In this document: piece by piece, positions 1 through 64,000 of the stretch | How positions within the stretch are numbered: the stretch's first letter is position 1 | How the letters are laid out: the number at the start of each line of letters is the position of its first letter | From: Patescibacteria group bacterium | GTDB lineage: Bacteria; Patescibacteriota; Microgenomatia; Levybacterales; UBA12049 | Reading direction: 5' to 3' | Assembly (NCBI GenBank): GCA_038061615.1 | Contig: JBBTYY010000015.1 | Coordinates: forward strand, 1,298 to 65,297 | DNA: 64,000 nucleotides | Notes under the pieces: model-generated | The model's input: the letters and a program-made list of their open reading frames with translations, nothing else | Database searches by the model: none | Told to the model about the DNA's origin: nothing | Position numbers and translations under genes: made by a program

Positions 1-135
1 AAGATATATAAAATATTCATTTTTTTTGTCTATAATTGAAAGCGCAGTAAGAAGCTGAAAGCAAAATTCACTACTACCGACTCTGTTTGGCAAACCGGTT
101 TCTTTGTCGAATCCGAATCTGGGAACTGCCGCCTC
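1..135 (-). ncRNA. ssrA: Probable 5' portion of tmRNA (SsrA) on the minus strand; the rest would lie beyond the left window edge
   Basis: The reverse complement of ~60-135 reads GGCGGCAGUUCCCAGAUUCGGAUUCGACAAAGAAACCGGUUUGCC. This resembles the conserved tmRNA 5' end (E. coli GGGGCUGAUUCUGGAUUCGACGGGAUUUGCGAAACCC; B. subtilis ...GGAUUCGACAGGG), including the invariant GGAUUCGAC block. No long ORF covers 1-208. Confidence 0.4.
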
Positions 136-258
136 ATACCCATTTATTCCAATAACCATAGTTTATTAAAGTTATAATGTTATAAAGTAAGTATCAATTG
201 CAACTTTTATGGAGTTGTTGACAAAAATCATATTTTGTGATAAATTGATATTAACTTA

Positions 259-287
259 CCCGGCATGCATGCATGTCGGGTTTTTTT
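259..287 (+). terminator. Intrinsic-terminator-like hairpin followed by T7 (plus-strand sense)
   Basis: cccggcatgcatgcatgtcggg forms a ~9-10 bp GC-rich stem around a palindromic core and is followed directly by ttttttt. It overlaps the stop codon of the minus-strand NYN gene. The U-run is on the plus-strand side, so it is not a canonical terminator for the minus-strand genes. Confidence 0.35.
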
Positions 288-897
288 ATGCATTTCTTAC
301 CACATTCTCCGTAAGAATTTTTAATAAGATTAAGTTTTTAAAAATTCTTCTAAAAATTGGCTCATTCTTTAATACAAGAAGATATGTATTAAAATAAAAC
401 ATTCCCTGATACATAATTTTATTTTCAAGAAACACCAAGAATATCTTCTTTTTATTATGAAATTTTTTTATTGAAAAAAGCGCTTGAAGAAAATCAGCAT
501 CTCCTGTAATTAAATAAGCATTGTCATACTTATTTAAAAATGCGTAGGTTATTATATCTGCCGTTAATTTTACATCTACTTCTTTTTCTTTTCCGCTGGC
601 TTTTGACCTATAACCTGTAAAAAATATTACGTCCTTATTTAGTTTTGCAGATTTATAAAACAACGCCTCATTTTTTAAATATTTCTTTTCTTTTTTTGTA
701 GGATTTTTGGGATTTGGGGAGTAAGAAGCATAAAAATAAATTTTATCGAATTTGATTCCTAACTTTTGCTGTAGTTCTTTTATCAGAAGACTAAAATCCA
801 AATATTTTGCCGGTCCAAAAAGCTCATACTGACCGGCATACATATTCGTTCCGTCCACAAAAAGAAAATTTTTCTCATTTATTTTCTTATTTTTCAT
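286..897 (-). CDS. NYN-domain (LabA/DUF88-like) putative RNase
   Basis: 203 aa ORF with the motifs FVDGTNMY, DVKLTADII and LITGDADF, typical of NYN/LabA nuclease-fold proteins. Confidence 0.65.
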   Translation of the reverse strand: MKNKKINEKNFLFVDGTNMYAGQYELFGPAKYLDFSLLIKELQQKLGIKFDKIYFYASYSPNPKNPTKKEKKYLKNEALFYKSAKLNKDVIFFTGYRSKASGKEKEVDVKLTADIITYAFLNKYDNAYLITGDADFLQALFSIKKFHNKKKIFLVFLENKIMYQGMFYFNTYLLVLKNEPIFRRIFKNLILLKILTENVVRNA

Positions 898-907
898 ATT
901 TGTCTTA

Positions 908-1177
908 TCATTTCCAGATACTTCCAGCTGTATTGGTACAGTCGGTCTCTCTCATTTTTCCGTCTGGAGCCATCAATTTCAACTGTCGACAAATTGTCGA
1001 CAGTTCGATCCCATCCTCGCTTTTCACCCTGGTCCTCATTTTAAACCAATAATCACGGGGATTAGCGCTATCTGTAAGCGCTTCAATCACATCTACTACC
1101 GAAAACCACCATTCATTTTTATATATGGTTTTCCTGATATTTTTTCCTTTAAAAATTGAGATTCTCGTTTCAGTCAT
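908..1177 (-). pseudogene. Truncated DinD/Bro-N-like (antirepressor-like) gene fragment
   Basis: 89 aa ORF: KNEWWFSVVDVIEALTDSANPRDYWFKMRTRVKSEDGIELSTICRQLKLMAPDGKMRETDCTNTAG. It matches the conserved N-terminal region of the DinD/Bro-N-like family (full-length members are 170-280 aa). The ORF stops just after the TNT-G motif where homologues continue. Local GC (~45%) is above the ~30% background. Confidence 0.5.
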
Positions 1178-1264
1178 ACTCGTAATCTATAATTAACAAC
1201 TGCCGACGTCAATACTTCGATTATGCAGATTTAACATCTTCTTATTTCTTCATACCTAATACTT

Positions 1265-1858
1265 TTATATTCCAGGGTGTGAAACACTAAGTTTTTCACT
1301 GTCGATTCCTAAAATTTCCATAGCATCTTTTTTTGTTGCTTCTGAAATACAAAAAATTAAATCCGATTCTTTTTTGACCCAATGTAGTTTTCTTTTTTGG
1401 GTTTCTACTATCTTTTTGTCTGTTTCCTTAGGGTATTTATATACAGCTAGGTCATAAAGAATTGTCGCTTTTTTTGCTTTCTTGACAGGCGGCTCTGTCC
1501 AATCGGAAGTAATAAAGACATCAACATCACCAATAAACCATTCTATTGGTGCAATATGCAATCTATTCCATAAAAGATCGAGAAGTGTTAGTGGAAATTT
1601 AAAAGTTTTGATTTTGACATTTGGATTTGATTGAAAATTGCCCCTCGGTCCTGAGCTTGGGATCGAAGGAAAAATTGAAAATTGCCCGCCCCGCTTCGCT
1701 TGTCGAGGCCGGGGAAAATTTCTTCTCAGGCTTGAGAAAAACAATACGTATTCATTCCTGGAATCAATTTTTAAAAGGGCATTCAGCAGATTTTCAAGAT
1801 AATTCGCAACTCCCGTATCTTCAAACGCTAACTGACTTATGTCAATCCCAATTCTCAT
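1265..1858 (-). pseudogene. Truncated GT4 (group 1) glycosyltransferase, N-terminal Rossmann domain only, with internal GC-rich insertion
   Basis: 197 aa ORF starts MRIGIDISQLAFEDTGVANYLENLL (a GT4 N-terminal domain) but ends after ~195 aa with no C-terminal catalytic domain. It contains an atypical Pro/Arg/Gly-rich stretch (RRNFPRPRQAKRGGQFSIFPSIPSSGPRGNFQS) encoded by the GC-rich element at 1633-1722. Confidence 0.55.
1633..1722. repeat. About 90 bp GC-rich element with imperfect terminal inverted repeats, inserted in the GT4 fragment (MITE-like)
   Basis: gaaaattgcccc...gaaaattgcccgcccc...ggccggggaaaatttc. GC is >50% against a ~30% background. The ends are near-palindromic (GAAAATTGCCCC / GGGGAAAATTTC), and there is an internal direct repeat of ttgaaaattgccc. 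Confidence 0.3.
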
Positions 1859-1883
1859 ATATTAATTCTAAGCAAATTTAAGA

Positions 1884-2759
1884 TTATTTTCTAGTTGTAA
1901 GAAAAATCCCAAAAAGAGCAAGCACTCCTCCTATAAAAAGTCCTGAAGTAAGCCTTTCTCCCAGAAAAACAAATGCCGCTAGGAAGGCAAAAATTGGTAA
2001 AAGGTAAAAAGAAGTTGAGGCAAACACTGACCCGGCATGTTTGATAGTATATTGGTTAAGTAAATAATTGAGTATTGTTCCAAAAATAGACACATAACTT
2101 AAAGAAATTATGCCAGATAACGAAAGTTGACTCAGCCATTTACTGTCTCTAATAAATTCAAAGATAAAAAATGGAAACAGAATAAAAGTTGTAATAAAAA
2201 TAAATGCGCTATTTATCACAAAAGGAGAATGTTCTTTGCTAAGTTTTTTTGAAAAAACCATATATAATGACCAAGAAATAACACCTATCACTATTAAAAG
2301 ATTCCCTACTAAATTCCCGGAAAACTGTTTATTCTGCTCAATTATTGGAAGAAGAACAACAATTGCGACACCTATAAAACCGACAACAATACCTAAGATT
2401 TTTTTTGACGATAGCCTGTCACCAAAAACAAGAAATGTAATTACTCCTGTCAAAAAAGGTACTCCTGCGTATAGCAGCTGACCTATCGTTGCGGTTGTAA
2501 ATCTTATCCCAAGAATAAATAAAATTACATTTAAAGTAGCAAATAGAGTAAAGGGTAGAAGGTTCTTTATTTTTTTAACTGAAACATTTTTGTTTTTAAA
2601 TACAATTGGTAATAATACAATCGAGGCAATAAAAAATCTTAAAAAAGAAAAAGTAAGAGGAGGAATTTCAACTAATCCAACTTTAATAACCGTAGTTACT
2701 GCCCCGCCGAACAAAGAACCAAATAAAATTGCCAGAAATGCTTTATTTCTATCAGACAC
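1884..2759 (-). CDS. EamA/DMT-superfamily transporter (10 TM)
   Basis: 291 aa, highly hydrophobic, with two repeated 5-TM halves typical of EamA-domain proteins. Confidence 0.7.
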   Translation of the reverse strand: MSDRNKAFLAILFGSLFGGAVTTVIKVGLVEIPPLTFSFLRFFIASIVLLPIVFKNKNVSVKKIKNLLPFTLFATLNVILFILGIRFTTATIGQLLYAGVPFLTGVITFLVFGDRLSSKKILGIVVGFIGVAIVVLLPIIEQNKQFSGNLVGNLLIVIGVISWSLYMVFSKKLSKEHSPFVINSAFIFITTFILFPFFIFEFIRDSKWLSQLSLSGIISLSYVSIFGTILNYLLNQYTIKHAGSVFASTSFYLLPIFAFLAAFVFLGERLTSGLFIGGVLALFGIFLTTRK

Positions 2760-2760
2760 G

Positions 2761-2982
2761 CTACTTCCCTTTTCTTAAATTAATTAGATGGAAAATTACT
2801 GAAAGAAGAAAAAACGCCGCAGCGTACCAAGTAAGACGTTCTGCTGTAAAAAAAATCCAGAAAGAAAAAAGCGGGATGGATAAAATCAGTGAAATAATTC
2901 CTGCTCCCGTTGCTAATCTCGGATCTCTTTTAATTAGCAGACTGAGGAAGATAATAATAAAAACAATATCTTGAATTTTCAT
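2761..2982 (-). CDS. Small 2-TM membrane protein, hypothetical
   Basis: 73 aa with two hydrophobic helices, tightly packed between the EamA and GT2 genes. No family recognised. Confidence 0.35.
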   Translation of the reverse strand: MKIQDIVFIIIFLSLLIKRDPRLATGAGIISLILSIPLFSFWIFFTAERLTWYAAAFFLLSVIFHLINLRKGK

Positions 2983-2984
2983 TT

Positions 2985-3911
2985 CTAATCACTTGAGTAT
3001 TTAAGTGTTGCCTTATCTTCTTTTTCTTTACTGGAACTATGCAGTATAAGATCTGCTAAAAAACCTGTAAAGAAAACTTGAAGACCGCTTATGACAAGAA
3101 GCATTCCCAAAAATAAAAGAGGGCGTTTGCCTATAGAATAACCCTCAAGACGAAGAAGAGTGAGATATGCAAGGATTATTGTTCCCACAATAAAAATAAA
3201 TCCTCCTACGGGTGCAAAAAAATGAAGAGGCCTCCTGCTGTACCTTGAAAGAAATAGCATTGTAAACATATCCGGAATTTCCGTAAATACTTTAGAAAAA
3301 CCATACTTTGATTTTCCCAACTTTCTCTTATCATGAACGACAGGTACCTCTGCTACCAAAAATCCCTCCTGGTGAAGAATAAGGGGAATAAAACGGTGTG
3401 TCCCTCCGTATAAATTTAGCGATTTTGCAGCTTCCGCCCTGTAAAGCTTTAATCCGCAGTTTAAATCATTTACTTTCAAGCCCCAAAAGGAACTTGATAC
3501 TAAGTTAAAGATTTTTGATGATATATTTTTTGCAAAGGAATCTTTTCTGTTTTTTCTCCAACCCGATACCAGATCCCAACCATCCTTAGATTTTTTAATA
3601 AGTTTTTCTATCTGATCGGGTCTGTCCTGCAAATCCGAATCAATAGTAAGAATATATTCGCCTATGGCTTTTGTAAACCCAAGTGTTAGTGCCTCTGCTT
3701 TTCCCCGGTGCTTTCGAAAAGAGAAAATTCTGATGTTTTTATTCTCTTCTTCAAGTTTTTTTAAGATACTAAGCGATCCATCGGTTGACCCATCATCAAC
3801 GAAGATAACTTCAAAATCAACTTTGAGTTTTGATACCTGCAAAATAAGCTCTTTGTAAAAAGCACTTAAGCTTTCTTCCTCGTTAAAAACAGGCACAACA
3901 ACACTTAGCAT
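2985..3911 (-). CDS. GT2 polyprenyl-phosphate sugar transferase (ArnC/GtrB/DPM1-like)
   Basis: 308 aa with VVVPVFNEEESL, DDGSTDGS, DSDLQDRPDQI and RKNRKDSFAKN motifs plus two C-terminal TM helices. It is collinear with E. coli ArnC (Und-P-Ara4FN synthase) and GtrB. Confidence 0.85.
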   Translation of the reverse strand: MLSVVVPVFNEEESLSAFYKELILQVSKLKVDFEVIFVDDGSTDGSLSILKKLEEENKNIRIFSFRKHRGKAEALTLGFTKAIGEYILTIDSDLQDRPDQIEKLIKKSKDGWDLVSGWRKNRKDSFAKNISSKIFNLVSSSFWGLKVNDLNCGLKLYRAEAAKSLNLYGGTHRFIPLILHQEGFLVAEVPVVHDKRKLGKSKYGFSKVFTEIPDMFTMLFLSRYSRRPLHFFAPVGGFIFIVGTIILAYLTLLRLEGYSIGKRPLLFLGMLLVISGLQVFFTGFLADLILHSSSKEKEDKATLKYSSD

Positions 3912-3939
3912 GCTCGTATTTTACCATTTCCTAAAGGCT

Positions 3940-5001
3940 TTATGTCCAATTTTCTGTGCACCAACGTAGCGTTCTTTCTAATCCTTTCTCTATATCTATC
4001 TTCGGAAAGTATCCAAGCTCATTCTTAACTTTAGCCAGATCAGGACACCTGCGCTGAGATTCTCCCTGAGGGTAACCTTTTGGATATGGAACGTGCTCAA
4101 TCCTCAATTTATTGTTAAACATTTGGTTGAAGATTTTTGCTAAACGACTCATATCTATTTCATTTCGATCATTGCCAACATTATAGACCTCGCCATCTTT
4201 ACCACATAGTAAAGCGAGAAGAAAACCAGTCACTGCATCTGAAATATAACAAAATGTTCTTGTCTGTACTCCACTTGAGTACACTTGGATAGGTTTATCA
4301 TTTAACGCATTAAAAAGATAACTTGGGATGACTCTGTGATCATCCGGACGCATCCCTGGTCCAAATATATTGAATGGCCGTACGATTTTGCTAGGAGTCT
4401 TATAGAAATGTCTATACATCATGCATAGCGTTTCTCCTAATCTTTTTGATTCGTCGTAGTAAGACCGTGGGCCAATCGGGGACACATTCCCATTATATGT
4501 TTCCTTTGTAGGAATTACGTCTGGGGTTGGATCTCCGTATATCTCGCTTGAACTGAAGAAAAGAAAACTCTCAACTTTCTTTTTTTTTGCAATTTCCAGC
4601 ATATTTCTTGTACCAGTTACCGCTACATCGAGTGTCTCGAATGGATATTTACGATAGTAAAACGGGGAAGCAATTCCCGCTGCATGTATGATATAGTTAA
4701 TTTTACCCTCAAGATGCAAGGTACTTACAATATCTTGTTCGATATATTTGCAATGCTGCGTTTCATGTATGATTGATAAGCCCCCCTTAGGAGAGGTAAT
4801 ACGATTATCAATGACTATTATCTTACAGGGTTTTGGAAGGGTGTGCTCGTTAAGATAATTAATCGTACCCACGATGTATCTGCCTATAAACCCTAACCCA
4901 CCAGTTATTACAACGGTTTTCCCAGAGAGAGCAAACGCGCACTTACCAACAGCATTTACTATTTCCTTGAAATCCTCCTGCATAATATGATTAACGCTCA
5001 T
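3940..5001 (-). CDS. UDP-glucuronate decarboxylase-like SDR (UXS/ArnA C-domain family)
   Basis: 353 aa. GGLGFIGRYIV, IIHAAGIASPFYYRKYP, SSSEIYGDPTPDVIPTKETYNGNVSPIGPRSYYDESKRLGE and RPFNIFGPGMRPDDHRVIPSYLFNAL...YSSGVQTRTFCYISD match the UXS/ArnA-C signature blocks. Confidence 0.7.
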   Translation of the reverse strand: MSVNHIMQEDFKEIVNAVGKCAFALSGKTVVITGGLGFIGRYIVGTINYLNEHTLPKPCKIIVIDNRITSPKGGLSIIHETQHCKYIEQDIVSTLHLEGKINYIIHAAGIASPFYYRKYPFETLDVAVTGTRNMLEIAKKKKVESFLFFSSSEIYGDPTPDVIPTKETYNGNVSPIGPRSYYDESKRLGETLCMMYRHFYKTPSKIVRPFNIFGPGMRPDDHRVIPSYLFNALNDKPIQVYSSGVQTRTFCYISDAVTGFLLALLCGKDGEVYNVGNDRNEIDMSRLAKIFNQMFNNKLRIEHVPYPKGYPQGESQRRCPDLAKVKNELGYFPKIDIEKGLERTLRWCTENWT

Positions 5002-5004
5002 AAG

Positions 5005-6258
5005 TTATGACACTATTTTGGGAATGGGAACAGGAATAATAAATTTACCACCATTCTCTCTAAAACTTTGATACTTTACCATAATAGACTGAGCAAAGTT
5101 CCAAGCAAGTATCAAAATATAATCTGGCTTATACTTATCTAATATTTTAGGTGAAACTACAGGTATATGGGTACCAGGAGTATATAATCCTTGTTTTAAC
5201 GGACTATCATCGATTATATAATCTAATACCTCATTGCCAATTTTGAAATAATTTAATAAGGTATTTCCTTTTGCCGGAGCTCCGTAACCGATAATTTTTT
5301 TGTTTGAAAGTTTGATTTTTGTTAACAATGTCACAAGTTCCATTTTATTTTGTAATACACGTTTTCCAAAATCAATATAAGTGTCAACTTTATTAAGCCC
5401 CTTCTTTCTTTCCGATTCTACAAATTCCGAAACGGATTTTTCTATTTTAAAATTTCCCTCATTCTTTTTAATAAATACGCGTATTGATCCTCCATGCGAA
5501 TCTACCTTCTGAACATCAAAAATTGTCATATTAAATCTCTTGAAAAGCTTAACCAATGGTGATACTGCCCAGTAAGATAGGTGCTCATGGTATACAAGAT
5601 CAAAATATCTTTTCTCCAAAAAATCAACTAGATAGGGTGCTTCCATAATAAATATTCCATCTTTATCCAAAAGAATATCTAAGCCCCTTATTACCTCGTC
5701 CAAGTCGTCTATATGTGCGAACACATTCGTAGCAGTTGCTATTTTTACAATTCCATATTGACCTACAATTTTCTTCGCAAGTTGAGCACTAAAAAACTGA
5801 CTTATAGTTTCTACGCCCTCTTTTCGAGCTAGTTTTGCTATCTTAGAAGCAGGTTCTATGCCCAAAACTTTTGTTCCAAGATCTTTAAATGGCCTCAGAA
5901 GAATTCCGTCGTTACTCCCAATGTCCAAAACTAAAGATCCTTCTGTAAGTTTAAATCTTTTATAAATCTGTTTAGAAAATGTTTTAAAGTGATTTATAAA
6001 AACCTTAGAAGTTGAAGAAACATACACGTAGTCTTTAAAAAGTTCAACCGGAGAAACAACATGCCCAAGAGTTAGGAAATTGCAATTATTGCAAAAGTAT
6101 ATATCGAGAGGATAAAAATATTCCTCCCCATCAATCTTTTCTTTTGACAAAAATGCATTAGCAAGTGGAGTAGGACCAAAAGTAAGAACTTTTGTGAAAT
6201 CGTTGGCCTTACAAACCCTACAACTATTAATCTTTTTTATTAAAGGAAAATTTTTCAT
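5005..6258 (-). CDS. NDP-sugar C-methyltransferase (TylCIII/TcaB9-like: Zn-ribbon + SAM MTase + C-methyltransferase C-terminal domain)
   Basis: 417 aa. N-terminal CRVC...CNNC zinc-ribbon, a central LDIGSNDGILL SAM-binding motif, and a long C-terminal domain as in sugar C-3 methyltransferases. Confidence 0.65.
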   Translation of the reverse strand: MKNFPLIKKINSCRVCKANDFTKVLTFGPTPLANAFLSKEKIDGEEYFYPLDIYFCNNCNFLTLGHVVSPVELFKDYVYVSSTSKVFINHFKTFSKQIYKRFKLTEGSLVLDIGSNDGILLRPFKDLGTKVLGIEPASKIAKLARKEGVETISQFFSAQLAKKIVGQYGIVKIATATNVFAHIDDLDEVIRGLDILLDKDGIFIMEAPYLVDFLEKRYFDLVYHEHLSYWAVSPLVKLFKRFNMTIFDVQKVDSHGGSIRVFIKKNEGNFKIEKSVSEFVESERKKGLNKVDTYIDFGKRVLQNKMELVTLLTKIKLSNKKIIGYGAPAKGNTLLNYFKIGNEVLDYIIDDSPLKQGLYTPGTHIPVVSPKILDKYKPDYILILAWNFAQSIMVKYQSFRENGGKFIIPVPIPKIVS

Positions 6259-6261
6259 TGC

Positions 6262-6645
6262 TTAAACAAGTTTAACGCGAACAGTATCTTTCTCGTATTT
6301 TTTTCGATCACGCGATTCAGTGGTTAGAGCTATAAAAGATGAATCTTCCAAGAATCTCATTGCATGGATAGTCATTGGAGGACTTTCTACTATTTCCCCT
6401 TTTTTTACAATTATTTTATGCTTTTTTGCATTTTTGGCTTTAACGTCTTGATATGTATATTCCATTGAACCATTTACCATATAAGAATAATGCGTATCTT
6501 TTTTATGATAGTGATTAGCCCTAACTGCCCCTTTTTTACAAGTAATATATAAGACACTCGTAATATTGTTTGCATTATCAAGAAGATAACTCATTTCCCC
6601 TCTCTCATCGATAAAAAAAGGTTTTATTTTTTTAATGATTTTCAT
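6262..6645 (-). CDS. FdtA/WxcM-like cupin, putative NDP-4-keto-sugar 3,4-ketoisomerase
   Basis: 127 aa. IDERGEM and the HYHKKDTHY...VNGSMEY block parallel the FdtA RGFHAHK / LNGSCRV motifs. Predicted small cupin fold. Confidence 0.6.
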   Translation of the reverse strand: MKIIKKIKPFFIDERGEMSYLLDNANNITSVLYITCKKGAVRANHYHKKDTHYSYMVNGSMEYTYQDVKAKNAKKHKIIVKKGEIVESPPMTIHAMRFLEDSSFIALTTESRDRKKYEKDTVRVKLV

Positions 6646-7583
6646 TTTTGCTGCTGTAAAAGCTTCATTACTGTTTCGTAAATATCAACTATGCTAATCC
6701 CCAAGGTTTTTTTAACTGATGTAATTATTTCCGATGCATTAATTTCTTTACCTTCGTAATGAATATTTTTTATAATAATTGATCCATCTCCGGTCAAAAC
6801 TTCTACTCCATATTTTTTATGGACCACTGCAATTCTTCCTGGAATTCTTCCCTCGTAGACTCTGAGATTTTTAGCTATCTCACTATCCCAAACTATCATT
6901 TTTTTTCCTTCAAAGTATGTAAACGCGCCAGGGTAAGGTCTTGTTAATGCCCTTATCATATTAAAAATTTCTTGAGTACTTTTAGTCCAATCAATGTATC
7001 CATCTTCGGGAAGACGGGTGCAACAATAGGTTGGGAATCCTTTTTGCTTAAGCCCTCCATATCCTTTTAGAACTTTTTTAACTATTTCCGCCATATTTTC
7101 TTTAGTTAGTAAGTTAACTTTATCGTATATTGTTTTTACATTATCTTCTTGATTAATAGGTATCATGTACTGCGCATAAATGTCCCCTGCGTCAAGATCC
7201 GGTGTTGCTTCATGAAATGTTAGACCAATCTCTTTTCTTCCCAGAATTATGGCCCAATTAATATTCGCCCGTCCTCTCCATCTTGGCAAATCTCCATGAT
7301 GAACATTCATAAACTTTGTTAATTTAAGAATTCTGGCGGAAAGAATTTTATCGTAAGAAGATATAACAACAATATCAGGATGTGTATTTTTTACTAAGTT
7401 GAATATTTCTTCCTCCGAATTAACCTGAATTGTCTTTATCTTTAAACTGTTTGCCAAATCTTTAGCAGATGAGTTATCCCGAACAATGACCCATAGCAAA
7501 TCGAAATCTTTTATCAAAGTCTCCAAGGCAGATATACCCATTTCCCCGTAGGCAAAAAGCCCAACTCTATTTTTAGCTCTCAT
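6642..7583 (-). CDS. Sugar N-formyltransferase (ArnA N-domain / FdtF / WlaRD-like)
   Basis: 313 aa. NVHHGDLPRWRGRANINWAIILGRKEIGLTFHEATPDLDAGDI aligns with ArnA [32 protein letters not shown]...DAG. The C-terminal DWTKSTQEIFNMIRALTRPYPGAF matches ArnA [24 protein letters not shown]. Confidence 0.8.
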   Translation of the reverse strand: MRAKNRVGLFAYGEMGISALETLIKDFDLLWVIVRDNSSAKDLANSLKIKTIQVNSEEEIFNLVKNTHPDIVVISSYDKILSARILKLTKFMNVHHGDLPRWRGRANINWAIILGRKEIGLTFHEATPDLDAGDIYAQYMIPINQEDNVKTIYDKVNLLTKENMAEIVKKVLKGYGGLKQKGFPTYCCTRLPEDGYIDWTKSTQEIFNMIRALTRPYPGAFTYFEGKKMIVWDSEIAKNLRVYEGRIPGRIAVVHKKYGVEVLTGDGSIIIKNIHYEGKEINASEIITSVKKTLGISIVDIYETVMKLLQQQK

Positions 7584-7585
7584 AA

Positions 7586-8707
7586 CTATTTTTTAACTCC
7601 CTCAAAGTATTTACTTATTCTATCAACTACAAATTCTTGCATTTCTCGTGTCAATTCAGGGTAAATTGGCAAAGATAAAATTTCTGATGATATTTTTTCC
7701 GTTACTCTTAAGTCTCCCCTTTTATATCCTAAATAAGCATATGCCCTCTGTAAATGCAAGGGTATTGGATAATGAATTAACGACTGTATTTTGTTTTCTT
7801 TTAGATACTCCAATAATCCGTCTCTTTTTTTTGTCTTTATTACATAAAGGTGAAAAACATTCTTTCTGCCATTAAAAATTTTGGGAGTTTGGATAAATGG
7901 AACATATTTTTTTAGTAAATCTGAATAGTACTCCGATATCTTTATTCTTTTTTCATTCCACTTATCAAGATGCTTAAGTTTCACTCTTAAAACTGCAGCT
8001 TGAATACTATCCAGGCGGGAATTTACTCCTAAAATATCATGGTAGTATTTTTCTCTTTGTCCATATTCCCTCAACAACTTATATTTATTTGCTAATTCCT
8101 TGCTGTTTGTAACTATTGCGCCAGCATCTCCATACGCTCCTAAATTTTTTCCTGGATAAAAGGAAAAAGCAGAAAATATTCCGAATGTACCTACTTTTTT
8201 ACCTTGATATTCTGCTCCGTGTGCCTGTGATGCATCTTCTATAAAATGGATCTTTTTCCCTGTCTTTTTGATACTTTCTCTTATCTTTTCTATACTGTCC
8301 GGCTGTCCATACATATGAACCACTATTATTGCTTTGGTTCTATTGTTAATCTTCCTTTTTAAATCTTCCAGATTAATCTGGAAATCTTCGTTTATATCTA
8401 CAAAAACCGGCCTAAGGCCGTTCTCGGAAGCAGCTAAGGCTGTGGAAATATATGTATTTGCGGGTATTAGGATTTCATCTCCCTGTTCAAGCTCCAATGC
8501 CCTTACTCCCAATATCAAGGCATCGGTGCCCGAATTAACGCCAATGCAATAATTTGCTCCAAGATAATGAGCAAATTCCTCCTCAAATTTATTCACATCT
8601 TCGCCCTGGATAAATTTAGCGGATTGAATTACTTTGAATATAGCATTTTCTATTTCGGTTTGGATTTCTTCATATTGCAGCTTAAGATCAACAAAAGGAA
8701 TATTCAT
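7586..8707 (-). CDS. DegT/DnrJ/EryC1/ArnB-family PLP-dependent sugar aminotransferase
   Basis: 373 aa. GVNSGTDAL, FIEDASQAHGA and SFYPGKNLGAYGDAGAI; the catalytic Lys is present. Confidence 0.85.
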   Translation of the reverse strand: MNIPFVDLKLQYEEIQTEIENAIFKVIQSAKFIQGEDVNKFEEEFAHYLGANYCIGVNSGTDALILGVRALELEQGDEILIPANTYISTALAASENGLRPVFVDINEDFQINLEDLKRKINNRTKAIIVVHMYGQPDSIEKIRESIKKTGKKIHFIEDASQAHGAEYQGKKVGTFGIFSAFSFYPGKNLGAYGDAGAIVTNSKELANKYKLLREYGQREKYYHDILGVNSRLDSIQAAVLRVKLKHLDKWNEKRIKISEYYSDLLKKYVPFIQTPKIFNGRKNVFHLYVIKTKKRDGLLEYLKENKIQSLIHYPIPLHLQRAYAYLGYKRGDLRVTEKISSEILSLPIYPELTREMQEFVVDRISKYFEGVKK

Positions 8708-9711
8708 TTCTTAAATATCTTAATTAAATTATCTAAAATAAATTTTCTACCGTTATAATCTTTTAAAAACGCAAATAGAATAGTGTCGACCAGCAAAAAA
8801 GTAATAGGCGCTTCTAATAAATAGAGCCAGTTTTTGTATTTTACCATCTTATAGAGAGAAAAAAATAGTACAGGGAAAAAAAGGTTGGCAGATATGATAA
8901 GCAAAGAGAGCTTGAGAAAATCACGAAAATTGGTTAAATCAAACCACTTGTAGTGACCTCGCGTCTTTTCGTATCGAAGATAACTCCTCTCGACATTTCT
9001 AATTCTTTTGGCTAATAATTGACTTAAACTATCTGCATGAAAGTGATAATATCCAGCATCTGGAACGTATGCAAATTTGACGTATCCATTTTTTACCAGA
9101 AGTACAAGATTACCCATATCGTACCAAAGTTTTTTGCTACCCAAGAGCTCTCTCATAACACTCATTCGATAAAGACCATGCGATTGCGGTGGAATTTTAT
9201 CGATTCTGTATCTACAAATATAATACCCCTTCCTTCTTTCCTCTAAAACTTCCTCAATTCCTGGACTAAAAAATTGGTAGACAAGATCTCGCTGAAAAAC
9301 ATCAAGATTAAGGTATCGGGTTACAAGCGACTCTTTTGGATGGGAGTAGTACCGTGTAATTGAGGCTGCAATATCAGGATTTTCTATGAAAGGTTTTGCC
9401 ATTTTCAAAAACCAATCTCTCCCTCGAAAACGCATATCTGCCCCAATCGCGGTGAACAGGTCACCAGTTGCCGATCGAAATCCAATAGTCGCAGAAAGAT
9501 CACCATCTCGCTTACCATTTCGCAAGACCTTTACAGGAAAAGCTCTTGCGATAGTCACAGTATTATCTGTTGAATCATCATCTACGATGATCACTTCAAG
9601 TTTATCCTTTGGATAGTCTTGATTAAATATAGAAGTTAAACAATCTCTAATGTTTTCTTCTTCGTTATAAGTGAAAATGCAATAGCTAATCTTTGGTAAT
9701 GATGAAGGCAT
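8704..9711 (-). CDS. GT2 glycosyltransferase with C-terminal TM segments
   Basis: 335 aa. ISYCIFTYNEEENI, VIIVDDDSTDNT, and a C-terminal hydrophobic region. Confidence 0.7.
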   Translation of the reverse strand: MPSSLPKISYCIFTYNEEENIRDCLTSIFNQDYPKDKLEVIIVDDDSTDNTVTIARAFPVKVLRNGKRDGDLSATIGFRSATGDLFTAIGADMRFRGRDWFLKMAKPFIENPDIAASITRYYSHPKESLVTRYLNLDVFQRDLVYQFFSPGIEEVLEERRKGYYICRYRIDKIPPQSHGLYRMSVMRELLGSKKLWYDMGNLVLLVKNGYVKFAYVPDAGYYHFHADSLSQLLAKRIRNVERSYLRYEKTRGHYKWFDLTNFRDFLKLSLLIISANLFFPVLFFSLYKMVKYKNWLYLLEAPITFLLVDTILFAFLKDYNGRKFILDNLIKIFKK

Positions 9712-9715
9712 CTTA

Positions 9716-10693
9716 CTAACGCACTAAATGCTTAACTAAAAGTCCTTTCACAAAAAAAATTCCATAGGTAATATGAGTCATAATTATACCAAGACCAGCT
9801 ATAAGCGAAAGGATAAAGCCAACTTTATGATTATAAACAGAAAAAACAGCACATGAAAGAACAAATAAAAAAAGTGAAATAAATACCAATGCAACATATG
9901 GAGGACATAGCATAGAAAGAATAATACCTCCAATAAAACAAACCGTTAAGGTAGCAGGTAAAAGATAGATAATTCTTCTTGAGGTTTCTGGATACTTTAT
10001 AAAAAAATATCCTCTATGCAAACCGACACCTGCTATTTGTTTTAAGAAACTGATTGGAAACTTACGCCTATGATGATAGACAACAATATTTGAATCATAC
10101 ATAATTTTTCCATACTTAATTAGCTTCATGCAAAGCAATGTATCTTCCCCTCCATAAAAAGTTGATCCATAACCTCCCACTTTTTTTAAAATACTAGTGC
10201 GTACAAATAGGTTATATGCAGGATAATCATTTACAAATATTTTTGCTCCGGTTCGATAAAAACGGTATTGAATACCTCCACTGCAAAGATAGGATTCAAT
10301 AATGTATCCCCCAATTTTTTCCAAAAATGAATCATCCGGAGGCGTAATTCCAGGACCTACTACTGCAACTATGTGTGGATTTTCAAAATATTTTACTGCT
10401 TTTTGAAGCCAATCTTCGCTTGAATACGCATCATCATCAATAAAAGCACAAATTTCGCCTTTTGCTATTTTTATTGCCAAATCTCTTTTTTCTGCCGGCC
10501 CTGTATGCGCTTGATGAGTCAGGAGTAGTTTGACCTTCCTTTCTATGTTAGGTAGTGAAACGTTCTTGTCACAGACAACTATAATCTCAAAGTTATTGTA
10601 TTTTAGTTTTGAAAATTTCTGAAAATCTTTGAAAAAACGTTCAGAAATTACGTACAAAGGAATAATAATCGATACAAAGGGTTGTCGACGCAT
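9716..10693 (-). CDS. GT2 glycosyltransferase with C-terminal membrane domain
   Basis: 325 aa. VSIIIPLY, a DDD motif (AFIDDDAY), and four C-terminal TM helices. Confidence 0.75.
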   Translation of the reverse strand: MRRQPFVSIIIPLYVISERFFKDFQKFSKLKYNNFEIIVVCDKNVSLPNIERKVKLLLTHQAHTGPAEKRDLAIKIAKGEICAFIDDDAYSSEDWLQKAVKYFENPHIVAVVGPGITPPDDSFLEKIGGYIIESYLCSGGIQYRFYRTGAKIFVNDYPAYNLFVRTSILKKVGGYGSTFYGGEDTLLCMKLIKYGKIMYDSNIVVYHHRRKFPISFLKQIAGVGLHRGYFFIKYPETSRRIIYLLPATLTVCFIGGIILSMLCPPYVALVFISLFLFVLSCAVFSVYNHKVGFILSLIAGLGIIMTHITYGIFFVKGLLVKHLVR

Positions 10694-10875
10694 AGAAAAA
10701 TTTAAACTATTTTATCATAAACTTAAGTATTGAGTAATAGCAAATTGAGAGCAATCTGTGATAAAATTGATCCAAACATAAAACAAGAAAAATTCTTAAT
10801 TTCAGTCCGAAAACCTCAATTCAAAGCGCTGTTTGTGAAATTGTTGGAAAGGTTTACTTACACAATAAAATTTAG
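10694..10875. promoter_or_regulatory. Divergent intergenic region between the minus-strand block and the plus-strand trio
   Basis: 182 bp AT-rich non-coding spacer between divergently oriented genes. Divergent promoters are expected here; no confident -35/-10 assignment. Confidence 0.3.
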
Positions 10876-11451
10876 ATGATAAAAGCTTTTAGTTTGATCA
10901 ATGCCGACTGGAATAGATATTTAAAAGCCCACGCCAGTACAAATAAAAAATGGAGTATTCTTGAAAAGACTGCAATCTTTTTTCATAATCCGAATATGTT
11001 TTTTATCATGATGTATGGGGTAGAAAGCTACCTATTTACCCATGAAATTCCTATATTACGATATCTTGGTTATCTTTTGTATCCATTTTATTTCTACATA
11101 AATTATTTATTTTTAGATCTGCATATTCATCCAACTGTGAAAATTGATAAGGGTTTTTACCTCCATTACAAAGGTATTATTATTACCAAAACAGTTTCGG
11201 CTGGTGAGAATTTAACACTTATGGGCCCATTAACAATAGGAACTGACCTTGGAGAAGGACAAGGAGCGAAAATTGGAAAAAATGTTACAATATGTACTGG
11301 TGCACGAATTATTGGAGACTTAACCATAGGTGATAATGTGATAATAGGAGCAGGAAGTGTAGTCGTTAAGGATATTCCATCAAATGTAATTGTTGCCGGC
11401 GTTCCTGCTAAAATTATAAAGCAGTATAAGGAATACAAAGAAAAAAAATAA
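10876..11451 (+). CDS. Hexapeptide-repeat (LbH) acetyltransferase, CysE/WcaB-like
   Basis: 191 aa. The C-terminal half carries left-handed beta-helix hexapeptide repeats (IGKNVTICTGARIIGDLTIGDNVIIGAGSVVVKDIP) preceded by a SAT-like N-region. Confidence 0.7.
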   Translation: MIKAFSLINADWNRYLKAHASTNKKWSILEKTAIFFHNPNMFFIMMYGVESYLFTHEIPILRYLGYLLYPFYFYINYLFLDLHIHPTVKIDKGFYLHYKGIIITKTVSAGENLTLMGPLTIGTDLGEGQGAKIGKNVTICTGARIIGDLTIGDNVIIGAGSVVVKDIPSNVIVAGVPAKIIKQYKEYKEKK

Positions 11452-11454
11452 TAT

Positions 11455-12471
11455 ATGAAAAAAGGACAATTCATAAAAGACAAAAAAATTTTAGTTACAG
11501 GAGGAACGGGATCTTTTGGGACAATGTTTATAAGAGAGATATTGAAATTCGATCCGAGAGAAATCATCGTTTTCAGTCGAGATGAAGACAAGCAGGGTGC
11601 AATGAGGTTGTCCTATAAAGGTAATAGCAAGTTAAGATTCATTCTTGGGGATGTTAGAGACATACGAAGTGTCAAGGAAGCGGTAAGAGGCGTAGATATC
11701 ATTGTTCATGCTGCTGCGTTAAAGTGGATACCAGAAGTTGAGTTAAACGTATGGGAAGCAGTAAAAACAAATGTTATCGGCGCACAAAATATTATTGAAG
11801 CGGCAAGAGATGCGAATGTCGAAAAAGTTCTCGCGTTATCAACAGATAAGGCTGTTGAACCGGTGAATGCCTACGGCATGGCAAAGGCTTTGCAAGAAAG
11901 GCTTATGACAACTGCTAATCTCTACGATAATGGCGCTCGAACAATTTTTGTTTCTACACGATATGGAAACGTGCTGGGATCGAGAGGATCCGTAGTGCCA
12001 CTTTTCCGATCTCTCATCGAACAGGGAAAACCTCTCACCATTACCGATCCTTCGATGACAAGATTTCTTCTCACCCTTAAGGAAAGCGTTGAGCTTGTTT
12101 TGAAAGCATTAGAAGAAGGGGTCGGTGGAGAGGTATTCGTTCGTAAGATGCCAGCTCATACGATGGGAGATTTGGTGGATGTTATGCTGCAAGCTCTGCC
12201 ACGGGAAAAAAGAAAGGTTACATCAATCGGAGTACGGCCCGGAGAGAAGATCCACGAGTTGCTCGTGAACACAGCAGAATCTGCTCGAACTGTCAAGCTG
12301 GATGATTACTATGTAATCTTACCGCAGGTTCAGATTCCGGCAGTCGAAAAAAAATACAAACACGTGAAACGGCTTGGTGAATTTCGTTATGATTCGGATA
12401 CCACAAGGCGTATGAGTAAAAGCGAGCTAGCCAGGGTTCTTAAAGCAGAAGGTTGGATACAGCAACTTTGA
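11455..12471 (+). CDS. UDP-GlcNAc 4,6-dehydratase (PseB/CapE/FnlA family)
   Basis: 338 aa. ILVTGGTGSFG, IVFSRDEDKQ, GDVRD, HAAALKWIPEVE, LSTDKAVEPVNAYGMAKA, TRYGNVLGSRGSVVPLF and PLTITDPSMTRF are near-collinear with H. pylori PseB. GC (~42%) is higher than in neighbouring genes. Confidence 0.85.
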   Translation: MKKGQFIKDKKILVTGGTGSFGTMFIREILKFDPREIIVFSRDEDKQGAMRLSYKGNSKLRFILGDVRDIRSVKEAVRGVDIIVHAAALKWIPEVELNVWEAVKTNVIGAQNIIEAARDANVEKVLALSTDKAVEPVNAYGMAKALQERLMTTANLYDNGARTIFVSTRYGNVLGSRGSVVPLFRSLIEQGKPLTITDPSMTRFLLTLKESVELVLKALEEGVGGEVFVRKMPAHTMGDLVDVMLQALPREKRKVTSIGVRPGEKIHELLVNTAESARTVKLDDYYVILPQVQIPAVEKKYKHVKRLGEFRYDSDTTRRMSKSELARVLKAEGWIQQL

Positions 12472-13599
12472 ATGAAAAGAGTTTTATTGGTATCCCATTA
12501 TACAGGAACGCCTGGCGGACCGGTAGATAAGTTTTACGAGTTCTTAAAAAGAGAAAATACGGTTTATGATATTCGTCATCCCCTCTGGCTAAACAGCAAC
12601 TTACCCAGCATTATCAGCGATGGACACAAAGAAACTGCTTTTAGAATTTATTCCCCCATCCGATATCTGTTAGAAGGCCTCATTACTGTGTTCTTTTGGT
12701 ATCGGTTTTTTGGCAGATCAAAGAAAATAGATCTTGCAATTTGTTTTGATTCGCTCTCTTTTATTCATATATTCATGTTAAAATTTTTATTTCATGTAAG
12801 CAAAATTGTATTTTATAATATTGACTATTCTCGAGAACGTTTTAAAAACAGAGTAATGAATTTTATTTATCAAAAAATTAGCCTCTTCTCTTACAAAAAA
12901 TGCGACTACTTTTTTTCACTGTATGACACATTCATTAAAGAAATCGACCCGAAGGGAACATTTGCATACAAAAATTATTTAGTTAAAACTACAGTTAACA
13001 CACGCTCTATTAACACCCGGTTAAAAAAAAATAAAAACTCTCTAATCTACGCCGGTGTCTTGGACTATGGCTCTGTGAACTTTGACTCCCTTCTTGCTGC
13101 GCTAAAAAAACTAAAAGAAGACGGAGTTGAATTTCGGTTTGACATTTATGGAAAAGAAGGGCCAAACGGTGAATTGCGAAAAAAAATAGCAAAACTTCAT
13201 CTTGAGAAATTTGTGTTCTTAAAAGGTGTCGTAGAAAATAAGATACTAATCGAAGAGATCCTTCCGCGATATAAAATCGGGGTATGTCCATATGCTACGA
13301 AGAAAGACCGTTTGGCCCCGGATCATGTATTCCTAGGTTCCGATTTAACAGCCAAGCTTGTGGATTATATAGCAGCAGGCTTACCAGTTGTTACTACCGA
13401 AATTAACGATGCTTTTAATATGATAGAGGAAAATAAGTTCGGTTTTTTAGTCAACACAACGGAAGATTGGTATATAGCAATTAAAAAATTATTTATAAAT
13501 CAAACTCTCTATGCGGAATATAAAAATAATGCTTTAAAGTTTGCTAAAAATTATGACGAAAGAAAAGTCTTAAATCCAATTTTTAAAAAAATCCTTTGA
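12472..13599 (+). CDS. GT4-like (group 1) glycosyltransferase
   Basis: 375 aa. The C-terminal half has a GT4 Rossmann pattern (LIYAGVL..., DIYGKEGP, AAGLPVVTTE). Start codon is adjacent to the stop of the previous gene. Confidence 0.6.
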   Translation: MKRVLLVSHYTGTPGGPVDKFYEFLKRENTVYDIRHPLWLNSNLPSIISDGHKETAFRIYSPIRYLLEGLITVFFWYRFFGRSKKIDLAICFDSLSFIHIFMLKFLFHVSKIVFYNIDYSRERFKNRVMNFIYQKISLFSYKKCDYFFSLYDTFIKEIDPKGTFAYKNYLVKTTVNTRSINTRLKKNKNSLIYAGVLDYGSVNFDSLLAALKKLKEDGVEFRFDIYGKEGPNGELRKKIAKLHLEKFVFLKGVVENKILIEEILPRYKIGVCPYATKKDRLAPDHVFLGSDLTAKLVDYIAAGLPVVTTEINDAFNMIEENKFGFLVNTTEDWYIAIKKLFINQTLYAEYKNNALKFAKNYDERKVLNPIFKKIL

Positions 13600-13606
13600 A
13601 ACTACA

Positions 13607-15793
13607 TTAATTCTTAAATATGAAGTTACGTCTTATCCCTATTAAAAGTACAACTAGTACAATAACCGTAAAAAGAGATACTAATCTTCCATAATAAAAA
13701 TATTTTTCTTGGGTGTAATAGACCTTAACATTATATTTACCAACTTTATTAAGCACAAAACTATTTAAGCCATTTTTTGTTTTATTCGAAGTTACGTATT
13801 TCCCGTCGATTCGTGCAATCCAATACGGACTGAAGTTTTCTGAGAAAACAAGCTTAGTAGGCTGCGAAATTTCTATATCCAAATCGTATGCTGTAGGACT
13901 AAGTATCTCATAGATCACTTTTCCTTCTCCCTGTAGCCAAAAATGGTTCTTGTATGATTGGGTTTCGTAAACTGTAATTTTGCCGGTTTTTATCTTTTTT
14001 AACCAACCTATATTATCTAATTGTTTTTCGAGATTAACTCTTTGTTTCTCATCGTATTTTCTGTCCCTCATGAAGATCTCCCCTATTGAATCGTATGGGA
14101 TAATTACATATTTTACAGACAGTTCTTCTAGTAATCTTTTAGATTCTGGTCTCTGTAATTTAGAAACTGTCTGGGCAGAATTTGCTTGCAGTGAGCTTGC
14201 CGAATCTGTTGCTTTAAAAAGTGGTTGTACCTCAACTGCCGGATGAATATTTGACGCGAAGGTAAATCTTTGCTGTCTTGGAATCCAAAGAGTTCGGAAA
14301 AAATCTGGTTGATCATACAAGAAGTCTTTTAGCTTTATGTATTCGCTTGGTACTTCATGTTTTTCAAACGTCCCCCCAAGCTGACCAAGAAAAACCGGCC
14401 TAATCAATAGTATTAAGTATAAAGTGATAAGTATTAAAAATAAGTTTTGGAAATTAAAAATTTTGTTTTTTATTGAAAATTGAAAATTGAAAATTGAAAA
14501 TTTATTATGCAATTCTAGCGATTCATAAATTTTCCAAATGCTAAAAGGTATCAACACAGAGTAAGACAGGGCGATTAGTGAATAGAATTTAGTTGAGTCT
14601 CTAAACATATTCATTCCGGGAAAATTTTGAAATAACCAGGAGTTAATTTCGCTAAATGGCGGGCTTGCGCCTTTGGCTAGAAATGCGCCAACCAAACCAA
14701 GCAAGGCAAAGAATATAATTGCTCCATTGTTAAATTGCTTCATTGCTACATTATTGTCAAATTTTTGATTTTTAATTTGTATTTTTGATCTTTGATCTTT
14801 AATTTTTGATATAAAAAGCAAACTGCTATACGCAAGTATCGGCAATATTAAAAACTCCGGTTGCAAAAAGTATATTTTTCCAAATATGTTTTCCGGCCAG
14901 TTAGGATGAAGAAGGGAAATACTATTTGAAAAATTTGCAAAACTAAAAAACTCAAATCCGGACACGCTAACAAAACCTTCCGGTATTGGCAAATTCTTGG
15001 TAAACAACAAGGGAAAAATCCAATAACTGTGAAGCAAAACCGCAATCCCAATAGGAATAGCAAAAGTATAAAGTAGAAAGTATAAAGTAGAAAGTATTTT
15101 CTCCCTTAGCGTTTTTACACTTAATGCATAATACGTCGTACTTAATACTGCATAGATTGCAATAGCAATCATACTTAAGTAAGCGATTCTGGGATCAAAC
15201 ATGACTTGAAGCGACAAGACCAATCCAGCAATAATTTGTAATTTGTAATTTGTAATTTGTAATTTGTAATTTAATGCGGAGGAATTAATTAAATTAACGA
15301 GTTTTATAAACCTTGCAAGAACAAGCGGTGCGATGGAGTAAGCCAACGCTACCCCCATCTGTCCTCCTCCGACTACCATTAAAATATATGTATTTGCAGT
15401 AAAAATAAGCGCAGATAGTCCTATCTGCCAAAAGCGGCTTCTGGAAAAAATAGTTTTTAAAAGATAAATGCTTGAAGAAATTGATAGAGCAATAAAAAGT
15501 CCAAACCAAAACAATTTATATCCAATAGCCCATGGTATATGCAAAATGCTAGTAGAAAGGTAAGCGCTAAAATAAAGATATTGATCCAGATAGTATGTTA
15601 GGATTGTCCCGCCAAGCCCATTACCATGAACCAAGCTCCAGGCAGGCGGAAACAATGTAAATTCTTTTAAGGTCTCATTAAAAAAATAGGGCCAATCTCC
15701 CCCAATTATGTTTGCATTAACAAACCATGAATAATAGATATCCACAAGCAAAATAATAAAAATACTAGTAAATAACATGCTCAATTTGCTCAT
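13607..15793 (-). CDS. Large polytopic membrane protein, YfhO/AftD-like putative GT-C glycosyltransferase (paralogue family A)
   Basis: 728 aa. More than 12 predicted TM helices, a periplasmic domain, and a C-terminal FSENFSPYW...TM anchor shared with 15790..19476 and 20673..23120. Contains several heptanucleotide repeat tracts in frame. Confidence 0.75.
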   Translation of the reverse strand: MSKLSMLFTSIFIILLVDIYYSWFVNANIIGGDWPYFFNETLKEFTLFPPAWSLVHGNGLGGTILTYYLDQYLYFSAYLSTSILHIPWAIGYKLFWFGLFIALSISSSIYLLKTIFSRSRFWQIGLSALIFTANTYILMVVGGGQMGVALAYSIAPLVLARFIKLVNLINSSALNYKLQITNYKLQIIAGLVLSLQVMFDPRIAYLSMIAIAIYAVLSTTYYALSVKTLREKILSTLYFLLYTFAIPIGIAVLLHSYWIFPLLFTKNLPIPEGFVSVSGFEFFSFANFSNSISLLHPNWPENIFGKIYFLQPEFLILPILAYSSLLFISKIKDQRSKIQIKNQKFDNNVAMKQFNNGAIIFFALLGLVGAFLAKGASPPFSEINSWLFQNFPGMNMFRDSTKFYSLIALSYSVLIPFSIWKIYESLELHNKFSIFNFQFSIKNKIFNFQNLFLILITLYLILLIRPVFLGQLGGTFEKHEVPSEYIKLKDFLYDQPDFFRTLWIPRQQRFTFASNIHPAVEVQPLFKATDSASSLQANSAQTVSKLQRPESKRLLEELSVKYVIIPYDSIGEIFMRDRKYDEKQRVNLEKQLDNIGWLKKIKTGKITVYETQSYKNHFWLQGEGKVIYEILSPTAYDLDIEISQPTKLVFSENFSPYWIARIDGKYVTSNKTKNGLNSFVLNKVGKYNVKVYYTQEKYFYYGRLVSLFTVIVLVVLLIGIRRNFIFKN
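14472..14499. repeat. (ATTGAAA)x4 tandem heptamer inside a ~100 nt 7-nt-periodic stretch (14411-14508)
   Basis: Directly visible tandem copies. Flanking DNA continues with the same 7-nt period (tattaag tataaag tgataag tattaaa ...). Lies inside CDS 13607..15793 and encodes ...FNFQFSIFNFQ... Confidence 0.9.
15233..15274. repeat. (AATTTGT)x5 perfect tandem heptamer plus a degenerate sixth copy
   Basis: aatttgtaatttgtaatttgtaatttgtaatttgtaatttaa. Inside CDS 13607..15793 and encodes NYKLQITNYKLQI. A 14-mer x2 (agtataaagtagaa) lies nearby at 15065-15092. Confidence 0.95.
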
Positions 15794-18700
15794 TTTAAAA
15801 TGATTTTTTTTGCAAAGAAGATGATAACAGCAAGAAAGGAAGCTAAGGATAGAAAAAGAAACCCATAGAAAGATTTTTGCGATGACAGCTCTATAGTAAG
15901 TGTATAATTCTCTTCTCCTTTTATATCTTGCGGTCTTATGATCCAGCCGTTGGCATACCCATTTACCTCAAAATGTCCGCCTTCAGCAATAGACCTTTTC
16001 CCCCATGTTTCAAAAGTAGATGGCGCAAGAAAAGTATTTGTGTGCATACCTTCTTTAACCATACCATTTAAATAAACCTGCTGAATCATATCGTGTCTTA
16101 TATCATCTTTTACAAAGATACCAACTAAAAATCTTTCCATCACTCCGAACATCCTAGATATTGCTCCTCGAATTTTTTCTTCACTACTAATATCCTTATT
16201 AAATAACTTCCAATTGGTATTAAATGCTTCTGAGAAAACAAGAGCATAAGGATCTTTTGCTCCACTGACAGTGACTTTATATTTCGTTGGGTTAATTTTT
16301 GTAAATATAATTTGCGGGGCAGCATATTTTTTAGAGAGCATAACTTTCTTAAACAGAATTCTGGGATACGGTACTTCTTCAACTCTAAGATTTTTTATAA
16401 GGACTTTATTGTTTATTTTGCCAGAATTTGCCAAAATATGAATATACCCGCCCAATGAACCTGGGTCGGAAGTAAAAACAGACTGGTGTATTTTCCAACC
16501 CTTAGAATTGAGGCTTTTTTCAAAAAAACTATTAGCTTTAATGCCTTCTCTTCTTCTCTCGTAAAACTTAAAAATAAAATCATCTCCATACGTGAGGTAA
16601 TCAAAGGTTACTATATATTGTCTATTTGGCCTCCAATTGGTAATTTCCTTCACTAATCCTGTTTCTTTTGCATAATCGCCAGAAGAATTTCCTGAAATAC
16701 TATGAATTGCTAATTCCGTGGAACTGATTACATTTTTCGTTTCTCCTGAATTTATCCAAAGAGAATCCTGAACTAAGTTAACAGTAGGAAGATATACAGT
16801 AAAATTTATACTCTCTTTACCGTTTATCACTATATTTTCAAATTTGGTTATTGCACCATTAATATTGCTTCCGGTAGGTCTTAATTTTGCCCCTTCAATT
16901 TCGATATATGCATTAGATAATCTATCAGGAAAATTTTCATTTTTATACTCTATATATACTTCGTATTCACCTGTTTCATCAGAAAGGTTAACCAAGCTGG
17001 CGTTGATAAAAGATGGTTTGACAGTTTTAATGTTTAATACCGCAGTTACATCACCCAACATAGTATGAACTAAACCTAAGAGGTAACGTTTTTCATATAG
17101 TGAATAAGCTGACTCTTTTATATTTGTTTCAAGGGTAATCTGATGTTGAAATAATTGCTCTGCTATTTTTATTCTATTTGCCTCTTGCCAGATCTTAGAT
17201 TCCGTTGTGTTGTTTACCCATTGCATTAATCCCATCATCCCTTCCTTATATCTGGCAATACTCGATTCCCAACTGTTATAGTTTTTCCAGTTATAAAATT
17301 CCCATAGCTTTGGTTCCTTCCATTGTTTCTTAACAATTGGTAGGTCCCATTTTGATGCTTCGGATATTCGTTTAGTCAAGAGCAAAAAACTTCGATCCAT
17401 ATACTTTTTATGTTGATTTTTTATTCTCCAAAGATCGAATCTTTCTCGCAAAATAGCAAATGGATATTGTATATCGTCTGGCTTGAGGGATATAAATGGT
17501 TGATGTTTATGTAAATGAGAGTTATCCGTTATCTCCCGTAAGGGGTTATTATCGTTTGCCTCCAAAATAACAGCAGTAGTATTTTTCATTGCATTATTAA
17601 CTTTAAAAATGGCAAAGGGTAAAGAAGCATTAAGCTGAGGAACTGAAAGAAGTGTGAGTGAATTGTTAGCTTGAATAATGTTCGTAGTTGCATATATATG
17701 AGGAAAATAAATATCATCTTTTATTGTATAAAGGTGGAATTTTTCACCGATGTCTCTTTTTTTCTCAATTGGCAGTTTATTAATAAATTCTCTGTATAAA
17801 TTTTGAGTTTGGGGAAGAAATGCCCGTACGTATCCGTAGGGAAACCCTGGAAATGTATTATCAAAAATATAAGGATCTGAATTGTAAAAAATATAGCGAA
17901 TATTCAGAATCGAAAAAAGATTTTTGATAGACTCGAAATCGTTATTCCTTACAGCTTGTAAAAAAAATTCAGAGAATGGTAATAACCCTTCATAACCGCT
18001 AAAATCATTTTTCCCTGCAAGGTAGGAAAATGTAGAAGGTCCTACATATGCTCCTCCATTTTTTCCTGCTATAAGCTGATACCCCGGATCAGGAAATGGA
18101 AAAGATAAAATTTTACCGTCAACTGGAAGATTGCGGATATAGGTAAGTACTTTCTCATATTTAGGGTCCATTTGTATAATTGGTTTTACGTATTTTGTTT
18201 GGTGCAGGTCAAGGCGATAAAAGGATCCATTAATAAATGGCCATGCCGTAAGCAAGGACAGTCCAACCACCACAAAACTCAACAAATACGCATATTTCTT
18301 TTTAACCTTATTAAAAACCGTATCCATTGATAAACCAAGTAAAACAGAGTAAAAAAACAGGTATGTAAACCCCCATTGACCATAAAAGTTACGAAACATA
18401 GAAAAACCAGGAATACGGAATAACGCTTTGTAAAAATTAAATCCAAGATCGGTTATATTTGCTGTAGCAAAAAAAAGTGTAACAAGAAAAAACAGAGCCG
18501 TTAAAAAAATAGTCTTTGTTTTACTCCACCACAATGCAAGAAAAATTATCGCGGGGAAAATAATAAAACCTGTAGATATGGTGTCTATCCTATGCAACTG
18601 GAGAAGACCCATAAAACTTATGCTTGCCTTAACGCTTTGCGCAATAGCAATAAAATAATCCAAACCTCTTGAGGATATCGCTTTTTCAGAAAAAACCGCA

Positions 18701-19476
18701 TTGTTAATCCCAGAGTCAGGAGATAACAAGTTGAGCAACTGTGGCACTAAATGAAATGCATGCAATAGAAGAAAAGCTGCTGCTCCAAAGCATAGTCCTT
18801 TTATGGGAATTGGAATTTTCCTAATGTATTTTGTATATATTAACAAAAATAAAAATGATAATGGATAAAAAGAAAAAAAACCCGGGGCCGCGACATAGGT
18901 AAAGTTAGGAGAAAAAAGTAAGGTCATCAATATAATTCCAGCAAGATATATAAGATTTGCACTCAAAAAATACCGTAAAAGAAGAAAAAAAATCAAGGGA
19001 TTTAGGAATATTTGATAATGAGTAATAATAGCTCTATCCCATCCAAGAATTGCAAAAGGAGAGAATATATAAAAAAATCCTGCCAGTATTGCAGAAGATT
19101 CTAGCCAATTTGATTCTTTTGTACCATTTTTTCCTTTCGTCACCTCTCTTACTATGCAATAAACTGAAACAAATGCTGTGCTAAGACTTATTCCATTGAA
19201 AATAGAGATAAGAATTGTAGGCGAATTAAAGAGATATTTAAAAAATGCAAGAAGTAATAAGTGCGGTATAGCCCAATAACTTACGGCCTCACCTCCAATT
19301 CCTGTCGGAACAACCCCATAGAGAGCTTGGTTAGTTAAATAAGATAGTGGGTCGTAAAAGTAAAGCCTGCTATTATCCCCACCCAAATCCATCTCGCCCG
19401 GTTTTAGCCAGAAAAAGGGAATAATAAATAAGGCAAAACATACAATAGCTACTACTATAAAATTATTTTTTTTCAT
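15790..19476 (-). CDS. Very large polytopic membrane protein, YfhO/AftD-like putative GT-C glycosyltransferase with ~400 aa extra central soluble domain
   Basis: 1228 aa. N-terminal FIIPFFWLKPGEMDLGGDNSRLYFYDP motif and ~14 TM helices. C-terminal ...VNGYANGWIIRP... plus a final TM anchor. Paralogous to 20673..23120, with a large insertion. ATGA overlap with the downstream gene. Confidence 0.8.
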   Translation of the reverse strand: MKKNNFIVVAIVCFALFIIPFFWLKPGEMDLGGDNSRLYFYDPLSYLTNQALYGVVPTGIGGEAVSYWAIPHLLLLAFFKYLFNSPTILISIFNGISLSTAFVSVYCIVREVTKGKNGTKESNWLESSAILAGFFYIFSPFAILGWDRAIITHYQIFLNPLIFFLLLRYFLSANLIYLAGIILMTLLFSPNFTYVAAPGFFSFYPLSFLFLLIYTKYIRKIPIPIKGLCFGAAAFLLLHAFHLVPQLLNLLSPDSGINNAVFSEKAISSRGLDYFIAIAQSVKASISFMGLLQLHRIDTISTGFIIFPAIIFLALWWSKTKTIFLTALFFLVTLFFATANITDLGFNFYKALFRIPGFSMFRNFYGQWGFTYLFFYSVLLGLSMDTVFNKVKKKYAYLLSFVVVGLSLLTAWPFINGSFYRLDLHQTKYVKPIIQMDPKYEKVLTYIRNLPVDGKILSFPFPDPGYQLIAGKNGGAYVGPSTFSYLAGKNDFSGYEGLLPFSEFFLQAVRNNDFESIKNLFSILNIRYIFYNSDPYIFDNTFPGFPYGYVRAFLPQTQNLYREFINKLPIEKKRDIGEKFHLYTIKDDIYFPHIYATTNIIQANNSLTLLSVPQLNASLPFAIFKVNNAMKNTTAVILEANDNNPLREITDNSHLHKHQPFISLKPDDIQYPFAILRERFDLWRIKNQHKKYMDRSFLLLTKRISEASKWDLPIVKKQWKEPKLWEFYNWKNYNSWESSIARYKEGMMGLMQWVNNTTESKIWQEANRIKIAEQLFQHQITLETNIKESAYSLYEKRYLLGLVHTMLGDVTAVLNIKTVKPSFINASLVNLSDETGEYEVYIEYKNENFPDRLSNAYIEIEGAKLRPTGSNINGAITKFENIVINGKESINFTVYLPTVNLVQDSLWINSGETKNVISSTELAIHSISGNSSGDYAKETGLVKEITNWRPNRQYIVTFDYLTYGDDFIFKFYERRREGIKANSFFEKSLNSKGWKIHQSVFTSDPGSLGGYIHILANSGKINNKVLIKNLRVEEVPYPRILFKKVMLSKKYAAPQIIFTKINPTKYKVTVSGAKDPYALVFSEAFNTNWKLFNKDISSEEKIRGAISRMFGVMERFLVGIFVKDDIRHDMIQQVYLNGMVKEGMHTNTFLAPSTFETWGKRSIAEGGHFEVNGYANGWIIRPQDIKGEENYTLTIELSSQKSFYGFLFLSLASFLAVIIFFAKKIILK

Positions 19477-20095
19477 TTAGCGTTTTTACAGCTAGAAGTT
19501 GATAAGATAGGCTTGGAAAATAATACAAGAATGGTTCAGTAATAAAGGCAATAATACCCCATATTATCCAAGGCTTATATTTTATTGTCGCACACGCTCC
19601 TCTTATGAATTTAAAACTGCGCAATCCATATACTTTATAACCAAATTTCTCGAAATCTCTTTTATTCCACCCAGATTTATGATGCTGATACGGGTTCTGA
19701 TCATAATGATCTTGATGACAAAATTCATTTGGAGTAAGAATAATTATTTTTTTCCGCGCAACTCTCTCCATTGTCCTAAGCAGTTGAACACCATCTTTTT
19801 TTCTTAAATGCTCAATCACATCTAGGGCAATGATAGCATCAAAAGTTTTTGGCTTATAATACGTATCAATTTCTCTAATATCTCCTACAATGTATCTGTT
19901 ATGTATTTTTCTTTTTTCACTTTTGTCGATACTTGGTTTATGAATATCAATGCCTTCTGAATAAATATTTTTTAATAAGAGACGGAGAGGCGAATTTTGC
20001 CCGCACCCTACATCTAAGATTGACTTATAGCCATAAATACCTCTGCTTATAATTTTATAAAAAAATATATCTTTGAACTGATTTATTGATTTCAT
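19463..20095 (-). CDS. Class I SAM-dependent methyltransferase
   Basis: 210 aa. ILDVGCGQN (motif I) and AIIALDVIEHL (motif post-II). Confidence 0.7.
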   Translation of the reverse strand: MKSINQFKDIFFYKIISRGIYGYKSILDVGCGQNSPLRLLLKNIYSEGIDIHKPSIDKSEKRKIHNRYIVGDIREIDTYYKPKTFDAIIALDVIEHLRKKDGVQLLRTMERVARKKIIILTPNEFCHQDHYDQNPYQHHKSGWNKRDFEKFGYKVYGLRSFKFIRGACATIKYKPWIIWGIIAFITEPFLYYFPSLSYQLLAVKTLNEKK

Positions 20096-20319
20096 AAAAC
20101 TGATATCTTCTCCATTGTCAAAATATTAAAATGTGATTCATTCTTTCTTTGCAAATAATATTCCAATAGTGTTATTACCGTTAATTACACCAACCACGAA
20201 ATTATTTTTTATCAGGAACTTTTTCTAGCAATTAACCCAAAGTAATTAAGATAGAATGATATTCGTAAAAACTTTTTCATGTATATTTAATTGTTTTAGA
20301 AATTGTCTTAACTTTGAAC

Positions 20320-20676
20320 TTATTCTTCTTTCCACTGCTGTATAATACCGATTAATAAGAAGAAAAAAATCCAGACTGCTGCTTTTTCTGTAGCTGGCGA
20401 CGTCCCCGTAAAAAGAAACTCAATGTACATGATTCCCAAAAGTACTAGGCAAAACAAAAAAGCATATCTTCCAGCAAGTTTATATAACATTATACTTATA
20501 CCGTATAGTCCTAACGTTATAAATATTCTTATGTCTGAACTTTCTGGAATAAGTAAAATATCTGCTAATACCGCCAAAACGACGATCGTAAGTAAAACTG
20601 GTTTGTTTTTCAAAGCGATATTAAGAAAAAATAAAGTTTTCTTGTTCCCTTGAAGCAAAGTAAAAGGAGAAATCAT
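20320..20676 (-). CDS. Small 3-4 TM membrane protein, hypothetical
   Basis: 118 aa, hydrophobic, 4-nt overlap with the upstream large membrane protein gene. No family motif recognised. Confidence 0.45.
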   Translation of the reverse strand: MISPFTLLQGNKKTLFFLNIALKNKPVLLTIVVLAVLADILLIPESSDIRIFITLGLYGISIMLYKLAGRYAFLFCLVLLGIMYIEFLFTGTSPATEKAAVWIFFFLLIGIIQQWKEE

Positions 20677-23120
20677 AAAATTATATTTATTATACCAAAA
20701 AGTCTTTTCCTATAAAAGAGAAAAGCTCCCCACAGCATACAGAAAATAAAAACTTGTAACGATACAACCAAACCTGCATAGAATATTCTTTGATCTGTCA
20801 TCTCCACGACGAGAGAGTAACTATCTCTTCCACCTACATCCTCGGGCAAAACAACCCAAGCATTCGCATATCCATTTACCTGAAAATGTCTATAGCTTGC
20901 AATCGCTTTCTTTCCCCATGTAGAAAACGTGGACTCGTCCAGAAATGTATTACTGTGTACGCCTTCTGTTACTTTACCATCAAAATAATTCGATAGGGTC
21001 TTTTTTTGTTGAGGCTCTGTATAGGCAGGGAAAAGACTCCAATTCCTATGAAATGACTCAGAAAAAACAAGAACATATCGATCTTTTGCCCCATTTACTT
21101 TCAGCCTATATCTAGTTGGGTTTATTTTTTCGAATTGAATTTTTGGCAAATCACTCGGCCCAGAACTAAATTCCTTACTGCATATTCTTTTTTGAAAGTT
21201 TTTTTTACATATCTGTTCTTCTATGAATATAGAACGCGCCTCACTTGTTTTTTTGTATGGAAAAAAAGATGAAGCGCTTTCAAAATAGGGATGCAGCTTT
21301 GGATTGTTATCATAAGTAATTATAGTATTGGTTATATAAAAATGGGGCAGAAAGTTCTGCTCATCTGTCTCATACAATCCATACTGTCCTTTTTCATATA
21401 TCTTTTTTGTTGTTATTTTGTTCACAAAATCTTCATACCCTTTTTGAGTAGAAGGAAGAAAGGTACGAACATGCTGATATGGATAAGAAGGAAAAGTTGT
21501 ATCATAAACAAGCGGGTCTTTATTATAAAAAATGTATTTAACATTAAGAAGACTTAGCATACGTTTAATTGATGTATAATCTTTTTCCTTTGCCAATTTT
21601 AAAAAAATCTCACTAAATGGCGCAATATTTATGTATCCTGCAAAATCTTTTTTTCCGGCAAGATACCCTATGGTTGATACTCCTACATAGGCTCCGCTAT
21701 TTGTGCCGTGAATCACTTGATAATTGGGGTCTGTAAATGGCAAGGTTAATATTTTACTGTCGTCTGGTAACGAACGGATGAATGCGAGTGTTTCTTTATA
21801 CTTTGGATCCATGACCATCGCGATTTTAACATTGTTTGACTGAAAATGAGTCTTGTTTACAAGCGAGCCATTTATAAATGGCCACGCCCCTAATATCAGA
21901 ACAAGTCCTATGCCAAAATATAAAATTCCAGCATACATCTGCCTAAGCCTAGAAGACACCAAAAAGAGCGCCTGTCCAAATAAAATAGCGTAAAAAAAAG
22001 AAAATACAAAAAGCCATTGGCCGATAAAATTGCGAAACATCGAAAATCCGGGGATGTAAAAAAGTCTTTTATATATTTCAACCCCTAAATCGGTAATTTT
22101 AGCGCTTAGTAAAAAGAGAATTATTAAGAGAAATATTCCGGTTAAAAGCATTGTTTTGTTTCTGCCTCTATTTAATAAAAATCCAAGAATTACAACTAAA
22201 GGAACCATCACAGACGTAAAACCAAGCATATTAACAGGAGGCAAGGAAAGAATATTCAAACTAACCTTAGCAAAAGGCAAAACTCCAAAAAAATAGTCCA
22301 ACTGATGAACAATGTCCTCTCTGCTAAATACCCTTGTGTTTGTGTTGCTACCCGGATCAAACAAGCTTAAAACCGATGGTATAAGGTGAAAAGAGTGGAG
22401 CCCGACAAATAGTAAAATGCCGGCGAAAATTCCCTTCCAGGGAAGCTTTTTGCCTCGAATAAAGGTTACATAGAAAAAAAGAAACAATAAGCTTAGAGGA
22501 TAAAACGAAAAAATTAATGGAGCAGAAACCCATGAAAAGTTATGGGCAAAAATGAACGTTATTATAAGAATAAACCAAAGATACTTAATGTTACTGGTTA
22601 AGAGATACTTTAAAAGTAAATAGAAGACGAGCGGGTTTAAGAATACCTGGTCGTGATTAAGCAATGCTTTCTCCCAGTTTCCTATCATTCTGGGAGAAAG
22701 GATATAAAAGAAACCGGCAAGCACCGAAGAAATCTCGCGAAGCATCGAAAAATATTTATTATTGTACTTTTTATCAATGAGTTCTTTAACAATGCCGTAA
22801 ACAGCAAGAAAAGCAACAACTAATTTTATGGAATTGAATACTGAAATTAAAAGATAGGGAGATTGCAAAATTGATTTCATGCCAGAAAGAAGTATTACAA
22901 TTGGCAGGCTATAGAAATGAGGCTCTACTAAGCCCATTCCAAAAGGCAGAATATTATAGAGACTGTAATTATTAAGGTAATTTATCGGGTCATAGAAATA
23001 CAGCCTACTGCTGTCTCCACCTAAATCCATCTCACCCGGTTTTAACCAGAAAAAAGGAATAATAAAAAGAAGAAGAGAAATTATGAATAAATAAGTTTTC
23101 GAACTGAGTAGAAGCTTCAT
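20673..23120 (-). CDS. Large polytopic membrane protein, YfhO/AftD-like putative GT-C glycosyltransferase (paralogue of 15790..19476)
   Basis: ORF track gives 20673..23225 (850 aa). By alignment with its paralogue (MKK...LFIIPFFWLKPGEMDLGGD), the likely start is the internal Met at 23120 (MKLLLSSKTYLFIISLLLFIIPFFWLKPGEMDLGGDSSRLYFYDP). Shares the C-terminal ...QVNGYANAWVV... + TM block. Confidence 0.75.
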   Translation of the reverse strand: MKLLLSSKTYLFIISLLLFIIPFFWLKPGEMDLGGDSSRLYFYDPINYLNNYSLYNILPFGMGLVEPHFYSLPIVILLSGMKSILQSPYLLISVFNSIKLVVAFLAVYGIVKELIDKKYNNKYFSMLREISSVLAGFFYILSPRMIGNWEKALLNHDQVFLNPLVFYLLLKYLLTSNIKYLWFILIITFIFAHNFSWVSAPLIFSFYPLSLLFLFFYVTFIRGKKLPWKGIFAGILLFVGLHSFHLIPSVLSLFDPGSNTNTRVFSREDIVHQLDYFFGVLPFAKVSLNILSLPPVNMLGFTSVMVPLVVILGFLLNRGRNKTMLLTGIFLLIILFLLSAKITDLGVEIYKRLFYIPGFSMFRNFIGQWLFVFSFFYAILFGQALFLVSSRLRQMYAGILYFGIGLVLILGAWPFINGSLVNKTHFQSNNVKIAMVMDPKYKETLAFIRSLPDDSKILTLPFTDPNYQVIHGTNSGAYVGVSTIGYLAGKKDFAGYINIAPFSEIFLKLAKEKDYTSIKRMLSLLNVKYIFYNKDPLVYDTTFPSYPYQHVRTFLPSTQKGYEDFVNKITTKKIYEKGQYGLYETDEQNFLPHFYITNTIITYDNNPKLHPYFESASSFFPYKKTSEARSIFIEEQICKKNFQKRICSKEFSSGPSDLPKIQFEKINPTRYRLKVNGAKDRYVLVFSESFHRNWSLFPAYTEPQQKKTLSNYFDGKVTEGVHSNTFLDESTFSTWGKKAIASYRHFQVNGYANAWVVLPEDVGGRDSYSLVVEMTDQRIFYAGLVVSLQVFIFCMLWGAFLFYRKRLFGIINIIL

Positions 23121-23182
23121 CAATGTTGGTATTATATCATCTTGGTATTGATAAAAATAAGAGCAGAGAATATAATTTCCGT

Positions 23183-24400
23183 ATGGTAAAAAATGGAAAC
23201 AGTAATCTTCGGGTTCCTTACGCACTGGCCGTTCACGGAAACGAAGAAAAATTAAGGGTTATAAAAGTTTTGGATGAACATAGAACAAATTTAGGAAAAG
23301 AAACTATAGAATTTGAGAAAAATGTTGCAAAAGCGTTTGGCAAAAAATTCGGCGTAATGGTAAATTCAGGCTCATCTGCTAATTTTCTTGCCATTGAACT
23401 CTTAAATCTTCCACCAAAATCGGAGGTAATTACTCCCCTTCTTACATTCTCAACCACAGTTTCGCCACTTGTTCAGCATGGACTTATTCCAGTTTTTGCA
23501 GACGTTGATCCTGGAAAATATACAGTTAATGTTGATCAAATTGAAAAGCTTATAACAAAAAAGACAAAAGCTCTTATGATACCTCTCCTTCTAGGAAATG
23601 TCCCAGATATGGGAAGGTTAAAAGAAATTGCCAAAAAGCATAAATTATTTTTCGTTGAAGATTCATGCGATACATTAGGAGCTACTTTTAACGGCAAACC
23701 AACGGGAGCATATTCCGATATCACAATTACCAGTTTTTTTGGATCCCACATTATAACCGCAGGCGGCAACGGCGGAATGATTATGGTAAACCGAGCCGAC
23801 TGGAAAGACAAAGTAAATGTCTTAAGAGGATGGGGCAGATCGTCTGCACTTTTTGCCGAATCGGAAAATATCGAGAAGCGTTTTAAAACTAAATTGGGAA
23901 CTATTCCTTATGATGCAAAATTTTTATTTGACGAAATAGGATATAACTTTCTTCCAAATGAGATGGGTTCTGCTTTTGGAAATGCACAGCTTGAAAAACT
24001 TCCTAAATTTAGAAAAATAAGAGAGTACAATTTTAGATACTTAATTAATTTTTTCAAAAAATATGAGGAATTTTTCATCCTTCCTAAGCAGGATAAAAAA
24101 GTTTCTACTCAATGGCTCGCTTTTCCCTTAACCATAAGAGCGAGCGCTCCTTTCTCAAGACTTGAGTTGGTAAAATATCTTGAAGCAGAAAATATCCAGA
24201 CCCGTCCAATCTTTACAGGAAATATATTAAAACACCCGGGTTTTAAGAACATTTCACACAGGATAATCAGTGGCGGATGTCCAGTCACAGATGAGGTCAC
24301 GGAGAGGGGATTTGTGATTGGCTGCCACCATGGTCTTGAAGAAAAACACGTTGAAAAAATCAAACGAGTATTTGCTTCTTTCCCTAAGAAATATTTATAA
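23183..24400 (+). CDS. PMP-dependent NDP-4-keto-6-deoxyhexose 3-dehydratase-like (E1/RfbH/ColD-like DegT-family member with His replacing the catalytic Lys)
   Basis: DegT-family fold (NSGSSANFLAI, FVEDSCDTLGA). The Schiff-base Lys position reads SFFGSHIITAGGNGG, where aminotransferases have SF..K..TxGEGG. The His substitution is the hallmark of E1 and ColD dehydratases. Start is probably the second Met (23183) to avoid overlap with the divergent gene. Confidence 0.65.
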   Translation: MVKNGNSNLRVPYALAVHGNEEKLRVIKVLDEHRTNLGKETIEFEKNVAKAFGKKFGVMVNSGSSANFLAIELLNLPPKSEVITPLLTFSTTVSPLVQHGLIPVFADVDPGKYTVNVDQIEKLITKKTKALMIPLLLGNVPDMGRLKEIAKKHKLFFVEDSCDTLGATFNGKPTGAYSDITITSFFGSHIITAGGNGGMIMVNRADWKDKVNVLRGWGRSSALFAESENIEKRFKTKLGTIPYDAKFLFDEIGYNFLPNEMGSAFGNAQLEKLPKFRKIREYNFRYLINFFKKYEEFFILPKQDKKVSTQWLAFPLTIRASAPFSRLELVKYLEAENIQTRPIFTGNILKHPGFKNISHRIISGGCPVTDEVTERGFVIGCHHGLEEKHVEKIKRVFASFPKKYL

Positions 24401-25307
24401 ATTTTAGAATTGTTTCTGTTATTTGCTGAACAGAGAGCCCATTATATTCTAGTAAATATTGTACAGATCCAGTGATACTCGTAAATTTGTCGGGTACACC
24501 AAAACGGTAAAACTTTACCTGCCTTCCAGATTCGGCAATAATTTCGGCTACTGCGCTCCCTAATCCGCCAATAATATTATGCTCTTCTAGAGTAAAAATA
24601 TATCCTGTTTTCCTTGCTGCTTCTAAAATTATTTTTTTATTAATTGGTTTTATGACCGGAAGAGAGATTAATGTCCCCTCCGCGTTTTTTTTTGACAAAA
24701 CTTCTACAATGTCCAGAGCCATTGGTAATAAACTACCACTTACAAAAAGAGTGAATTTGCCACCATTTTTTATTTTTATTCCAGCTTCAGGATGAAACAA
24801 TTGTTGAGTTTTATGGATCACAGGACTCCCCGCCTTAGTTATTCGTATATATACTGGACCATTAATCTCGTATGCAGCTTTTGTTGCCCATTCTGCTTCA
24901 ATTGGATCTCCCGGAGTAAAAATAGTCATGTTAGGAAGTAATCTCATCAGTCCTACATCTTCTAAAGCAAAATGGCTTACTCCTAACTGATTAGAACTAA
25001 ATCCTGCAGCGACACCAATGATCTTTACGTTAACGTGATTATAGGCAACATCAAGTCGAATCTGTTCAAAACATCTCATTGTTGCAAAGGGAGCCTGGGC
25101 GTAAAAGAAAACTTTATAACCGCAGAGCGCGAGACCAGTTGCAATACCAATAGTACTTTGTTCTGTTACCCCAGTATTCAAAAAACGCTCTGGAAATTCT
25201 TTTTCTACATCTTCAAAAACTGAAAATCCCATATCAGCGGTTAGAGAAATAATATCTTCATTAACTCTCATCAAATCAACAAGAGTATTTAAAAAGGCAG
25301 TTCTCAT
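24384..25307 (-). CDS. Transketolase C-terminal-section subunit (split transketolase)
   Basis: 307 aa. Pyrimidine-binding and C-terminal domains (FLNTGVTEQSTIGIATGLALCGYKVFFYAQAPFA...). Confidence 0.8.
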   Translation of the reverse strand: MRTAFLNTLVDLMRVNEDIISLTADMGFSVFEDVEKEFPERFLNTGVTEQSTIGIATGLALCGYKVFFYAQAPFATMRCFEQIRLDVAYNHVNVKIIGVAAGFSSNQLGVSHFALEDVGLMRLLPNMTIFTPGDPIEAEWATKAAYEINGPVYIRITKAGSPVIHKTQQLFHPEAGIKIKNGGKFTLFVSGSLLPMALDIVEVLSKKNAEGTLISLPVIKPINKKIILEAARKTGYIFTLEEHNIIGGLGSAVAEIIAESGRQVKFYRFGVPDKFTSITGSVQYLLEYNGLSVQQITETILKFINIS

Positions 25308-26128
25308 AGCCCTAACTCGCTTTCAGCAATCTTAATTTCTTTTTCTGTTGGAGTTCTATAATGCCATTCATTTCTATCCTCTAATACCGAAACCCCTTTA
25401 CCTTTAATAGTATGAGCAATAACAATACTTGGCTTACCTTTTTCGAATGGAAGCCTTGAAAAAACTTGCGAAATTTCCTCAAAACTATGACCATCAATTT
25501 CTTTTACAGACCATTTAAATGCTTCCCATTTCTTAACAAAAGGCTCTAAATCCAAAACATCTGCAACCCGACCAAAGCTCTGCCATTTGTTGTAATCGAC
25601 AATAACAACAAGATTATCGAGCTTGTGATGGCCAGCTTGTAAAATTGCTTCCCATGTTGATCCTTCATCACATTCACCATCGCTTGTCATAACAAATACT
25701 CTATATTCTCTTTTTTGCAGTTTTCCAGCCAAAGCCATACCAACTCCAATTGGAAGACCATGTCCCATTGATCCGGTTGTTGCTTCTATACCAGGAGTTC
25801 CATTTCTTGTTGCAATGCCAATCATCTTACTACCATCTTGACAATACGTATCAAGCAGTTTTTTTTCAAAAAACCCTTTTCTTGCTAAGATTGTATATAA
25901 TGTTGATATCCCCCATCCTTTACTCAAAATGAAACGATCGCGATTTGGATCTTGAGGATTTTTTGGATCAATCTTAAGAATCTTCTCATACAAATATACT
26001 ATTAATTCAACAATAGAATATGATGAGGCGATATGAGATGCGTGAGCAGCAACTATTATCGATAATACAGTTTGTCTGATTTCCCTTGCATACTTTTTAA
26101 GCGACTCAAATTCTTTTTTATCAAGCAT
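25304..26128 (-). CDS. Transketolase N-terminal-section subunit (ThDP-binding)
   Basis: 274 aa. GSMGHGLPIGVGMALAGK and VMTSDGECDEGSTWEA are ThDP-binding motifs. 4-nt overlap with the C-terminal subunit gene. Confidence 0.8.
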   Translation of the reverse strand: MLDKKEFESLKKYAREIRQTVLSIIVAAHASHIASSYSIVELIVYLYEKILKIDPKNPQDPNRDRFILSKGWGISTLYTILARKGFFEKKLLDTYCQDGSKMIGIATRNGTPGIEATTGSMGHGLPIGVGMALAGKLQKREYRVFVMTSDGECDEGSTWEAILQAGHHKLDNLVVIVDYNKWQSFGRVADVLDLEPFVKKWEAFKWSVKEIDGHSFEEISQVFSRLPFEKGKPSIVIAHTIKGKGVSVLEDRNEWHYRTPTEKEIKIAESELGL

Positions 26129-27062
26129 AAAGGCTAGAATATTGCTTAAACCATTCTATTGTCTTTTTTAGACCCGTATGTAATTCATACTTTGACTGCC
26201 ATTTTAAGATTTTCTGAGCTTTTGATATATCTGCTTCCCATTTCTTAGGTTCTATCTGTCTTGTCTGCTTTTTGGCCTTGCCCCATACAATTTTTGAATT
26301 GCTATTTGTTATTTGCAGAATTAGGCTGACAACATCTGATATTTGATGCTGCTCTCCACTACTAATATTATATATCTCACCCGGATTGCTTTCACTATCT
26401 ATAGCTTTTATGTATGCATCCACTACATCTTCGATAAATATAAAATCTCTTACGTTATTTGGCGAAGATAATTCTATTGATTGGTTTTTAAGAGCGCTAG
26501 CTATAACCAAAGGAATTAATCTGCTTTTATCCTCAAAATAACCATATGGTGAAAATAAACGAAATGTAATTATTGGAAGATTATTGCGTATTGCCTCTTT
26601 CTGACAAAATAGGGTGGCAGCTGCTTTTGTTATACCATAATCATTGACAGGAGTAATCATATCAGATTCTTTCATTTTTTCACTTTTGATTCCGTATTCG
26701 GAAGAACTTCCCGCATTAATAAAAAGTTTGAATCTATGTTTTTTGCTTGCATTTACAAGATTTATCGTTCCTTTGATATTTACATCAACCATTTGGGTTA
26801 TGATATTTTCAGAAGGAAGAGAACCATAGGAAGCAAGATGGAAGATATAGGTAGGCATAATTCTTGCAATTACCGCATCCAATGATTTACCTAGAAGATC
26901 ACATTCGTAAATATCTAATTTTGAAGCGATATCGTACAGTCTCCAATTTAATCTTTTATCCCGAACAATAACACTAACGTGTTTTTTTTGACGAACTAGT
27001 TCTCTCGTCAAGCAAGCACCAATAAAACCAGTAGCTCCGGTTATTAAATAAATATCCTGCAT
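26121..27062 (-). CDS. NAD(P)-dependent SDR epimerase/reductase (possible CDP-4-keto-sugar reductase, RfbJ/RfbS-like)
   Basis: 313 aa. ITGATGFIGACL Rossmann motif and a YxxxK-type extended SDR. Located in the CDP-sugar module. Confidence 0.7.
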   Translation of the reverse strand: MQDIYLITGATGFIGACLTRELVRQKKHVSVIVRDKRLNWRLYDIASKLDIYECDLLGKSLDAVIARIMPTYIFHLASYGSLPSENIITQMVDVNIKGTINLVNASKKHRFKLFINAGSSSEYGIKSEKMKESDMITPVNDYGITKAAATLFCQKEAIRNNLPIITFRLFSPYGYFEDKSRLIPLVIASALKNQSIELSSPNNVRDFIFIEDVVDAYIKAIDSESNPGEIYNISSGEQHQISDVVSLILQITNSNSKIVWGKAKKQTRQIEPKKWEADISKAQKILKWQSKYELHTGLKKTIEWFKQYSSLYA

Positions 27063-27063
27063 A

Positions 27064-28029
27064 CTAATTATTCTCCTTTGTTAAGACATTTTTATACCAA
27101 GCAAAAACTGTTTTTAGGCTATTTTCTAAATTATAGCTAGGCTTCCAGCCAAGCTTTCTGATTTTAGCATCATTTAAATGCTGATAAGGAATTTCATTTT
27201 TTGCAGTATTCAATATTTTGTATTGAATTTTAATTTTTAATATTTCTTCTGCCTTTTTTATTAAATCCAGAACAGAAAGCGTATCGCTTGATGAGAAATT
27301 AAAAACTTCACCTTTTATTTTATCAAAGTTATCCAACAGAAATAGATAACCATCAATAACATCTTTTATATATAAATAGTCTCTTACGTATGTCCCATTG
27401 CTCCGTATCCTAAGGACTTTCTTCTTAATTATAGCTTCACAAATATCGGGAACAATCCTGCCAAAATGTAAGTCTCCCTCTCCGTATACGTTCCCAAAGC
27501 GAGTAATTACCACCGGAAGGTCGTAGGTTTTAAAGTATGCTTGTGAAATAAGGTCAGCAGATGCTTTCGAAACATCGTATGGATGATCTGCTCTAAGGGG
27601 GGAATCTTCGGTATATGCTTTCTTTGTTTTTCCATATGCCTTGTCCGAAGATGCAATAATTATCCCTTTTATAAATTTTGATGCCCTTGCGGCCTCCAAT
27701 ATATTAACCGTTCCCATAATGTTTGTTTCAAATGCTTTGTGGGGATCAGTATATGCTTCCTGAACGATTGGCTCTGCAGCAAGATGGAAAATGTAGTCGG
27801 GTTTAAATTTCTTAAAGAAGCCGAACACCTTTTCCTTATCTCTAATATCAATAAGCTTTAACAACACCTTATTCTTGAGATTATTAAGAGCAAATGTAGA
27901 TTTAGGATGAACTTTTATATCTATAACGGCTACCTTCGCACCGCTTGCAACAAGCTCTCCAACTAAATGACCGCCTATAAACCCCGTTCCGCCAGTTACT
28001 AAAATTTTCGAATTCTTAATACTTATCAC
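27064..28029 (-). CDS. rfbG: CDP-glucose 4,6-dehydratase (RfbG/DdhB-like)
   Basis: 321 aa. TNIMGTVNILEA, ASSDKAYG, HPYDVSKASADL and RFGNVYGEGDLHFGRIVPDICEAI parallel RfbG TNVMGTVYLLEA / ITSDKCY / YDPYSNSKGCAEL / RAGNVIGGGDWALDRIVPDILRA. Confidence 0.8.
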   Translation of the reverse strand: MISIKNSKILVTGGTGFIGGHLVGELVASGAKVAVIDIKVHPKSTFALNNLKNKVLLKLIDIRDKEKVFGFFKKFKPDYIFHLAAEPIVQEAYTDPHKAFETNIMGTVNILEAARASKFIKGIIIASSDKAYGKTKKAYTEDSPLRADHPYDVSKASADLISQAYFKTYDLPVVITRFGNVYGEGDLHFGRIVPDICEAIIKKKVLRIRSNGTYVRDYLYIKDVIDGYLFLLDNFDKIKGEVFNFSSSDTLSVLDLIKKAEEILKIKIQYKILNTAKNEIPYQHLNDAKIRKLGWKPSYNLENSLKTVFAWYKNVLTKENN

Positions 28030-28061
28030 GATCTACATACCTAATACTTAATATCTAGTTA

Positions 28062-28772
28062 TCATTTCCACACCTTCCATTTAGGATCTTCCCGCCAAAA
28101 TTTATTAAGATTATCTACATCCGGATATGTATCCATAGAGTGCCAAAAATCGTCATGGAGATATAGAGAAAGCTGTCTCTTTTTAACAAGCCGTTTTAAA
28201 GCTTGATGCTCCATTTCTCCTTTTTTTAAAAAATCAAAAAAACCTCTTTTAAAAACCATGAATCCTCCGTTTACCCATTCTTTGAGAACAGGTTTTTCGA
28301 TAAATGAGGTGATTATTTTGTTTTTGTCGGTGGCTAGGAGCCCATATTTACTGCGCGGATGAACGCCTGTCACGGTTCCAATCGTTCCCTGTTTTTTATG
28401 AAATTTTACAAGCTCCTTAATGTTAATATCCGATACTCCGTCTCCATAAGTAACCATAAAATTTTCATCTTCTTTTGGAATATAATCTTTCACTCTTAAG
28501 ATTCTTTCTCCCGGCAACGTCTCTTCGCCCGTATCAACGAGGGTGATCTTAAAATCATGGGTCATATGCTTTTGATTTAGAAAATATTGTTTAATATAGT
28601 CCCCCTTATAGCCCAAGGCGATAATAAATTCATTAAAGCCATAATAAGAATATATTTTCATTATGTGCCAGAGAATTGGTTTTCCTCCGATATTTACCAT
28701 TGGCTTTGGCTTAAACTCTGTTTCTTCTTTTAGTCGGTAACCAATTCCCCCACAAAGAATTATTGTTTTCAT
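28062..28772 (-). CDS. rfbF: Glucose-1-phosphate cytidylyltransferase (RfbF/DdhA-like)
   Basis: 236 aa. [45 protein letters not shown] is near-identical in pattern to RfbF [42 protein letters not shown]. Also TLVDTG and [11 protein letters not shown]. Confidence 0.85.
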   Translation of the reverse strand: [236 protein letters not shown]

Positions 28773-28779
28773 ATCAAGA

Positions 28780-29814
28780 TTATACCTTTCTTTTTACAAA
28801 TGAGAAAGCCTGAATCATCCAGAATGTTTCATAGTAAACCAAAAAAATATCGATAAATGGTAAAAAAATAATTCGGGGATTTAATAAGGTAGATAAAGTT
28901 GTATATATTTTTTTTGAATTAACAAAGGCATAGATAATTAATAATACTATCCCAAACAAATGCAGGTTTGGTATAAATGGCAAAATTGCTAATCCCGGCT
29001 TAATCAAAAAATTCAAAACTCCTAGCGGAATGAGTAATCCTTTTCCATAAGTTTTAAGCGGAAGAGATTTTCCTTGAAATCTTATAAGCCTGCCATAAGT
29101 TCTGGCCAGTAGTTTTCTATTTTTTATCCAATCAGACAAAGAGTAATTGTTGCCTAAGTAATGCAGATGAATTACTTTAGCCTTACTTAGAATAAGCTTT
29201 CCTTTATTTTCCAAGCGTAAATATAAATCTGCATCTTCACCTCCAACACTTACATCTCCACCAAACGATATCTCATTAAATCCTCCCACTCGTACAAATG
29301 CCTTTTTTTTCACACAATCAAATTTACCATTAAAACCGGCACTTTCTTTATCAACTGATCTTGAAAAAAGACATTTCTGCCAAAAATTATAAGTATCCCA
29401 TACATTTTTCGGCAATATCACTTTTGGATATGACGCAACAACTTTTAAGTCCTTTCCGAAAGGCTCAACTAATTTTTCAATTTCATGGTCAGAAGGAAGC
29501 GAACTGTCCGAATGCATAAATATTACATGAGATGAAATAGCTTTCTTTACACCAAAATTATAACTTGCGCCAACACCCTTATTTTCCTTTCGTCTAATGA
29601 TATGTACGGGAATTATAGATTTTTTTGCAAATTCTAAAGCTAATTCAACAGAATTGTCAGTTGAAACATTATCAACTATTATTATTTCCTTTATTGGATA
29701 ACTCTGTCTTACAACGCTTTTTAGTGTATGCAAAATTGTCGTCGCAGAATTTTTCATGGGAATAATGACGCTTACCAGAAAAGGTGCAATTCTCTCCAAT
29801 TGATGTTGTTTCAT
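28780..29814 (-). CDS. GT2 glycosyltransferase with C-terminal TM segments
   Basis: 344 aa. VSVIIPMKN, IIIVDNVSTDNS, and a C-terminal hydrophobic region. Confidence 0.7.
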   Translation of the reverse strand: MKQHQLERIAPFLVSVIIPMKNSATTILHTLKSVVRQSYPIKEIIIVDNVSTDNSVELALEFAKKSIIPVHIIRRKENKGVGASYNFGVKKAISSHVIFMHSDSSLPSDHEIEKLVEPFGKDLKVVASYPKVILPKNVWDTYNFWQKCLFSRSVDKESAGFNGKFDCVKKKAFVRVGGFNEISFGGDVSVGGEDADLYLRLENKGKLILSKAKVIHLHYLGNNYSLSDWIKNRKLLARTYGRLIRFQGKSLPLKTYGKGLLIPLGVLNFLIKPGLAILPFIPNLHLFGIVLLIIYAFVNSKKIYTTLSTLLNPRIIFLPFIDIFLVYYETFWMIQAFSFVKRKV

Positions 29815-29815
29815 A

Positions 29816-30925
29816 TTAACAGTCTTCTAAAAAATTGAATTTTTGAGCGTAATAGTTTTCGTAGTAAAAATAATTGTTAAACCTTTTTAACCCTTCCAAA
29901 TAGACATCACAGCTCTTTCTTATTTTTTCAATCGCAATACGAAGTGATTCTATGTCCCGGTTAATAACTTCTCCTGCATTAAATTTCTTGACATAGGGAG
30001 CTATGATTGATGTATTTGACATAATAATTGGCAGTCCAAGCTCTGCGTATTCTTTTATCTTACCCGGATCAACATAATAAGTCCCATGTATACTGCCCGT
30101 AAGATAAGGAGCCACTCCGACGAAACATTTCTTTGAGATTGCCTCAAGTTCTTCCTTCGGAATAAATTTATTAGGAAAGTAAACTCGGTTTGTAATCCTA
30201 TATTGAGTAAGAAGTTTTTTATATTTCTTATATAGTTTGCCATCGCAAACTCCAATAATACTAAACTTGTACTCTTTATTTTCTTTCAAAAAGGAGAAAA
30301 TAAGATCCAGTCCCTGAGATTCTTTTATAACGCCTACAAAAAGCATTGTAAGTGAGCCTTGAGGAATACCTTTTCGTATAATTCTTGGTCTTACTCCCCA
30401 CAAAATAGTTTTTCTTTTTTTTGTGTTAATAATTTTTCCGTTCATTAATTTATTGACTCTATCTCCAAAATAGGCTGTAAAATTAACCCTCTTGTGATAA
30501 AAGTTCTTAAGATCATCAAATAATCGTAGTGTTAGATTGGCTCTTGGAAAATATTCAATCCAAAAGACAAATCTGATATTTTTTAACAATCTTTGAGCAA
30601 ACATACCAAAAAAAGAAATTGGGTGAAAGGTAATAACAACTGCTTTATCTTCCCTTGTAAAATATTTAAAAATAAACTTAATATAACTTACGTACCATAA
30701 AAAATAATATAGAAAAATATTTTTAGATAACTCAATTTCTTTCTGTTCTATTATTGATCCCTCGTTATAAACACGCACTATATTGCCTTTATTTTTTATC
30801 CTTGGCTGGACAATAAATACGACAAGCTTCTGTGTATTTTTAGCAAAATATTCCTCTATATTGCCGCAAAACTGTAGACTTGCATACAAAAAAATATTTT
30901 TATATCTGAATCTTTTACTTATCAT
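29816..30925 (-). CDS. GT4-like glycosyltransferase
   Basis: 369 aa. C-terminal GT4-like block (FVGVAPYL..., EYAELGLPIIMSN). Confidence 0.6.
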   Translation of the reverse strand: MISKRFRYKNIFLYASLQFCGNIEEYFAKNTQKLVVFIVQPRIKNKGNIVRVYNEGSIIEQKEIELSKNIFLYYFLWYVSYIKFIFKYFTREDKAVVITFHPISFFGMFAQRLLKNIRFVFWIEYFPRANLTLRLFDDLKNFYHKRVNFTAYFGDRVNKLMNGKIINTKKRKTILWGVRPRIIRKGIPQGSLTMLFVGVIKESQGLDLIFSFLKENKEYKFSIIGVCDGKLYKKYKKLLTQYRITNRVYFPNKFIPKEELEAISKKCFVGVAPYLTGSIHGTYYVDPGKIKEYAELGLPIIMSNTSIIAPYVKKFNAGEVINRDIESLRIAIEKIRKSCDVYLEGLKRFNNYFYYENYYAQKFNFLEDC

Positions 30926-31655
30926 TTTGAAAAATTACAGAAATATTATTAGCTCCATACTGAATATCTTGCTTTTTTCTGTCTTGTTTTTCTAAAAACT
31001 CATCGAATCTATGAATCCCTATCGACTCCGAAAATATAACCCCAAACACTTTGAGAAGATGTCCTGTATAAAATACTTTTAAGACTTTTAACCGAAACTT
31101 CTCTTTGAGACTATTTAAATCGTATCTTCTTAAATGACCCAGACGCTTGTCGTAGAGAATATTTATTAACCATAGAAACGGCCAGACATACTTCAAAGAA
31201 AGCGGCACTGTAATAAGCATTTTCCCTTCTTTTCTTAATACCTTCCTCCATTTGTAAATTGCTTTCTTTTCATTGGGAATGTGTTCCAATAGTGCGTTGG
31301 CAACAATATAGTCAACTGAATTATCCGCAAGCGGTATATCTTCCGCCTTACATACGAGAAACTTTAAGTTGCTCAGCGAAAGCTGACTTTTATATTTTTT
31401 TAAATTCTCTATTGCTTGTTCACTCATATCACACGCTATTACATTTATTCCATACTTTGCCAATTCCACTGCCACATAACCAGAACCCGCTCCAATATCA
31501 AGAAGGGTTTTGTTTTTAAAATCGTTATCTAGGAGATATTCTTTTATTCTCTGAATATAACTTTTTTGCCAAGCAGCCAACTTGTATTGTGAAATACCAG
31601 AAAACTCTTTTTCAAAATAGCTAAGCTGTTTTTTGTAATGAGCCTTCTTATTCAT
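30915..31655 (-). CDS. Class I SAM-dependent methyltransferase
   Basis: 246 aa. LLDIGAGSGYVAVELAKYGINVIACD (motif I). Confidence 0.7.
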   Translation of the reverse strand: MNKKAHYKKQLSYFEKEFSGISQYKLAAWQKSYIQRIKEYLLDNDFKNKTLLDIGAGSGYVAVELAKYGINVIACDMSEQAIENLKKYKSQLSLSNLKFLVCKAEDIPLADNSVDYIVANALLEHIPNEKKAIYKWRKVLRKEGKMLITVPLSLKYVWPFLWLINILYDKRLGHLRRYDLNSLKEKFRLKVLKVFYTGHLLKVFGVIFSESIGIHRFDEFLEKQDRKKQDIQYGANNISVIFQNDK

Positions 31656-31664
31656 TGAGAAGTT

Positions 31665-32936
31665 TTATAGCCTAGTTTCTCCGTTTTTATCTATAACGTA
31701 TGGGTAGGGCATTATAAAAAGTAGTTTTCCGCCCTTTCTGATATACTCCCTTTCTCTCTCCAGAATTTCCTCTTTAAAATTCCATGGAATGACAAACATA
31801 CAATCCGGCTTAAGCTTTCTTGCCTCTTCCTCCGAAATTAATATCATATCTGTACCTAATGTTCGCAGTCCAATCTTGAAAGGATTCCTTTCGCTAATAT
31901 AAGGAAGCATTTTCTTGTTTATTCCGCAAAGCTGGAGCATAACATTGCCCTTAGTTGATGCCCCCAAACCGATAACCAATCCTTTTTGATTTGCAATGTA
32001 CTTTTTAACCTTTTTAGTATTTATTTCTATTAATTTTGAAAAGGCGTCGTATGTTTGCGGGCTCTCAAGCTGGAGCACTTTTTCTTTGAGAAGCAAATAC
32101 TCCAAATTTGCCGATTTCGGTCTTTTTGCTTCCTTATGCGCCGCCATTATCCTTAAGCTCCCTCCATTTACAAAATTAGTCGATGCGTCAAAAACTTCCA
32201 TTCCATTTTTTTCCATTAGGTAACTTAGCGTTTTTAGAGAAAAATACTCTAGATGTTCGTGACAAATATCATAAAAATTCATATCTTTGATCGTGTCGTA
32301 TAAATAACTTACTTGGATACAAAGAACACCATCTTTACCCAAAATTCTCTTAAGCTGCTTTACTCCTTCATTTGGATTATCTAAATCGTAGAACATAGCC
32401 GTTGAGGTAATAATTTTGAATTTTTTTCCCTCTAATTGTGGGCTTGGAAAATAATCATTAATTATTTTAATTGATTTATCAAGATGACTCCAATCAATAT
32501 TTTTTGCCGGATCAATGCCATATCTGTTTAGTTTTTTAGAGTAAAATGTAAGCATTAGTCCATCATTACATCCCACATCCAGCACATTATCACCATCCTT
32601 TAAAACTACACTACCTGTTACATCGGCTACTACGTCTCTTAAATCTCTATTCATCGTATTTGAGACATTTGAACGATAAAAGTAATTTGAATATAAGAGA
32701 TCCGGATTGACCGTCTCGAGTAATTGAACTAGGCCACACTTTTTACAAAGAAGTAAGGTCATGGGAATCTTAATTTTAGATTTCGGGTTGTTTAAATTCG
32801 TTTCTACAAAAGTGGATGCGATATATTGAGGTTTTATTTTAACGACAGCGATCAGGCTGATTGAGTGACAAGTCCTACACTTCTTAACGAGTCTAAAATT
32901 TTCCATTAAAGCATATTTTACCCTATTATTGAGCAA
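31665..32936 (-). CDS. Second NDP-sugar C-methyltransferase (Zn-ribbon + SAM MTase + C-MT C-terminal domain), paralogue of 5005..6258
   Basis: 423 aa. CRTC...CKKC zinc-ribbon, VLDVGCNDGLML, and a long conserved C-terminal domain. Confidence 0.65.
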   Translation of the reverse strand: MLNNRVKYALMENFRLVKKCRTCHSISLIAVVKIKPQYIASTFVETNLNNPKSKIKIPMTLLLCKKCGLVQLLETVNPDLLYSNYFYRSNVSNTMNRDLRDVVADVTGSVVLKDGDNVLDVGCNDGLMLTFYSKKLNRYGIDPAKNIDWSHLDKSIKIINDYFPSPQLEGKKFKIITSTAMFYDLDNPNEGVKQLKRILGKDGVLCIQVSYLYDTIKDMNFYDICHEHLEYFSLKTLSYLMEKNGMEVFDASTNFVNGGSLRIMAAHKEAKRPKSANLEYLLLKEKVLQLESPQTYDAFSKLIEINTKKVKKYIANQKGLVIGLGASTKGNVMLQLCGINKKMLPYISERNPFKIGLRTLGTDMILISEEEARKLKPDCMFVIPWNFKEEILEREREYIRKGGKLLFIMPYPYVIDKNGETRL

Positions 32937-32955
32937 GAATACAAGAAGAAATTAG

Positions 32956-33933
32956 CTATCGATGATAGCTTGTATACCACTCAATTGTTCGTCTTAATCC
33001 TTTATCGAGAGTAATCTTTGGCTGAAATCCAAGCTTTTCTTTAGCCTTTTTGTTGTCGCTGTTTCTTCTTGGGCTTCCGTCCGGTTTTGAAGTATCGAAT
33101 TCTATTTTTGTTTTTACACCGCTTATCTTAATAATTTTTTCAACAAGCCGGGTAATCGTGACTTCCTCGTCAGTTCCTATATTTACAGGATCAGCCACCG
33201 GATACTTTTCTATAGTCAGTATCAAGCCTTCAGCAAAGTCTTCAACATATAAAAATGCTCTTGTCTGTCTTCCACTTCCCCAAACCGTAAGCGGATTTTC
33301 CCCATTAAAAACGCGCTTAATAAGAGCGGCGATAACATGGGAATATTGCGGATCGAAATGATCACGAGGTCCATAACAATTATAAGGCCTGGCTATTCCT
33401 ACCTTCATTCCAAATTCTTCTGCGTAATATATTCCTAGTTTCTCAGCCATTCTTTTTGCCCAACCATAACCTCCGTTGGTTGGCTCGGGTTCATCTAAAA
33501 AGCCCTCGGATTCGGGAGTAGGAATCAAACAGTTACGAGGATAGACACAAGCTGAAGAAACAACCAAAAACCGCTCGACGCCTGCTTTCCTTGCAGCTTC
33601 AATCATGTTAGTGCCGATAAGAAGGTTGTCTAACATCATCGTCGCCTGATGCGTCCTGTTGTATTCTATTCCGCCAACTCTTGCAGCCAAGTTCATGACA
33701 ATATTTTGGTTTTTGCACGCATTCAATGCAACTTCCGGATCTTGACAATTTCCATTTATTAGTTTTACATTATTTTTAACAGATTTTAAATTTATTTCTC
33801 TTCCATTTTGAAGATTATCTAAAACCGAAACCCTAGCATTTCTTTTTACCAACTTCTCCACGAGATGACTTCCAACAAATCCTGCTCCTCCGGTGACTAA
33901 TACCCTCTTATTTTTCCAAAAATTGTTAATCAT
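32956..33933 (-). CDS. GDP-L-fucose synthase-like SDR (Fcl/ColC-like 3,5-epimerase/4-reductase)
   Basis: 325 aa. VLVTGGAGFVGSHL, SSACVYP, PTNGGYGWAKR, YSHVIAALI, WGSGRQTRAFLYVED and DTSKPDGSPRR match the Fcl family. Confidence 0.7.
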   Translation of the reverse strand: MINNFWKNKRVLVTGGAGFVGSHLVEKLVKRNARVSVLDNLQNGREINLKSVKNNVKLINGNCQDPEVALNACKNQNIVMNLAARVGGIEYNRTHQATMMLDNLLIGTNMIEAARKAGVERFLVVSSACVYPRNCLIPTPESEGFLDEPEPTNGGYGWAKRMAEKLGIYYAEEFGMKVGIARPYNCYGPRDHFDPQYSHVIAALIKRVFNGENPLTVWGSGRQTRAFLYVEDFAEGLILTIEKYPVADPVNIGTDEEVTITRLVEKIIKISGVKTKIEFDTSKPDGSPRRNSDNKKAKEKLGFQPKITLDKGLRRTIEWYTSYHR

Positions 33934-35102
33934 TTGTAAATATTTTAATAATCTCTAACATTTCTTTTTTTGTTAAATCTGGGTTATTCCCAAAATACAA
34001 GCCCTGCTTATGAACCACATTAGCGTTTGAGTTCTTAATAACATGCATAAAATAAGGCATATATTTACTAAAGAAAGGCTGAGCCGTCATGTCCCCTCCT
34101 ACGATTGGCCTAATTTCTACCTTATCTTTGCACTTATCTACCAACTTATTTCTTGTCTCTTGAGTTTTACAAATTATTGGAACCGCAAAATTTGAAAGAA
34201 AATCAATATGATCATATTTTATGGGATAGTATCGGTCTGTTCGCTCGTAAATCGGCTTTGCCATTGTAAAAAAATTATCTCTGCGTTTGCGTATTATTTC
34301 ATCTATATAGCCAAGCTGAGTATTTCCGATAAAACCATTTATTTCTGTAGTTCTTAAATTATAGCCTAAATCGTAAAATGTATAACGGGAGTAAAATGTC
34401 GAATTAACATTATGTTCCAGTCTTATCTTTAGCTGTTTTTTTTCTGTTAAATTCCTGTCCCATCCATGAGCCCGGACAAGCTGAAGCATAGTTTCAAGTT
34501 CTTCATCGTCTGTACAGATTGCTCCACCCTCAATTGTCGAAAGATGATGACCAACATAGAAAGAGAATGTAGAAGCTACTCCAAAGTTACCAAGTTTTTT
34601 ACCTTTATAGACTGTCCCTAAAGATTCACAGTTATCCTCAATCAGTATTATTCTTTTCTCATCGCAAATTCTTTTAATTTCATCAATATCGTCACAAAAC
34701 CCAAGTAAATTTGTAAGGAATAGTATCTTAATTGGATATTTCTTGATTACATCAAGCAATTTTTTGCTTGAAACGTTTAGCGTATCGAGTTCAATATCGA
34801 TAGGAACAGTTTTTAGTCCGAGTTGAATAATAGGCATTACATTTGTAGACCAGGTAAGCGCAGAAAAACCTACGCTATCCCCTTTTTTTATTTTATCCAA
34901 GTTTAGAAGAGCTTGTATTAAAGCAAGGTTGGCAGAGCTTCCGCTATTAACAAATACGCAATATTTTCTACCTTGGTATAAGGCAAAATTTTTTTCGAAT
35001 TTCTTACACTGCTCTCCAATGCTAAGCTTCTCCGAAGACATTATAAATTTACTCAATTTTTCCTTTGTATCTGACTCTTTGTAAAATGTTGATTTAATAA
35101 GC

Positions 35103-35110
<8 letters not shown>
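33926..35110 (-). CDS. ColD/E1-like PMP-dependent sugar 3-dehydratase (DegT family with His-His at the catalytic Lys position)
   Basis: 394 aa. VNSGSSANLALI, IEDNCESLG and FSFYVGHHLSTIEGGAI. The HH replacing xK is characteristic of ColD (GDP-4-keto-6-deoxymannose 3-dehydratase) and E1. Confidence 0.65.
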
Positions 35111-37191
<2,081 letters not shown>

Positions 37192-38253
37192 TCAATCTTT
37201 ATAATACTTTAGTCCCTTAAATAAGTAAAGATAATAGGATAGACGAGGACTTTTACTGACCTTTGATAAAAAAATTGAATCTTTTACTTTTCTTATCTTT
37301 TTTTGCACTATATTTCTCTTCCCTAAAGTCCTAGATAAATTTGCTAAATTCCAAAGCATTGCCTTTTGAATAGCAAGAAATAACCTTAGTCTTCCTGTAA
37401 AAAAGTAAATAACAGCAATTGCTTGACAAATGAGCAAATGCAGGGGCAAAATCCAAATCAAGGTTCTTACTTCAAAATTTTTTAAATAGCTTGATATTCT
37501 ATTTTTAAAAGAGTGAAAAAAAATTTTCTCATTACCAAATTTTCTTGCAGAAACTCCTCCTTTATGATAAATCGATGATTCCGGTGTGTAAATGATTTTG
37601 TATCCTGCAAGGTGAACGCGTAAACAAAAATCTGTTTCTTCGAAATAAAGGAAGAAATCTGAATCAAAAAGTCCAATTTTATCTATCAATTTTTTCCTGA
37701 CAAGCATACACGCGCCATAAGCTGAAAATATTTCATTTTCCTTGTTATATGTAAAAAGATTGGATTTTTTCCCATAACCAGGATAGTAAAGAAATCCTGT
37801 TGGAGTAAAAAATGCGCCAATTGAGTTAATTGTATTATCGTTATAGGATGGATTTCCCTTGTAGAGAATTTTTGGTTGGACGATACCAATATCTTTATCT
37901 TTCTCTAAAAATGCGACCAAATGTTTAAGAAAATTTTTTGTGACGATGGTATCATTGTTGAGAAGGAGTACATACTCTCCTTTTGCTTTTGCACATGCAA
38001 TATTATTGCCTTGAGCAAATCCTAAATTCCTATCGCTCTCTATAAGTTCCACTTTCTTGAAATCCTTGATTATCTCCTTTGATTTATCGGTAGAGTTATT
38101 ATCTAAAACAATTACTTGAATATTTCTATAATTTTGAGTAAATAAGGAGGACAGACATTCCTGCAGAATATCTTCTCCATTCCAATTTATTATAACAACC
38201 GAAACAAGAGGCTTATTCATGGAGATTTTTAAAATATTGCCTATGCCAATCAA
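37192..38253 (-). CDS. GT2 glycosyltransferase (rhamnosyltransferase/WbbL-like)
   Basis: 353 aa. VSVVIINWNGEDIL, VIVLDNNSTDKS and LLLNNDTIV. The true start may be the internal Met at 38220, which would reduce overlap with the upstream gene. Confidence 0.75.
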   Translation of the reverse strand: MIGIGNILKISMNKPLVSVVIINWNGEDILQECLSSLFTQNYRNIQVIVLDNNSTDKSKEIIKDFKKVELIESDRNLGFAQGNNIACAKAKGEYVLLLNNDTIVTKNFLKHLVAFLEKDKDIGIVQPKILYKGNPSYNDNTINSIGAFFTPTGFLYYPGYGKKSNLFTYNKENEIFSAYGACMLVRKKLIDKIGLFDSDFFLYFEETDFCLRVHLAGYKIIYTPESSIYHKGGVSARKFGNEKIFFHSFKNRISSYLKNFEVRTLIWILPLHLLICQAIAVIYFFTGRLRLFLAIQKAMLWNLANLSRTLGKRNIVQKKIRKVKDSIFLSKVSKSPRLSYYLYLFKGLKYYKD

Positions 38254-39157
38254 TTGTTTTTCTTAAACCTTCATCAAGGTTAATTTTTGGTTTCCACTCA
38301 AGTAACTTTGTTGCTTTATCAAAAGAAACGTATTGCGATTCTATTTCTCCTTCTCTTTTATCGCTTACTTTTTTTATTTCGATTTTTTTACCGGAAACAT
38401 TGATAATTTTTTTAATTAAATCTTCAACGCTAATTATACTGTTTCCTCCAAAATTAAAAACCCCATTTTCGTCAACTTTTTTTATTTCTGTCTTGGCAAG
38501 CAGTAAGTATGCGTCAATCGCATCATCAATAAATAGATAATCTCTAATAGCCTCTCCTCCCCACATCCTGGGAGGTAAGTCCTCAAGAACACTTTTAATT
38601 GTCTTGGGAATAAGCCTTTGAAAATGCAAATCTCCCGGGCCGTAGATATTTACGAATCTTGGTATCAAAATAAAAAGATTAAGGCTCTTTGCATAGGATT
38701 GCGCAATAAGATCTGCACAGGCCTTGGAAGTTTCATATGGTCTTGTCGGTCTTGGCATATAGCTTTCAATATACGGAACCTTGTTTTTGCCGTAAACATG
38801 AGACGTAGAAGCAATTATCACCTTTTCCAATTTATTTTTTCTTGCGCTCTCTAGAATATTTAAGGTTCCCCCTATGTTTACTTTGAAAGTCTCATATGGA
38901 TTAAGCTGACCTTCTTCAACTAAAGATTCTGACGCTAAATGAAAACATATTTGTATCTTTGAATCCTTTATAAATTTATTAACAGCCGTATAATCAAGTA
39001 CATTTGAATTAAGAACTTGCTTATTGAAACTTTCTGACTTAGAAATTCCAAAAACTATAGCTCCTAATGAAGTTAAACGATCTCTTAAAGCTTTACCTAT
39101 AAATCCATTTATACCTGTTATTAGTATTCTTTTATTTTTTAAACTACTATCTTTCAT
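38213..39157 (-). CDS. NDP-hexose 4,6-dehydratase/epimerase SDR (RfbG-like second copy)
   Basis: 314 aa. ILITGINGFIG, ASTSHVYG, YETSKACADL and RFVNIYGPGDLHFQRLIPKTI parallel the RfbG-like gene at 27064..28029. Confidence 0.7.
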   Translation of the reverse strand: MKDSSLKNKRILITGINGFIGKALRDRLTSLGAIVFGISKSESFNKQVLNSNVLDYTAVNKFIKDSKIQICFHLASESLVEEGQLNPYETFKVNIGGTLNILESARKNKLEKVIIASTSHVYGKNKVPYIESYMPRPTRPYETSKACADLIAQSYAKSLNLFILIPRFVNIYGPGDLHFQRLIPKTIKSVLEDLPPRMWGGEAIRDYLFIDDAIDAYLLLAKTEIKKVDENGVFNFGGNSIISVEDLIKKIINVSGKKIEIKKVSDKREGEIESQYVSFDKATKLLEWKPKINLDEGLRKTIDWHRQYFKNLHE

Positions 39158-39159
39158 AG

Positions 39160-39987
39160 TTATTCTCTTCGGAACGCTAATCCTAAAAAGCCCGCCATAA
39201 CCTCAGCGCCTCTCAAAAGTATTATACCAGCTGTTGTAATAGGATTTTTTACAAATATTTTCCAATGTTTTATGTATGCTTTTTTGAAAGGGAAAAATTG
39301 TTTAATCGCAATATTGGGATATCGTTTCAGATATTTTCTAAAGGCTATACTATAATAATATTTCTTTTTTACCCTACTAAAGAACTTCGTTCTTCCTTCA
39401 TCGTGATAAATATAGCTTTTTATCTTTCCTATCTTACCTTTTGCCTGCATTTTATAGTGAAAATCGGAATCTTCAACTCCTACAATGGTGGTATCATAAC
39501 ATCCGATCTTTATGGCATCATTTTTTCTAAAAAATCTACAGCATTCGTTCATGCCTTCTTCGAGAACCGTGCTAACATATCTCTCCATTGCTACGCATTT
39601 GGTCCAAAACCCCTCTCCTATTGAAATTTCAGGTATGGTAAGCGCAATATAATTTTTGCTTATTAATGTATCGTAGCAATCTTTAACGACTTCTTTTGCT
39701 AAATACATATCCTGATCTATAATTAATATGTACTCTCCCTTAGCTTCTTTCATTCCTCTGTTTCTTTGAATGCTTCTTTCCGGTCCATCCTGGAAGTATC
39801 TTGCATATTTTTCGATTATCTTTTTACACCTATCTTGTTTTTCTTTGTCATAATACAAGCTATCCACTACAACAATATCTATATTTGGGTATGTCTGTTT
39901 TTTAATTGATAAAAGACACTTCTCAATAGTTTTTTCAGAATCGTAAGTTGGTATAACTACGGTTACCATAGGAAACTGTTTTTTCAT
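39160..39987 (-). CDS. GT2 glycosyltransferase
   Basis: 275 aa. VTVVIPTYDSEKTI, IVVVDS and ILIIDQDM (DxD). Confidence 0.7.
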   Translation of the reverse strand: MKKQFPMVTVVIPTYDSEKTIEKCLLSIKKQTYPNIDIVVVDSLYYDKEKQDRCKKIIEKYARYFQDGPERSIQRNRGMKEAKGEYILIIDQDMYLAKEVVKDCYDTLISKNYIALTIPEISIGEGFWTKCVAMERYVSTVLEEGMNECCRFFRKNDAIKIGCYDTTIVGVEDSDFHYKMQAKGKIGKIKSYIYHDEGRTKFFSRVKKKYYYSIAFRKYLKRYPNIAIKQFFPFKKAYIKHWKIFVKNPITTAGIILLRGAEVMAGFLGLAFRRE

Positions 39988-41120
39988 AAATCCTTTTTAT
40001 TTTTTCCCACCATTTCTATTATTTTTAAACTTTGCTTAGCTGCTTTATCCCAGGTTAAACTTTTCGCCCAGATTAAAGCATTCTTCTGAAAATCTTCATA
40101 CCTTTTTTTATTATTAAGTAGAAGCACTGATTGATTTGCCATTTCTTTAGCATTATTTTCCTTTAAAACTATTCCTGTTTTGCCATCTTTAACAGAATCT
40201 CTAAGCCCTGCAACATCATAAACAATCGAAGGAGTACTCTGACTGGCTGCTTCTATTACAACTAACCCCCAACCCTCTTTTACAGATGTGTGTAAAAGAA
40301 GATGAGCTCTCCTCATGAGCTCAAACTTTTTCTCCTGAGATACAAATCCCCAAAAAGTTATTCTGTCGGAAACGTCAAGTTTTCTTGCCATTTTTTTAAG
40401 ATAATCTATATACTTCCTATCTCCATCTCCAATGATCCATAATCTTGCCTTAGCAGCTGTGGTCAAAATGTTCTTAAACGCCATTATTGCGTCTTCTATG
40501 CCTTTTGATTTAGTTATTCTTCCGACAAAAATTAAAGTAGGGTCTTTCTCTTTTTCTACTTTTTTAATTTTTTTTGGAATTGTTAAGCCCATTGGCAATA
40601 CAGTTATACTTTTAGATTTAACGCCTTCTCTTATAAGCTCTTCCCTTGTGGAATTTGAGATGGTCAAATAAGGAATGTTTTTATAAATAAATCGAAGATA
40701 AAGACGTTCCGTTAGTCTTCCAAATAGTCCAAAAAATGGTCCGAACATTTTTACCCAAAGATTTCCAGCTACTTCGCAAATAAGAACAACTTTTTCTTCT
40801 CTTACATACCAAGGCGTAAAAAACGGTAGTCCGTGGATTTCATCAACAACAACATCAAACTTTCCAACATTATCTTTGTAATATTTGAAAGCCAGAAAAT
40901 GAGCGGAGGAAAATAGAAAACGAGCATCGGGATGACCTCTGCGAATAATTTTTACTCCATTAACTTTTTCTTCTGCGAGACAGTTAGGAAAACTACTTGA
41001 AAATTGAGCAACCTGATGCCCCCATCTTACCCAGCGTTTTGCAATTTCATGTGTAAGAATCTCCGCCCCACCAGAAGAGGGATTTTTTATATCGCGCCAA
41101 TTGAGGATTAATATATTCAT
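39984..41120 (-). CDS. GT4 (group 1) glycosyltransferase
   Basis: 378 aa. LIFVGRITKSKGIED, LLHTSVKEGWGLVVIEAASQSTPSIVYDVAG. Confidence 0.75.
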   Translation of the reverse strand: MNILILNWRDIKNPSSGGAEILTHEIAKRWVRWGHQVAQFSSSFPNCLAEEKVNGVKIIRRGHPDARFLFSSAHFLAFKYYKDNVGKFDVVVDEIHGLPFFTPWYVREEKVVLICEVAGNLWVKMFGPFFGLFGRLTERLYLRFIYKNIPYLTISNSTREELIREGVKSKSITVLPMGLTIPKKIKKVEKEKDPTLIFVGRITKSKGIEDAIMAFKNILTTAAKARLWIIGDGDRKYIDYLKKMARKLDVSDRITFWGFVSQEKKFELMRRAHLLLHTSVKEGWGLVVIEAASQSTPSIVYDVAGLRDSVKDGKTGIVLKENNAKEMANQSVLLLNNKKRYEDFQKNALIWAKSLTWDKAAKQSLKIIEMVGKNKKDL

Positions 41121-41158
41121 ACTTCAATAATCAATAAACATACGACAATAAGCAATAA

Positions 41159-41527
41159 TCATTTGCTAAGACGCAGCGTTTTAATCTTGCTCCATAAAAG
41201 ACGACTTATTTCATCTCCCAGATCTAACAGGCTTTCTTTACCTCTTTCTTGAATTAATTCTTGTTCATAAGAAAAGTAAATCAAATATTTTGTTTCTTTT
41301 GTGGAGCCTAATGCAATTTCTAGAAATCTTCTATGGTCTTGCTTGCTTATTCTTGCATAACCTTCTACTAAATTAAGCGGAATAGATAAAGCTGCCCTTC
41401 TTAATTGAGAAGTAATTCTAAATAATTCTTCTTTAGGGAAAGTTTTTGTTATTCTATAAACTTCCTTTGCTAGTTTATCTGCTTTTATTAGTATAATGTC
41501 GTTTTCCGAACCGACTCTTTTGTCCAT
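41159..41527 (-). CDS. Four-helix-bundle protein (TIGR02436 / '23S rRNA intervening-sequence protein' family)
   Basis: 122 aa. YRITKTFPKEELFRITSQLRRAALSIPLNLVEGYAR is the family signature. Flanked on both sides by non-coding spacers containing caataatca direct repeats. Confidence 0.7.
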   Translation of the reverse strand: MDKRVGSENDIILIKADKLAKEVYRITKTFPKEELFRITSQLRRAALSIPLNLVEGYARISKQDHRRFLEIALGSTKETKYLIYFSYEQELIQERGKESLLDLGDEISRLLWSKIKTLRLSK

Positions 41528-41595
41528 ATTTTAATATATGACTATAATCAAAGATCAATAATCATGGGTAGAAAAAATTATTCCTTGTTTTTTGT

Positions 41596-42345
41596 TTATT
41601 GTTTTTTGTCCTTGTCATAGTAATGTAGAATTTTTAACCTATAAAAAACTGCGGCGGTGTCCCACAACATCCAAAAAATAACTCTCCAAAAACTAGTCGA
41701 AGTTATGCTTCCTGATCCTCTAAAATTTAGTTTTATGGGAGCTTCGTAGATTCTTGTATATCCAAGCTTGTACGCTACAGCTAAAGTCTCGACGTCAAAA
41801 GCAAATTGTTTCACTAATAACCTTGGGAATACATCCCTAACTACTCTTTTTTTAAAAAACTTTAGCCCAACCTGTGTATCTCTTACATCGAATCCAAAAA
41901 GCAAATGAGTAAAAGTTCTGTATCCCCATGACAAAATTTTTCTTTGTATTGGATAGCTAACTATGGAATCCGGATGAAGTTTACTTCCTATAATAATATC
42001 TGCGTCATGCAATTTTATAAAATCAAGGAGAATCGAGATAGAAGAACTCTCTATGTCCATTCCGGCATCCATAAATCCAATTACATCTCCCTTTGCTTCT
42101 AGCATTCCCAGCCGCACAGCGTTGCCTTTACCTAGGTTTACTTTATAACCCAAGACCCTTACGTTATTATTTTTTACTTTTTTGGCTTTTTCATAGGTTT
42201 TATCCAAAAAACCGTCAACAACCACGATAATCTCATACTTGCAATCAAGCTTTGAAAGAGTTTCTGCAAGACTTTCAATATTTAAAACAATTGTTTTTTC
42301 TTGTTTATAAGCAGGGACAACTAAAGATAAAGTTTTAATGTTCAT
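41596..42345 (-). CDS. GT2 polyprenyl-phosphate sugar synthase-like (DPM1/GtrB-like catalytic domain, no TM)
   Basis: 249 aa. LSLVVPAYKQEKTI, IIVVVDGFLDKT, GKGNAVRLGM and FMDAGMDI. Confidence 0.7.
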   Translation of the reverse strand: MNIKTLSLVVPAYKQEKTIVLNIESLAETLSKLDCKYEIIVVVDGFLDKTYEKAKKVKNNNVRVLGYKVNLGKGNAVRLGMLEAKGDVIGFMDAGMDIESSSISILLDFIKLHDADIIIGSKLHPDSIVSYPIQRKILSWGYRTFTHLLFGFDVRDTQVGLKFFKKRVVRDVFPRLLVKQFAFDVETLAVAYKLGYTRIYEAPIKLNFRGSGSITSTSFWRVIFWMLWDTAAVFYRLKILHYYDKDKKQ

Positions 42346-42420
42346 ACTTTATGAATTGATTGATTTAAGATTTAAGATTTATGACTTATGACATTTTTCT
42401 TAAGCCTTACTGCATGCATC

Positions 42421-43038
42421 TTATATCTTAACGATTAAATCTTGAGGCAGGTTTCTTCGGACAAAGTCCCACGAGAACGGTGTGCCGTCAGGCATTTTTG
42501 CTTGAGCTTCTGAGTAAGGAACTCTACCTTCTTCTTCGGTATTGTATAGAGCTGTTGGAAAATTCAATAATACTGCGGGTGTTTTTGAAACTACCATAAA
42601 ACCGTGAAGAGTTTTTTTAGGAATAAGTAAAATATAAGGATCTCGATCCGCCTGCATGTGAAAAAGATTTAAAAGACCAAACGTTTCGGAATTTTCCCTG
42701 CTATCTGCAACTGCCGTAATAATTTCTCCATATGCAACTACAAACCTATCTTCCTGATTTGGGTGATAATGCCAAACGTCCTCATCGCGGGCAACGCCTG
42801 AATCAGTAACCGAAAAGTATTGCATGACAAATTCGCGATCCTGTCCATAAATTTCCAGCCAATCATTTCTTAGTGTCTCAACTAAAACGCCGGAATCATC
42901 TCTATTTATCTTAAGGGGATAAGCAATAACATCTTTAATAAGTTTTACGTGATGTTTATTTTTCAAATCTATAAATTCAATCACTGATAAATGATACCAA
43001 AATAAGGGGCGCTCTAACAAGAGCCTTGTTAAGAGCAA
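42421..43038 (-). CDS. RmlC-like cupin (NDP-4-keto-6-deoxy-sugar 3,5-epimerase family)
   Basis: 205 aa. DSGVLVETLRNDW..., HYHPNQEDRFVVAYGEIITAVADSRENSETFG and LHGFMVVS follow the RmlC pattern (RGLH..., Q.KLV.V..G, D.R..SPTFG, HGF). Confidence 0.6.
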   Translation of the reverse strand: MLLTRLLLERPLFWYHLSVIEFIDLKNKHHVKLIKDVIAYPLKINRDDSGVLVETLRNDWLEIYGQDREFVMQYFSVTDSGVARDEDVWHYHPNQEDRFVVAYGEIITAVADSRENSETFGLLNLFHMQADRDPYILLIPKKTLHGFMVVSKTPAVLLNFPTALYNTEEEGRVPYSEAQAKMPDGTPFSWDFVRRNLPQDLIVKI

Positions 43039-44351
43039 GATATGAAAGGAATAATGCTTTTTATTTTTTTAAAACTTCCATATTCTTTTATATATAAGAT
43101 AAAGAGAACAATAAGAACAACTAATGATGCCGAAAGAGAAACATTAATTACCTGAAAGAAAGTTTTGTGAAAAAGCGATATTAGAATCATCTGAGCCAAC
43201 GCACCTGCTCCTACTACGAAAGCTATCTTAGTTTTTTTAATTGACAGGAAAAAATTTACAAATACATTTAATATATTAAAAACCATAATAAAAAGTCCGT
43301 ATGTTCCTAAATACGGAGAAACTTTTGCGTATTCTCGTCCCCCTAAGAAAAAATTTATACTAATAAGCGGAAAAACGTAATAGAATGCAACTATAAAAAT
43401 AGAAGGAATAGTTACTAAAAAAAGAGCCAAATAAAAAAGGGAATTAAAATTCTGTCCCGTACTGTGTCTTTTAATAAGAAGGGGGAACATAACAGAAGAA
43501 ATTGGGCCTGTAAAATAAAATATTACCTTACCAACGAGAGAGAGTCCTCCGTACAAACCAGCATCTTGAGCACTAAAGAAATGTTTTACTAGAATAATAT
43601 CTGTTGAAATTAATGAATTTAAAGATAAAATAGCAATTGAGGCAGGCAAGGCATACTTTATCATATCTCTTAGGGGGAAGTCGATATTCCTAGAGCGTTT
43701 TCTCGCAATTAAAAAACGCAAAGGCAGAAAAGATATTAAAAAAGATACTAAGAATGCAAAAAAAACTGCCCATAAGGCACCAAATACCCTAAGCCCCAAT
43801 ATTACCAATGCTATTCCTATTGTGATCCTTAGAATCGATCCTAAAATTGAAGAAAAGGAAATGAATGGAAATTTGAGGAGGCTTTGCAGAAAGGCTGAAT
43901 TTACCACCGATAGATAAGCTAAGCTTACAATAAGACCAACTTGAATAATATACCAAACATTATCAAGATGTAAAAATTCTTTTAGAAAGATTGAGGAAGC
44001 TGTAAATCCAATAAAAATAAGTAGCGAAAAAACAAACATTAATCGCAGCAATTTAGCATATAAGTCTTTTGCTTCATTTAGTTTATTTTTTGCAAAAAAT
44101 TCTGTCGCAAATCTAATTATTATAGTGATAAGTGATTGCGCCGGAATTACAGCAAGAGTAAAAAGCGATAAAAGACTGGCGTATATTCCATAATCGGCAG
44201 CGGTAAAACTTCTTACTAGGAATAAATTTAAAATAAAAGAAAGAAAACTTGAAACTATTACGCCAATAAAAACAAATATGCTTCCGCTAATCAGCTCATG
44301 CTTGATAAGTTTTTTACCTAATCCAAATATTTTTTTATTCATATTATGCAA
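43029..44351 (-). CDS. Wzx-like oligosaccharide flippase (MOP superfamily polysaccharide biosynthesis protein)
   Basis: 440 aa with 12-14 TM helices and the typical length and hydropathy of PST-family flippases. Confidence 0.65.
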   Translation of the reverse strand: MHNMNKKIFGLGKKLIKHELISGSIFVFIGVIVSSFLSFILNLFLVRSFTAADYGIYASLLSLFTLAVIPAQSLITIIIRFATEFFAKNKLNEAKDLYAKLLRLMFVFSLLIFIGFTASSIFLKEFLHLDNVWYIIQVGLIVSLAYLSVVNSAFLQSLLKFPFISFSSILGSILRITIGIALVILGLRVFGALWAVFFAFLVSFLISFLPLRFLIARKRSRNIDFPLRDMIKYALPASIAILSLNSLISTDIILVKHFFSAQDAGLYGGLSLVGKVIFYFTGPISSVMFPLLIKRHSTGQNFNSLFYLALFLVTIPSIFIVAFYYVFPLISINFFLGGREYAKVSPYLGTYGLFIMVFNILNVFVNFFLSIKKTKIAFVVGAGALAQMILISLFHKTFFQVINVSLSASLVVLIVLFILYIKEYGSFKKIKSIIPFISCS

Positions 44352-45468
44352 TAAAATACCCTCTTAGAAAATAAGAAGTCAGAACAGCTAAAAACACCAA
44401 GGATAAAATTAGTAAGGAAACCTTAAGCAAATTGCTTTTTAGGTCACCCAAGATTATAAAAACCGGAAAAATAATCAAAAGATAGCGAGGAATAGAAGCT
44501 AATGTACCGGAAAGACTTGGTATCATAATAGCTAAAATACCAAAAATCAGATAGGATAATCTAATTTTCTTTATATTAAATACTAAAATAAAAAGAAAAA
44601 TAAAAAATAAACCGAACTCAAGTAGAGCAATAAGAGCATTATGAGTAAAAAAAGGAACTGTTGCAAAAATTTTCAGGTATCTGAAAATAACTTGAGGAAG
44701 GAGAATAACTTCTCCCCCTGATCTTCCCACTCCAAAGGCAGACAGGGAATGAATGAAAAGCAGTGGATCCCCAAACATCTTCCAAAGGTAAAATATATAA
44801 AGTAAAAGACCAGATGAAGAAAATATAATTATAGATATAAGAATTGATGCCGGAAAATTATCGCGGTCTAATTTTCTTTTCTTGTATTTCTGGCAGAATT
44901 CAATAATTATTGAGGGGAGTAAAAGAATTCCTACAAATCGTGTTGCCGAAGAAATTCCACCAAGAAAACTTCCAAGTAGAAAATTAGATTTCCTTACAAA
45001 ATAAAAAGAGACCATAATAGACGCTAGTGATAAAGATTCGGTATAAACGGATGCAAAAAAGAAACTGGTCGGAAAAAATATTAAAAATAGAACCGACCAA
45101 TTTGCTGTTTTCTCACTGTAATCTAGTTTTACAAGTTTATAAAAAAAATATAAGGCAATAAAAAAACTTAGATGTGTTATTATAAGTCCTGATATTAAAT
45201 AATTATTAAAAGAAACAAAAGATAAAAATTTAATAATTAATGGGAAAAAAGGGAAAAAAGCCTGTTGATAAATACCATATCCGTTTTCCGCAATACTCAA
45301 ATAATGCACTCCATCAAGATTTGCCCATGGCACTGGGCCAAGATAGCCTCTATTCAATGGTATTATCTTGGATAAAAACTCTATCAAAAAGAGAAATAAT
45401 CTCCAAGCTGTAAATGCTTTAAAAATAAAAAAAATTACATTTTTATCCTTTTTCCAAAACTTTTTCAT
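44344..45468 (-). CDS. Polytopic membrane protein, PIG-V/GT76-like or related GT-C mannosyltransferase-like
   Basis: 374 aa, ~10 TM. WANLDGVHYLSIAENGY...AFFPFFP resembles the PIG-V family W-D-HY-IA-GY / FFP signature. Confidence 0.45.
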   Translation of the reverse strand: MKKFWKKDKNVIFFIFKAFTAWRLFLFLIEFLSKIIPLNRGYLGPVPWANLDGVHYLSIAENGYGIYQQAFFPFFPLIIKFLSFVSFNNYLISGLIITHLSFFIALYFFYKLVKLDYSEKTANWSVLFLIFFPTSFFFASVYTESLSLASIMVSFYFVRKSNFLLGSFLGGISSATRFVGILLLPSIIIEFCQKYKKRKLDRDNFPASILISIIIFSSSGLLLYIFYLWKMFGDPLLFIHSLSAFGVGRSGGEVILLPQVIFRYLKIFATVPFFTHNALIALLEFGLFFIFLFILVFNIKKIRLSYLIFGILAIMIPSLSGTLASIPRYLLIIFPVFIILGDLKSNLLKVSLLILSLVFLAVLTSYFLRGYFIA

Positions 45469-46510
45469 AAGCCCTAACTGTTTGTTCTGCTGTTTTTTTC
45501 CAGGAAAATTTACCCGATTGCTTAAATCCCGCAGCAGAAAATTCTTTTCTTAATTTTTCATCTTCAAAAACTTCTGTTATGTCTTTTGCTATTTTATCTG
45601 AATCATATGCATCTGTATAAAAAGCCGCATCTCCCGCTACTTCAGGGATTGATCCTTCTTTAGTTGTTATAACGGGACAGCCACATGCCATTGCTTCTAA
45701 GATAGGCAGGCCGAATCCCTCATACAAACTTGGCATTATAAACACGGTTGCCAAATTATATAATACTACTAAGTCTTCTGTTTCAACAAAACCGACCCGC
45801 AAAATATTTTTATTCCCTTCAACTAATTTCTGAACTTCCAATAAATCTTGATTCCAAGGGTTGTTTTTATCAAAGTCGGATGAAACTAGAGTTTTTCCCA
45901 CCATAACCAGTGGAATCCTTGATTTTCTTGCAGCTTCCACTAATCTTGGAAGATTCTTGTTCCATGTAACATCCCCTACATACAAAGCAAACTTTTCCGG
46001 CAAATTATACTTCTCTCGAATTTTCTTAAGTCTTAAGTCATCGGTCTTAAATCTTTTAAATTCTTCTCCTGCGGCCAGATAGATAACTTCAATTTTTTTC
46101 TCACTTACGCCCGTAAATTTAATTATGTCTCTTTTTGAAGATAGTGAATCTGCAATTATTAAATTTGCTTTCCTCAGAGAGGCTTTTTGAATAAGCCACT
46201 TAAAGCCCCCCCTTACTCCTTTTGGGAAATATTTAGGAAAAACCAGAGGCGTTAAGTCATGAACAGTAACTATAGTTTTACATCGATTGAATAGCGGTAA
46301 CGTAATAAAAAATGGCTCGAAGTAAGGATAATGGATTAAATCTGTATCTTTGGATAAATTTTCTCCTCGAACAAAAAAAGTATACTTATTTTTGGGAAAA
46401 TACTTAACCAACGATCTTTTCAGATTGTTAATATAAAAACCAACCCCTCTTACTCTATGCTGAATTAAACCTTTTTTCTCGATTGGTGAAACATCAATAG
46501 CTATTTTCAT
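45443..46510 (-). CDS. GT4 (group 1) glycosyltransferase
   Basis: 355 aa. [33 protein letters not shown] (EX7E motif region). Confidence 0.75.
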
Positions 46511-48156
46511 TTTCTCATTATACCAATTATACTTTTTCTTCCAAGAAATGCTAACAGTAATACCGATATAAAAAAATAGGTATAAGAGGCTATTCTAACG
46601 GAAGTGTCGAAAAAAATTAATTCAACTTCATGCATCCCGCTTGGTATTCTAATAAGTATTCTTCCGTTGTAATTATCGACTTCCTTCTTTTTACCATCAA
46701 TAAAAGATATCCAACCCGGGAAATATGCAGTGTTAATAATAATCTGACTATTTTCTTTCGCATTGATCATTAATTTATAAGACTGAGGCTTAATATTACC
46801 TATTTTAATAGAGCCCGATCCTCTAAGAAATTCAAATTTATCTTTTCTTTTTTGAGGAATTGCAACCAACCATTTTGTATTAAAAGAATTTCCGGGGCTG
46901 TTGGTTCCATCGATAAAATTTGATCTCGTTAAGTAATAAGTATCTACTCTTTTGTGGTAAAAAGGAGCCTTTGCATATCCTAAACCTAATAATATTGGAG
47001 ATAGTATGAAAATAAAAGCAAAAAGATTTTTCATCCATCCTTTTGAGACAGCATTAACGATACTTCCTCCCAAAAATGAGATAATTAAAATTGTAAGACT
47101 TAAAAATCTCCATGGAAATTGGAAATAATTAAAAAAGGGAATATTATCCCAAAACCAAGATGAATAAGGAGTCATTAAGAAGATAGCTGCAAGAAACCAA
47201 ACAAGAAAAAAAGTTAATAAAATACGATTTTTTTTATATCTAATAAGTACTAGAAATGACAGTAAAACAACTAAAATATTCACCACTCCAATTTGAAATG
47301 ACATTTGGTTTTGAATTTCCTTACCCGAAAATCCATATCCCCAGGACGGAATTACAAGCTGATAAATTTCAGGAAAGTGTTGTTTTAGATCAAATATCTG
47401 AAGGCCTGTTGCATATTTACTTTCGAAAAGTGCAGGTAACCAAAATGGAGAAGATAATCCTAAGCCAATAAACAATATTAAAATTAAATTTTTAAAATAT
47501 TCTATTTTATTTTTTTGACGGATTGATAAGAAAAGACAGTACGAAATAAAAAAAATAAAAAATAATAGAGCTAAAATATTATGAGAGAGAACAAGAAGAG
47601 AGAGAATAACCGATGAAACCACAAAAAAAATCCGGCTCTGTCTATTTGAAAACTCTGTAAAGCTCCATAAAAGTCCCGGAAATAATGCAAGACTCCATAC
47701 CTCTCCTACAGATCCTCTTACATAGATATCTACGAAATGATAAGGAGAAAAAGTATATAGAATGGAGGATATAATCGCTCCAAGATCCTTCCAAAATAAT
47801 CTTGCCCATAGATAGAAAAAAATTGCACCCACAAAACTTGCAAAAATCATGTTTAGTTTAAAAGAGTCGATAAAACTAAAGCCCAGGAAATGAAAAAATG
47901 AAGCAATATAGTTTGGGAGAGGATAAACGTAATTGAAAAGTGGTATGCCAAAACCATTATTAAAATCGGGCGCCCAGCGGGGATACAGAATTCCGCTTTC
48001 TAAAACTTTATAGAATTGTTGGAATCTTACTGTGTGATATTCTCCATCATGCGTTGGAGGAAGACCCGAGGAAAAAAGCGAAATGGAGGCAATCAATGCT
48101 CCTGCGATCACGACAAGTAGGGAAAAGTTCTTTTTTAATAAATCTATATTTTTCAT
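46507..48156 (-). CDS. PTPS-related (PF10131-like) polytopic membrane protein, putative GT-C-like glycosyltransferase
   Basis: 549 aa. N-terminal SGLPPTHDGEYHTVRFQQF...YPRWAPDFNNGFGIPLFNYVYPLP, then ~10 TM helices and a C-terminal periplasmic beta-rich domain. Paralogue of 52027..53679. Confidence 0.65.
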   Translation of the reverse strand: MKNIDLLKKNFSLLVVIAGALIASISLFSSGLPPTHDGEYHTVRFQQFYKVLESGILYPRWAPDFNNGFGIPLFNYVYPLPNYIASFFHFLGFSFIDSFKLNMIFASFVGAIFFYLWARLFWKDLGAIISSILYTFSPYHFVDIYVRGSVGEVWSLALFPGLLWSFTEFSNRQSRIFFVVSSVILSLLVLSHNILALLFFIFFISYCLFLSIRQKNKIEYFKNLILILFIGLGLSSPFWLPALFESKYATGLQIFDLKQHFPEIYQLVIPSWGYGFSGKEIQNQMSFQIGVVNILVVLLSFLVLIRYKKNRILLTFFLVWFLAAIFLMTPYSSWFWDNIPFFNYFQFPWRFLSLTILIISFLGGSIVNAVSKGWMKNLFAFIFILSPILLGLGYAKAPFYHKRVDTYYLTRSNFIDGTNSPGNSFNTKWLVAIPQKRKDKFEFLRGSGSIKIGNIKPQSYKLMINAKENSQIIINTAYFPGWISFIDGKKKEVDNYNGRILIRIPSGMHEVELIFFDTSVRIASYTYFFISVLLLAFLGRKSIIGIMRK

Positions 48157-49289
48157 GAAATCTTGATTGTTCCAAGCTTTTTGCTAAATTTAAATTTCCT
48201 ATCAACCGCTAGGTACAAATACAAACAAAGAACTGGAAGGAAGATTAATATAATTTTTAATAATGGAGTTGATCCAGAATATGTTCCGGAAAACATAAAG
48301 GGAGCATAGCTTAAGAGTAAACCAAACGAAATTGCATTTGAGAGATACAGGAGATTCCTTCTTTGAGGTATTAGATATGAAAATACCAAAAACCAAATTG
48401 CATACCATGGATATATCTCTTCTCTAAGGAATGACAAGAAAAAGATCAGCATCATAGATAAGGCGGAAATAAAAAAAACTCTCTCCCAATTTATACTTTC
48501 TTTTCTAATTGTTTTTAGAATTATATAAATAAAAACAGGGAAAAGAAAAATCGTAGAATATTTTATTAATATAGAGGCTATGATAAAAATTAAACTCAAG
48601 AAAATTCTTTTTTTAATTAGAAAATAGAAGGATAAAAGTGCGAAAAACATCATAACGATATCATTATGGGAACTTACTAATGTTTCCATAATAATTAATG
48701 GGCTTAATGCAAATAAGAAAACAGATTTCATATTTTTTGAAATCTTCGAAACTAAAAAGATAGTACCTAGGTAGAATAAAATGACTAGCAGTTTAAAATT
48801 AAATAGAGTAAGAACATAATTATCAAATCCCAATATAAAACTGATACCAGTGATTTTTATCCAAACGGGACCATACAATGCAACTTTATTCACCGCCCTC
48901 GTAAAAATCAAAAGAGGATCGCCTACGAACTCGATGGGCATAAGTATGTATGGATTTTCTCTATAAAAGAACAAAACTTTTGAGGTTGCGATGTAATTAA
49001 ATATATCATAGGAGAGTATTGCAGGGTACGCTAGAAATAAGATACCGGAAGTTACTAGTATTATTTTTTTAATGTTTATACTTTTTTGATATTTTAGAAT
49101 GAGATAATAAAAAACAAAAAATAATAAAACAAAAATAACATACGTCATCGTTGCAATTGTTCTGCTATTTGCTGCAAGCCCGGTGTAAATGTTATGGAGA
49201 TACGATAAGTTTTGATCGGTAAATAGGTAAGAAAAGATTACAAATAAGAAAAGGGTAAAAAAATATACTGGGAGAAATAGCTTCTTCAT
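48153..49289 (-). CDS. DUF2029/GT87-like polytopic membrane glycosyltransferase
   Basis: 378 aa, ~10 TM. SYDIFNYIATSKVLFFYRENPY resembles the GT87 SDDVYRY-WDG...NPY signature loop. Confidence 0.5.
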   Translation of the reverse strand: MKKLFLPVYFFTLFLFVIFSYLFTDQNLSYLHNIYTGLAANSRTIATMTYVIFVLLFFVFYYLILKYQKSINIKKIILVTSGILFLAYPAILSYDIFNYIATSKVLFFYRENPYILMPIEFVGDPLLIFTRAVNKVALYGPVWIKITGISFILGFDNYVLTLFNFKLLVILFYLGTIFLVSKISKNMKSVFLFALSPLIIMETLVSSHNDIVMMFFALLSFYFLIKKRIFLSLIFIIASILIKYSTIFLFPVFIYIILKTIRKESINWERVFFISALSMMLIFFLSFLREEIYPWYAIWFLVFSYLIPQRRNLLYLSNAISFGLLLSYAPFMFSGTYSGSTPLLKIILIFLPVLCLYLYLAVDRKFKFSKKLGTIKIS

Positions 49290-49813
49290 AACGTTTTACT
49301 TCTTATAGCTATAGACGTATCGATAGTTGTCCAAAGATTTAGATTGGTTGGGGTATCTTTCTCCGGCGTCCATTTAAATTTATCAGGAACATTATTTTTT
49401 AATTTTTCAAACTCTTCAATGTGTTTCCTTGAAGCTTCTTTTAAAATTTTCTGTTTTTCGGATGTATTTTTTCCTTCTTTTTTTGCGGAAAGCAAATAAG
49501 GATAAATTTTCTCAAAGTATTGATTGGACTTAAGAAGAGATTTATATGCGAGGAGATATTGTTTATATTCAAATAGGGTTTTTGCTTGCACTAAATATTT
49601 ATCCGAAAGTCTTTGATAATAGTATGACTTACCGAAATTCCCAAAATACCAAAAGTAAGATACTTTTTCTATAACTTGATTAATTGTGTAAAACTTATTT
49701 CCGGGCATTTGTGAAGGATACGGAAGAACATAAGTTGACCCTGCATAAGCAGAAGTCGATAAGTACAAGAAAAAAACGAGGAGAAGTAATGTTTTCCATA
49801 GGCAACTTCTCAT
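49286..49813 (-). CDS. Secreted hypothetical protein (signal peptide)
   Basis: 175 aa. N-terminal MRSCLWKTLLLLVFFLYLSTSAYA signal peptide, Tyr/Lys-rich mature part, no recognisable domain. Confidence 0.45.
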   Translation of the reverse strand: MRSCLWKTLLLLVFFLYLSTSAYAGSTYVLPYPSQMPGNKFYTINQVIEKVSYFWYFGNFGKSYYYQRLSDKYLVQAKTLFEYKQYLLAYKSLLKSNQYFEKIYPYLLSAKKEGKNTSEKQKILKEASRKHIEEFEKLKNNVPDKFKWTPEKDTPTNLNLWTTIDTSIAIRSKTL

Positions 49814-50805
49814 TTTGAATTTTGAATTTTGAATTTTGAATTATTGTTATGCCACTCCCAAGCGGTTTTAACTATTGTCTCTAAGCTTGAATATTTTGGC
49901 TCAAAATTAAGTTCTCGTTTAATTTTTGCAGGATCTGCTATTAAAACTTCTGCGTCCCCTGGTCTTTTATCGGCAATTTTTACTTTAAAATCTATTTCTG
50001 ATACTTTTTTTACCATCTCTAAAACCTCTTTATTAGAATATCCCTTACCGGTTCCGACATTATAGAAAAATCCTCCGTTATCTCTCCCAAGCTTATCCAA
50101 AACAAGAAGGTGAGACTCAACTAAATCTATCACATGAATATAATCGCGAATGCATGTTCCATCCTTCGTATTATAATCATTGCCGTAGAGACTAAGCTCT
50201 GAACCTTCTAAAGCTGCCTTAACAGCAAGAGGAATTATGTGTGTTTCGGGATTATGCTTTTCGCCAAGTCGCGCGTCCAAAGATGCGCCTGCCGCATTAA
50301 AATATCTAAGACTTGCAAAATTTAATCCATAGATCCTGTTATACCATGATAAAATTTTCTCAACCATCAGCTTGCTTTCTCCGTATGGATTTGTGGGATT
50401 TGTCACATGATCCTCGGGAATTGGAATTTTCATTGGATTTCCATAAACACCTGCGGTTGAAGAAAATATAAAAGATCCAACTTTATTTTTTACTGCATTC
50501 TCAATCAGCCTCAATGCCCCAAAAACATTATTCTTAAAGTATATGCTTGGGTTTTCCATTGATTCTGCCATAGAGATGCAACCTGCAAAATGTAGAATTG
50601 AATCAAATTTGTTTTCTTTAAATAAGCTATCGATAAAACTTTCATCTGAAACATCTCCTTCTACTAATCTTGCTCTCGAATCAACAGCTTCTTTGTGTCC
50701 TCGGGACAAGTTATCTAAAACAGTTACCTCATCTCCTCTCTCAAGGAATCTTCTAACCATAAAGCTTCCAATATATCCGGCACCGCCAGTAACAAGTATT
50801 TTCAT
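49810..50805 (-). CDS. galE: UDP-glucose 4-epimerase (GalE-like)
   Basis: 331 aa. MKILVTGGAGYIGS, HFAG, SSTAGVYG, YGESKL and the overall GalE pattern. Confidence 0.8.
   Translation of the reverse strand: MKILVTGGAGYIGSFMVRRFLERGDEVTVLDNLSRGHKEAVDSRARLVEGDVSDESFIDSLFKENKFDSILHFAGCISMAESMENPSIYFKNNVFGALRLIENAVKNKVGSFIFSSTAGVYGNPMKIPIPEDHVTNPTNPYGESKLMVEKILSWYNRIYGLNFASLRYFNAAGASLDARLGEKHNPETHIIPLAVKAALEGSELSLYGNDYNTKDGTCIRDYIHVIDLVESHLLVLDKLGRDNGGFFYNVGTGKGYSNKEVLEMVKKVSEIDFKVKIADKRPGDAEVLIADPAKIKRELNFEPKYSSLETIVKTAWEWHNNNSKFKIQNSK
49812..49839. repeat. (ATTTTGA)x4 tandem heptamer at a gene junction
   Basis: Directly visible. Encodes the C-terminal NSKFKIQNSK of the GalE-like gene and overlaps the start of the downstream gene. 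Confidence 0.9.
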
Positions 50806-50813
50806 AGTTTGTA

Positions 50814-50841
50814 AGCCTTAAAGACTTAAGACTTAAGACTT
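50814..50841. repeat. (AGACTTA)x3 + AGACCTA tandem heptamer filling the intergenic spacer
   Basis: Directly visible between the galE start codon and the stop of the four-helix-bundle gene. The same TAAGACN/AAGTCTT heptad family recurs at 42363-42397, 51208-51235, 51682-51716, 59957-60023 and 61662-61749. Confidence 0.9.
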
Positions 50842-51202
50842 AAGACCTAAGTTTCCAATATTTTATCAAGGAATTTACCATTTTGCTAATTTCTTCTGCA
50901 TCCATCTGTAAATTATCGTAGGTAGATTTCGAAATATAGCCTAAATCCATGGAAAGGATAAGATAGTATTTAACCTCTTCTAGAGATCCGTTTGAAATAT
51001 ACAAAAACTGAATAAATTCTTTCTTATGGTTTCTAGCATTTCCTTCTATAATATTTGCAACAATCGAAACACTAGCTCTTCTGATTTGACTTATTAATCC
51101 AAATGTCTCGTGTTGAGGAAACGTTTTAGTGATTTTATAAATTTTAATTACGAATTGATGAGCTTTTTTATAAACTTTTAAACTTTCGAATTTGTTTGCC
51201 AT
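50840..51202 (-). CDS. Four-helix-bundle protein (TIGR02436 / '23S rRNA IVS protein' family), second copy
   Basis: 120 aa. YKITKTFPQHETFGLISQIRRASVSIVANIIEGNAR. Bracketed on both sides by TAAGACN-type heptamer tracts. Confidence 0.7.
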   Translation of the reverse strand: MANKFESLKVYKKAHQFVIKIYKITKTFPQHETFGLISQIRRASVSIVANIIEGNARNHKKEFIQFLYISNGSLEEVKYYLILSMDLGYISKSTYDNLQMDAEEISKMVNSLIKYWKLRS

Positions 51203-51216
51203 AATGCTCTTACTTC

Positions 51217-52014
51217 TTAAGTCTTACGTCTTAAATACTTTACATACGCTACGGGAAATCGAAGGGAAGAAAAAAGAGAAAACACAAATCCCGGCCAGAG
51301 ATCCATAAAACCTTTATGTCTGAAATAAGTAATCAAAAACCAATGCGGAGGTTTTAAGAACACAAGTCCCAACCCATACAAAATTTTTTGAAATCTGTTC
51401 TTATTTTTAAGTTTATCTTTGGTTTGGCTTGAGATAAGACCTGTATATCTGCTCCATTTCAATATATATTCAGAAAAATCTTTGTAAGGATAATGCAATA
51501 ACGCTTCATCTAAATATCCCACTTCGCCATCTACCTCCGCCTGCTCATGAACATCTTTTTGCGGAAGTCTTCCTCTGCCTCTTTTATAGAGTCTTAAGGT
51601 GTAATCCGGATATTGCCCTCCTTTTAATAAAAACCGTCCCAAAAACCAATTTTTTCTGGGAATCCAATAACCGTTGATATCAGACTTAGGACTTAAGACA
51701 TAAGACTTATGAGATAAAATTTCTTTAATTTCATTTGCAAGTTCAGGTGTAACTCTTTCGTCTGCATCAAGCTGAAGTATCCAATCACAAGTTGCCATAT
51801 CAATTGCCATCTGTTTATTAATATGAAAAACGGGTTTGTTTGTTGTTATTTTTATCCTTGCCCCAAATTTTTTGGCAATTTCAACAGTTTTGTCTTTTGA
51901 TGAACCATCTACCACAACTATCTCATCGGCAATATCTTTTATACTGTTAAGACATGCGGAAAGATTATTTTCTTCATTATATGTTGCCAAAACCACGGAA
52001 AGAGTTTTTCCCAT
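51217..52014 (-). CDS. GT2 glycosyltransferase
   Basis: 265 aa. LSVVLATYNEENNL, IVVVDGSSKDKT and QLDADE (DxD). Confidence 0.75.
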   Translation of the reverse strand: MGKTLSVVLATYNEENNLSACLNSIKDIADEIVVVDGSSKDKTVEIAKKFGARIKITTNKPVFHINKQMAIDMATCDWILQLDADERVTPELANEIKEILSHKSYVLSPKSDINGYWIPRKNWFLGRFLLKGGQYPDYTLRLYKRGRGRLPQKDVHEQAEVDGEVGYLDEALLHYPYKDFSEYILKWSRYTGLISSQTKDKLKNKNRFQKILYGLGLVFLKPPHWFLITYFRHKGFMDLWPGFVFSLFSSLRFPVAYVKYLRRKT

Positions 52015-52026
52015 GTAATGATGATA

Positions 52027-53679
52027 CTAAGAAAGCCTCATTTTTACAAACTTAAACAATAAGAAACCTATTATATTGAGGCTAACTACTATAGATATGG
52101 CATCGGATAGCGCTCTGATCTTTGTTTCTTTATAGTATACCTCCACAAGGTAGCTACCCTTGTCTAATCTAAATGTCATGATTCCACGATAATGAGGATC
52201 TTGAAATTCCATATCCACAGATTTTTTGTTTGCAAAAATATTCCAGCCGGGAAAATATAAAGTATTTTCCGCAAATAATGTCTTTCCTAAAACATCAACG
52301 TTATATAAATGATATGTTGAAATTCTTTTTAATTCTTTTACAGTCGCTTTACCGTCTAAAACTTCCAGATGAGTCTTCGGTCTTTTTTCCATAAACCGTA
52401 CAGACCAAATTGGTGCGCTTTCTCCTGTATCTGTAGTACTGTTGTAAATACCCGTAAAAAATTCATCTGGATTTTGCAGATATCCGTTTGCCCTTACATA
52501 GTCTTTACTTTGAAACAAAATAATTAGAAGAAGCAAAACAAAAATTATTTTTTTAAATTTACTTGGAACCGCAGAAATAAAATATGCTCCCAAAACTGAA
52601 GTCGTAAAAACTATTACTGCTAAAAAACGCCAGGGAAATTGGAAGTTTTGAAGAAGAATAAATTTTGACCAAATAAAATTAGATTCCTTAAACATTAAAA
52701 ACAAAGCAAAAAAGGAGATTATAATTAATACTGAAATCAGAGTGTAATTTTTATTTTTCTTTCGATAATAATGAAATAATGCAAAAGGTGAGAAGAGCAA
52801 ACTCAACCATGAACCTATACCAAACTGAACGGTAAATTGCCCCGAGCCTCCATAGCTCCAAGAACTGTAAAGCAGATCTTTTAAATTAACAAACCGGGTT
52901 ATGTAACTACCTTTAGTAACAATATTTCTTAAAGTATATTTCCCTTCCATAAGACCAGGAATCCAAAAAAACGCAGAAAGCGAAAAACCGATCAGTATTA
53001 AGAATAAGGTATTAAGTATTAAGTATTTATTAAATTTCGATAACCAAATAAGATAGAAACAATAAGCGAGAATAAATGGTACTAACATTAAGCTTATTGC
53101 GTTGTGGGATAAAATTAGAAGAGCCAAGGATATAGCTCCAAAGATAGAATATTTATATTTTTGATCCTTATATAACTTATATAAAAAGTAGAGAGTGAGC
53201 GGGATAAATGCAAAAGCTAAATTCTCTCCAATATCTCCTCTGACGTACAAGTCAACAAATCTATAGGGAGCATAAGTGTATAAAATAGCGCCTAAAACCG
53301 CAGGAATTTCTCCCAAAAAAGAAGAAAGCCATAAATACATAAAAGCCAAAGACAAAATCATCCCTAAGCCAAAAACAATTTTTACAGAATCAACCAAGGA
53401 AAAACCTACAAAGTGAAAAAATGAAGCGATGTAAGACGGCAGGGGGTACAAAAACTCCAAGATCGGATGCCCGTAGCCCCAATTTAAATTCCCTGCCCAT
53501 CTTGGAATAATGTTTCCTTCCGAAAGATTTTGATAAAAATTGGCAATTCTTGCAACATGATCCTGCCCATCATGCGTAATCGGAAGACCGGCAGAGAGCA
53601 ATGATACTACAGGCAGGATAGCAAGAACAATGAGAGCTATAAAGATTGCTTTATTTTTTATTAGTTCCATAAACTTCAA
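52027..53679 (-). CDS. PTPS-related (PF10131-like) polytopic membrane protein, paralogue of 46507..48156
   Basis: 550 aa. AGLPITHDGQDHVARIANF...IPRWAGNLNWGYGHPILEFLYPLP, ~10 TM, and a C-terminal periplasmic domain. Includes a heptad tract at 52994-53028. Confidence 0.65.
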   Translation of the reverse strand: MKFMELIKNKAIFIALIVLAILPVVSLLSAGLPITHDGQDHVARIANFYQNLSEGNIIPRWAGNLNWGYGHPILEFLYPLPSYIASFFHFVGFSLVDSVKIVFGLGMILSLAFMYLWLSSFLGEIPAVLGAILYTYAPYRFVDLYVRGDIGENLAFAFIPLTLYFLYKLYKDQKYKYSIFGAISLALLILSHNAISLMLVPFILAYCFYLIWLSKFNKYLILNTLFLILIGFSLSAFFWIPGLMEGKYTLRNIVTKGSYITRFVNLKDLLYSSWSYGGSGQFTVQFGIGSWLSLLFSPFALFHYYRKKNKNYTLISVLIIISFFALFLMFKESNFIWSKFILLQNFQFPWRFLAVIVFTTSVLGAYFISAVPSKFKKIIFVLLLLIILFQSKDYVRANGYLQNPDEFFTGIYNSTTDTGESAPIWSVRFMEKRPKTHLEVLDGKATVKELKRISTYHLYNVDVLGKTLFAENTLYFPGWNIFANKKSVDMEFQDPHYRGIMTFRLDKGSYLVEVYYKETKIRALSDAISIVVSLNIIGFLLFKFVKMRLS

Positions 53680-54946
53680 TCCCTTTTTTTCTCATTAAAT
53701 AATAATATACATAAGATTCAGGTACTCCGGCCTGGAATCCTATTTCTCTTCCTTCACGAATTGCTTTTTTTACTGTTTTTTCTCTATCATATAAACCAAC
53801 GTCCTTATAGGAAATAATAGTATTTAATCCGTTTATGGAATAACCTAGAATAAAAATTATAATAACTATTTTACCTAGCAAAAACTTTGTAGTAAAGACA
53901 AGATTTATAAAGTAAACAATAATAAGTAGCGCAATAAATCTATTTACTGCAAAGTAGTAATCACTTATCTCCCCACTATACAATGAAAAAATTACCCATG
54001 GTACTAAAAACCACAGAGCGATAAGGTAACAGATTTTTTTTGCTTCTAAGCTTGTATTCTTCTTAAGATATATCAGAAAAAAAAGAGGAACTAATATAAT
54101 TTTTAAAGGCTTGAGCCTCTCAAGTAAAATATAGGGATCAAATTGTATTAGAGCATCTCCAATCAATTGGGACATTCTTCTTAAATGAAATCCATGATAA
54201 GCATCAGAGAAATAAGCTGTGTTGGAAATATAGTTCTTGCTAGCAATTAAATAAATTATATTTGGTGTAATACTTGCTATCAAAATTGAAATTGCAATAA
54301 ATCCGTATTTTAATGTCTCCCTGGTCCTTGGAAACAAGGGTAATGAAAATAAAATTATCAGAGAAAAGAATATTGAAGTGAAATGGAGACTAAAAGAGAA
54401 ACCTACTGCAATAGATAATGGAATTATTTTTTTTACATCCCCCAAGGTTATCTTATAAAGAAGGTGGAAGATTAATAACGATACCGTTGGTAAAAGCTGC
54501 ACTGGCCATTGAACCCTATCAAACATAATCGCATTAAAACTAAAAGAATTTAACAACAGTGCGATAATTGCTGCCTCAAGGGACAAAAGTTTTTTAAAGA
54601 TAATAAATATCATCCAAAATGTAAAAATACCAGAAAATACTGCAATTGCCTGAGATGCAATAGGGTTTAAATTAAAAATGAAGTAAAAAAAAGACACAAT
54701 GTAATAGTATAGAGGTCCTACATATACTCCGCTATTTGCCTTTGCAACCATACCAACCAATGGAAATTTATGATTGACAATTATATTCATAGCTGCCCAA
54801 GCATTATCCACCTGATCATATCCGAAAGGATTTTTTATATCGAGCTGATATGTTCTTGTAAAAAGATTAAGCAGAAATATAGCAGAAATTACTAAAATAA
54901 TTTTATTATTTTTCAATAACTTCAAGTATTTTTTAATTTTTTTCAT
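53651..54946 (-). CDS. ArnT/GT83-like GT-C membrane glycosyltransferase (tandem paralogue 1, shortest)
   Basis: 431 aa. FGYDQVDNAWAAMNIIVNHKFPLVG...GPLYYYI at the N-terminus parallels the FGFDQGRDY...HKLTLIG...GPFYYY of its neighbours. ~11 TM. Lacks most of the C-terminal soluble domain. Confidence 0.55.
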   Translation of the reverse strand: MKKIKKYLKLLKNNKIILVISAIFLLNLFTRTYQLDIKNPFGYDQVDNAWAAMNIIVNHKFPLVGMVAKANSGVYVGPLYYYIVSFFYFIFNLNPIASQAIAVFSGIFTFWMIFIIFKKLLSLEAAIIALLLNSFSFNAIMFDRVQWPVQLLPTVSLLIFHLLYKITLGDVKKIIPLSIAVGFSFSLHFTSIFFSLIILFSLPLFPRTRETLKYGFIAISILIASITPNIIYLIASKNYISNTAYFSDAYHGFHLRRMSQLIGDALIQFDPYILLERLKPLKIILVPLFFLIYLKKNTSLEAKKICYLIALWFLVPWVIFSLYSGEISDYYFAVNRFIALLIIVYFINLVFTTKFLLGKIVIIIFILGYSINGLNTIISYKDVGLYDREKTVKKAIREGREIGFQAGVPESYVYYYLMRKKGIEVYGTNKK

Positions 54947-56456
54947 CTTCTTCTATCCGCTTTTGAATTATAAATCCGCTCGGTAAAGTTTTTGTATAAA
55001 CAACATCACCGGTTTTGATAACAGTCTCGAGCCAGCCTTCATAAGTCCATGGCTTATGAGGATCGGGCTCGATCAAAAGATAAAATACTCCTTTTTTTTC
55101 ATTATGAGGAATATAACCATATTTTTTTTGCCCATGCCACCAAAGTAAATAATCATAAGGATAAGTATATATTGGAGGAGTAAAAATTAGAAGTTCAAAC
55201 TTTTCTCCCTTGGCATCTTTATAAATGTAATCTATTGCATCAATTTTTCCTTTTACTTTCGCAGTGCCTCCATAATCAAAATAGTCTCTTGTATAGACAT
55301 TTACTGTATAAGAAAAATATACTGCAAAAAAATAAAAAATTATTACAAAAAAGGTTATCTTACCCAGAAGATGTTTTCTAAAAAAATAGATAAGAATAAT
55401 TCCTATAAGAAAACAATAAAATATGTATAACTGTAAAGCCCACCATGTCCACATGTGATCTTTATAAATCATGAAAATAGCAAAAAGTAAAAATGGATTT
55501 GAAACAAGGTAAAAAACAAAAGCTTTTTTTTCAAATACTTGATTTTTGTCTTTTATAAATAAGATGCTACCCAGCACCAAAATTAAAGCAATAATTTGCC
55601 AAAACTCACCAATAAAGGGAAACATTGATGAAAAGCTTGATGAGAAAATTGCGAAATGATTCATGAAGATACTCTCCGCAAGCTTGTTTGCTGTCGGGGA
55701 ATTAAGTGAAGGGAATAATAAATTCATTATTCCTTTTGTATTTAGAAATTCATGTCTCAAGTCAAAAATTATAAGCGGCAGGAGGGGTAAGAGAAAGCCA
55801 ATGATAAATCTGAGTAAAGACCTTCCTGTTATAATTTTTTTCCAAATTAGAAAAGGCACAAATAAAATTGATTGAAAAAGAAGACTTCCGCTAGTTGCGA
55901 TTTCAAAATGAGATATAAGACCAATGGTAAGACCTAAGAATCCCAAGTATTCTTTTTTACCCTGCAGTATTTTATAAATGAAATACAGAAAGAATACTGA
56001 TAAAAGAGATATAGGAAATGGAGGCCATATAAACCTAGACTGAGCAATTATATTTGGAGAAACCGCAATTAAAAATCCTATTATAACTCCTTCCTGCCAG
56101 CTAAATATTTTCTTAGTGAGGAGTATTGCGGAAACAACCGTAGCAATACCAATAATTAACATCAAAACCATCCCCCCATACGGATCTCCCCCAAAAATAA
56201 TAAAGGGAATTGCAAGTAGGTAATACCAACCCGCTCCTTGAAAAAATCCTCCGATCCCGCCCACTTGAGTTCCAATTAAAGTTAATTTATGATCAACAAC
56301 AATTTTTTTGACATCATTGTAGAATTGTCCTTGATCAAATCCAAATAAATAATTCCCGCTTAAAACTTCAACGGATCTTGGAATTAAGGCAAGTACTAGA
56401 ATAAAAATGCTAATTAATAAAAATTTTCTTTTAATTATTTTTTTAATTATTTTCAT
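54933..56456 (-). CDS. ArnT/GT83-like GT-C membrane glycosyltransferase (tandem paralogue 2)
   Basis: 507 aa. FGFDQGQFYNDVKKIVVDHKLTLIG, GDPYGGMVLM, ~11 TM. C-terminal periplasmic domain DAIDYIYKDAKGEKFELLIFTPPIYTYPYDYLLWWHG is shared with paralogues 3 and 4. Confidence 0.7.
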   Translation of the reverse strand: MKIIKKIIKRKFLLISIFILVLALIPRSVEVLSGNYLFGFDQGQFYNDVKKIVVDHKLTLIGTQVGGIGGFFQGAGWYYLLAIPFIIFGGDPYGGMVLMLIIGIATVVSAILLTKKIFSWQEGVIIGFLIAVSPNIIAQSRFIWPPFPISLLSVFFLYFIYKILQGKKEYLGFLGLTIGLISHFEIATSGSLLFQSILFVPFLIWKKIITGRSLLRFIIGFLLPLLPLIIFDLRHEFLNTKGIMNLLFPSLNSPTANKLAESIFMNHFAIFSSSFSSMFPFIGEFWQIIALILVLGSILFIKDKNQVFEKKAFVFYLVSNPFLLFAIFMIYKDHMWTWWALQLYIFYCFLIGIILIYFFRKHLLGKITFFVIIFYFFAVYFSYTVNVYTRDYFDYGGTAKVKGKIDAIDYIYKDAKGEKFELLIFTPPIYTYPYDYLLWWHGQKKYGYIPHNEKKGVFYLLIEPDPHKPWTYEGWLETVIKTGDVVYTKTLPSGFIIQKRIEEDEKN

Positions 56457-56459
56457 AAA

Positions 56460-57956
56460 TTAGTGCGTTCTCGTTTGAACTACAATTCCCCCTTTTACTG
56501 TTTTTTCTTTTTGTATTATTCCATCGTCTTCTCTATCTCTTAACCAATCTTTTAATCTAAATGGCAGATCGTAGTCGGGCTCCAGTATTACATAGAGTAA
56601 TCCAGTGTTTTTTTGGGAAGAGATATAGCTATATTTCTTTTTTCCATACCATGAAAACAAGTATCTATAAGGATAATCGTGTACGGCTGGTGTATAAACA
56701 ATATATTTAAAATCTCTTCCCTTTGCATCATTGTAAACGTAATCAATAACAGCAACTTGATTACGATATACTGCGGCATTTCCCTCCCATAAAGGATCTA
56801 TAATATTGTCTAAAACCCGCATGGGATTTAGATTAATCCAAAATAAAACAAACAACATAAGGAAAATAACCCAAGATTTTCTTAAGACAATCCTTGTTGT
56901 ATTAATAGCTATGCTTACAAGAAGGATATAGAAAACCGGAACACCAACAAGATAATGGGGCCAAATAGCTTGATTAAAGAAAATAAAGCTTATCAAAAAA
57001 ATTATAACTATGATAGCTATAGTTTGTATGAATTGTTTCTGCGTATTTTCCATCTTTTTATAAAAAAACAACAAGCTTAAGAAAACGAATGTTATCAAAA
57101 TAAAACCAACCATACTACTTTGTCCTGCTAATGTAGCACTCCATGTGTTAAATAAAGGACTTAGCCTGCTAAAGAGTTCATCAAAAATAGAAAAATGCTT
57201 AGGTAGCATGAATCCGTTGCTAAAAGCGCTAATAAATGTCTTTGTCATCAAAAAATCATGCCGAACCTCAAAAATAATCCGCGGAGAAAAAATAAATAAT
57301 AATCCTAAGACAAAAAAAGGTATTTCTTTTATTCTCAATCTTTTTCTAAAAACAAGAATTAAAGACATGCAGGTACCCAAAAAAAATAGGATTCCAAATA
57401 CTATTTCCAGATCTATGATAATCCCTAAGAACAAACCAAGTAGTAAAAAATATTTTGCTTTAGAAGTTTTAGGTTTACTATCAAAAGAGAACGCATAAAG
57501 CATCAGGAAGACAAGCAAAACAAAAAAAGGTATTAGATTTGGATTCCATATTTGCGAAGAAGACAGAACCATTATGGAAGAAATACTAATAAAAGCAGAA
57601 AAAATTATTCCTAAAAAAACTCCGCCTATCTTTTTTCCAACAATATAACTTAGTAGAATAGTGATAATTCCCATAAACCCCATGAAAAATGCAATTCCCT
57701 GTGGATTACCGGAAAAGATAAAAAATGGAATACTTAATATATAGTACCACCAAGGCCCATAGAAAATACCTTCTATCCCTGTTGTTTGTCCAATAAGGGG
57801 AATTCTATGATTTACTACTATATTTTCAACAGCAATCATGTCTCGTCCGACATCGTAAGTAAATGCAAAAGAATTATCTATAATTCCGCTTAATCTAAGC
57901 CAAGATCCAATTATTAATATAATCAGGAGCCCTAAAACAACAAACGTTTTTTTCAT
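56460..57956 (-). CDS. ArnT/GT83-like GT-C membrane glycosyltransferase (tandem paralogue 3)
   Basis: 498 aa. FAFTYDVGRDMIAVENIVVNHRIPLIG and a C-terminal VIDYVYNDAKGRDFKYIVYTPAVHDYPYRYLFSWYG domain. Confidence 0.7.
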   Translation of the reverse strand: MKKTFVVLGLLIILIIGSWLRLSGIIDNSFAFTYDVGRDMIAVENIVVNHRIPLIGQTTGIEGIFYGPWWYYILSIPFFIFSGNPQGIAFFMGFMGIITILLSYIVGKKIGGVFLGIIFSAFISISSIMVLSSSQIWNPNLIPFFVLLVFLMLYAFSFDSKPKTSKAKYFLLLGLFLGIIIDLEIVFGILFFLGTCMSLILVFRKRLRIKEIPFFVLGLLFIFSPRIIFEVRHDFLMTKTFISAFSNGFMLPKHFSIFDELFSRLSPLFNTWSATLAGQSSMVGFILITFVFLSLLFFYKKMENTQKQFIQTIAIIVIIFLISFIFFNQAIWPHYLVGVPVFYILLVSIAINTTRIVLRKSWVIFLMLFVLFWINLNPMRVLDNIIDPLWEGNAAVYRNQVAVIDYVYNDAKGRDFKYIVYTPAVHDYPYRYLFSWYGKKKYSYISSQKNTGLLYVILEPDYDLPFRLKDWLRDREDDGIIQKEKTVKGGIVVQTRTH

Positions 57957-57972
57957 AGATTTGGATTTCTCT

Positions 57973-59508
57973 TTATTCTTTAAATAAACGTTTCTGAATA
58001 ATAAAACCGCTTGTAAGTTGTTCTGTATTTATAACATCACCATCTTTTATCACAGTTTCAAGCCATCCCTGATAGCTCCATGGTTTTGACGTATCTTTTT
58101 CAATAAGAAGATACACAAGTCCTTTTTTCTCCTGATGTGGAGCATAGCCATATTTTTTCTTTCCATACCAAGAAACAAGATAATCATAGGGATAAGTATA
58201 TATAGGAGGACTAAATACCAGTAATCCAAATCGTTCTCCATCAGCGTTTCTATAAATATGATCTATCGCATCGATTTTTCCTCTAATTTTATGGGTTCCG
58301 CCATAGTCAACGATATCATAATAAAACGTTTTAATATTAGAAAAAATACTAGATAACAATACGATTGCTATAAATATAATGATAAACCCATCTACTATCT
58401 TATGTCGCGTTTTAAAAATAGATGCAATGGCGAAAACGACTAAAAATATATAGGCAAGATTAAGATGAATGAGATAATAATTGTATACAAAGTTTCTCAA
58501 AAATCCTAAAACAATAAATGTAACGGGTATAAGAAGCAAAAGATACAAAATAAATTTCTTTCTTTCTTTATCTTTCTCTTTTATAACAAAATAAAAAATG
58601 ATAGGAATAATCGTAATAATTGCTATTGAAGGAATAATGATTTGCGAAGGGAATGTAGACAAAAAATTATTAAAGAACACCAGTAGATGATCACGTAAAA
58701 GCAACACCCAAAATGCTTGCGTCGTTGCAGTCTCTGGATGGTTGAAAATATAAATCGAAAGTCCTTTTATCGCTTGGAATCCATGACGAATTTCGAAAAA
58801 AAACATAGGTGAAAAAGCCAGAATCGTTCCAAGAAATAATACTCCATACTGCTTAATGTGTTTAAGCTTGAGTACCAATACGCAATATATGAAGAGAGTA
58901 AGAAATAAGGGAATTGCTATCGCCAATTGAAAATTGTATACAAAACTTGAGAAAAAGGAAGCCCAAAAAAGGTATTTTGTTCTTCCTTTTTTAGTAAAGA
59001 GGAATACGAAATAAAATCCAAGCAAGATAAATAATGGCGCGGGATTAGAATTCCAAATAAACCTTGAGTACGAGATAAAAGGCGGGGAAACTGCAATTAT
59101 GGTTGCTATTAACAATCCAACTTTTGCTCCAAAGAGCCTCCTTCCGATAATATAGCAAAAAAAAATCGTTGCAATTCCTAATATAAACATCAATACCATT
59201 CCCCCATAAGGATCTCCCCTAAAAATTATGAAAGGCAATGCAAGTAAATAATAATAAAAAGGTCCATGGAAAATACCCCTAAATCCAGCAACACCCGCTC
59301 CTATTTCTGACCCAATGAGAGTTAACTTATGATCTACTACGATATTTTTTACCGCAAGATAATCTCTTCCCTGATCAAATCCAAAAAGAAAATTTCTATT
59401 TACAACCTCCACCGACCTTAAAGCTATACCTGAAACAAGTACGAAAAAAAATAATATATAAATAAAGGACTTAAAATTTACAAACTTATAAAATATATTT
59501 TTCTTCAT
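57973..59508 (-). CDS. ArnT/GT83-like GT-C membrane glycosyltransferase (tandem paralogue 4)
   Basis: 511 aa. FGFDQGRDYLAVKNIVVDHKLTLIG, GDPYGGMVLMF and a C-terminal AIDHIYRNADGERFGLLVFSPPIYTYPYDYLVSWYG domain. Confidence 0.7.
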   Translation of the reverse strand: MKKNIFYKFVNFKSFIYILFFFVLVSGIALRSVEVVNRNFLFGFDQGRDYLAVKNIVVDHKLTLIGSEIGAGVAGFRGIFHGPFYYYLLALPFIIFRGDPYGGMVLMFILGIATIFFCYIIGRRLFGAKVGLLIATIIAVSPPFISYSRFIWNSNPAPLFILLGFYFVFLFTKKGRTKYLFWASFFSSFVYNFQLAIAIPLFLTLFIYCVLVLKLKHIKQYGVLFLGTILAFSPMFFFEIRHGFQAIKGLSIYIFNHPETATTQAFWVLLLRDHLLVFFNNFLSTFPSQIIIPSIAIITIIPIIFYFVIKEKDKERKKFILYLLLLIPVTFIVLGFLRNFVYNYYLIHLNLAYIFLVVFAIASIFKTRHKIVDGFIIIFIAIVLLSSIFSNIKTFYYDIVDYGGTHKIRGKIDAIDHIYRNADGERFGLLVFSPPIYTYPYDYLVSWYGKKKYGYAPHQEKKGLVYLLIEKDTSKPWSYQGWLETVIKDGDVINTEQLTSGFIIQKRLFKE

Positions 59509-59530
59509 GCCTATTAGTAGATTAATTATA

Positions 59531-61255
59531 TTATTTATCGACCACTCTTATTGCTGAAGATTTATCGGGATAGTCAATCCTTGTGATGGTATGGAATTCT
59601 TCAGCAAAATCATCTTGACCTCCAACTAGTAATATATTATTTTCTTTTTCAGTGTAGTAATTAAAGGATCTAAATTCAAAAATATCAAATTTATTGCCAC
59701 CTTCTTTAAATCCTCCTGATCTTGTACCACCTTGACTTAAATATTTATATGGATCATATTTTGAATAAAATAGAAAAAACATATATGACTGATCCATTAT
59801 CCCCACATTCGAGACGATTATCTTATTGTAATTTTTATGAATAGGCGCAATAAAATCTACTATTTCCTTGTATCCATATTGCCAATACTTCGCATGAAAA
59901 TAATTTTGCTGAACAAAGTACTGATTAAGATAGTAAACAAAGTTTACTACAGTAAATAAGACGTAAGACGTAAGACCTAAGATTAATAAATATTTTCTTA
60001 AGTCATAAATCTTAAGTCTTAAATACGAAGCTCTGACGGAATAAAGAATTTGAATTATTCCTATTGCAGTAAACACCTGAAAAGTAGGAAGAAAGTTTAA
60101 GGTGCGAACCGCATGAGGGACTCCGCTTGTGATTGAAGCCGGAATTGGAGCAATCAAAAACCAGGAGAATATAAATAATTTTGTTTTTTTATCAAATTTG
60201 CCAAAAATCAAACCATAGATGCCTATAAAAAAGAAAGGAAATTCAAATAAGTACAAAAGTCCCATATTTGGCGCGTGATGCCTTGATATGTCTCCTGTAA
60301 TGAATAGCCAATTTAAATCTAAATGAGATAGATAGCCTCCGGCTACATATTTTGCGAATTCTATTCTACGATTATCTAAGACTAATCCCAAGATGTCGTT
60401 ATTTGCTTTATCTCTTGCAATTTTTTCTGTATTTGCCTCAATTATTGAAGCGTTCGAAAAAATACTAACTCCCTTAGCCCTAGAAAGCGCATCCTTATTT
60501 GTTAAGGTAAAAAGAATCAATGGCAGACAAATAATTGTAAAGATTATGAGTGATATGTATATATATTTTTTTCTTATTGAAAAAAACTCTTTTCTAAAAG
60601 AGGATACAAGAATAGCTATCAGAAGAGGAACGAAAACTTTCTCGCTTTGATATACATGAAGACTCAATCCCAACATCAAAGCACTTAATAATAAAAACCA
60701 TGGTTTTTTAAAGGCTTTTAGGAAAAACAATATTCCAAAAACATTTAGAGCCACACCAACGTTTGCCTCAAATGCAACTCGGGAAAATTGAATATGCCAT
60801 GGAGAAATTGCAAGAAGGAAGGCTGATAGCAGCGCTATCATCTCAGTATTTAGTATTTTGTATTTAGTATTTTGTATTTGTTTAGGATTTAGAATTTCGG
60901 ATTTTGGATTTGTTTTGAACAACTCTTTAACCAAAAAGTAAGTAGCAATTACAGCAAGCACGCCAAAAACTGCCGAAGGAAGCCTTACAGCAAATGTATT
61001 TAAGCCAAATAATGCAACTGCAGGAATAGAAAAATATGCGTAAAGAGCAGGTTTGTAGTCATCAAAAGACCTAAGAACAATCGGCAGAAACTTACCGTAC
61101 TCGTCTCTTCCTGTATGCAAAAGAGAGTAGGCATTGTAACCTAAGGCAACTTCGTCCCAGTCAGGAGAAATTGGAACTTTTCCAAAATCCCAAAGTCGAA
61201 GAATTGCCGCTGTGAACAAAATTAAGCCCAAGATTATCAAAACTTTCTTATTCAT
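59531..61255 (-). CDS. PMT/ArnT-type (GT39/GT83-like) GT-C membrane glycosyltransferase (second-family paralogue 1)
   Basis: 574 aa. The N-terminal loop WDFGKVPISPDWDEVALGYNAYSLLHTGRDEYGKFLP carries a DE motif and a ~45 aa first periplasmic loop as in ArnT/PMT. ~12 TM and a C-terminal soluble domain. Contains heptad tracts at 59957-60023 and 60845-60914. Confidence 0.75.
   Translation of the reverse strand: MNKKVLIILGLILFTAAILRLWDFGKVPISPDWDEVALGYNAYSLLHTGRDEYGKFLPIVLRSFDDYKPALYAYFSIPAVALFGLNTFAVRLPSAVFGVLAVIATYFLVKELFKTNPKSEILNPKQIQNTKYKILNTEMIALLSAFLLAISPWHIQFSRVAFEANVGVALNVFGILFFLKAFKKPWFLLLSALMLGLSLHVYQSEKVFVPLLIAILVSSFRKEFFSIRKKYIYISLIIFTIICLPLILFTLTNKDALSRAKGVSIFSNASIIEANTEKIARDKANNDILGLVLDNRRIEFAKYVAGGYLSHLDLNWLFITGDISRHHAPNMGLLYLFEFPFFFIGIYGLIFGKFDKKTKLFIFSWFLIAPIPASITSGVPHAVRTLNFLPTFQVFTAIGIIQILYSVRASYLRLKIYDLRKYLLILGLTSYVLFTVVNFVYYLNQYFVQQNYFHAKYWQYGYKEIVDFIAPIHKNYNKIIVSNVGIMDQSYMFFLFYSKYDPYKYLSQGGTRSGGFKEGGNKFDIFEFRSFNYYTEKENNILLVGGQDDFAEEFHTITRIDYPDKSSAIRVVDK
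60845..60914. repeat. Ten consecutive 7-nt-periodic units (agtattt agtattt tgtattt agtattt tgtattt gtttagg atttaga atttcgg attttgg atttgtt)
   Basis: Directly visible. Lies inside CDS 59531..61255 and encodes NPKSEILNPKQIQNTKYKILNTE in the first periplasmic region. Confidence 0.85.
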
Positions 61256-62979
61256 AATTCATAGGCAACAAGAGTTGGCTCTCCGTTTAAAAGATAAAAC
61301 GTTTTTAAAATTTTTGCGTTATTAGGTGTATTTTGTGCAGAATTTACGTAAAGAACTTTTTTATTTGATACATCTTTTAAATCTTTTAAGAAACGGTATT
61401 TGCCATATCCTTTCACATTTACAAAACCAAAAACTTCTCTTTCAACCTTTGCGGTTTTTTTAAATTCTCCGGGGGGGGTTTTTGTATAAAATAAATAATA
61501 AATATAAGGCCTGCCCAGCTCGGTAGTAATATTTATTTGGTCATAATTGCCATAAACACTTGATACATAATTGATAGATTCTTTATATCCATATTGCCAT
61601 TCACCCGAATATATTCTTTTGTAGTGAACTAAATAGTCATGATAGAAGTATAAAAAGTTTATAAGAAGTAAGACGTAAGATATAAAACTAATTGTTATAA
61701 ATAATTTCCCTTTTAGAAAATTCTTAAGTCTTAAGTCATAAGTCTTAAGTCCTGAAATGAAATGATAGAATCCATAAGCTGTGAGGATCTGAAATGTTGG
61801 TAAGACAGTCTCAATTCTTAAAGCATGGGGCGTTTCTCTCGCTGTTGCTGCCGGAATAATGCCGACAATAAGCCAGATAGGAATTATCCACCATAAACCC
61901 TCTCTTTTTCTAATTAAGAATAAAATGCCTGCTATGAAAAAAGGAAGATCCCATAAAAACATTTCTCCGACTGTTTGAGTGGAAAATTTAGGATTACCAT
62001 CGCCCCTTATGAACAAAAAGTTGGGGCTTAGGTTATCGAAATAATGTTTTATATATTCAACCCCATAAACAAGTCTTCTGTTGTGAATTAGTTTTGACCA
62101 AAAAGCGTTATTATCATTTGCAATTTCTTGGTTTGATGTTTTAATTACGTTTATATCCGAAAAAATATTTACCTCTTTAAAACGGAGACTCGCTTGCGGA
62201 GTCAAGATAAATTGCGCAAGGGGTATAATCATAATTAAGCCGATCAGGGAAGCTATAACAACTTCTTTCTTTCTATCAAAAAGTTCTTTCCTAAAACCTA
62301 TTGCCAAACCCAAAATAAGAAGCGGTGCCACAACTCTTGCGGTATTGAATGTATACATTGACAAAATAAAAGAAATTACAGAAAGAGAAAGCAATAATAA
62401 AAACCTTAACCCTAGGGCGTCAATAGGTTTCCACCCCCGGGGTGGAAACGAGGCTGCACCTTGGGATTTTACAGAATTTACTGCGGTTAGAAACAAAAAA
62501 ACACCCAAGACAATAAAAAATGTGGCAACATTTGCTTCGAATGCGGCGCGGGAAAGCATAATATGCCAAGGAGATATCGCAAGTATTAATGCTGACATTA
62601 GGGCATAAAATTCTTTTAATTTTGATTTCCAAAAAATTCTTTTGACTAAAAAATAAGTTGCAATAACCGTTAATACTCCAAACAGAGCAGAGGGAAATCT
62701 AACCGCAAATTCATTAAGTCCGAATATTTTAACAGGTAATACATCTAAATAAGCATAAACCGGAGGCTTGAAGTCTCCAAAAGATTCAAGGTAATCAAGA
62801 GGTAAAAATCTTCCGAATTCATCTCTACCATCAATCCCTATTGAGTAAGCATTATATCCCCAAGCCGCCTCATCCCACGTGAGAGAAGGAGGATTATTGC
62901 CTAGCTGATAAAATCGCAGGAAAAAAGCTAAAAAAATAATTCCAGCAAGAATAATAAATGTTTTGCTTCTAATACTCAT
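61252..62979 (-). CDS. PMT/ArnT-type GT-C membrane glycosyltransferase (second-family paralogue 2)
   Basis: 575 aa. YQLGNNPPSLTWDEAAWGYNAYSIGIDGRDEFGRFLP. Same architecture as 59531..61255, with an ATGA overlap. Confidence 0.75.
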   Translation of the reverse strand: MSIRSKTFIILAGIIFLAFFLRFYQLGNNPPSLTWDEAAWGYNAYSIGIDGRDEFGRFLPLDYLESFGDFKPPVYAYLDVLPVKIFGLNEFAVRFPSALFGVLTVIATYFLVKRIFWKSKLKEFYALMSALILAISPWHIMLSRAAFEANVATFFIVLGVFLFLTAVNSVKSQGAASFPPRGWKPIDALGLRFLLLLSLSVISFILSMYTFNTARVVAPLLILGLAIGFRKELFDRKKEVVIASLIGLIMIIPLAQFILTPQASLRFKEVNIFSDINVIKTSNQEIANDNNAFWSKLIHNRRLVYGVEYIKHYFDNLSPNFLFIRGDGNPKFSTQTVGEMFLWDLPFFIAGILFLIRKREGLWWIIPIWLIVGIIPAATARETPHALRIETVLPTFQILTAYGFYHFISGLKTYDLRLKNFLKGKLFITISFISYVLLLINFLYFYHDYLVHYKRIYSGEWQYGYKESINYVSSVYGNYDQINITTELGRPYIYYLFYTKTPPGEFKKTAKVEREVFGFVNVKGYGKYRFLKDLKDVSNKKVLYVNSAQNTPNNAKILKTFYLLNGEPTLVAYEL

Positions 62980-63000
62980 GCAATCTCTTTTTTTGTTTAA

Positions 63001-64000
63001 TTAATTTTTATAAATCTTCCAAACGGTATGCAGGGGCTCTCCTACTTGAATTATTGACTTTATCGGCTCGGTTGTGGTTTCTTTGTAACAGTCACCAGGA
63101 ATCACATACAAAGTATTTGGAGGCAGGTAAATTCTTGGGTCAAATGGTTTATTGTATGTTTTTATACAATTGCCGATAAAATAAATATTTTCCAGTCTTT
63201 TACTTCTATATGCGGCCTGAACTATATTTGGATCTTCACGATTAAAAAGCGCATACTGCATAAGCAATCCTCCTTCATTAGCGATATAAACTTGTTTATA
63301 GTTGTCTTTCTCTTGCGCAATGTATTCACTGACATCTCTTGAACCTCTCAACCATGCCTCTGCGCCATAAATACTATATCGATAATGATATTGATAGAGA
63401 TATCCTGTTATTAAAAATGCGTATAGTAAAATAAAGGCGCTTGTGAAAATGGCTGAATAAATTTTTTCTATCTTCCTAAGCCTTGCAAACATTTCATATA
63501 TTCCACATCCTACAATAATAGATAGGAATGGCAACATCATTATGCTTCGCAATCCATATGATTTATCAATGGTAATTGTTGATGGAATGGGAGCGATTAG
63601 AAGACCAAGAATGAGAAAATTTCTTATTTTTTTTGTACGCAAAACATAAGCAATACCAAAGAACAATAAAGGAAGCTCAATAATATACATTATTCCCCTA
63701 TTGCTAATACCAAAAACCTCTTTACTATCCCCAATCTCGCCATATAAAAAAAGATACTGTGGTGAAAATGCCTCAAGATAATTTTCTCGTATTATACGTA
63801 GAAAGGCTAAAGGCTTATTGCTAAATATATTGCGTAAAATAAGAGGAGCAGTGTTGTAAGTTCGTTCTGTATTGATTAAATTTGTAATCTCGCTAGTATT
63901 TTTTGTAAGAAGAACTTTTTGTCTATTTACATTCTGTGCATAAAAAACATATAAAAAAGATGAAGCTATTAAAATTATCCCTGCTATAAAAATAAACATT
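63001..64000 (-). CDS. C-terminal part of a third PMT/ArnT-type GT-C paralogue (N-terminus beyond the window end)
   Basis: Its 332 aa visible portion aligns with the C-terminal halves of the two preceding proteins (PIPSTIT, LRSIMMLPFLSIIVGCGIYE, and a C-terminal soluble domain). The Met at the window edge is probably internal. Confidence 0.65.
   Translation of the reverse strand, partial: MFIFIAGIILIASSFLYVFYAQNVNRQKVLLTKNTSEITNLINTERTYNTAPLILRNIFSNKPLAFLRIIRENYLEAFSPQYLFLYGEIGDSKEVFGISNRGIMYIIELPLLFFGIAYVLRTKKIRNFLILGLLIAPIPSTITIDKSYGLRSIMMLPFLSIIVGCGIYEMFARLRKIEKIYSAIFTSAFILLYAFLITGYLYQYHYRYSIYGAEAWLRGSRDVSEYIAQEKDNYKQVYIANEGGLLMQYALFNREDPNIVQAAYRSKRLENIYFIGNCIKTYNKPFDPRIYLPPNTLYVIPGDCYKETTTEPIKSIIQVGEPLHTVWKIYKN

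What the first reader, a model, noticed from the sequence alone, without database searches (positions are those of the whole stretch)
23183..28772. CDP-hexose module containing a split transketolase pair and an E1-like 3-dehydratase: possible branched-chain 3,6-dideoxyhexose
RfbF-like cytidylyltransferase, RfbG-like CDP-glucose 4,6-dehydratase and an SDR reductase are followed by transketolase N- and C-subunit genes, and divergently by a DegT-family protein in which the Schiff-base Lys is replaced by His (SFFGSHIITAGGNGG). That substitution is characteristic of E1 (CDP-6-deoxy-L-threo-D-glycero-4-hexulose 3-dehydrase). ThDP enzymes inside deoxysugar clusters are used to attach two-carbon branches, as in yersiniose. 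A transketolase-type enzyme in a CDP-3,6-dideoxyhexose context suggests an unusual branched dideoxy sugar. No E3 reductase gene is visible in the window.
Basis: partly seen in the sequence, partly recalled or inferred. Interest (0 to 1): 0.65.

Follow-up and report, generated by a model that had tools for sequence, protein, structure and literature searches.

The report
CDP-sugar operon with specialised transketolase-like pair
A candidate-phyla-radiation bacterium carries a sugar-nucleotide operon in which a remodelled, non-housekeeping transketolase-like enzyme and an iron-sulfur-free relative of the E1 3-dehydratase sit with CDP-glucose pathway genes, which points to an uncharacterised route to a carbon-branched deoxysugar for its cell surface.

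Summary
Window 23183-28772 encodes RfbF-like, RfbG-like, an extended SDR, split TktN/TktC, and an E1/RfbH homologue with His in place of the Schiff-base Lys. One detail is wrong: the E1-like gene is convergent with TktC, not divergent.

Two refinements change the picture.

1. The E1 homologue keeps only C193 of the [2Fe-2S] ligands (C251, C253 and C261 are lost). So do all 120 closest homologues and all 80 metagenomic relatives. It belongs to a large cluster-less E1 clade, probably with ColD-type chemistry. This would explain why the 64-kb window has no E3 gene.

2. The TK pair is not a pentose-phosphate enzyme. The ThDP machinery is intact, but donor-site His66 and His100 are Trp and Ile. On the acceptor side, Ser385, His461, Asp469 and Arg520 are Phe, Ala, Leu and Lys. 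This "W-type" is one clade within a wider set of glycan-cluster TK-like pairs. RfbF-RfbG-SDR-TktN-TktC recurs in Patescibacteria, and similar modules occur in Paenibacillus, Bacteroides, Bradyrhizobium and others.

Most likely function: ThDP-dependent addition of a two-carbon branch to a CDP-4-keto-(3,)6-deoxyhexose, as in yersiniose. The hydrophobic donor pocket favours a pyruvate-type donor over a ketol donor. None of this is shown biochemically. I class it as a new variant of a known kind.

The parts
28062..28772 (-). RfbF-like glucose-1-phosphate cytidylyltransferase. It is 236 aa, with an internal deletion of about 20 aa relative to Salmonella RfbF and to CPR homologues.
   Evidence: TIGR02623 E=5e-74, 249 bits against a cut-off of 300. 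Best PDB match is 1tzf at 188 bits, and the alignment shows the gap. Homologues in L085, L086, L087 and L171 are 258-261 aa.
27064..28029 (-). RfbG-like CDP-glucose 4,6-dehydratase (extended SDR)
   Evidence: TIGR02622 E=1.6e-62, 212 bits against a cut-off of 278. Best PDB match is 1rkx, CDP-glucose 4,6-dehydratase, at 136 bits. SSDKAYG aligns with TSDKCYD, and YDVSK with YSNSK.
26121..27062 (-). SDR2: an extended SDR with a Ser...YxxxK triad and no dehydratase motif. Its stop overlaps the TktN start by 8 nt. Proposed to be a ketoreductase acting on the branch or on C-4.
   Evidence: Pfam Epimerase E=7e-46. Best PDB matches are UDP-GlcA/Glc 4-epimerases at about 90 bits. Orthologues at 37-58% identity lie immediately upstream of TktN in L005, L085, L087, L096, L100, L102, L139, L170, L171 and L067.
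25304..26128 (-). TktN: the ThDP-binding (PP-domain) subunit of a split transketolase-like enzyme, 'W-type'
   Evidence: Transketolase_N E=3e-40. Aligned to the 6yak N subunit at 214 bits. His26, the GDG...N motif and His261 are kept. His66 is Trp (SKGWG) and His100 is Ile. All 120 close homologues share SKGW and lack a His at position 100.
24384..25307 (-). TktC: the Pyr-domain plus C-terminal-domain subunit. Its start overlaps the TktN stop by 4 nt.
   Evidence: Transket_pyr E=2.5e-28 and Transketolase_C E=1e-18. Aligned to 6yaj at 208 bits. Arg358, Glu411 and His473 are kept. Ser385 is Phe, His461 is Ala, Glu468 is Gln, Asp469 is Leu and Arg520 is Lys.
23183..24400 (+). Cluster-less E1/RfbH homologue, a PMP/PLP-dependent sugar 3-dehydratase candidate. 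The ORF opens at 23123, but the likely start is the ATG at 23183. It is convergent with TktC.
   Evidence: NF011936 RfbH at 343 bits against a cut-off of 423. PDB match to E1 3bcx is 257 bits, against 168 bits for ColD. His aligns with His220 and C193 is kept; C251, C253 and C261 are absent. Homologues are 398-405 aa. The start context is shown.
28780..29814 (-). GT2 glycosyltransferase with a hydrophobic C-terminal tail, syntenic with the module. It is the likely user of the CDP-sugar, possibly transferring it to a polyprenyl phosphate.
   Evidence: Glycos_transf_2 E=4e-30. Orthologues at 43-63% identity lie directly upstream of RfbF in L087, L171, L088 and L086.
20673..23120 (-). Polytopic membrane protein of about 815 aa with no Pfam match. 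It is divergent from the E1-like gene and syntenic with the module. Candidate GT-C-type transferase.
   Evidence: No Pfam or NCBIfam hit. Orthologues at 43-49% identity flank the module in L171, L087 and L088, and it is a paralogue of the 1228-aa protein at 15790-19476. A relative in L085 shows only a faint GT-C_AftD hit.

Best explanation
The region is the sugar-nucleotide tailoring core of a very large surface-glycan island in a Patescibacteria (CPR) genome.

Proposed pathway, with the status of each step:

1. The RfbF-like enzyme makes CDP-glucose. Family assignment only.
2. The RfbG-like enzyme makes CDP-4-keto-6-deoxyglucose. Family assignment plus catalytic motifs.
3. The E1 homologue removes the 3-OH. 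It keeps the catalytic His but has lost the [2Fe-2S] ligands. I infer that it works as ColD does: hydrolysis of the sugar-enamine intermediate, with PMP regenerated from an amino acid, so no E3 reductase is needed.
4. The TktN/TktC heterodimer is a specialised ThDP carboligase, not a pentose-phosphate transketolase. I infer that it forms a ThDP-bound two-carbon carbanion and adds it to the C-4 carbonyl of the CDP-ketosugar, giving a tertiary-alcohol branch as YerE does in yersiniose biosynthesis. Both histidines that hold the donor's C1 hydroxyl in true transketolases are hydrophobic here (Trp, Ile). The donor is therefore more likely pyruvate or another non-hydroxylated 2-oxo acid (acetyl transfer) than a ketose or hydroxypyruvate.
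5. The translationally coupled SDR then reduces a carbonyl, either the branch carbonyl (YerF-like) or C-4. Inference.
6. The adjacent GT2, and the syntenic large membrane proteins, install the sugar on a surface polymer. Inference.
For: Operon structure: the genes are tightly packed (RfbG and SDR2 1 nt apart; SDR2/TktN overlap 8 nt; TktN/TktC overlap 4 nt).

TK catalytic core is intact: His26, Asp155/Asn185, His261, Glu411 and His473 are all present. The substrate sites are remodelled: His66Trp, His100Ile, Ser385Phe, His461Ala, Asp469Leu, Arg520Lys. Replacing the His100 equivalent with Leu is what lets engineered transketolase accept pyruvate (PMC11997939).

The W-type signature is invariant in 120 homologues of 63-100% identity. 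It forms a single clade in an NJ tree, separate from the canonical and the catabolic split TKs.

Synteny:
- RfbF-RfbG-SDR2-TktN-TktC recurs in L085, L087 and L171, all independent CPR contigs.
- 18 of 80 GTDB loci carrying TktN relatives have RfbF within 10 kb, and about 10 also have E1.
- Among them is Paenibacillus chibensis, with E1-RfbF-RfbG-SDR2-TktN-TktC-TylF MT-GT2.

E1 homologue: His220 is kept and C251/C253/C261 are absent in the window protein, in all 120 closest homologues and in all 80 metagenome relatives. E1 homologues from non-CPR TK-linked loci keep all four Cys. No E3-like gene occurs in 64 kb.

Literature: ColD is the precedent for cluster-free C-3 deoxygenation (PMC8987622). 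YerE is the precedent for a ThDP-dependent branch on CDP-4-keto-3,6-dideoxyglucose, and split TKs have been proposed, but never shown, to branch ketosugars (PMC12247030).
Against: - No enzyme of this TK clade, and no cluster-less E1, has been characterised. Every chemical step after RfbG is inferred.
- Transketolases normally use aldehyde acceptors. Use of a ketone acceptor by a TK is only a proposal in the literature.
- The E1-like gene is missing from some otherwise identical modules (L171, L085, L086). Most cluster-less E1 genes (about 73 of 80 loci, many of them short) have no TK nearby. The two enzymes are therefore not obligately coupled.
- An SDR2 homologue at 58% identity occurs without a TK in L091, so SDR2 may be an ordinary 4-ketoreductase.
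- One W-type pair (L168, Woesearchaeota) sits in a different, phosphonate-like context without RfbF/RfbG.
- His473 is retained here, whereas engineered pyruvate-using TKs also change it.
- I could not check whether this genome has a second, canonical transketolase.
Confidence: 0.5

Rival explanations
1. The TK pair is simply the organism's housekeeping pentose-phosphate transketolase, and it happens to lie inside the glycan island.
For: CPR genomes are small and commonly encode split transketolases (general knowledge, not tested here). The ThDP-binding and core catalytic residues are intact. Copy number in this genome could not be checked.
Against: - Six substrate-site residues that define transketolase specificity are replaced: His66, His100, Ser385, His461, Asp469 and Arg520.
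- Canonical split TKs (L065, L070, L081, 6yak) keep them and fall in a separate clade.
- The pair is translationally coupled to a sugar SDR, and the same five-gene module recurs.
- L085 carries two different pairs in tandem.
- Relatives occur in glycan clusters of bacteria that are expected to have a normal tkt.
Confidence: 0.05
2. The TK-like pair does not act on the CDP-sugar. Instead it makes or reshapes a small non-nucleotide building block that feeds the glycan pathway or is attached later. Candidates are a ketose phosphate precursor or an acyloin/glycolyl-type substituent.
For: Sister clades of the same TK-like family sit in heptose-type clusters (GmhA/HldE-like/kinase/HAD) and in catabolic clusters (FGGY kinase, isomerase, ABC transporter), where sugar-phosphate substrates are expected. 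The W-type pair in L168 has no RfbF/RfbG neighbour. Arg358 of the phosphate site is retained and Arg520 is conservatively Lys.
Against: In the window clade the pair is embedded between nucleotide-sugar enzymes, with overlapping reading frames. The module has no kinase, phosphatase or isomerase. The phosphate-site residues Ser385 and His461 are lost.
Confidence: 0.2
3. The pair extends the sugar chain instead of branching it. It would transfer a two-carbon unit to an aldehyde, for example a C-6 aldehyde of a CDP-hexodialdose, to build a higher-carbon sugar (octose type).
For: Aldehydes are the natural acceptors of transketolases. L086 places a UDP-glucose-dehydrogenase-family gene directly upstream of a W-type pair. 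Two SDRs of uncertain specificity are present.
Against: The RfbG-like protein keeps the SDK/YxxxK dehydratase motifs. The expected intermediate is therefore 6-deoxy, with no C-6 aldehyde. The window module has no dedicated C-6 oxidase.
Confidence: 0.1
4. The His-containing E1 homologue is not a 3-dehydratase in this context. It might instead be a slow aminotransferase or epimerase, or act on another NDP-sugar of the island, so the TK substrate would keep its 3-OH.
For: The gene is on the opposite strand and is absent from some modules (L171, L085, L086). SpnQ shows aminotransferase activity without its reductase (PMC8987622). The island contains other 4,6-dehydratase-like genes, and a second, ColD-like, dehydratase.
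Against: The catalytic His is invariant in 200 relatives. Genuine aminotransferases in the same loci carry Lys. Cluster-less E1 genes are frequently adjacent to RfbF/RfbG.
Confidence: 0.12

Closest known systems
YerE/YerF of CDP-yersiniose A biosynthesis (Yersinia pseudotuberculosis)
   Same: It is a CDP-glucose-derived pathway: RfbF, RfbG, then E1. A ThDP enzyme adds a two-carbon unit from pyruvate to C-4 of CDP-4-keto-3,6-dideoxyglucose, and a reductase follows (PMC12247030). The gene logic and the predicted chemistry match.
   Different: YerE is a single-chain enzyme of the acetolactate-synthase/decarboxylase type (a flavoprotein, from my own knowledge). Here the ThDP enzyme is a two-subunit transketolase-fold protein (Pfam Transketolase_N, Transket_pyr, Transketolase_C). 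The Yersinia pathway uses a cluster-containing E1 with E3. This one has a cluster-less E1 homologue and no E3.
Split-gene transketolases proposed for miharamycin/amipurimycin and other Streptomyces sugar-branching clusters
   Same: They are two-gene TK-fold enzymes placed in sugar-tailoring clusters and proposed to attack a ketosugar carbonyl (PMC12247030).
   Different: Those enzymes are proposed to transfer hydroxyacetyl units in actinomycete secondary metabolism. All 13 listed are from Streptomycetes, and none has been characterised. The present clade sits in primary surface-glycan clusters of CPR/DPANN and many other phyla, is linked to CDP-hexose genes, and has lost the two histidines that bind the donor hydroxyl.
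Canonical split transketolase (Carboxydothermus hydrogenoformans, PDB 6yak/6yaj)
   Same: It is the best structural relative (214 and 208 bits). It has the same two-subunit architecture, ThDP motif, cofactor-activating Glu, and His26/His261/His473.
   Different: The equivalents of His66, His100, Ser385, His461, Asp469 and Arg520 are replaced in the window pair, and the genomic context is glycan biosynthesis.
E1 (AscC/DdhC/RfbH), CDP-6-deoxy-L-threo-D-glycero-4-hexulose 3-dehydrase
   Same: It is the closest characterised homologue (257 bits). The catalytic His220 and C193 are conserved, and the neighbours are CDP-glucose pathway genes.
   Different: The window protein lacks C251, C253 and C261 of the [2Fe-2S] motif, has Ile for His221, has no E3 partner in the window, and scores below the NCBIfam RfbH cut-off.
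ColD, GDP-4-keto-6-deoxymannose 3-dehydratase
   Same: It is a His-for-Lys 3-dehydratase without an Fe-S cluster. It regenerates PMP by transamination and needs no reductase (PMC8987622). This is the mechanism proposed for the window enzyme.
   Different: The window protein is less similar in sequence to ColD (168 bits) than to E1. ColD belongs to a GDP-mannose pathway. The window has its own separate ColD homologue at 33926-35110 (215 bits).

Membership tests
Transketolase (EC 2.2.1.1), split type | Two-subunit TK fold: PP domain, Pyr domain and C-terminal domain | tested here: met
   Pfam Transketolase_N E=3e-40, Transket_pyr E=2.5e-28, Transketolase_C E=1e-18. Best PDB matches are 6yak and 6yaj.
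Transketolase (EC 2.2.1.1), split type | ThDP/metal-binding GDG...N motif, cofactor-activating Glu (E. coli Glu411), and catalytic His26, His261 and His473 | tested here: met
   SDGE...DYN, GVTEQS, and the three His columns are all conserved in alignments to 6yak/6yaj and in the family table.
Transketolase (EC 2.2.1.1), split type | Donor C1-hydroxyl-binding histidines (E. coli His66 and His100) | tested here: not met
   SKGH is SKGW here, and QGHP is IGIA. The same holds in all 120 close homologues.
Transketolase (EC 2.2.1.1), split type | Acceptor-site and phosphate-site residues (Arg358, Ser385, His461, Asp469, Arg520) | tested here: not met
   Arg358 is kept. Ser385 is Phe, His461 is Ala, Asp469 is Leu and Arg520 is Lys.
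Transketolase (EC 2.2.1.1), split type | It is the genome's pentose-phosphate enzyme (single housekeeping copy) | not testable with these tools
   Only 64 kb of the genome is available. Context and phylogeny argue against this.
E1 (CDP-6-deoxy-L-threo-D-glycero-4-hexulose 3-dehydrase) | Catalytic His replacing the Schiff-base Lys (His220) | tested here: met
   The alignment to 3bcx, and to the H220K mutant 3bb8, places the window His on His220.
E1 (CDP-6-deoxy-L-threo-D-glycero-4-hexulose 3-dehydrase) | [2Fe-2S] motif C193-X57-C251-X1-C253-X7-C261 | tested here: not met
   Only C193 is present. WGRDCYCAPGCDNTCKKRF in E1 is WGRSSALFAESEN-IEKRF in the window protein. All 200 relatives examined have no Cys in this stretch.
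E1 (CDP-6-deoxy-L-threo-D-glycero-4-hexulose 3-dehydrase) | Dedicated E3 (AscD-type flavin/[2Fe-2S]) reductase partner | tested here: not met
   No FNR-, Fer2- or FAD-binding-domain protein among all window ORFs of at least 110 aa. The rest of the genome was not available.
E1 (CDP-6-deoxy-L-threo-D-glycero-4-hexulose 3-dehydrase) | Score above the curated equivalog threshold (NF011936 RfbH) | tested here: not met
   343 bits against a cut-off of 423.
ColD-type (cluster-free) NDP-sugar 3-dehydratase | His for Lys, with no Fe-S ligands | tested here: met
   mechanism from PMC8987622.
ColD-type (cluster-free) NDP-sugar 3-dehydratase | Orthology to ColD and a GDP-mannose pathway context | tested here: not met
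   168 bits to ColD against 257 bits to E1. The neighbours are CDP-glucose genes. A separate true ColD homologue lies at 33926-35110.
ColD-type (cluster-free) NDP-sugar 3-dehydratase | Glutamate-dependent PMP regeneration and 3-deoxygenation activity | not testable with these tools
   This needs an enzyme assay.
RfbF / RfbG (CDP-glucose synthesis and 4,6-dehydration) | Best match to the equivalog models and structures, and catalytic motifs | tested here: inconclusive
   TIGR02623 and TIGR02622 are the top hits but score below their cut-offs (249 vs 300, 212 vs 278). The best PDB matches are 1tzf and 1rkx. SDK/YxxSK is conserved in RfbG. RfbF has a deletion of about 20 aa.
YerE-type ThDP branching enzyme | Single-chain decarboxylase/acetolactate-synthase-fold ThDP enzyme (TPP_enzyme_N/M/C) | tested here: not met
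   The window proteins have TK-type domains only, with one weak partial TPP_enzyme_C hit. The resemblance lies in the proposed function, not in family membership.

The most novel reading that the evidence does not exclude
Patescibacteria and DPANN archaea carry a natural transketolase lineage whose donor pocket has been rebuilt (His66Trp, His100 to a small or hydrophobic residue). It would decarboxylate pyruvate and transfer an acetyl equivalent onto the C-4 ketone of a CDP-4-keto-(3,)6-deoxyhexose. It works alongside an E1 descendant that has dispensed with its iron-sulfur cluster and with E3. On this reading the module is a convergent, cofactor-economical reinvention of the yersiniose-type branched-sugar pathway. 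It would also be the first TK-fold enzyme shown to form a tertiary alcohol on a nucleotide sugar. Sister H-type pairs, which occur in tandem with a W-type pair in L085, would add hydroxyacetyl branches.
Probability: 0.3. Interest if true: 0.75.

Novelty: new variant of a known kind. Interest (0 to 1): 0.62.

Why it matters
ThDP-dependent branching of nucleotide sugars is known biochemically only for YerE-type enzymes. TK-fold enzymes have been proposed for this role, but none has been characterised (PMC12247030).

This analysis shows that TK-like pairs with non-canonical substrate sites are a widespread, syntenic component of CDP-hexose clusters across many phyla. It defines a distinct CPR/DPANN clade with a hydrophobic donor pocket. 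It also identifies a culturable carrier of a related (H-type) module, Paenibacillus chibensis, which makes the hypothesis directly testable.

Separately, it finds a large clade of E1 homologues that have lost the [2Fe-2S] site. That would extend ColD-type, reductase-independent C-3 deoxygenation to the CDP-glucose pathway. It would also explain how organisms with reduced metabolism could make 3,6-dideoxyhexoses.

Both enzyme families are potential biocatalysts, for tertiary alcohols and for deoxysugars. Both bear on the almost unknown surface glycans of CPR bacteria.

Tried and rejected
- **Housekeeping-TK reading.** Rejected on active-site substitutions, synteny and phylogeny.
- **Canonical E1/E3 pathway.** Rejected because three of the four cluster cysteines are absent and a Pfam scan of every window ORF of at least 110 aa found no E3-like protein.
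- **Assigning SDR2 from PDB and NCBIfam.** Only weak, non-specific matches to 4-epimerases, dehydratases and reductases, so its role stays open.
- **Literature searches.** I looked for a described link between transketolase and CDP-glucose, rfbF/G/H, flagellin glycosylation islands or yersiniose. Apart from the general ThDP review, nothing relevant came back. One of these searches was poorly targeted and returned only unrelated papers, and one search failed on term syntax.
- **Obligate coupling of the cluster-less E1 and the TK pair.** Tested and rejected. Only about 7 of 80 metagenome loci seeded on the E1 homologue carry a TK pair, and several TK modules lack the E1 homologue.
- **Not attempted.** Structure prediction, because the homology alignments to solved TK, E1 and ColD structures already place the key residues. 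A whole-genome check for a second tkt or an E3, because no such tool was available.

Full report
**What is in the sequence**

The window has about 33% GC. Its proteins are identical to ones that NCBI labels "Patescibacteria group bacterium". The minus strand carries one long, tightly packed operon.

Within 24384-28772 the genes are as follows.
- RfbF-like cytidylyltransferase, 28062-28772: TIGR02623 E=5e-74; best PDB match 1tzf.
- RfbG-like CDP-glucose 4,6-dehydratase, 27064-28029: TIGR02622 E=1.6e-62; best PDB match 1rkx. SDK and YxxSK are aligned.
- An extended SDR ("SDR2"), 26121-27062.
- TktN, 25304-26128.
- TktC, 24384-25307.

RfbG and SDR2 are 1 nt apart. SDR2 and TktN overlap by 8 nt, and TktN and TktC by 4 nt.

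On the plus strand a DegT-family gene runs from 23123 to 24400. Its homologues are 398-405 aa, so the real start is probably the ATG at 23183. Its 3' end overlaps that of TktC. It is divergent only from the gene for an 815-aa membrane protein upstream.

**The DegT homologue**

Its best match among solved structures is E1 of Yersinia pseudotuberculosis (3bcx, 257 bits), ahead of ColD (168 bits).

The His of SFFGSHIIT aligns with E1 His220. The H220K mutant entry 3bb8 identifies the position unambiguously. The Lys-to-His claim therefore holds.

The [2Fe-2S] ligands are a different matter. Numbering recovered from the alignment gives C193, C251, C253 and C261. This matches the four-Cys motif described in PMC8987622 and its reference 126. 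Only C193 survives: E1's WGRDCYCAPGCDNTCKKRF is WGRSSALFAESEN-IEKRF here.

This is not a quirk of one sequence.
- All 120 closest database homologues (69-100% identity) keep the His and have no Cys in that stretch.
- So do all 80 metagenomic loci recovered with a profile of the clade (41-82% identity). In 39 of them C193 is lost too.
- By contrast, the E1 homologues next to TK pairs in non-CPR genomes keep all four cysteines and the HH dipeptide. These are Paenibacillus, Bacteroides, Terracidiphilus, Sphingomonadales, Omnitrophota and others.

The window protein also scores below the NCBIfam RfbH cut-off (343 against 423).

A Pfam scan of every window ORF of at least 110 aa found no ferredoxin-NADP-reductase-type or Fer2 protein.

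The simplest reading is a cluster-less descendant of E1. It would complete C-3 deoxygenation as ColD does, by hydrolysis of the enamine, with PMP regenerated by transamination and no reductase (mechanism as reviewed in PMC8987622). That review lists only E1, ColD and SpnQ as characterised 3-dehydratases. This clade therefore appears to be uncharacterised.

**The transketolase pair**

The closest solved structure is the split transketolase of Carboxydothermus hydrogenoformans (6yak/6yaj; 214 and 208 bits). The alignments are confident at the relevant columns. I also tabulated the same columns over 80 genomic relatives.

Retained residues (E. coli numbering): His26, the GDG...N ThDP/metal motif, His261, Arg358, Glu411 and His473.

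Replaced residues:

| Residue | Window residue |
|---|---|
| His66 | Trp (SKGWG) |
| His100 | Ile |
| Ser385 | Phe |
| His461 | Ala |
| Glu468 | Gln |
| Asp469 | Leu |
| Arg520 | Lys |

From established TK enzymology, His66 and His100 hold the C1 hydroxyl of the donor. His461, Ser385, Arg358 and Arg520 hold the phosphate of the acceptor. Asp469 holds the acceptor's C2 hydroxyl.

Engineering work shows that changing the His100 equivalent to Leu is what lets a transketolase accept pyruvate, because a non-polar residue accommodates the alkyl group (PMC11997939).

It is a catalytically competent ThDP enzyme with a different substrate pair.

All 120 closest homologues share SKGW and lack a His at position 100. 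They come from Patescibacteria, with at least one from Woesearchaeota.

I built an NJ tree of concatenated TktN+TktC.
- This "W-type" forms a single clade.
- Its sister is an H-type group (L100, L102, L103) that also lies next to cluster-less E1 genes.
- Both sit inside a large radiation of glycan-cluster TK-like pairs.
- Canonical TKs (L065, L068, L070, L081) and a catabolic clade (FGGY kinase, isomerase, ABC transporter neighbours) are separate.

**Genomic association**

Eighty GTDB loci carrying TktN relatives were recovered from many phyla. They include Bradyrhizobium, Herbaspirillum, Sphingobium, Paenibacillus and Bacteroides, all of which are expected to carry an ordinary tkt (that point rests on general knowledge and was not tested here).
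- Eighteen of the 80 have an RfbF homologue within 10 kb, usually with RfbG. About ten also have E1.
- The other loci fall into a heptose-type context (GmhA, HldE-like, kinase, HAD, methyltransferase, ADH), a DegT/sugar-transferase/TylF-methyltransferase context, or the catabolic context.

Independent W-type contigs look like this.

| Locus | Arrangement |
|---|---|
| L087 | Reproduces the window exactly, including the opposite-strand E1 homologue |
| L171 | GT2-RfbF-RfbG-SDR2-TktN-TktC, no E1 homologue |
| L085 | RfbF-RfbG-SDR2, then two TK pairs in tandem (H-type, then W-type) |
| L170 | RfbG-SDR-SDR-TktN-TktC-E1 homologue |
| L005, L139 | E1 homologue...SDR2-TktN-TktC |
| L086 | RfbF-SDR-UDPG-dehydrogenase-family-TktN-TktC-RmlC-like |
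| L169 | The pair sits between GT2 genes |
| L168 (Woesearchaeota) | The pair sits beside a CDP-alcohol phosphotransferase, a nucleotidyltransferase, an Fe-ADH and a ThDP decarboxylase; no RfbF/RfbG |

The GT2 at 28780-29814, the GT4 at 29816-30925 and the 815-aa membrane protein are also syntenic with the module in L087, L171 and L088.

Seeding on the E1 homologue instead gives a different picture. Many loci have RfbF/RfbG next to it, but only about seven of 80 have a TK pair (many of these contigs are short).

The stable core is therefore RfbF-RfbG-SDR2-TktN-TktC. The cluster-less E1 is a frequent but optional partner.

In the culturable Paenibacillus chibensis NBRC 15958 (L067), the order is E1 (cluster type)-RfbF-RfbG-SDR2-TktN-TktC-TylF-like methyltransferase-GT2. 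These genes lie directly after nonulosonic-acid genes.

**How it most likely works**

What is shown:
- the gene families;
- intact ThDP and PMP/PLP catalytic cores;
- remodelled substrate sites;
- loss of the Fe-S ligands;
- the operon structure;
- recurrent synteny.

What is inferred:
1. Glucose-1-P is converted to CDP-glucose, then to CDP-4-keto-6-deoxyglucose.
2. Where the E1 homologue is present, ColD-type 3-deoxygenation follows.
3. The TK-like heterodimer generates a ThDP-bound two-carbon carbanion and adds it to the C-4 ketone. YerE does this with pyruvate on CDP-4-keto-3,6-dideoxyglucose (PMC12247030).
4. SDR2 then reduces the branch carbonyl (YerF-like) or another carbonyl.
5. The GT2, and probably the large membrane proteins, install the sugar.

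H-type relatives may use hydroxylated donors.

My confidence differs by claim:

| Claim | Confidence |
|---|---|
| The pair is a dedicated glycan-pathway enzyme | about 0.85 |
| The E1 homologue is cluster-free | about 0.9 from sequence |
| It is a reductase-independent 3-dehydratase | about 0.7 |
| The TK pair branches a CDP-ketosugar | about 0.45-0.5 |
| The donor is pyruvate-like | about 0.35 |

**Rivals**

- A housekeeping TK is very unlikely, for the reasons above. Copy number in this genome could not be checked.
- The pair may act on a non-nucleotide substrate. This is supported by the sugar-phosphate contexts of sister clades and by L168.
- It may extend a chain from an aldehyde instead of branching. 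The RfbG dehydratase motifs argue against this.
- The E1 homologue may serve another pathway in the island. It lies on the opposite strand, and the island has further dehydratase-like genes plus a true ColD homologue at 33926-35110.

**Comparison with known systems and novelty**

In function the module most resembles the yersiniose pathway, but the ThDP enzyme is not a YerE family member. In fold it is a split transketolase, yet it fails the substrate-site features that define transketolase.

Split TKs have been proposed to branch ketosugars in miharamycin/amipurimycin and in 13 Streptomyces clusters. [quoted passage not shown]

Searches of the open literature found nothing linking transketolase to the CDP-glucose pathway.

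I therefore class the finding as a new variant of a known kind: ThDP-dependent branching of a CDP-deoxyhexose, with a cluster-free variant of E1. It is of real but moderate interest, because every step after RfbG is inference. It becomes directly testable through P. chibensis or through heterologous expression.

Noticed in passing
window 31665-35110 (-): There is a second His-for-Lys dehydratase at 33926-35110. It is a true ColD homologue (PDB 2gms, 215 bits; motif FYVGHHLST). Next to it are a GDP-fucose-synthase-like SDR (32956-33933) and an NDP-hexose C-methyltransferase (31665-32936; Methyltransf_13/14). This suggests a separate colitose-like, possibly C-methylated, dideoxysugar pathway in the same operon.
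   Followed up: partly
window 3940-8707 (-): A third sugar-tailoring module. It contains an SDR, a second C-methyltransferase (5005-6258), a small cupin (6262-6645), a formyltransferase (6642-7583) and a Lys-type DegT aminotransferase (7586-8707). This looks like a route to an N-formylated, C-methylated amino-deoxysugar.
   Followed up: no
window 1-64000: Almost the whole 64-kb window is one glycan island. It has at least 12 GT2/GT4 glycosyltransferases, a Wzx-like flippase (43029-44351), an RmlC-like epimerase (42421-43038) and several large polytopic PMT_2/PTPS_related (GT-C-like) membrane proteins (46507-48156 and, among the large genes at 52027-62979, four with such hits). That is a large share of coding capacity for a small CPR genome.
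   Followed up: partly
window 41159-41527 and 50840-51202 (-): Two genes for '23S rRNA-intervening-sequence protein' (PF05635, four-helix-bundle/bAvd-like) are embedded between glycosyltransferase genes. They have no obvious link to glycan synthesis.
   Followed up: no
window 28062-28772 (-): The RfbF-like protein is 236 aa. It lacks about 20 residues, around positions 65-70, that are present in Salmonella RfbF (1tzf) and in the 258-261-aa homologues of related CPR contigs, including an 81%-identical one in L088. The deletion is in frame and shared by all contigs of this organism (L001-L004). Its effect on activity is unknown.
   Followed up: partly
window 13607-23120 (-): Three large proteins without any Pfam or NCBIfam match (728, 1228 and about 815 aa). 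The 815-aa and 1228-aa proteins are paralogues (about 43-47% identity over about 590 aa). They are conserved next to the TK module in L087, L171 and L088, together with a small 118-aa membrane protein. They are candidates for novel glycan-transfer or glycan-polymerisation components.
   Followed up: partly
L085 7224-10748: Two different TK-like pairs lie in tandem after RfbF-RfbG-SDR2. The first keeps the donor-site histidines (H-type). The second is W-type. This suggests either two successive or alternative carboligations, or a recent duplication followed by a change in donor specificity.
   Followed up: partly
L168 2411-11229 (Woesearchaeota archaeon, GCA_018303205.1): An archaeal W-type TK pair that is 74%/70% identical to the window proteins. 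It lies beside a CDP-alcohol phosphotransferase, a nucleotidyltransferase, an Fe-ADH and a ThDP decarboxylase-type gene. That context resembles phosphonate or CDP-alcohol head-group synthesis more than CDP-hexose tailoring. It implies transfer between CPR and DPANN, and possibly a different substrate.
   Followed up: no
L067 801-14413 (Paenibacillus chibensis NBRC 15958): A culturable Firmicute carries E1 (with an intact Fe-S motif)-RfbF-RfbG-SDR2-TktN-TktC-TylF-like O-methyltransferase-GT2. These genes follow directly after nonulosonic-acid biosynthesis genes (CTP_transf_3, NeuB, Epimerase_2, PglD-like, DegT). No E3 gene lies in the cluster. It is a practical system for testing the function of the TK pair.
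   Followed up: partly
L029, L030, L035, L039, L042, L043, L045, L080 and others: A separate conserved context for TK-like pairs. The neighbours are GmhA, an HldE-like kinase/nucleotidyltransferase, an APH-like kinase, a HAD phosphatase, a methyltransferase, a Zn-ADH and an SDR, in Betaproteobacteria, Bradyrhizobium, Omnitrophota and others. The TktC signature there is NEG..ELHH. It looks like an uncharacterised heptose-derived pathway.
   Followed up: no

What the first reader, a model, noticed from the sequence alone, without database searches (positions are those of the whole stretch)
42363..61749. Dispersed TAAGACN/AAGTCTT heptad repeat family in intergenic spacers and inside paralogous GT genes, including inverted-tract hairpins
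Tracts of 3-5 tandem heptads of the same family occur in intergenic spacers at 42363-42397 (gatttaa gatttaa gatttat gacttat) and at 50814-50841 and 51208-51235, where they bracket the four-helix-bundle gene. They also occur inside CDSs at 51682-51716, 59957-59984 with its inverse 59996-60023, and 61662-61689 with its inverse 61722-61749. A further AGTATTA-type family lies at 52994-53028 and 60845-60914. In the two paralogous PMT-like genes the forward and inverted tracts are separated by 11 and 32 nt and can form long imperfect hairpins inside the coding sequence (encoding ...SYVL...LRLKxYDLR...). A short repeat family shared between spacers and coding DNA suggests an active repeat-generating or recombination process, or an undescribed small repetitive element.
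Basis: seen in the sequence. Interest (0 to 1): 0.6.

Follow-up and report, generated by a model that had tools for sequence, protein, structure and literature searches.

The report
Heptad-armed hairpins around four-helix-bundle genes
The 7-base repeats are real, and the TAAGACN ones form hairpin arms like those of ribosomal-RNA "intervening sequences", either enclosing a small four-helix-bundle gene or nothing, here sitting between and inside sugar-transferase genes of an ultra-small groundwater bacterium.

Summary
Period-7 tandem tracts are about 30 times more frequent than chance (20 against 0.7), and no other period is enriched. TAAGACN (the palindrome CTTAAG plus one base) is the main family, confined to 42-62 kb.

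The window is a glycan-biosynthesis locus of a Candidatus Levybacteria (Patescibacteria) genome from Hainich groundwater.

The TAAGACN tracts occur in three forms:
- opposed arms that pair around a 120-aa PF05635 gene (S23p / "23S rRNA intervening sequence protein", Avd-like). A second such cassette uses another unit;
- hairpins with no gene inside, in one spacer and in frame in two paralogous GT39 genes;
- single arms in GT2 and GT4 linkers.

In 80 unrelated loci from many phyla, period-7 tracts are about 12 times denser next to PF05635 genes. The upstream and downstream tracts are reverse complements with a conserved polarity, (AGNNNNN)n then (NNNNNCT)n. The Coxiella rRNA intervening sequence has the same layout.

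Tracts mark hypervariable patches and insertion/deletion hot spots. No copy-number (phase) variation was seen, and no reverse transcriptase is present. Heptad tracts are far more widespread than these cassettes.

Cutting of the stems by RNase III and any role of the protein are inferred, not shown. I rate it a new variant of a known kind.

The parts
51203..51236 (-). 5' arm of cassette 1. On the coding strand it reads TTTAAGACG TAAGACT TAAGAAG TAAGAGC ATT and is followed by the ATG. It also encodes the last residues and the stop codon of the upstream GT2 gene (LRRKT*).
50840..51202 (-). 120-aa four-helix-bundle gene: PF05635 (23S rRNA intervening sequence protein, S23p), E = 4.7e-42, and bAvd-like, E = 2.9e-13. 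It sits in the loop of the predicted stem.
50806..50851 (-). 3' arm of cassette 1. On the coding strand it reads CTTAGGT CTTAAGT x3 CTTTAAGG. It holds the stop codon of the four-helix-bundle gene and ends about 6-10 nt before the epimerase start codon.
41585..41611 (-). 5' arm of cassette 2 (ACAAAAA ACAATAA ACAAAAA ACAAGGA on the coding strand). It overlaps the end of GT2 gene 41596-42345. Further GATTATT-type heptads lie at 41545-41570.
41159..41527 (-). Second four-helix-bundle gene, 122 aa (PF05635, E = 2.2e-31), 37% identical to the first.
41118..41162 (-). 3' arm of cassette 2 (TTATTG-type heptads). It overlaps the four-helix-bundle stop codon and the start codon of the next GT4 gene. It pairs with the 5' arm in the minimum-energy fold but not in the centroid fold.
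42348..42440 (-). Hairpin with no gene inside, in the spacer between the RmlC-like gene and the GT2 gene (AAGATTT / AAATCTT arms). z = -3.2.
59957..60023 (-). Hairpin with no gene inside, in frame within GT39 gene 59531-61255 (aa 410-433, LRLKIYDLRKYLLILGLTSYVL). -26.2 kcal/mol, z = -7.4. It encodes a helix end, a turn and the start of the next helix.
61662..61751 (-). Hairpin with no gene inside, at the homologous position of the paralogous GT39 gene 61252-62979. It has a longer loop and is weaker (z = -2.6).
51680..51716 (-). Single TAAGACN-family tract in frame in GT2 gene 51217-52014 (SHKSYVLSPKS). It is replaced by (AACTCAG)4 in a near-identical strain.
46023..46056 (-). Single TAAGACN-family tract in the interdomain linker of GT4 gene 45443-46510 ([10 protein letters not shown]). 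The patch is hypervariable among proteins more than 90% identical.
49812..49842 (-). Perfect (ATTTTGA)4.4 tract at the epimerase / DUF5667 gene junction. A relative has another heptad plus a GC-rich palindrome here.
52994..53027 (-). AGTATTA x4.9 tract in frame in GT-C gene 52027-53679.
60845..60915 (-). AGTATTT / TTTAGGA heptads in frame in GT39 gene 59531-61255 (aa 114-137). This segment is absent from about half of the homologues.
14472..15272 (-). Four in-frame heptad tracts with other units inside membrane-protein ORF 13607-15793: ATTGAAA x4.4, ATTTTTG-type, AAAGTAT x5 and TAATTTG x5.9.

Best explanation
**What it is.** The TAAGACN tracts are the arms of a family of hairpin elements of the "intervening sequence" (IVS) type.

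**Anatomy.**
- In the full form (50806-51236), a (TAAGACN)4 array upstream and a (NGTCTTA)5 array downstream enclose a 120-aa four-helix-bundle gene of the S23p / PF05635 / Avd-like family. In the operon transcript the gene therefore lies in the loop of a stem of about 30 bp.
- A second cassette (41118-41611) has the same layout with a different heptad unit.
- Versions with no gene inside (arm, short loop, arm) lie in one spacer and, in frame, at the same position in two paralogous GT39 genes.
- Single arms lie in the GT2 and GT4 linkers.

**How I think it works.**
- *Inferred:* heptad arrays arise and turn over through slippage in 7-nt steps and short-patch recombination.
- *Shown:* they persist only where they do little harm, namely at gene junctions and in permissive loops or linkers. 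At junctions the arm's TAA stops the upstream gene, and the arm ends a few bases before the next start codon.
- *Shown:* in coding tracts the one TAA that would fall in frame is mutated to TAT or GAT.
- *Inferred* by analogy with rRNA intervening sequences: the stems are double-stranded RNA substrates for RNase III. On this reading the elements are mostly selfish or neutral passengers that may modulate mRNA processing. What the four-helix-bundle protein does for them is unknown.
For: **In the window.**
- Period-7 excess: 20 tracts against 0.7 expected.
- TAAGACN family: 51 hits against 6.6 expected.
- Two PF05635 genes are each bracketed by opposed heptad arrays.
- The minimum-energy and centroid folds of 50800-51245 pair the two arms around the ORF. 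Cassette 2 does so only in the minimum-energy fold.
- Hairpins with no gene inside give z = -7.4, -2.6 and -3.2.
- In-frame TAA is replaced by TAT or GAT in all four coding tracts. The arm's TAA is used as the stop codon of the upstream genes.
- Non-coding DNA is 2.7% of the window, yet 5-6 of 21 tracts sit at junctions.

**In 80 loci holding PF05635 genes, from many phyla and none inside a 23S rRNA gene.**
- Period-7 tracts are 2.9 per kb next to the gene against 0.24 per kb elsewhere. Periods 4-6 and 9-12 are at or below 0.09 per kb.
- Within non-ORF DNA alone the figures are 4.8 against 0.52 per kb. Only 20% of other genes have a tract near an end.
- The best inverted match between the two flanks has median 13, against 8 for direct matches and 7.4 for shuffles. 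35 of 76 loci reach 14 or more, against 7 of 76 for direct matches.
- Polarity is conserved. AG occurs in 34 of 45 upstream units against 11 of 52 downstream units. CT occurs in 4 of 45 upstream against 39 of 52 downstream.
- Dispersed tracts in the same locus share the arm's unit: 29 of 78 against 3.9 expected.
- Inverted pairs with no gene inside also occur elsewhere.

**Precedent.**
- The Coxiella 23S rRNA intervening sequence has an S23p ORF in a 28-bp stem cut by RNase III. Upstream of the ORF it carries 2-3 tandem GACAGAT heptamers, which rotate to AGATGAC (PMC4990558).
- Xanthomonas GGGAATC heptamers often occur as convergent inverted pairs (PMC4692102).

**Pairing at the RNA level.** In the GT39 hairpin compared with an orthologue 57% identical in protein, 21 of 23 pairs are kept. 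Seven changes preserve pairing through wobble, one is compensatory, and no transition breaks a pair.
Against: - **Most heptad tracts are not near a four-helix-bundle gene.** Only 4-5 of about 21 in the window are. Of 120 metagenome loci with an exact (TAAGACT)x2.9 tract, 4 have a PF05635 gene within 300 nt and 6 have an inverted partner.
- **The GT39 hairpin is not conserved.** Orthologues in L103 and L104 carry single-orientation heptads with no fold (z about 0.5).
- **No general sign of pairing on the sense RNA strand.** Over 71 cassettes, mismatches between arms show no excess of G.U type (93) over A.C type (108).
- **Weak whole-cassette fold statistics.** The z-score is only -1.6.
- **No sign of recent mobility.** The cassette is at the same syntenic position in at least 10 contigs.
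- **Untested steps.** RNase III processing and any activity of the protein were not tested here.
- **No match in Rfam**.
Confidence: 0.5

Rival explanations
1. These are generic heptanucleotide simple-sequence repeats. DNA polymerase slips in 7-nt steps, as proposed for many bacteria, and creates tracts wherever selection allows. The hairpins and the bracketing of the four-helix-bundle genes are by-products of a unit with a palindromic core (CTTAAG) and of spacers being the only free DNA.
For: - Many unrelated units occur in the same window.
- Perfect young tracts with different units occupy the same sites in orthologues.
- (TAAGACT)3 occurs in metagenome contigs with GC from 0.30 to 0.72, almost never next to a PF05635 gene.
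- The literature reports heptamers as the most abundant class of long simple repeats (PMC4679880; PMC4692102).
Against: - The same unit occurs at nine sites within 20 kb.
- Dispersed tracts share the arm's unit in other genomes too: 29 of 78 against 3.9 expected.
- The enrichment next to PF05635 genes is 9-12 fold even within non-ORF DNA.
- The inverted symmetry and the AG / CT polarity hold across phyla, including for units without a palindromic core.
Confidence: 0.22
2. The tracts are cis-acting signals in polycistronic mRNA. [quoted passage not shown]
For: - Junction tracts end about 4-17 nt before the next start codon and contain TAA in every frame.
- AG recurs every 7 nt in the 5' arms.
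- TAACTGA repeats in Beggiatoaceae sit within a few nt of start codons (PMC4679880).
Against: - 15 of 21 tracts are inside coding sequence, far from any start codon.
- Units differ between sites in one operon.
- No regulator has been identified.
Confidence: 0.1
3. The tracts are recombination junctions that allow glycosyltransferase modules and short patches to be swapped between strains, diversifying the surface glycan.
For: - An 80-nt patch replacement lies exactly at the GT2 tract in a strain that is otherwise identical.
- The identity profile against L003 is a mosaic, and two of its four block boundaries lie within about 100 nt of tracts.
- The cassette forms a conserved island, 95.6-99.7% identical, between flanks that are 50-82% identical.
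Against: - There are only a few events.
- Other block boundaries are not at tracts.
- No recombinase is encoded in the window.
Confidence: 0.08
4. The tracts are phase-variable contingency loci. Gain or loss of one 7-nt unit would shift the reading frame and switch surface-glycan genes on and off.
For: - The unit length is not a multiple of three.
- The tracts lie in glycosyltransferase genes.
- Three tracts are perfect, with 4.4-5.9 units.
- The number of heptamers varies among Coxiella strains (PMC4990558).
Against: - No copy-number difference was seen at any tract among 5-10 independent assemblies of near-identical strains.
- Every coding tract is in frame.
- Most tracts are imperfect.
Confidence: 0.05

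Closest known systems
23S rRNA intervening sequences that carry an S23p ORF (Coxiella burnetii, Leptospira; PMC4990558)
   Same: - A four-helix-bundle (PF05635) ORF sits in the loop of a long stem formed by terminal inverted repeats.
- Tandem heptamers lie immediately upstream of the ORF. GACAGAT, read as AGATGAC, fits the AGNNNNN pattern.
- Versions with and without an ORF exist.
   Different: - The elements here are not in rRNA. They lie between genes of a glycan operon, and in frame inside protein-coding genes.
- Both arms are visibly built of heptads.
- RNase III processing is shown for Coxiella and not tested here.
Lineage-specific heptanucleotide repeat families: Xanthomonas GGGAATC, Nostoc GGGGA(C/T)T, Calothrix heptamers (PMC4692102), and TAACTGA in Beggiatoaceae, Cyanobacteria and Bacteroidetes (PMC4679880)
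   Same: - Short tandem arrays of one preferred 7-nt unit per lineage.
- Mostly 2-6 units, close to gene ends or start codons.
- Inverted convergent pairs are common in Xanthomonas.
- Arrays vary between close relatives.
- Function is unknown.
   Different: - The unit differs, and the host is a Patescibacteria genome.
- Most tracts here are inside coding sequence.
- Those papers do not mention a link to PF05635 genes (term searches).
Rickettsia palindromic elements (from my own knowledge, not checked here)
   Same: Palindromic repeats inserted in frame into protein-coding genes and translated as extra peptide segments at permissive sites.
   Different: Rickettsia elements are about 100-150 bp with a defined consensus and no tandem 7-nt substructure. 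Here only the heptad unit is shared, and lengths vary.
Simple-sequence contingency loci, for example the heptanucleotide repeats upstream of the Haemophilus influenzae hmw genes (PMC8262952, PMC12721329)
   Same: Heptanucleotide tandem repeats associated with surface-structure genes. In Haemophilus influenzae an RNase III-targeted 5'-UTR element is involved.
   Different: No copy-number polymorphism was found here, and the tracts are short, often imperfect and always in frame.
Avd accessory proteins of diversity-generating retroelements (PMC10053308)
   Same: The four-helix-bundle proteins here match the bAvd-like profile, and PF05635 is described as resembling Avd.
   Different: There is no reverse transcriptase in the 64-kb window, and the variable patch is not adenine-specific.

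Membership tests
IVS-type element with S23p ORF | The element encodes a PF05635 / S23p four-helix-bundle protein. | tested here: met
   PF05635 E = 4.7e-42 and E = 2.2e-31.
IVS-type element with S23p ORF | Terminal inverted repeats pair into a stem that encloses the ORF. | tested here: met
   Cassette 1: the arms pair in both the minimum-energy and the centroid fold. Cassette 2: only in the minimum-energy fold. In 76 related loci the inverted flank match has median 13, against 8 for direct matches.
IVS-type element with S23p ORF | Tandem heptamers directly upstream of the ORF, as in Coxiella. | tested here: met
   TAAGACG TAAGACT TAAGAAG TAAGAGC ends 4 nt before the ATG. The Coxiella description is in PMC4990558.
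IVS-type element with S23p ORF | Located in helix 25 or 45 of a 23S rRNA gene. | tested here: not met
   There is no rRNA or any Rfam family in the window. The neighbours are GT2 and epimerase genes. None of the 80 related loci holds 23S motifs.
IVS-type element with S23p ORF | Excised from the transcript by RNase III. | not testable with these tools
   This needs RNA end mapping or an enzyme assay.
Heptanucleotide simple-sequence repeat family (STRR / GGGAATC / TAACTGA type) | Head-to-tail 7-nt units, over-represented relative to other periods. | tested here: met
   20 tracts against 0.7 expected at period 7; 0-5 at other periods. Confirmed by Tandem Repeats Finder.
Heptanucleotide simple-sequence repeat family (STRR / GGGAATC / TAACTGA type) | One preferred unit dispersed over many sites. 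| tested here: met
   TAAGACNTAAGAC: 51 hits against 6.6 expected, at nine sites.
Heptanucleotide simple-sequence repeat family (STRR / GGGAATC / TAACTGA type) | Predominantly intergenic. | tested here: inconclusive
   Junctions are enriched about 9-fold (5-6 of 21 tracts in 2.7% of the DNA), but 15 of 21 tracts are inside coding sequence.
Phase-variable contingency locus | Repeat number differs between closely related strains or within a population. | tested here: not met
   Unit numbers are identical in all near-identical assemblies. The sample is small.
Phase-variable contingency locus | A change in repeat number switches the reading frame or a promoter. | tested here: not met
   All coding tracts are in frame in every assembly seen.
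Palindromic in-frame insertion element (RPE / MITE-like) | Palindromic repeat translated in frame inside ORFs at sites that homologues lack. | tested here: met
   Hairpins lie in two GT39 genes. The sites are insertion/deletion hot spots in 24 homologues.
Palindromic in-frame insertion element (RPE / MITE-like) | Defined-length consensus copy with terminal repeats and target-site duplication. | tested here: not met
   Copies share only the heptad unit. Arm and loop lengths differ at every site.
Diversity-generating retroelement | Reverse transcriptase gene next to the Avd-like gene. | tested here: not met
   Pfam scans of essentially all ORFs of the window found no reverse transcriptase.
Diversity-generating retroelement | Variable region differs from a template at adenines only. 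| tested here: not met
   The replaced GT2 patch differs at all base types and in length.

The most novel reading that the evidence does not exclude
PF05635 (S23p / Avd-like) four-helix-bundle genes together with their opposed heptad arrays may form a widespread, so far unrecognised class of hairpin cassettes, of which rRNA intervening sequences are only the special case that landed in rRNA. On this reading the lineage-specific heptamer repeat families of bacteria (STRR, GGGAATC, TAACTGA, TAAGACN) are the arms, gene-less derivatives and debris of these cassettes. The protein would bind, propagate or maintain its own heptad arrays.
Probability: 0.22. Interest if true: 0.85.

Novelty: new variant of a known kind. 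Interest (0 to 1): 0.62.

Why it matters
Three long-standing oddities have been treated separately:
- why heptanucleotide repeats are the dominant class of long simple repeats in many bacteria;
- what rRNA intervening sequences are and where they come from;
- what the very common "four helix bundle protein" (S23p, the free-standing relative of the DGR protein Avd) does.

This locus, and the 80-locus comparison it prompted, tie the three together in one anatomy. The gene sits in a hairpin whose arms are heptad arrays with a conserved AG / CT polarity, in non-rRNA contexts across many phyla.

That makes concrete experiments possible: RNase III mapping, binding of the protein to its arms, and a census of unit against protein clade.

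It also shows that in a streamlined Patescibacteria genome these repeats are written into the coding sequence of membrane glycosyltransferases and mark hypervariable patches. This matters for annotation, for assembly (contigs break in the tracts) and for how surface-glycan genes diversify.

Tried and rejected
- **Chance or low complexity:** rejected, because only period 7 is enriched.
- **Assembly artefact:** rejected, because the tracts are identical in independent assemblies.
- **Known RNA family:** no Rfam hit at gathering score or at E <= 1.
- **Diversity-generating retroelement:** no reverse transcriptase in the window.
- **Phase variation:** no copy-number variants. Contigs that end in the perfect tract look like assembly breaks.
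- **Recent transposition of the cassette:** ten contigs with the same protein all show the same neighbourhood.
- **Reverse test, from repeat to gene:** exact (TAAGACT)x2.9 tracts in metagenomes are rarely next to a PF05635 gene (4 of 120). The association therefore runs one way only.
- **General G.U excess between arms as a sign of RNA-level selection:** not found.
- **Hairpin as a conserved feature of GT39 site 2:** rejected. Two orthologues have single-orientation tracts there.
- **Failed look-ups:** two exact-protein look-ups returned nothing, and one repeat finder failed on strand syntax.
- **Literature:** searches found no paper linking PF05635 genes in general to heptamer arms. The library is incomplete.

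Full report
**Source and setting.** The window is identical to ENA contig Hain_H52_01um_R2_95 (76 kb, Hainich groundwater, 0.1 µm fraction). It also occurs in MAG GCA_964366505.1. NCBI names its proteins "Patescibacteria group bacterium", and the nearest named relatives are Candidatus Levybacteria. GC content is about 33%.

Almost all genes lie on the minus strand and belong to one very large glycan-biosynthesis locus. It holds sugar epimerases, aminotransferases, methyltransferases, GT2 and GT4 enzymes and about ten GT-C / PMT_2-like membrane glycosyltransferases. There is no reverse transcriptase, transposase or recombinase.

- A lag-autocorrelation scan finds 20 period-7 tracts (score >=9) against 0.7 in shuffles. 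Periods 4-6 and 8-12 give 0-5.
- TAAGACNTAAGAC with up to two mismatches occurs 51 times against 6.6 +/- 2.6 expected. Apart from three scattered 2-mismatch hits upstream (6.5, 20.5 and 27.5 kb), all hits lie between 42 and 62 kb.
- The unit is the 6-bp palindrome CTTAAG plus one base, A in one orientation and T in the other. "Forward" and "inverse" tracts therefore differ at one position in seven.

**Where the tracts lie.** Non-coding DNA is only 2.7% of the window, yet 5-6 of 21 tracts sit at gene junctions. The other 15 are inside coding sequences, all in GT-C-like membrane proteins or in GT2 / GT4 linkers.
- At junctions, the first TAA of the arm that falls in frame is the stop codon of the upstream gene: GT2 ends ...LRRKT*, and the four-helix-bundle protein ends ...KLRS*. 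The arm ends 4-17 nt before the next start codon.
- Inside genes, the single unit whose TAA would be in frame reads TAT (three tracts) or GAT (one tract). Selection for an open frame has therefore shaped the tracts.
- In an AlphaFold model of GT39 gene 59531-61255 (mean pLDDT 75.7), the tract-encoded segments have lower confidence (54-67) than their neighbours. The hairpin at 59957-60023 encodes the end of one helix, a four-residue turn and the start of the next helix.

**Two four-helix-bundle cassettes.**
- *Cassette 1.* Gene 50840-51202 is a PF05635 protein ("23S rRNA intervening sequence protein", S23p; E = 4.7e-42) that also matches the bAvd-like profile. On its coding strand, (TAAGACN)4 precedes the ATG and (NGTCTTA)5 follows the last codons. 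In both the minimum-energy and the centroid fold of 50800-51245 the two arrays pair and enclose the whole ORF.
- *Cassette 2.* A second PF05635 gene (41159-41527, 37% identical, E = 2.2e-31) is flanked by ACAAnAA-type and TTATTGn-type arrays. These pair in the minimum-energy fold only.

**Hairpins with no gene inside, and single arms.**
- The spacer at 42348-42440 folds as a hairpin (z = -3.2).
- The two paralogous GT39 genes each carry arm, short loop, arm at the same aligned position (z = -7.4 and -2.6).
- Single arms lie in the GT2 gene (51680-51716) and the GT4 gene (46023-46056).

**The arrangement is general.** I searched one genome per species for relatives of the two proteins and kept 80 loci. 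They come from Patescibacteria, Bacteroidota, Planctomycetota, Acidobacteriota, Verrucomicrobiota, Firmicutes, Chloroflexota, Nitrospirota, Cyanobacteria and others. None lies in a 23S rRNA gene.
- *Density.* Period-7 tracts are 2.9 per kb within about 170 nt of the gene ends, against 0.24 per kb in the rest of the loci. Periods 4-6 and 9-12 are at or below 0.09 per kb. Period 8 shows a smaller enrichment (0.80 against 0.06 per kb).
- *Controls.* Restricted to non-ORF DNA, the contrast is 4.8 against 0.52 per kb. Only 20% of other genes have a tract near an end. By comparison, of the 87 four-helix-bundle genes 36 have an upstream tract, 45 a downstream tract and 27 both.
- *Inverted symmetry.* The upstream and downstream flanks are reverse complements. 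The best ungapped inverted match has median 13, against 8 for direct matches and 7.4 for shuffles. It reaches 14 or more in 35 of 76 loci, against 7 of 76 for direct matches.
- *Polarity.* AG is present in 34 of 45 upstream units and 11 of 52 downstream units. CT is present in 4 of 45 upstream and 39 of 52 downstream units. The arms therefore read (AGNNNNN)n ... (NNNNNCT)n on the coding strand, while the other five positions differ between lineages.
- *Shared units.* Other heptad tracts in the same locus often carry the arm's unit (29 of 78 within one mismatch, against 3.9 expected from cross-locus pairing). The pattern seen here for TAAGACN, arms plus dispersed copies of one unit, therefore recurs elsewhere.
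- *Gene-less pairs.* Inverted pairs with no gene inside also recur.

**Relation to what is published.**
- The Coxiella burnetii 23S rRNA intervening sequence holds an S23p ORF in a 28-bp stem of terminal inverted repeats that RNase III cuts. Just upstream of the ORF it has two or three tandem GACAGAT heptamers, whose number differs among strains (PMC4990558). Rotated, that unit is AGATGAC, which fits the AGNNNNN pattern.
- According to PMC4679880 and PMC4692102, heptamers are the most abundant class of longer simple repeats in many bacteria, and polymerase slippage has been proposed as the cause.
- Xanthomonas GGGAATC repeats form 70-75 convergent inverted pairs per genome and are mostly intergenic.
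- TAACTGA repeats lie just upstream of start codons.
- None of these papers, and no paper found by four further searches, connects such repeats in general with PF05635 genes. The searchable library is incomplete, so prior description cannot be excluded.

**The tracts mark dynamic sequence.**
- Strain L008 differs from the window over 14.4 kb by one SNP plus 37 differences, all within 51677-51756. There the AAGTCTT-type tract and about 30 nt next to it are replaced by (AACTCAG)4 and a different neighbouring sequence.
- Members of the >90%-identity cluster of the GT4 protein diverge mainly around the tract, with only scattered single substitutions elsewhere.
- In 24 homologues of the GT39 gene, site 1 (aa 114-137) is absent from about half. 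In the rest it carries other heptad-encoded peptides, some with nested footprints of a GC-rich palindrome. Site 2 (aa 410-433) carries different heptad-encoded peptides or none.
- Orthologue DNA shows perfect (GAAATTG)4.9 and (AAATTTC)4.4 at these two sites, with no hairpin potential. The sites are therefore permissive hot spots where young tracts replace one another. The hairpin itself is not a conserved feature of the gene.
- Where the hairpin is shared (orthologue L100, 57% protein identity), 21 of 23 pairs are kept. Seven changes preserve pairing through wobble, one is compensatory, and no transition breaks a pair. This is modest support for pairing in the mRNA.
- No difference in unit number was seen at any tract among near-identical assemblies.

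**Limits and counter-evidence.**
- The association runs one way. Of 120 metagenome loci with an exact (TAAGACT)x2.9 tract (GC 0.30-0.72), only four have a PF05635 gene within 300 nt and six have an inverted partner.
- Over 71 cassettes, mismatches between arms show no excess of G.U-compatible pairs (93) over A.C pairs (108). There is therefore no general signal of selection on the sense RNA strand.
- The cassette is at the same place (GT2, four-helix-bundle gene, epimerase) in at least ten contigs, so recent transposition is not shown.
- It nevertheless forms an island of 95.6-99.7% nucleotide identity (about 50750-51350) between flanks that are 50-82% identical. This suggests lateral replacement or constraint at the nucleotide level, and I cannot tell which.
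- A related Levybacteria locus lacks the cassette.

**Verdict.**
- *Shown:* the anatomy, namely heptad arrays as hairpin arms with or without a PF05635 gene inside, plus single tracts, placed at junctions and permissive coding sites.
- *Shown:* the generality of the four-helix-bundle / heptad-arm arrangement across 80 loci.
- *Inferred:* the mechanism, namely slippage and short-patch recombination creating and replacing arrays, stems acting as RNase III substrates as in rRNA intervening sequences, and a largely selfish or neutral nature.
- The element fails one defining feature of rRNA intervening sequences, location in 23S rRNA. I therefore file it as a new variant of that kind and, at the same time, as a new member of the heptanucleotide repeat families.

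Noticed in passing
L003 and L006 at the site homologous to window 49812-49842; homologues P0025, P0053, P0055, P0062, P0075, P0113 in alignment A1: A GC-rich palindromic mini-element of about 70 nt sits beside the heptads in a relative. Peptide footprints of such elements (PAFAKASAGRQ, FDFAQGK, PASSSEAGRAE) are nested inside the heptad-encoded insertions of GT39 homologues. Heptad tracts may therefore be landing sites for a second class of small repeat.
   Followed up: partly
window about 50750-51350 compared with L003 and L010: The four-helix-bundle cassette, with about 150 nt of the GT2 end and about 55 nt of the epimerase start, is 95.6-99.7% identical at nucleotide level to relatives whose flanking genes are only 50-82% identical. 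The synteny is nevertheless the same in at least 10 contigs.
   Followed up: partly
window 51677-51756 compared with L002 / L008: A strain with one SNP in 14.4 kb has this ~80-nt patch of the GT2 gene replaced by different sequence, including a different heptad unit, (AACTCAG)4. The donor and the mechanism are unknown.
   Followed up: partly
window 15232-15272; loci L106, L107, L109, L110: Several short-read contigs from other samples end inside or just before the perfect (TAATTTG)5.9 tract. This is probably an assembly break at the repeat, not evidence of polymorphism.
   Followed up: no
loci L010-L089, flanks of PF05635 genes: Besides period 7, period-8 tracts are also enriched next to four-helix-bundle genes (0.80 against 0.06 per kb). 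Some arms may use octamers, or heptads with insertions or deletions.
   Followed up: no
window 1-64000: The whole window is one glycan-biosynthesis locus with nearly all genes on one strand. It holds about ten GT-C / PMT_2-like paralogues in a row at 44-63 kb, which is large for a small Patescibacteria genome.
   Followed up: partly
window 55909-55940: A weak extra TAAGACN-like site (TGAGATATAAGAC ... TAAGACCTAAGAA) lies inside ORF 54933-56456. I did not analyse it.
   Followed up: no
L005 and L004 (contigs of 39 kb and 159 kb): In these assemblies several genes of the locus (GT39, GT4, epimerase) are called as two or three fragments. The long-read contig L004 shows many insertions and deletions, so these are likely sequencing errors. 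I did not check whether the breaks fall at tracts.
   Followed up: no

Follow-up and report, generated by a model that had tools for sequence, protein, structure and literature searches.

Paralogous PF10131-family membrane proteins with a predicted GT-C fold in a conserved putative glycan gene cassette of Patescibacteria

Gene content of the locus

The window, a 64,000-nucleotide (64-kb) stretch of DNA from a Patescibacteria group bacterium (GCA_038061615.1 JBBTYY010000015.1:1298-65297), carries the features collected in Table 1. Two of its genes, A1 and A2, had been picked out in the initial annotation as a paralogous pair encoding proteins of ~550 aa related to PTPS. Both positions proved right, and the two products share 34% identity across 540 aa (BLASTP, E 7e-85); by sequence comparison they are true paralogues. 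GT4 lies immediately downstream of A1, and the stop codon of B overlaps the A1 start codon. Scans of the window predicted 70 promoters (68.5 expected from shuffled sequence) and 11 terminators (9.7 expected), counts so close to the shuffled ones that they are uninformative on transcription units, and Rfam and tRNA scans of the window gave no matches.

Table 1. Features of the window (positions counted from its first nucleotide)
Feature	Position	Strand	Details
EamA protein, candidate flippase	1884-2759		
ArnC/GtrB-type membrane GT2	2985-3911	minus	308 aa; two C-terminal TM helices
Distant A1-family relative	13607-15793	minus	728 aa; TM bundle, extracellular domain, C-terminal TM
GT2, DPMS/PpgS-like candidate polyprenyl-phosphate sugar synthase	41596-42345	minus	249 aa
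Wzx-type polysaccharide flippase	43029-44351	minus	440 aa; ~11 TM; PF13440 and PF01943 above cutoff
C, PIG-V/Gpi18-like polytopic membrane protein	44344-45468	minus	374 aa
GT4 (GT-B fold), cytoplasmic glycosyltransferase	45443-46510	minus	355 aa; PF00534, 117 bits
A1, PTPS_related (PF10131) GT-C-fold membrane protein	46507-48156	minus	549 aa; Pfam, AF2, Foldseek
B, MptA/MptB-family (PF26314) polytopic membrane protein	48153-49289	minus	378 aa
DUF5667 protein, N-terminal signal or anchor	49286-49813	minus	175 aa; PF18915, 33.6 bits
GalE, UDP-glucose 4-epimerase	49810-50805	minus	TIGR01179 equivalog, 412.6 bits (cutoff 262.3)
GT2 (GT-A fold)	51217-52014	minus	265 aa; PF00535; steady downstream partner of A2
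A2, A1 paralogue	52027-53679	minus	550 aa; motifs and architecture as in A1
Array of six PMT_2/ArnT-like polytopic membrane proteins	53651-62979	minus	431, 507, 498, 511, 574, 575 aa

A1 and A2 belong to the PF10131 family

Matches to Pfam family PF10131 were above its gathering cutoff of 26.4 bits for both A1 (63.7 bits) and A2 (41.5 bits), which bears out the PTPS-related assignment, although only the N-terminal half of the model was matched (profile positions 1-316 of 621). A2 also passed the PMT_2 cutoff (31.5 bits). PF10131 was matched by all 22 aligned relatives of A1, the YfhO model by 6 of them (best E 2e-14) and PMT_2 by 5. Neither A1 nor A2 matched PF09586 (YfhO) at E<=0.01 or PF02516 in Pfam, and on these profiles the two proteins are best described as YfhO-resembling and outside YfhO membership. 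They are new members of a very large, already catalogued family, the A1 profile matching 18,859 clusters at the 50% identity level. The sole paper in the literature searched that names PF10131 places it in the GT-C clan (CL0111) with unknown function, in agreement with the earlier description of these proteins as suspected but not proven glycosyltransferases. In the literature searched, no biochemically assayed PF10131 member was found, nor any functional study for PF10131, IPR018776 or the COG numbers.

With no PTPS catalytic domain matched in either protein (Pfam), a 12-TM membrane architecture with the GT-C fold (see below) and sugar-related genes on all sides, a role for A1 and A2 in pterin or queuosine metabolism as relatives of 6-pyruvoyl-tetrahydropterin synthase is effectively refuted. 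All that speaks for such a role is the historical Pfam/NCBI name, "6-pyruvoyl-tetrahydropterin synthase-related protein."

Conservation of the N-terminal motif set

The N-terminal motifs quoted in the initial annotation are present in both proteins, reading SSGLPPTHDGEYHTVRF...YPRWAPDFNNGFGIPLFNYVYPLPNY in A1 and SAGLPITHDGQDHVARI...IPRWAGNLNWGYGHPILEFLYPLPSY in A2, with 12 positions invariant in the 22 aligned sequences (T35, H36, D37, H41, R44, P59, R60, W61, Y78, P79, L80, and P81). Because the Pfam match begins at residue 74, the PF10131 model does not cover this THDGxxHxxR...PRW...YPLP set. Alignment across homologues, which had been suggested as a check, was extended to 134 cluster representatives with 26-52% identity to A1 (median 31%), in which D37, R60, G70, P72, and P79 were still at least 92% conserved. 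Asp37 of the THDG motif stood at 93%, and R60, R147, E152, H192, E245, and R350 were, like it, each conserved in at least 93% of the representatives; P480, G481, and W482 were the conserved residues of the C-terminal domain. The degree of motif conservation seen in these alignments is far more than chance would give. The WWDYG motif is missing from A1 and A2. A W-F-W-D sequence occurs at 334-337 of A1, in which W336 alone is conserved, and is missing from A2.

Predicted structure and topology of A1

An AlphaFold (AF2) model of A1 was obtained with a pLDDT of 84.7 and a pTM of 0.88. When this model was compared with the PDB using Foldseek, ranks 1-26 were all GT-C enzymes (probability 0.96-1.00), among them STT3, PglB, AglB, AftD, AftA, ArnT, ALG12, and Pmt4; TMq values were modest (0.34-0.47) and E-values were ~1e-3 (best 3.9e-4). 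Both an HMM match and a GT-C-like fold were therefore found for a protein that the initial annotation had put forward as a GT-C candidate.

The model departs from that annotation in its topology, with about 12 TM helices in place of ~10 and with a predicted extracellular beta-sandwich (residues 441-515) before a final C-terminal TM anchor. Partial matches of the beta-sandwich were to GH30-type side domains of glycoside hydrolases (Foldseek probability 0.99). Under the 12-TM topology, Lys plus Arg reach a density of 0.33 for inner loops against 0.05 for the short outer ones, and no residue conserved at 90% or more falls within the inner loops. TM1 corresponds to the helix at 11-28 in the model, and D37 lies at the start of the next helix (36-53). 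According to the PimE paper, the catalytic Asp of PimE, ALG6, ArnT, and PglB sits at the tip of JM1 after TM1; the modeled position of D37 agrees with that placement, as judged by place in the chain and not by structural alignment.

These residues bear on whether A1 and A2 might have the GT-C fold and no transferase role, acting as a scaffold, an acceptor-binding partner, or a transporter of lipid-linked glycans. PIG-U of the GPI transamidase, a structural relative according to the PimE paper, has a GT-C-like fold, and one review raises the possibility that certain small GT-C systems need a separate acceptor-binding protein. Against these precedents stand the near-invariant Asp at the canonical catalytic position and a group of Arg, His, and Glu residues, invariant and predicted to face outward, whose conservation extends down to 26% identity. 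An enzyme, not a scaffold, would be expected to show this pattern, and a non-transferase role is judged very improbable.

A conserved cassette surrounds A1 and A2

Gene order was compared in a set of species-representative genomes, using the 77 best related loci, each oriented on the match. One fixed cassette, A2-GT2-GalE-DUF5667-B-A1-GT4-(C)-Wzx-GT2, was seen in these loci; its order is new in this analysis, and the cluster has been conserved within a group of very small bacteria from groundwater. The order DUF5667-B-A1 occurs in 61 of the 77 loci and A1-GT4 adjacency in 53. Where an A2-type gene was detected, the 265-aa GT2 directly followed it in 31 of 33 loci; of the 66 loci with a detected B-type gene, 64 had DUF5667 as its immediate upstream neighbor. 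The cassette usually ends downstream with the 249-aa GT2, placed after Wzx; C, found in 13 loci, is an optional member. At locus L005, two extra proteins (514 and 609 aa) were considered and rejected as members of the A family.

The other cassette genes are consistent with glycan synthesis. GalE is predicted to supply a precursor of the UDP-Gal or UDP-GalNAc type. Both cassette GT2s are without a TM helix; the GT-A domain of the 265-aa protein resembles GmaR and SunS, and the 249-aa protein matched DPMS 5mlz across the catalytic domain (3.1e-13) and the PpgS model at positions 4-196 of 226 (4.2e-10). No functional study of DUF5667 was found in the literature searched.

Protein B had been labeled GT87/DUF2029-like. 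The NPY-loop motif behind that label holds up: B carries LSYDIFNYIATSKVLFFYRENPY, and its invariant residues comprise S93-Y-D95-I-F-N-Y99 and an E111-N-P-Y loop. The family assignment does not, as B gave no match to GT87 (PF09594; cutoff 25 bits) in Pfam even at E<=10, and belongs to the PF26314 family, not strictly to GT87. The sequence of B equals that of a protein (P0121) deposited from a Patescibacteria MAG (100% identity), and PF26314 (MptA_B_family) is precomputed on P0121 and on 120 of 120 listed homologues, an unmarked precomputed match meaning E<=1e-5; our local Pfam scan gave no match for B and did not return PF26314. Among the homologues, the GT87 label is precomputed on 6 of the 120, and P0123 (25.3 bits) and P0154 (27.0 bits) pass the PF09594 cutoff. 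The MptA model TIGR03459 matched B weakly (6.3e-8; 31.9 bits), so far under the equivalog cutoff of 439 that B is no MptA orthologue. No significant PDB match was obtained for the predicted fold of B, and none for its sequence, searched singly or as a family profile.

The PIG-V-like neighbor, C, is present as annotated and narrowly misses the PF04188 cutoff (21.5 against 22.4 bits; E 1.8e-4), which makes it borderline PIG-V-like. Of 120 C homologues, about half have a PF04188 assignment and several bear the name "Gpi18-like mannosyltransferase." The B profile aligned with C only weakly (hhalign probability 10%).

GT-C candidates and donor supply in the rest of the window

The initial tally of about 14 GT-C candidates stands in part: 6 pass curated thresholds, 5 have sub-threshold support, and 3 are without support. 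Within the array, the proteins at 57973-59508, 59531-61255, and 61252-62979 exceed the PMT_2 or PMT cutoffs, and the other three reach 24.0, 21.2, and 17.5 bits (cutoff 26.1); no relation was detected by hhalign between the A1 profile and a PMT-type array protein. Of three giant proteins described as YfhO-like, the 728-aa one, for which the Pfam scan returned no match, aligned with the A1 profile over 476 columns (hhalign probability 94.9%, E 4.5e-8). The 1228-aa and 850-aa giants aligned weakly with that profile (probability 14 and 8%), and the label, supported for the 728-aa protein, is rejected for these two as lacking support.

The 308-aa GT2 is a predicted polyprenyl-phosphate sugar synthase, with full-length similarity to ArnC (9hwj_A, 1.1e-39) and matches to GtrB (5ekp, 4.5e-27) and NF007986 (3.1e-43); it adjoins the EamA transporter and genes for an amino-deoxy sugar carrying formyl and methyl modifications. 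Together with the DPMS/PpgS-like enzyme, it could make lipid-linked sugars. The window yielded neither a priming phosphoglycosyl transferase nor any gene of the Wzy, WaaL, or PglL type, which leaves the pathway logic incomplete.

Proposed function

We consider it probable that the two PF10131 proteins, A1 and A2, are integral membrane glycosyltransferases that have the GT-C fold and a YfhO-like architecture and act in a four-step mechanism on lipid-linked sugars. Systems combining a GT-A enzyme, a flippase, and a GT-C enzyme are established in Gram-positive bacteria and mycobacteria. In the first step, a cytoplasmic or membrane-anchored GT-A enzyme (the 249-aa, 265-aa, or ArnC-like 308-aa GT2) would move the sugar of a nucleotide-sugar to polyprenyl (undecaprenyl) phosphate. 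The lipid-linked sugar would then be flipped, with Wzx and the EamA protein as candidates. At the outer face, where we infer the active site of A1 and A2 to lie, conserved Arg and His would hold the lipid phosphate, Asp37, where the first juxtamembrane helix begins, would be the base that activates the acceptor hydroxyl, and the C-terminal beta-sandwich would hold the glycan acceptor. B and C may carry out like chemistry to form other linkages, and the product of A1, A2, B, and C, working with GT4, the GT2s, and GalE, would be a lineage-specific envelope glycan.

Transfer en bloc offers an alternative to such single-sugar addition from a monophosphate carrier. A1 and/or A2 would then be oligosaccharyltransferases, ligases, or polymerases that take an oligosaccharide, built by the adjoining GT4 and GT2s and flipped by Wzx on undecaprenyl diphosphate, and attach it whole to a protein, cell-wall polymer, or growing chain. 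STT3, PglB, and AglB are the very top Foldseek matches, the GT4 and the Wzx flippase nearly always follow A1, and the missing Wzy, WaaL, or PglL-type gene would leave a place to be filled in a Wzx pathway. However, the STT3 hallmark WWDYG is missing, AftD and ArnT score equal to STT3 (TMq up to 0.47), and the sequence affinity is with YfhO and PMT_2, whose donors are monophosphates. We regard en bloc transfer as unlikely and favor glycosyltransferases using lipid-monophosphate-linked sugars.

The presence of at least four GT-C families in a conserved operon suggests that Patescibacteria assemble much of their surface glycan on the outer side of the membrane. A broader and more tentative possibility is that the cassette is a lineage-defining, mycobacteria-like extracytoplasmic assembly line, in which PF10131, MptA/B-like, PIG-V-like, and PMT_2-like proteins draw on lipid-linked sugars to build a lipoglycan or wall polymer that is a major part of the envelope in Levybacteria/Microgenomates, with DUF5667 as a dedicated partner or acceptor. 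If this is true, PF10131 and DUF5667 would gain a functional context for the first time, and a surface structure of central importance to episymbiotic life would be indicated; very little is known of the patescibacterial cell surface. Because the Pfam clan assignment already implies the core claim, that claim by itself will hold little surprise for a specialist. The analysis supplies the huge PF10131 family with a confident GT-C model, candidate catalytic residues, and a fixed gene neighborhood.

Comparison with known systems

The solved GT-C(A) enzymes (STT3/PglB/AglB, ArnT, AftD, AftA, and Pmt) share their fold class with A1 (probability 1.00, TMq 0.40-0.47), and PglB, ArnT, ALG6, and PimE have, like A1, an acidic residue that directly follows TM1 and opens the first juxtamembrane helix. 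Identity is, however, just 10-16%, and PDB sequence searches with A1, as a single sequence and as a family profile, gave no matches. The THDGxxHxxR...PRW...YPLP set is peculiar to the A1/A2 family.

In mycobacteria, the GT-C mannosyltransferases MptA/MptB and PimE depend on polyprenyl-phosphomannose and serve lipomannan and PIM synthesis. The essential D58/Y62 pair of PimE has the spacing of the invariant D95-x-x-x-Y99 of B, which differs in seemingly having two extra N-terminal TM helices before the Asp loop. M. tuberculosis has the PpgS/Rv3632/Rv3779 system, whose short GT2 produces polyprenyl-P-GalNAc and whose GT-C enzyme moves GalN to arabinogalactan. The cassette is similar in that its 249-aa GT2 matches the PpgS model along its full length, GalE is present, and GT-C enzymes adjoin; the likeness to PpgS is weak (4e-10) and far under the equivalog cutoff, and no Rv3632-like small membrane partner was identified. 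No link between Rv3779 and PF10131 was found in the literature searched.

In Bacillus, Staphylococcus, and Listeria, the GT-C enzyme YfhO (PF09586) works with CsbB (GT-A) and GtcA (flippase) in the glycosylation of lipoteichoic or wall teichoic acid. The host here is, in contrast, a patescibacterium without known teichoic acids, and no GtrA-type small flippase was seen in the window. A1 and A2 are also much shorter (550 aa, against ~860 aa for B. subtilis YfhO). They nonetheless share with YfhO an N-terminal polytopic GT-C module joined to an extracytoplasmic domain, and the window shares with the YfhO system the genomic logic of a GT-A enzyme, a flippase, and a GT-C enzyme.

Gene layout of the window

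Sugar-metabolism genes in one co-directional, minus-strand block fill nearly all of the 64-kb window, in which GC content is low (0.30-0.36). The four open reading frames singled out in the initial annotation (A1, A2, B and C) were each present exactly as then described (coordinates in the table). According to ORF coordinates, the genes running GalE, DUF5667, B, A1, GT4, C and Wzx have overlapping start and stop codons, which points to a tightly packed operon. Scans for promoter and terminator consensus motifs gave the same result on the window as on shuffled sequence, and RNA-family and tRNA scans found none of either in it. B matches, at 100% identity, a MAG protein deposited under 'Patescibacteria group bacterium', and the assembly of the same contig stems from Hainich groundwater metagenomes. 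The closest named relatives of the window proteins are Levybacteria and Roizmanbacteria.

Features of the 64-kb window and their support as GT-C enzymes
Feature	Position	Strand	Length (aa)	Description	GT-C support
A1	46507-48156	minus	549	PTPS_related (PF10131)	curated threshold passed
A2	52027-53679	minus	550	PTPS_related (PF10131)	curated threshold passed
B	48153-49289	minus	378	MptA/MptB-like (PF26314)	curated threshold passed
GT-C candidate	57973-59508				curated threshold passed
GT-C candidate	59531-61255				curated threshold passed
GT-C candidate	61252-62979				curated threshold passed
C	44344-45468	minus	374	PIG-V-like	sub-threshold
GT-C candidate	53651-54946				sub-threshold or profile-level
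GT-C candidate	54933-56456				sub-threshold or profile-level
GT-C candidate	56460-57956				sub-threshold or profile-level
Giant	13607-15793		728	membrane protein	sub-threshold or profile-level
Giant	15790-19476		1228	membrane protein	none
Giant	20673-23225		850	membrane protein	none
ORF at window edge			332		none
DUF5667 protein	49286-49813		175	secreted or anchored
GT2(265)	51217-52014		265	GT2 enzyme
GT2(249)	41596-42345		249	GT2 enzyme
PF05635 gene	50840-51202			23S rRNA intervening-sequence protein
PF05635 gene	41159-41527			23S rRNA intervening-sequence protein
Transketolase-like pair	24384-26128			split gene
Amino-deoxy-sugar set	1884-10693			compact, lipid-linked sugar

A1 and A2 are GT-C superfamily proteins

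A1 and A2 are paralogues (34% identity over 540 amino acids, E 7e-85). Both passed the PF10131 cutoff, and A2 passed that of PMT_2 as well; PF10131 was likewise matched by all 22 aligned A1 relatives, YfhO by 6 and PMT_2 by 5. Pfam places PF10131 in the GT-C clan with the annotation 'function unknown'. This family is very large: the A1 profile matched 18,859 clusters of 50% identity at E<=1e-3, and 5,710 when the limit was set to E<=1e-30. Some cluster representatives (P0361, P0363, P0364, P0365 and P0371) are far longer, at 1093-3329 aa, and contain up to five separate profile-matching stretches; either PTPS-related modules have been fused in tandem or neighbouring genes were called as one.

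Sequence and profile searches found no PDB relatives of A1. Its AlphaFold model is confident (pLDDT 84.7, pTM 0.88) and comprises a helical membrane bundle, a beta-sandwich (residues 441-515) and a last helix (519-536). When this model was searched against the PDB with Foldseek, ranks 1-26 were all GT-C enzymes (STT3, PglB, AglB, AftD, AftA, ArnT, ALG12, Pmt4 and ALG3), with only 10-16% sequence identity to A1. Partial matches of the beta-sandwich were to side domains of glycoside hydrolases, which would fit a glycan-binding role. The earlier reading of A1 and A2 as GT-C-like PTPS-related proteins is thus upheld by the PF10131 matches and the fold of A1: both belong to the GT-C superfamily, in a family that is itself uncharacterised, so that biochemistry on either protein would be informative.

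The N-terminal segment THDGxxHxxR / PRW / G-P / YPLP was invariant in a first alignment of 22 sequences. Across a wider set of 134 representatives of full length, with identities of 26-52% (median 31%), residues conserved in at least 90% included D37, R60, G70, P72, P79, P138, Y139, R147, E152, H192, P241, E245, W272, W336, P348, W349, R350, P480, G481 and W482. The Pfam match in A1 starts only at residue 74, and the curated PF10131 model therefore misses the most diagnostic motif. The study of PimE located the catalytic Asp of PimE, ALG6, ArnT and PglB behind TM1, where it occupies the tip of the first juxtamembrane helix. D37, the Asp of the THDG motif, opens helix 36-53 of the A1 model immediately after TM1 (11-28), and this candidate catalytic residue resembles those enzymes' Asp by chain position, not by structural superposition. 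In a 12-TM topology derived from the helices of the predicted model, K+R density was 0.33 in inner loops and 0.05 in short outer loops, and no highly conserved residue fell in an inner loop, from which we infer that the active site probably lies on the outer face.

B, C and the remaining GT-C candidates

B had no local Pfam match, but PF26314 (MptA_B_family) is annotated on the identical database protein and on all 120 listed homologues. The NCBI MptA model matched it at 6.3e-8, far under the equivalog cutoff, and a few homologues narrowly exceeded the GT87 cutoff; 'GT87-like' was therefore close but not exact, and B is a distant MptA/MptB-family protein. The B model is good overall (pLDDT 80.8) but poor in its best-conserved loop, 95-124, and a fold search with it gave nothing significant, GT-C entries appearing only at E>2. 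Within that loop an invariant D95-x-x-x-Y99 has the spacing of the essential D58/Y62 of PimE, a correspondence that is suggestive only. The loop comes after the third helix of the model, and B thus appears to have two additional N-terminal TM helices. C narrowly missed PF04188 (21.5 bits, cutoff 22.4) and is borderline PIG-V-like; about half of its homologues carry the domain.

Of the roughly 14 GT-C candidates initially proposed, 6 pass a curated threshold, 5 have sub-threshold or profile-level support and 3 have none (see table), and candidate density in the window appears high. Among the three giants, called YfhO-like, only the 728-aa protein matched the A1 profile, over its full length (hhalign probability 94.9%, E 4.5e-8). 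The 1228- and 850-aa giants matched the A1 family weakly in hhalign and had no match in Pfam, NCBIfam or PDB sequences. As paralogues, these two share 47% identity over 599 aa. Both have approximately 11-13 TM helices at the N-terminus, then a large extracellular part, and end in a C-terminal TM; they also share the motif FFWLKPGEMDLGGDxSRLYFYDP after TM1. Overall, the initial observation is confirmed and its interpretation supported, although B, C and the giants needed correcting; added here are the A1 model, a set of candidate catalytic residues and a conserved cassette.

A conserved cassette in related loci

Synteny was scanned in one genome per species, giving 571 confirmed relatives, and gene order at the best 77 distinct loci was read by tblastn with neighbouring proteins of the window. 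The order was fixed as (PMT_2-like)-A2-GT2(265)-GalE-DUF5667-B-A1-GT4-(C)-Wzx-GT2(249). An A1-type gene was present in 71 of the 77 loci, with B immediately upstream in 62, DUF5667 followed by B and A1 in 61, and A1 followed by GT4 in 53; C was found in 13. A2 preceded GT2(265) in 31 of 33 loci with an A2-type gene, and A1 and A2 occurred together in 27 of the 77. As each keeps its own constant partner genes, A1 and A2 are old paralogues. In 64 of 66 loci with a B-type gene, the DUF5667 gene is the immediate upstream neighbour of this MptA/B-like gene; no mention of the domain was found in the literature searched. The DUF5667 protein could serve the GT-C enzymes as a partner or as an acceptor.

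Third-party MAG records with this Levybacteria-type cassette are in many cases titled 'uncultured Gammaproteobacteria bacterium' (e.g. L009, L013, L015 and L017), and one 'Woesearchaeota archaeon'. Because gene order is identical and identity to Levybacteria proteins is 45-57%, the taxonomy in these titles appears to be a placeholder or wrong.

Two small PF05635 genes, weakly bAvd-like and encoding proteins 40% identical to one another, lie inside the glycan operon. Each is bracketed by an inverted repeat (regions 50813-51240 and 41125-41608): the arms of one are 33 nt long, 82% complementary and made up of TAAGAC/GTCTTA units, those of the other 24 nt long and 79% complementary. Two distant relatives (L005 and L007) have no such gene call at this position; the two genes therefore look like inserted, stem-enclosed ORFs.

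Proposed donor supply and mechanism

GalE passed its equivalog cutoff, and GT2(249) aligns with DPMS across the catalytic domain and with the PpgS model over its full length. A 308-aa GT2 at the left window end carries two C-terminal TM helices and is related over its full length to the solved ArnC (1.1e-39) and GtrB (4.5e-27). Besides this ArnC-like GT2, the amino-deoxy-sugar set to which it belongs encodes an EamA transporter, an NDP-sugar dehydratase/epimerase, a C-methyltransferase, a cupin, a formyltransferase, a DegT aminotransferase and two more GT2s, each with two C-terminal TM helices. It is predicted to make a lipid-linked, N-formylated, C-methylated amino-deoxy sugar, and could plausibly provide the donor used by the ArnT/PMT_2-like array at the opposite window end. 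The transketolase-like pair (an N-terminal TPP-binding part, then pyrimidine-binding and C-terminal domains) is set among NDP-sugar modifying genes, a setting that speaks for two-carbon branch or side-chain chemistry on sugars and not for central metabolism.

Neither a priming transferase nor Wzy or WaaL turned up within the window, which keeps alive the alternative that A1 is an en-bloc transferase or polymerase. The combination of GT-A enzyme, flippase and GT-C enzyme is an established scheme in Gram-positive bacteria and mycobacteria, and the gene content of the window matches it.
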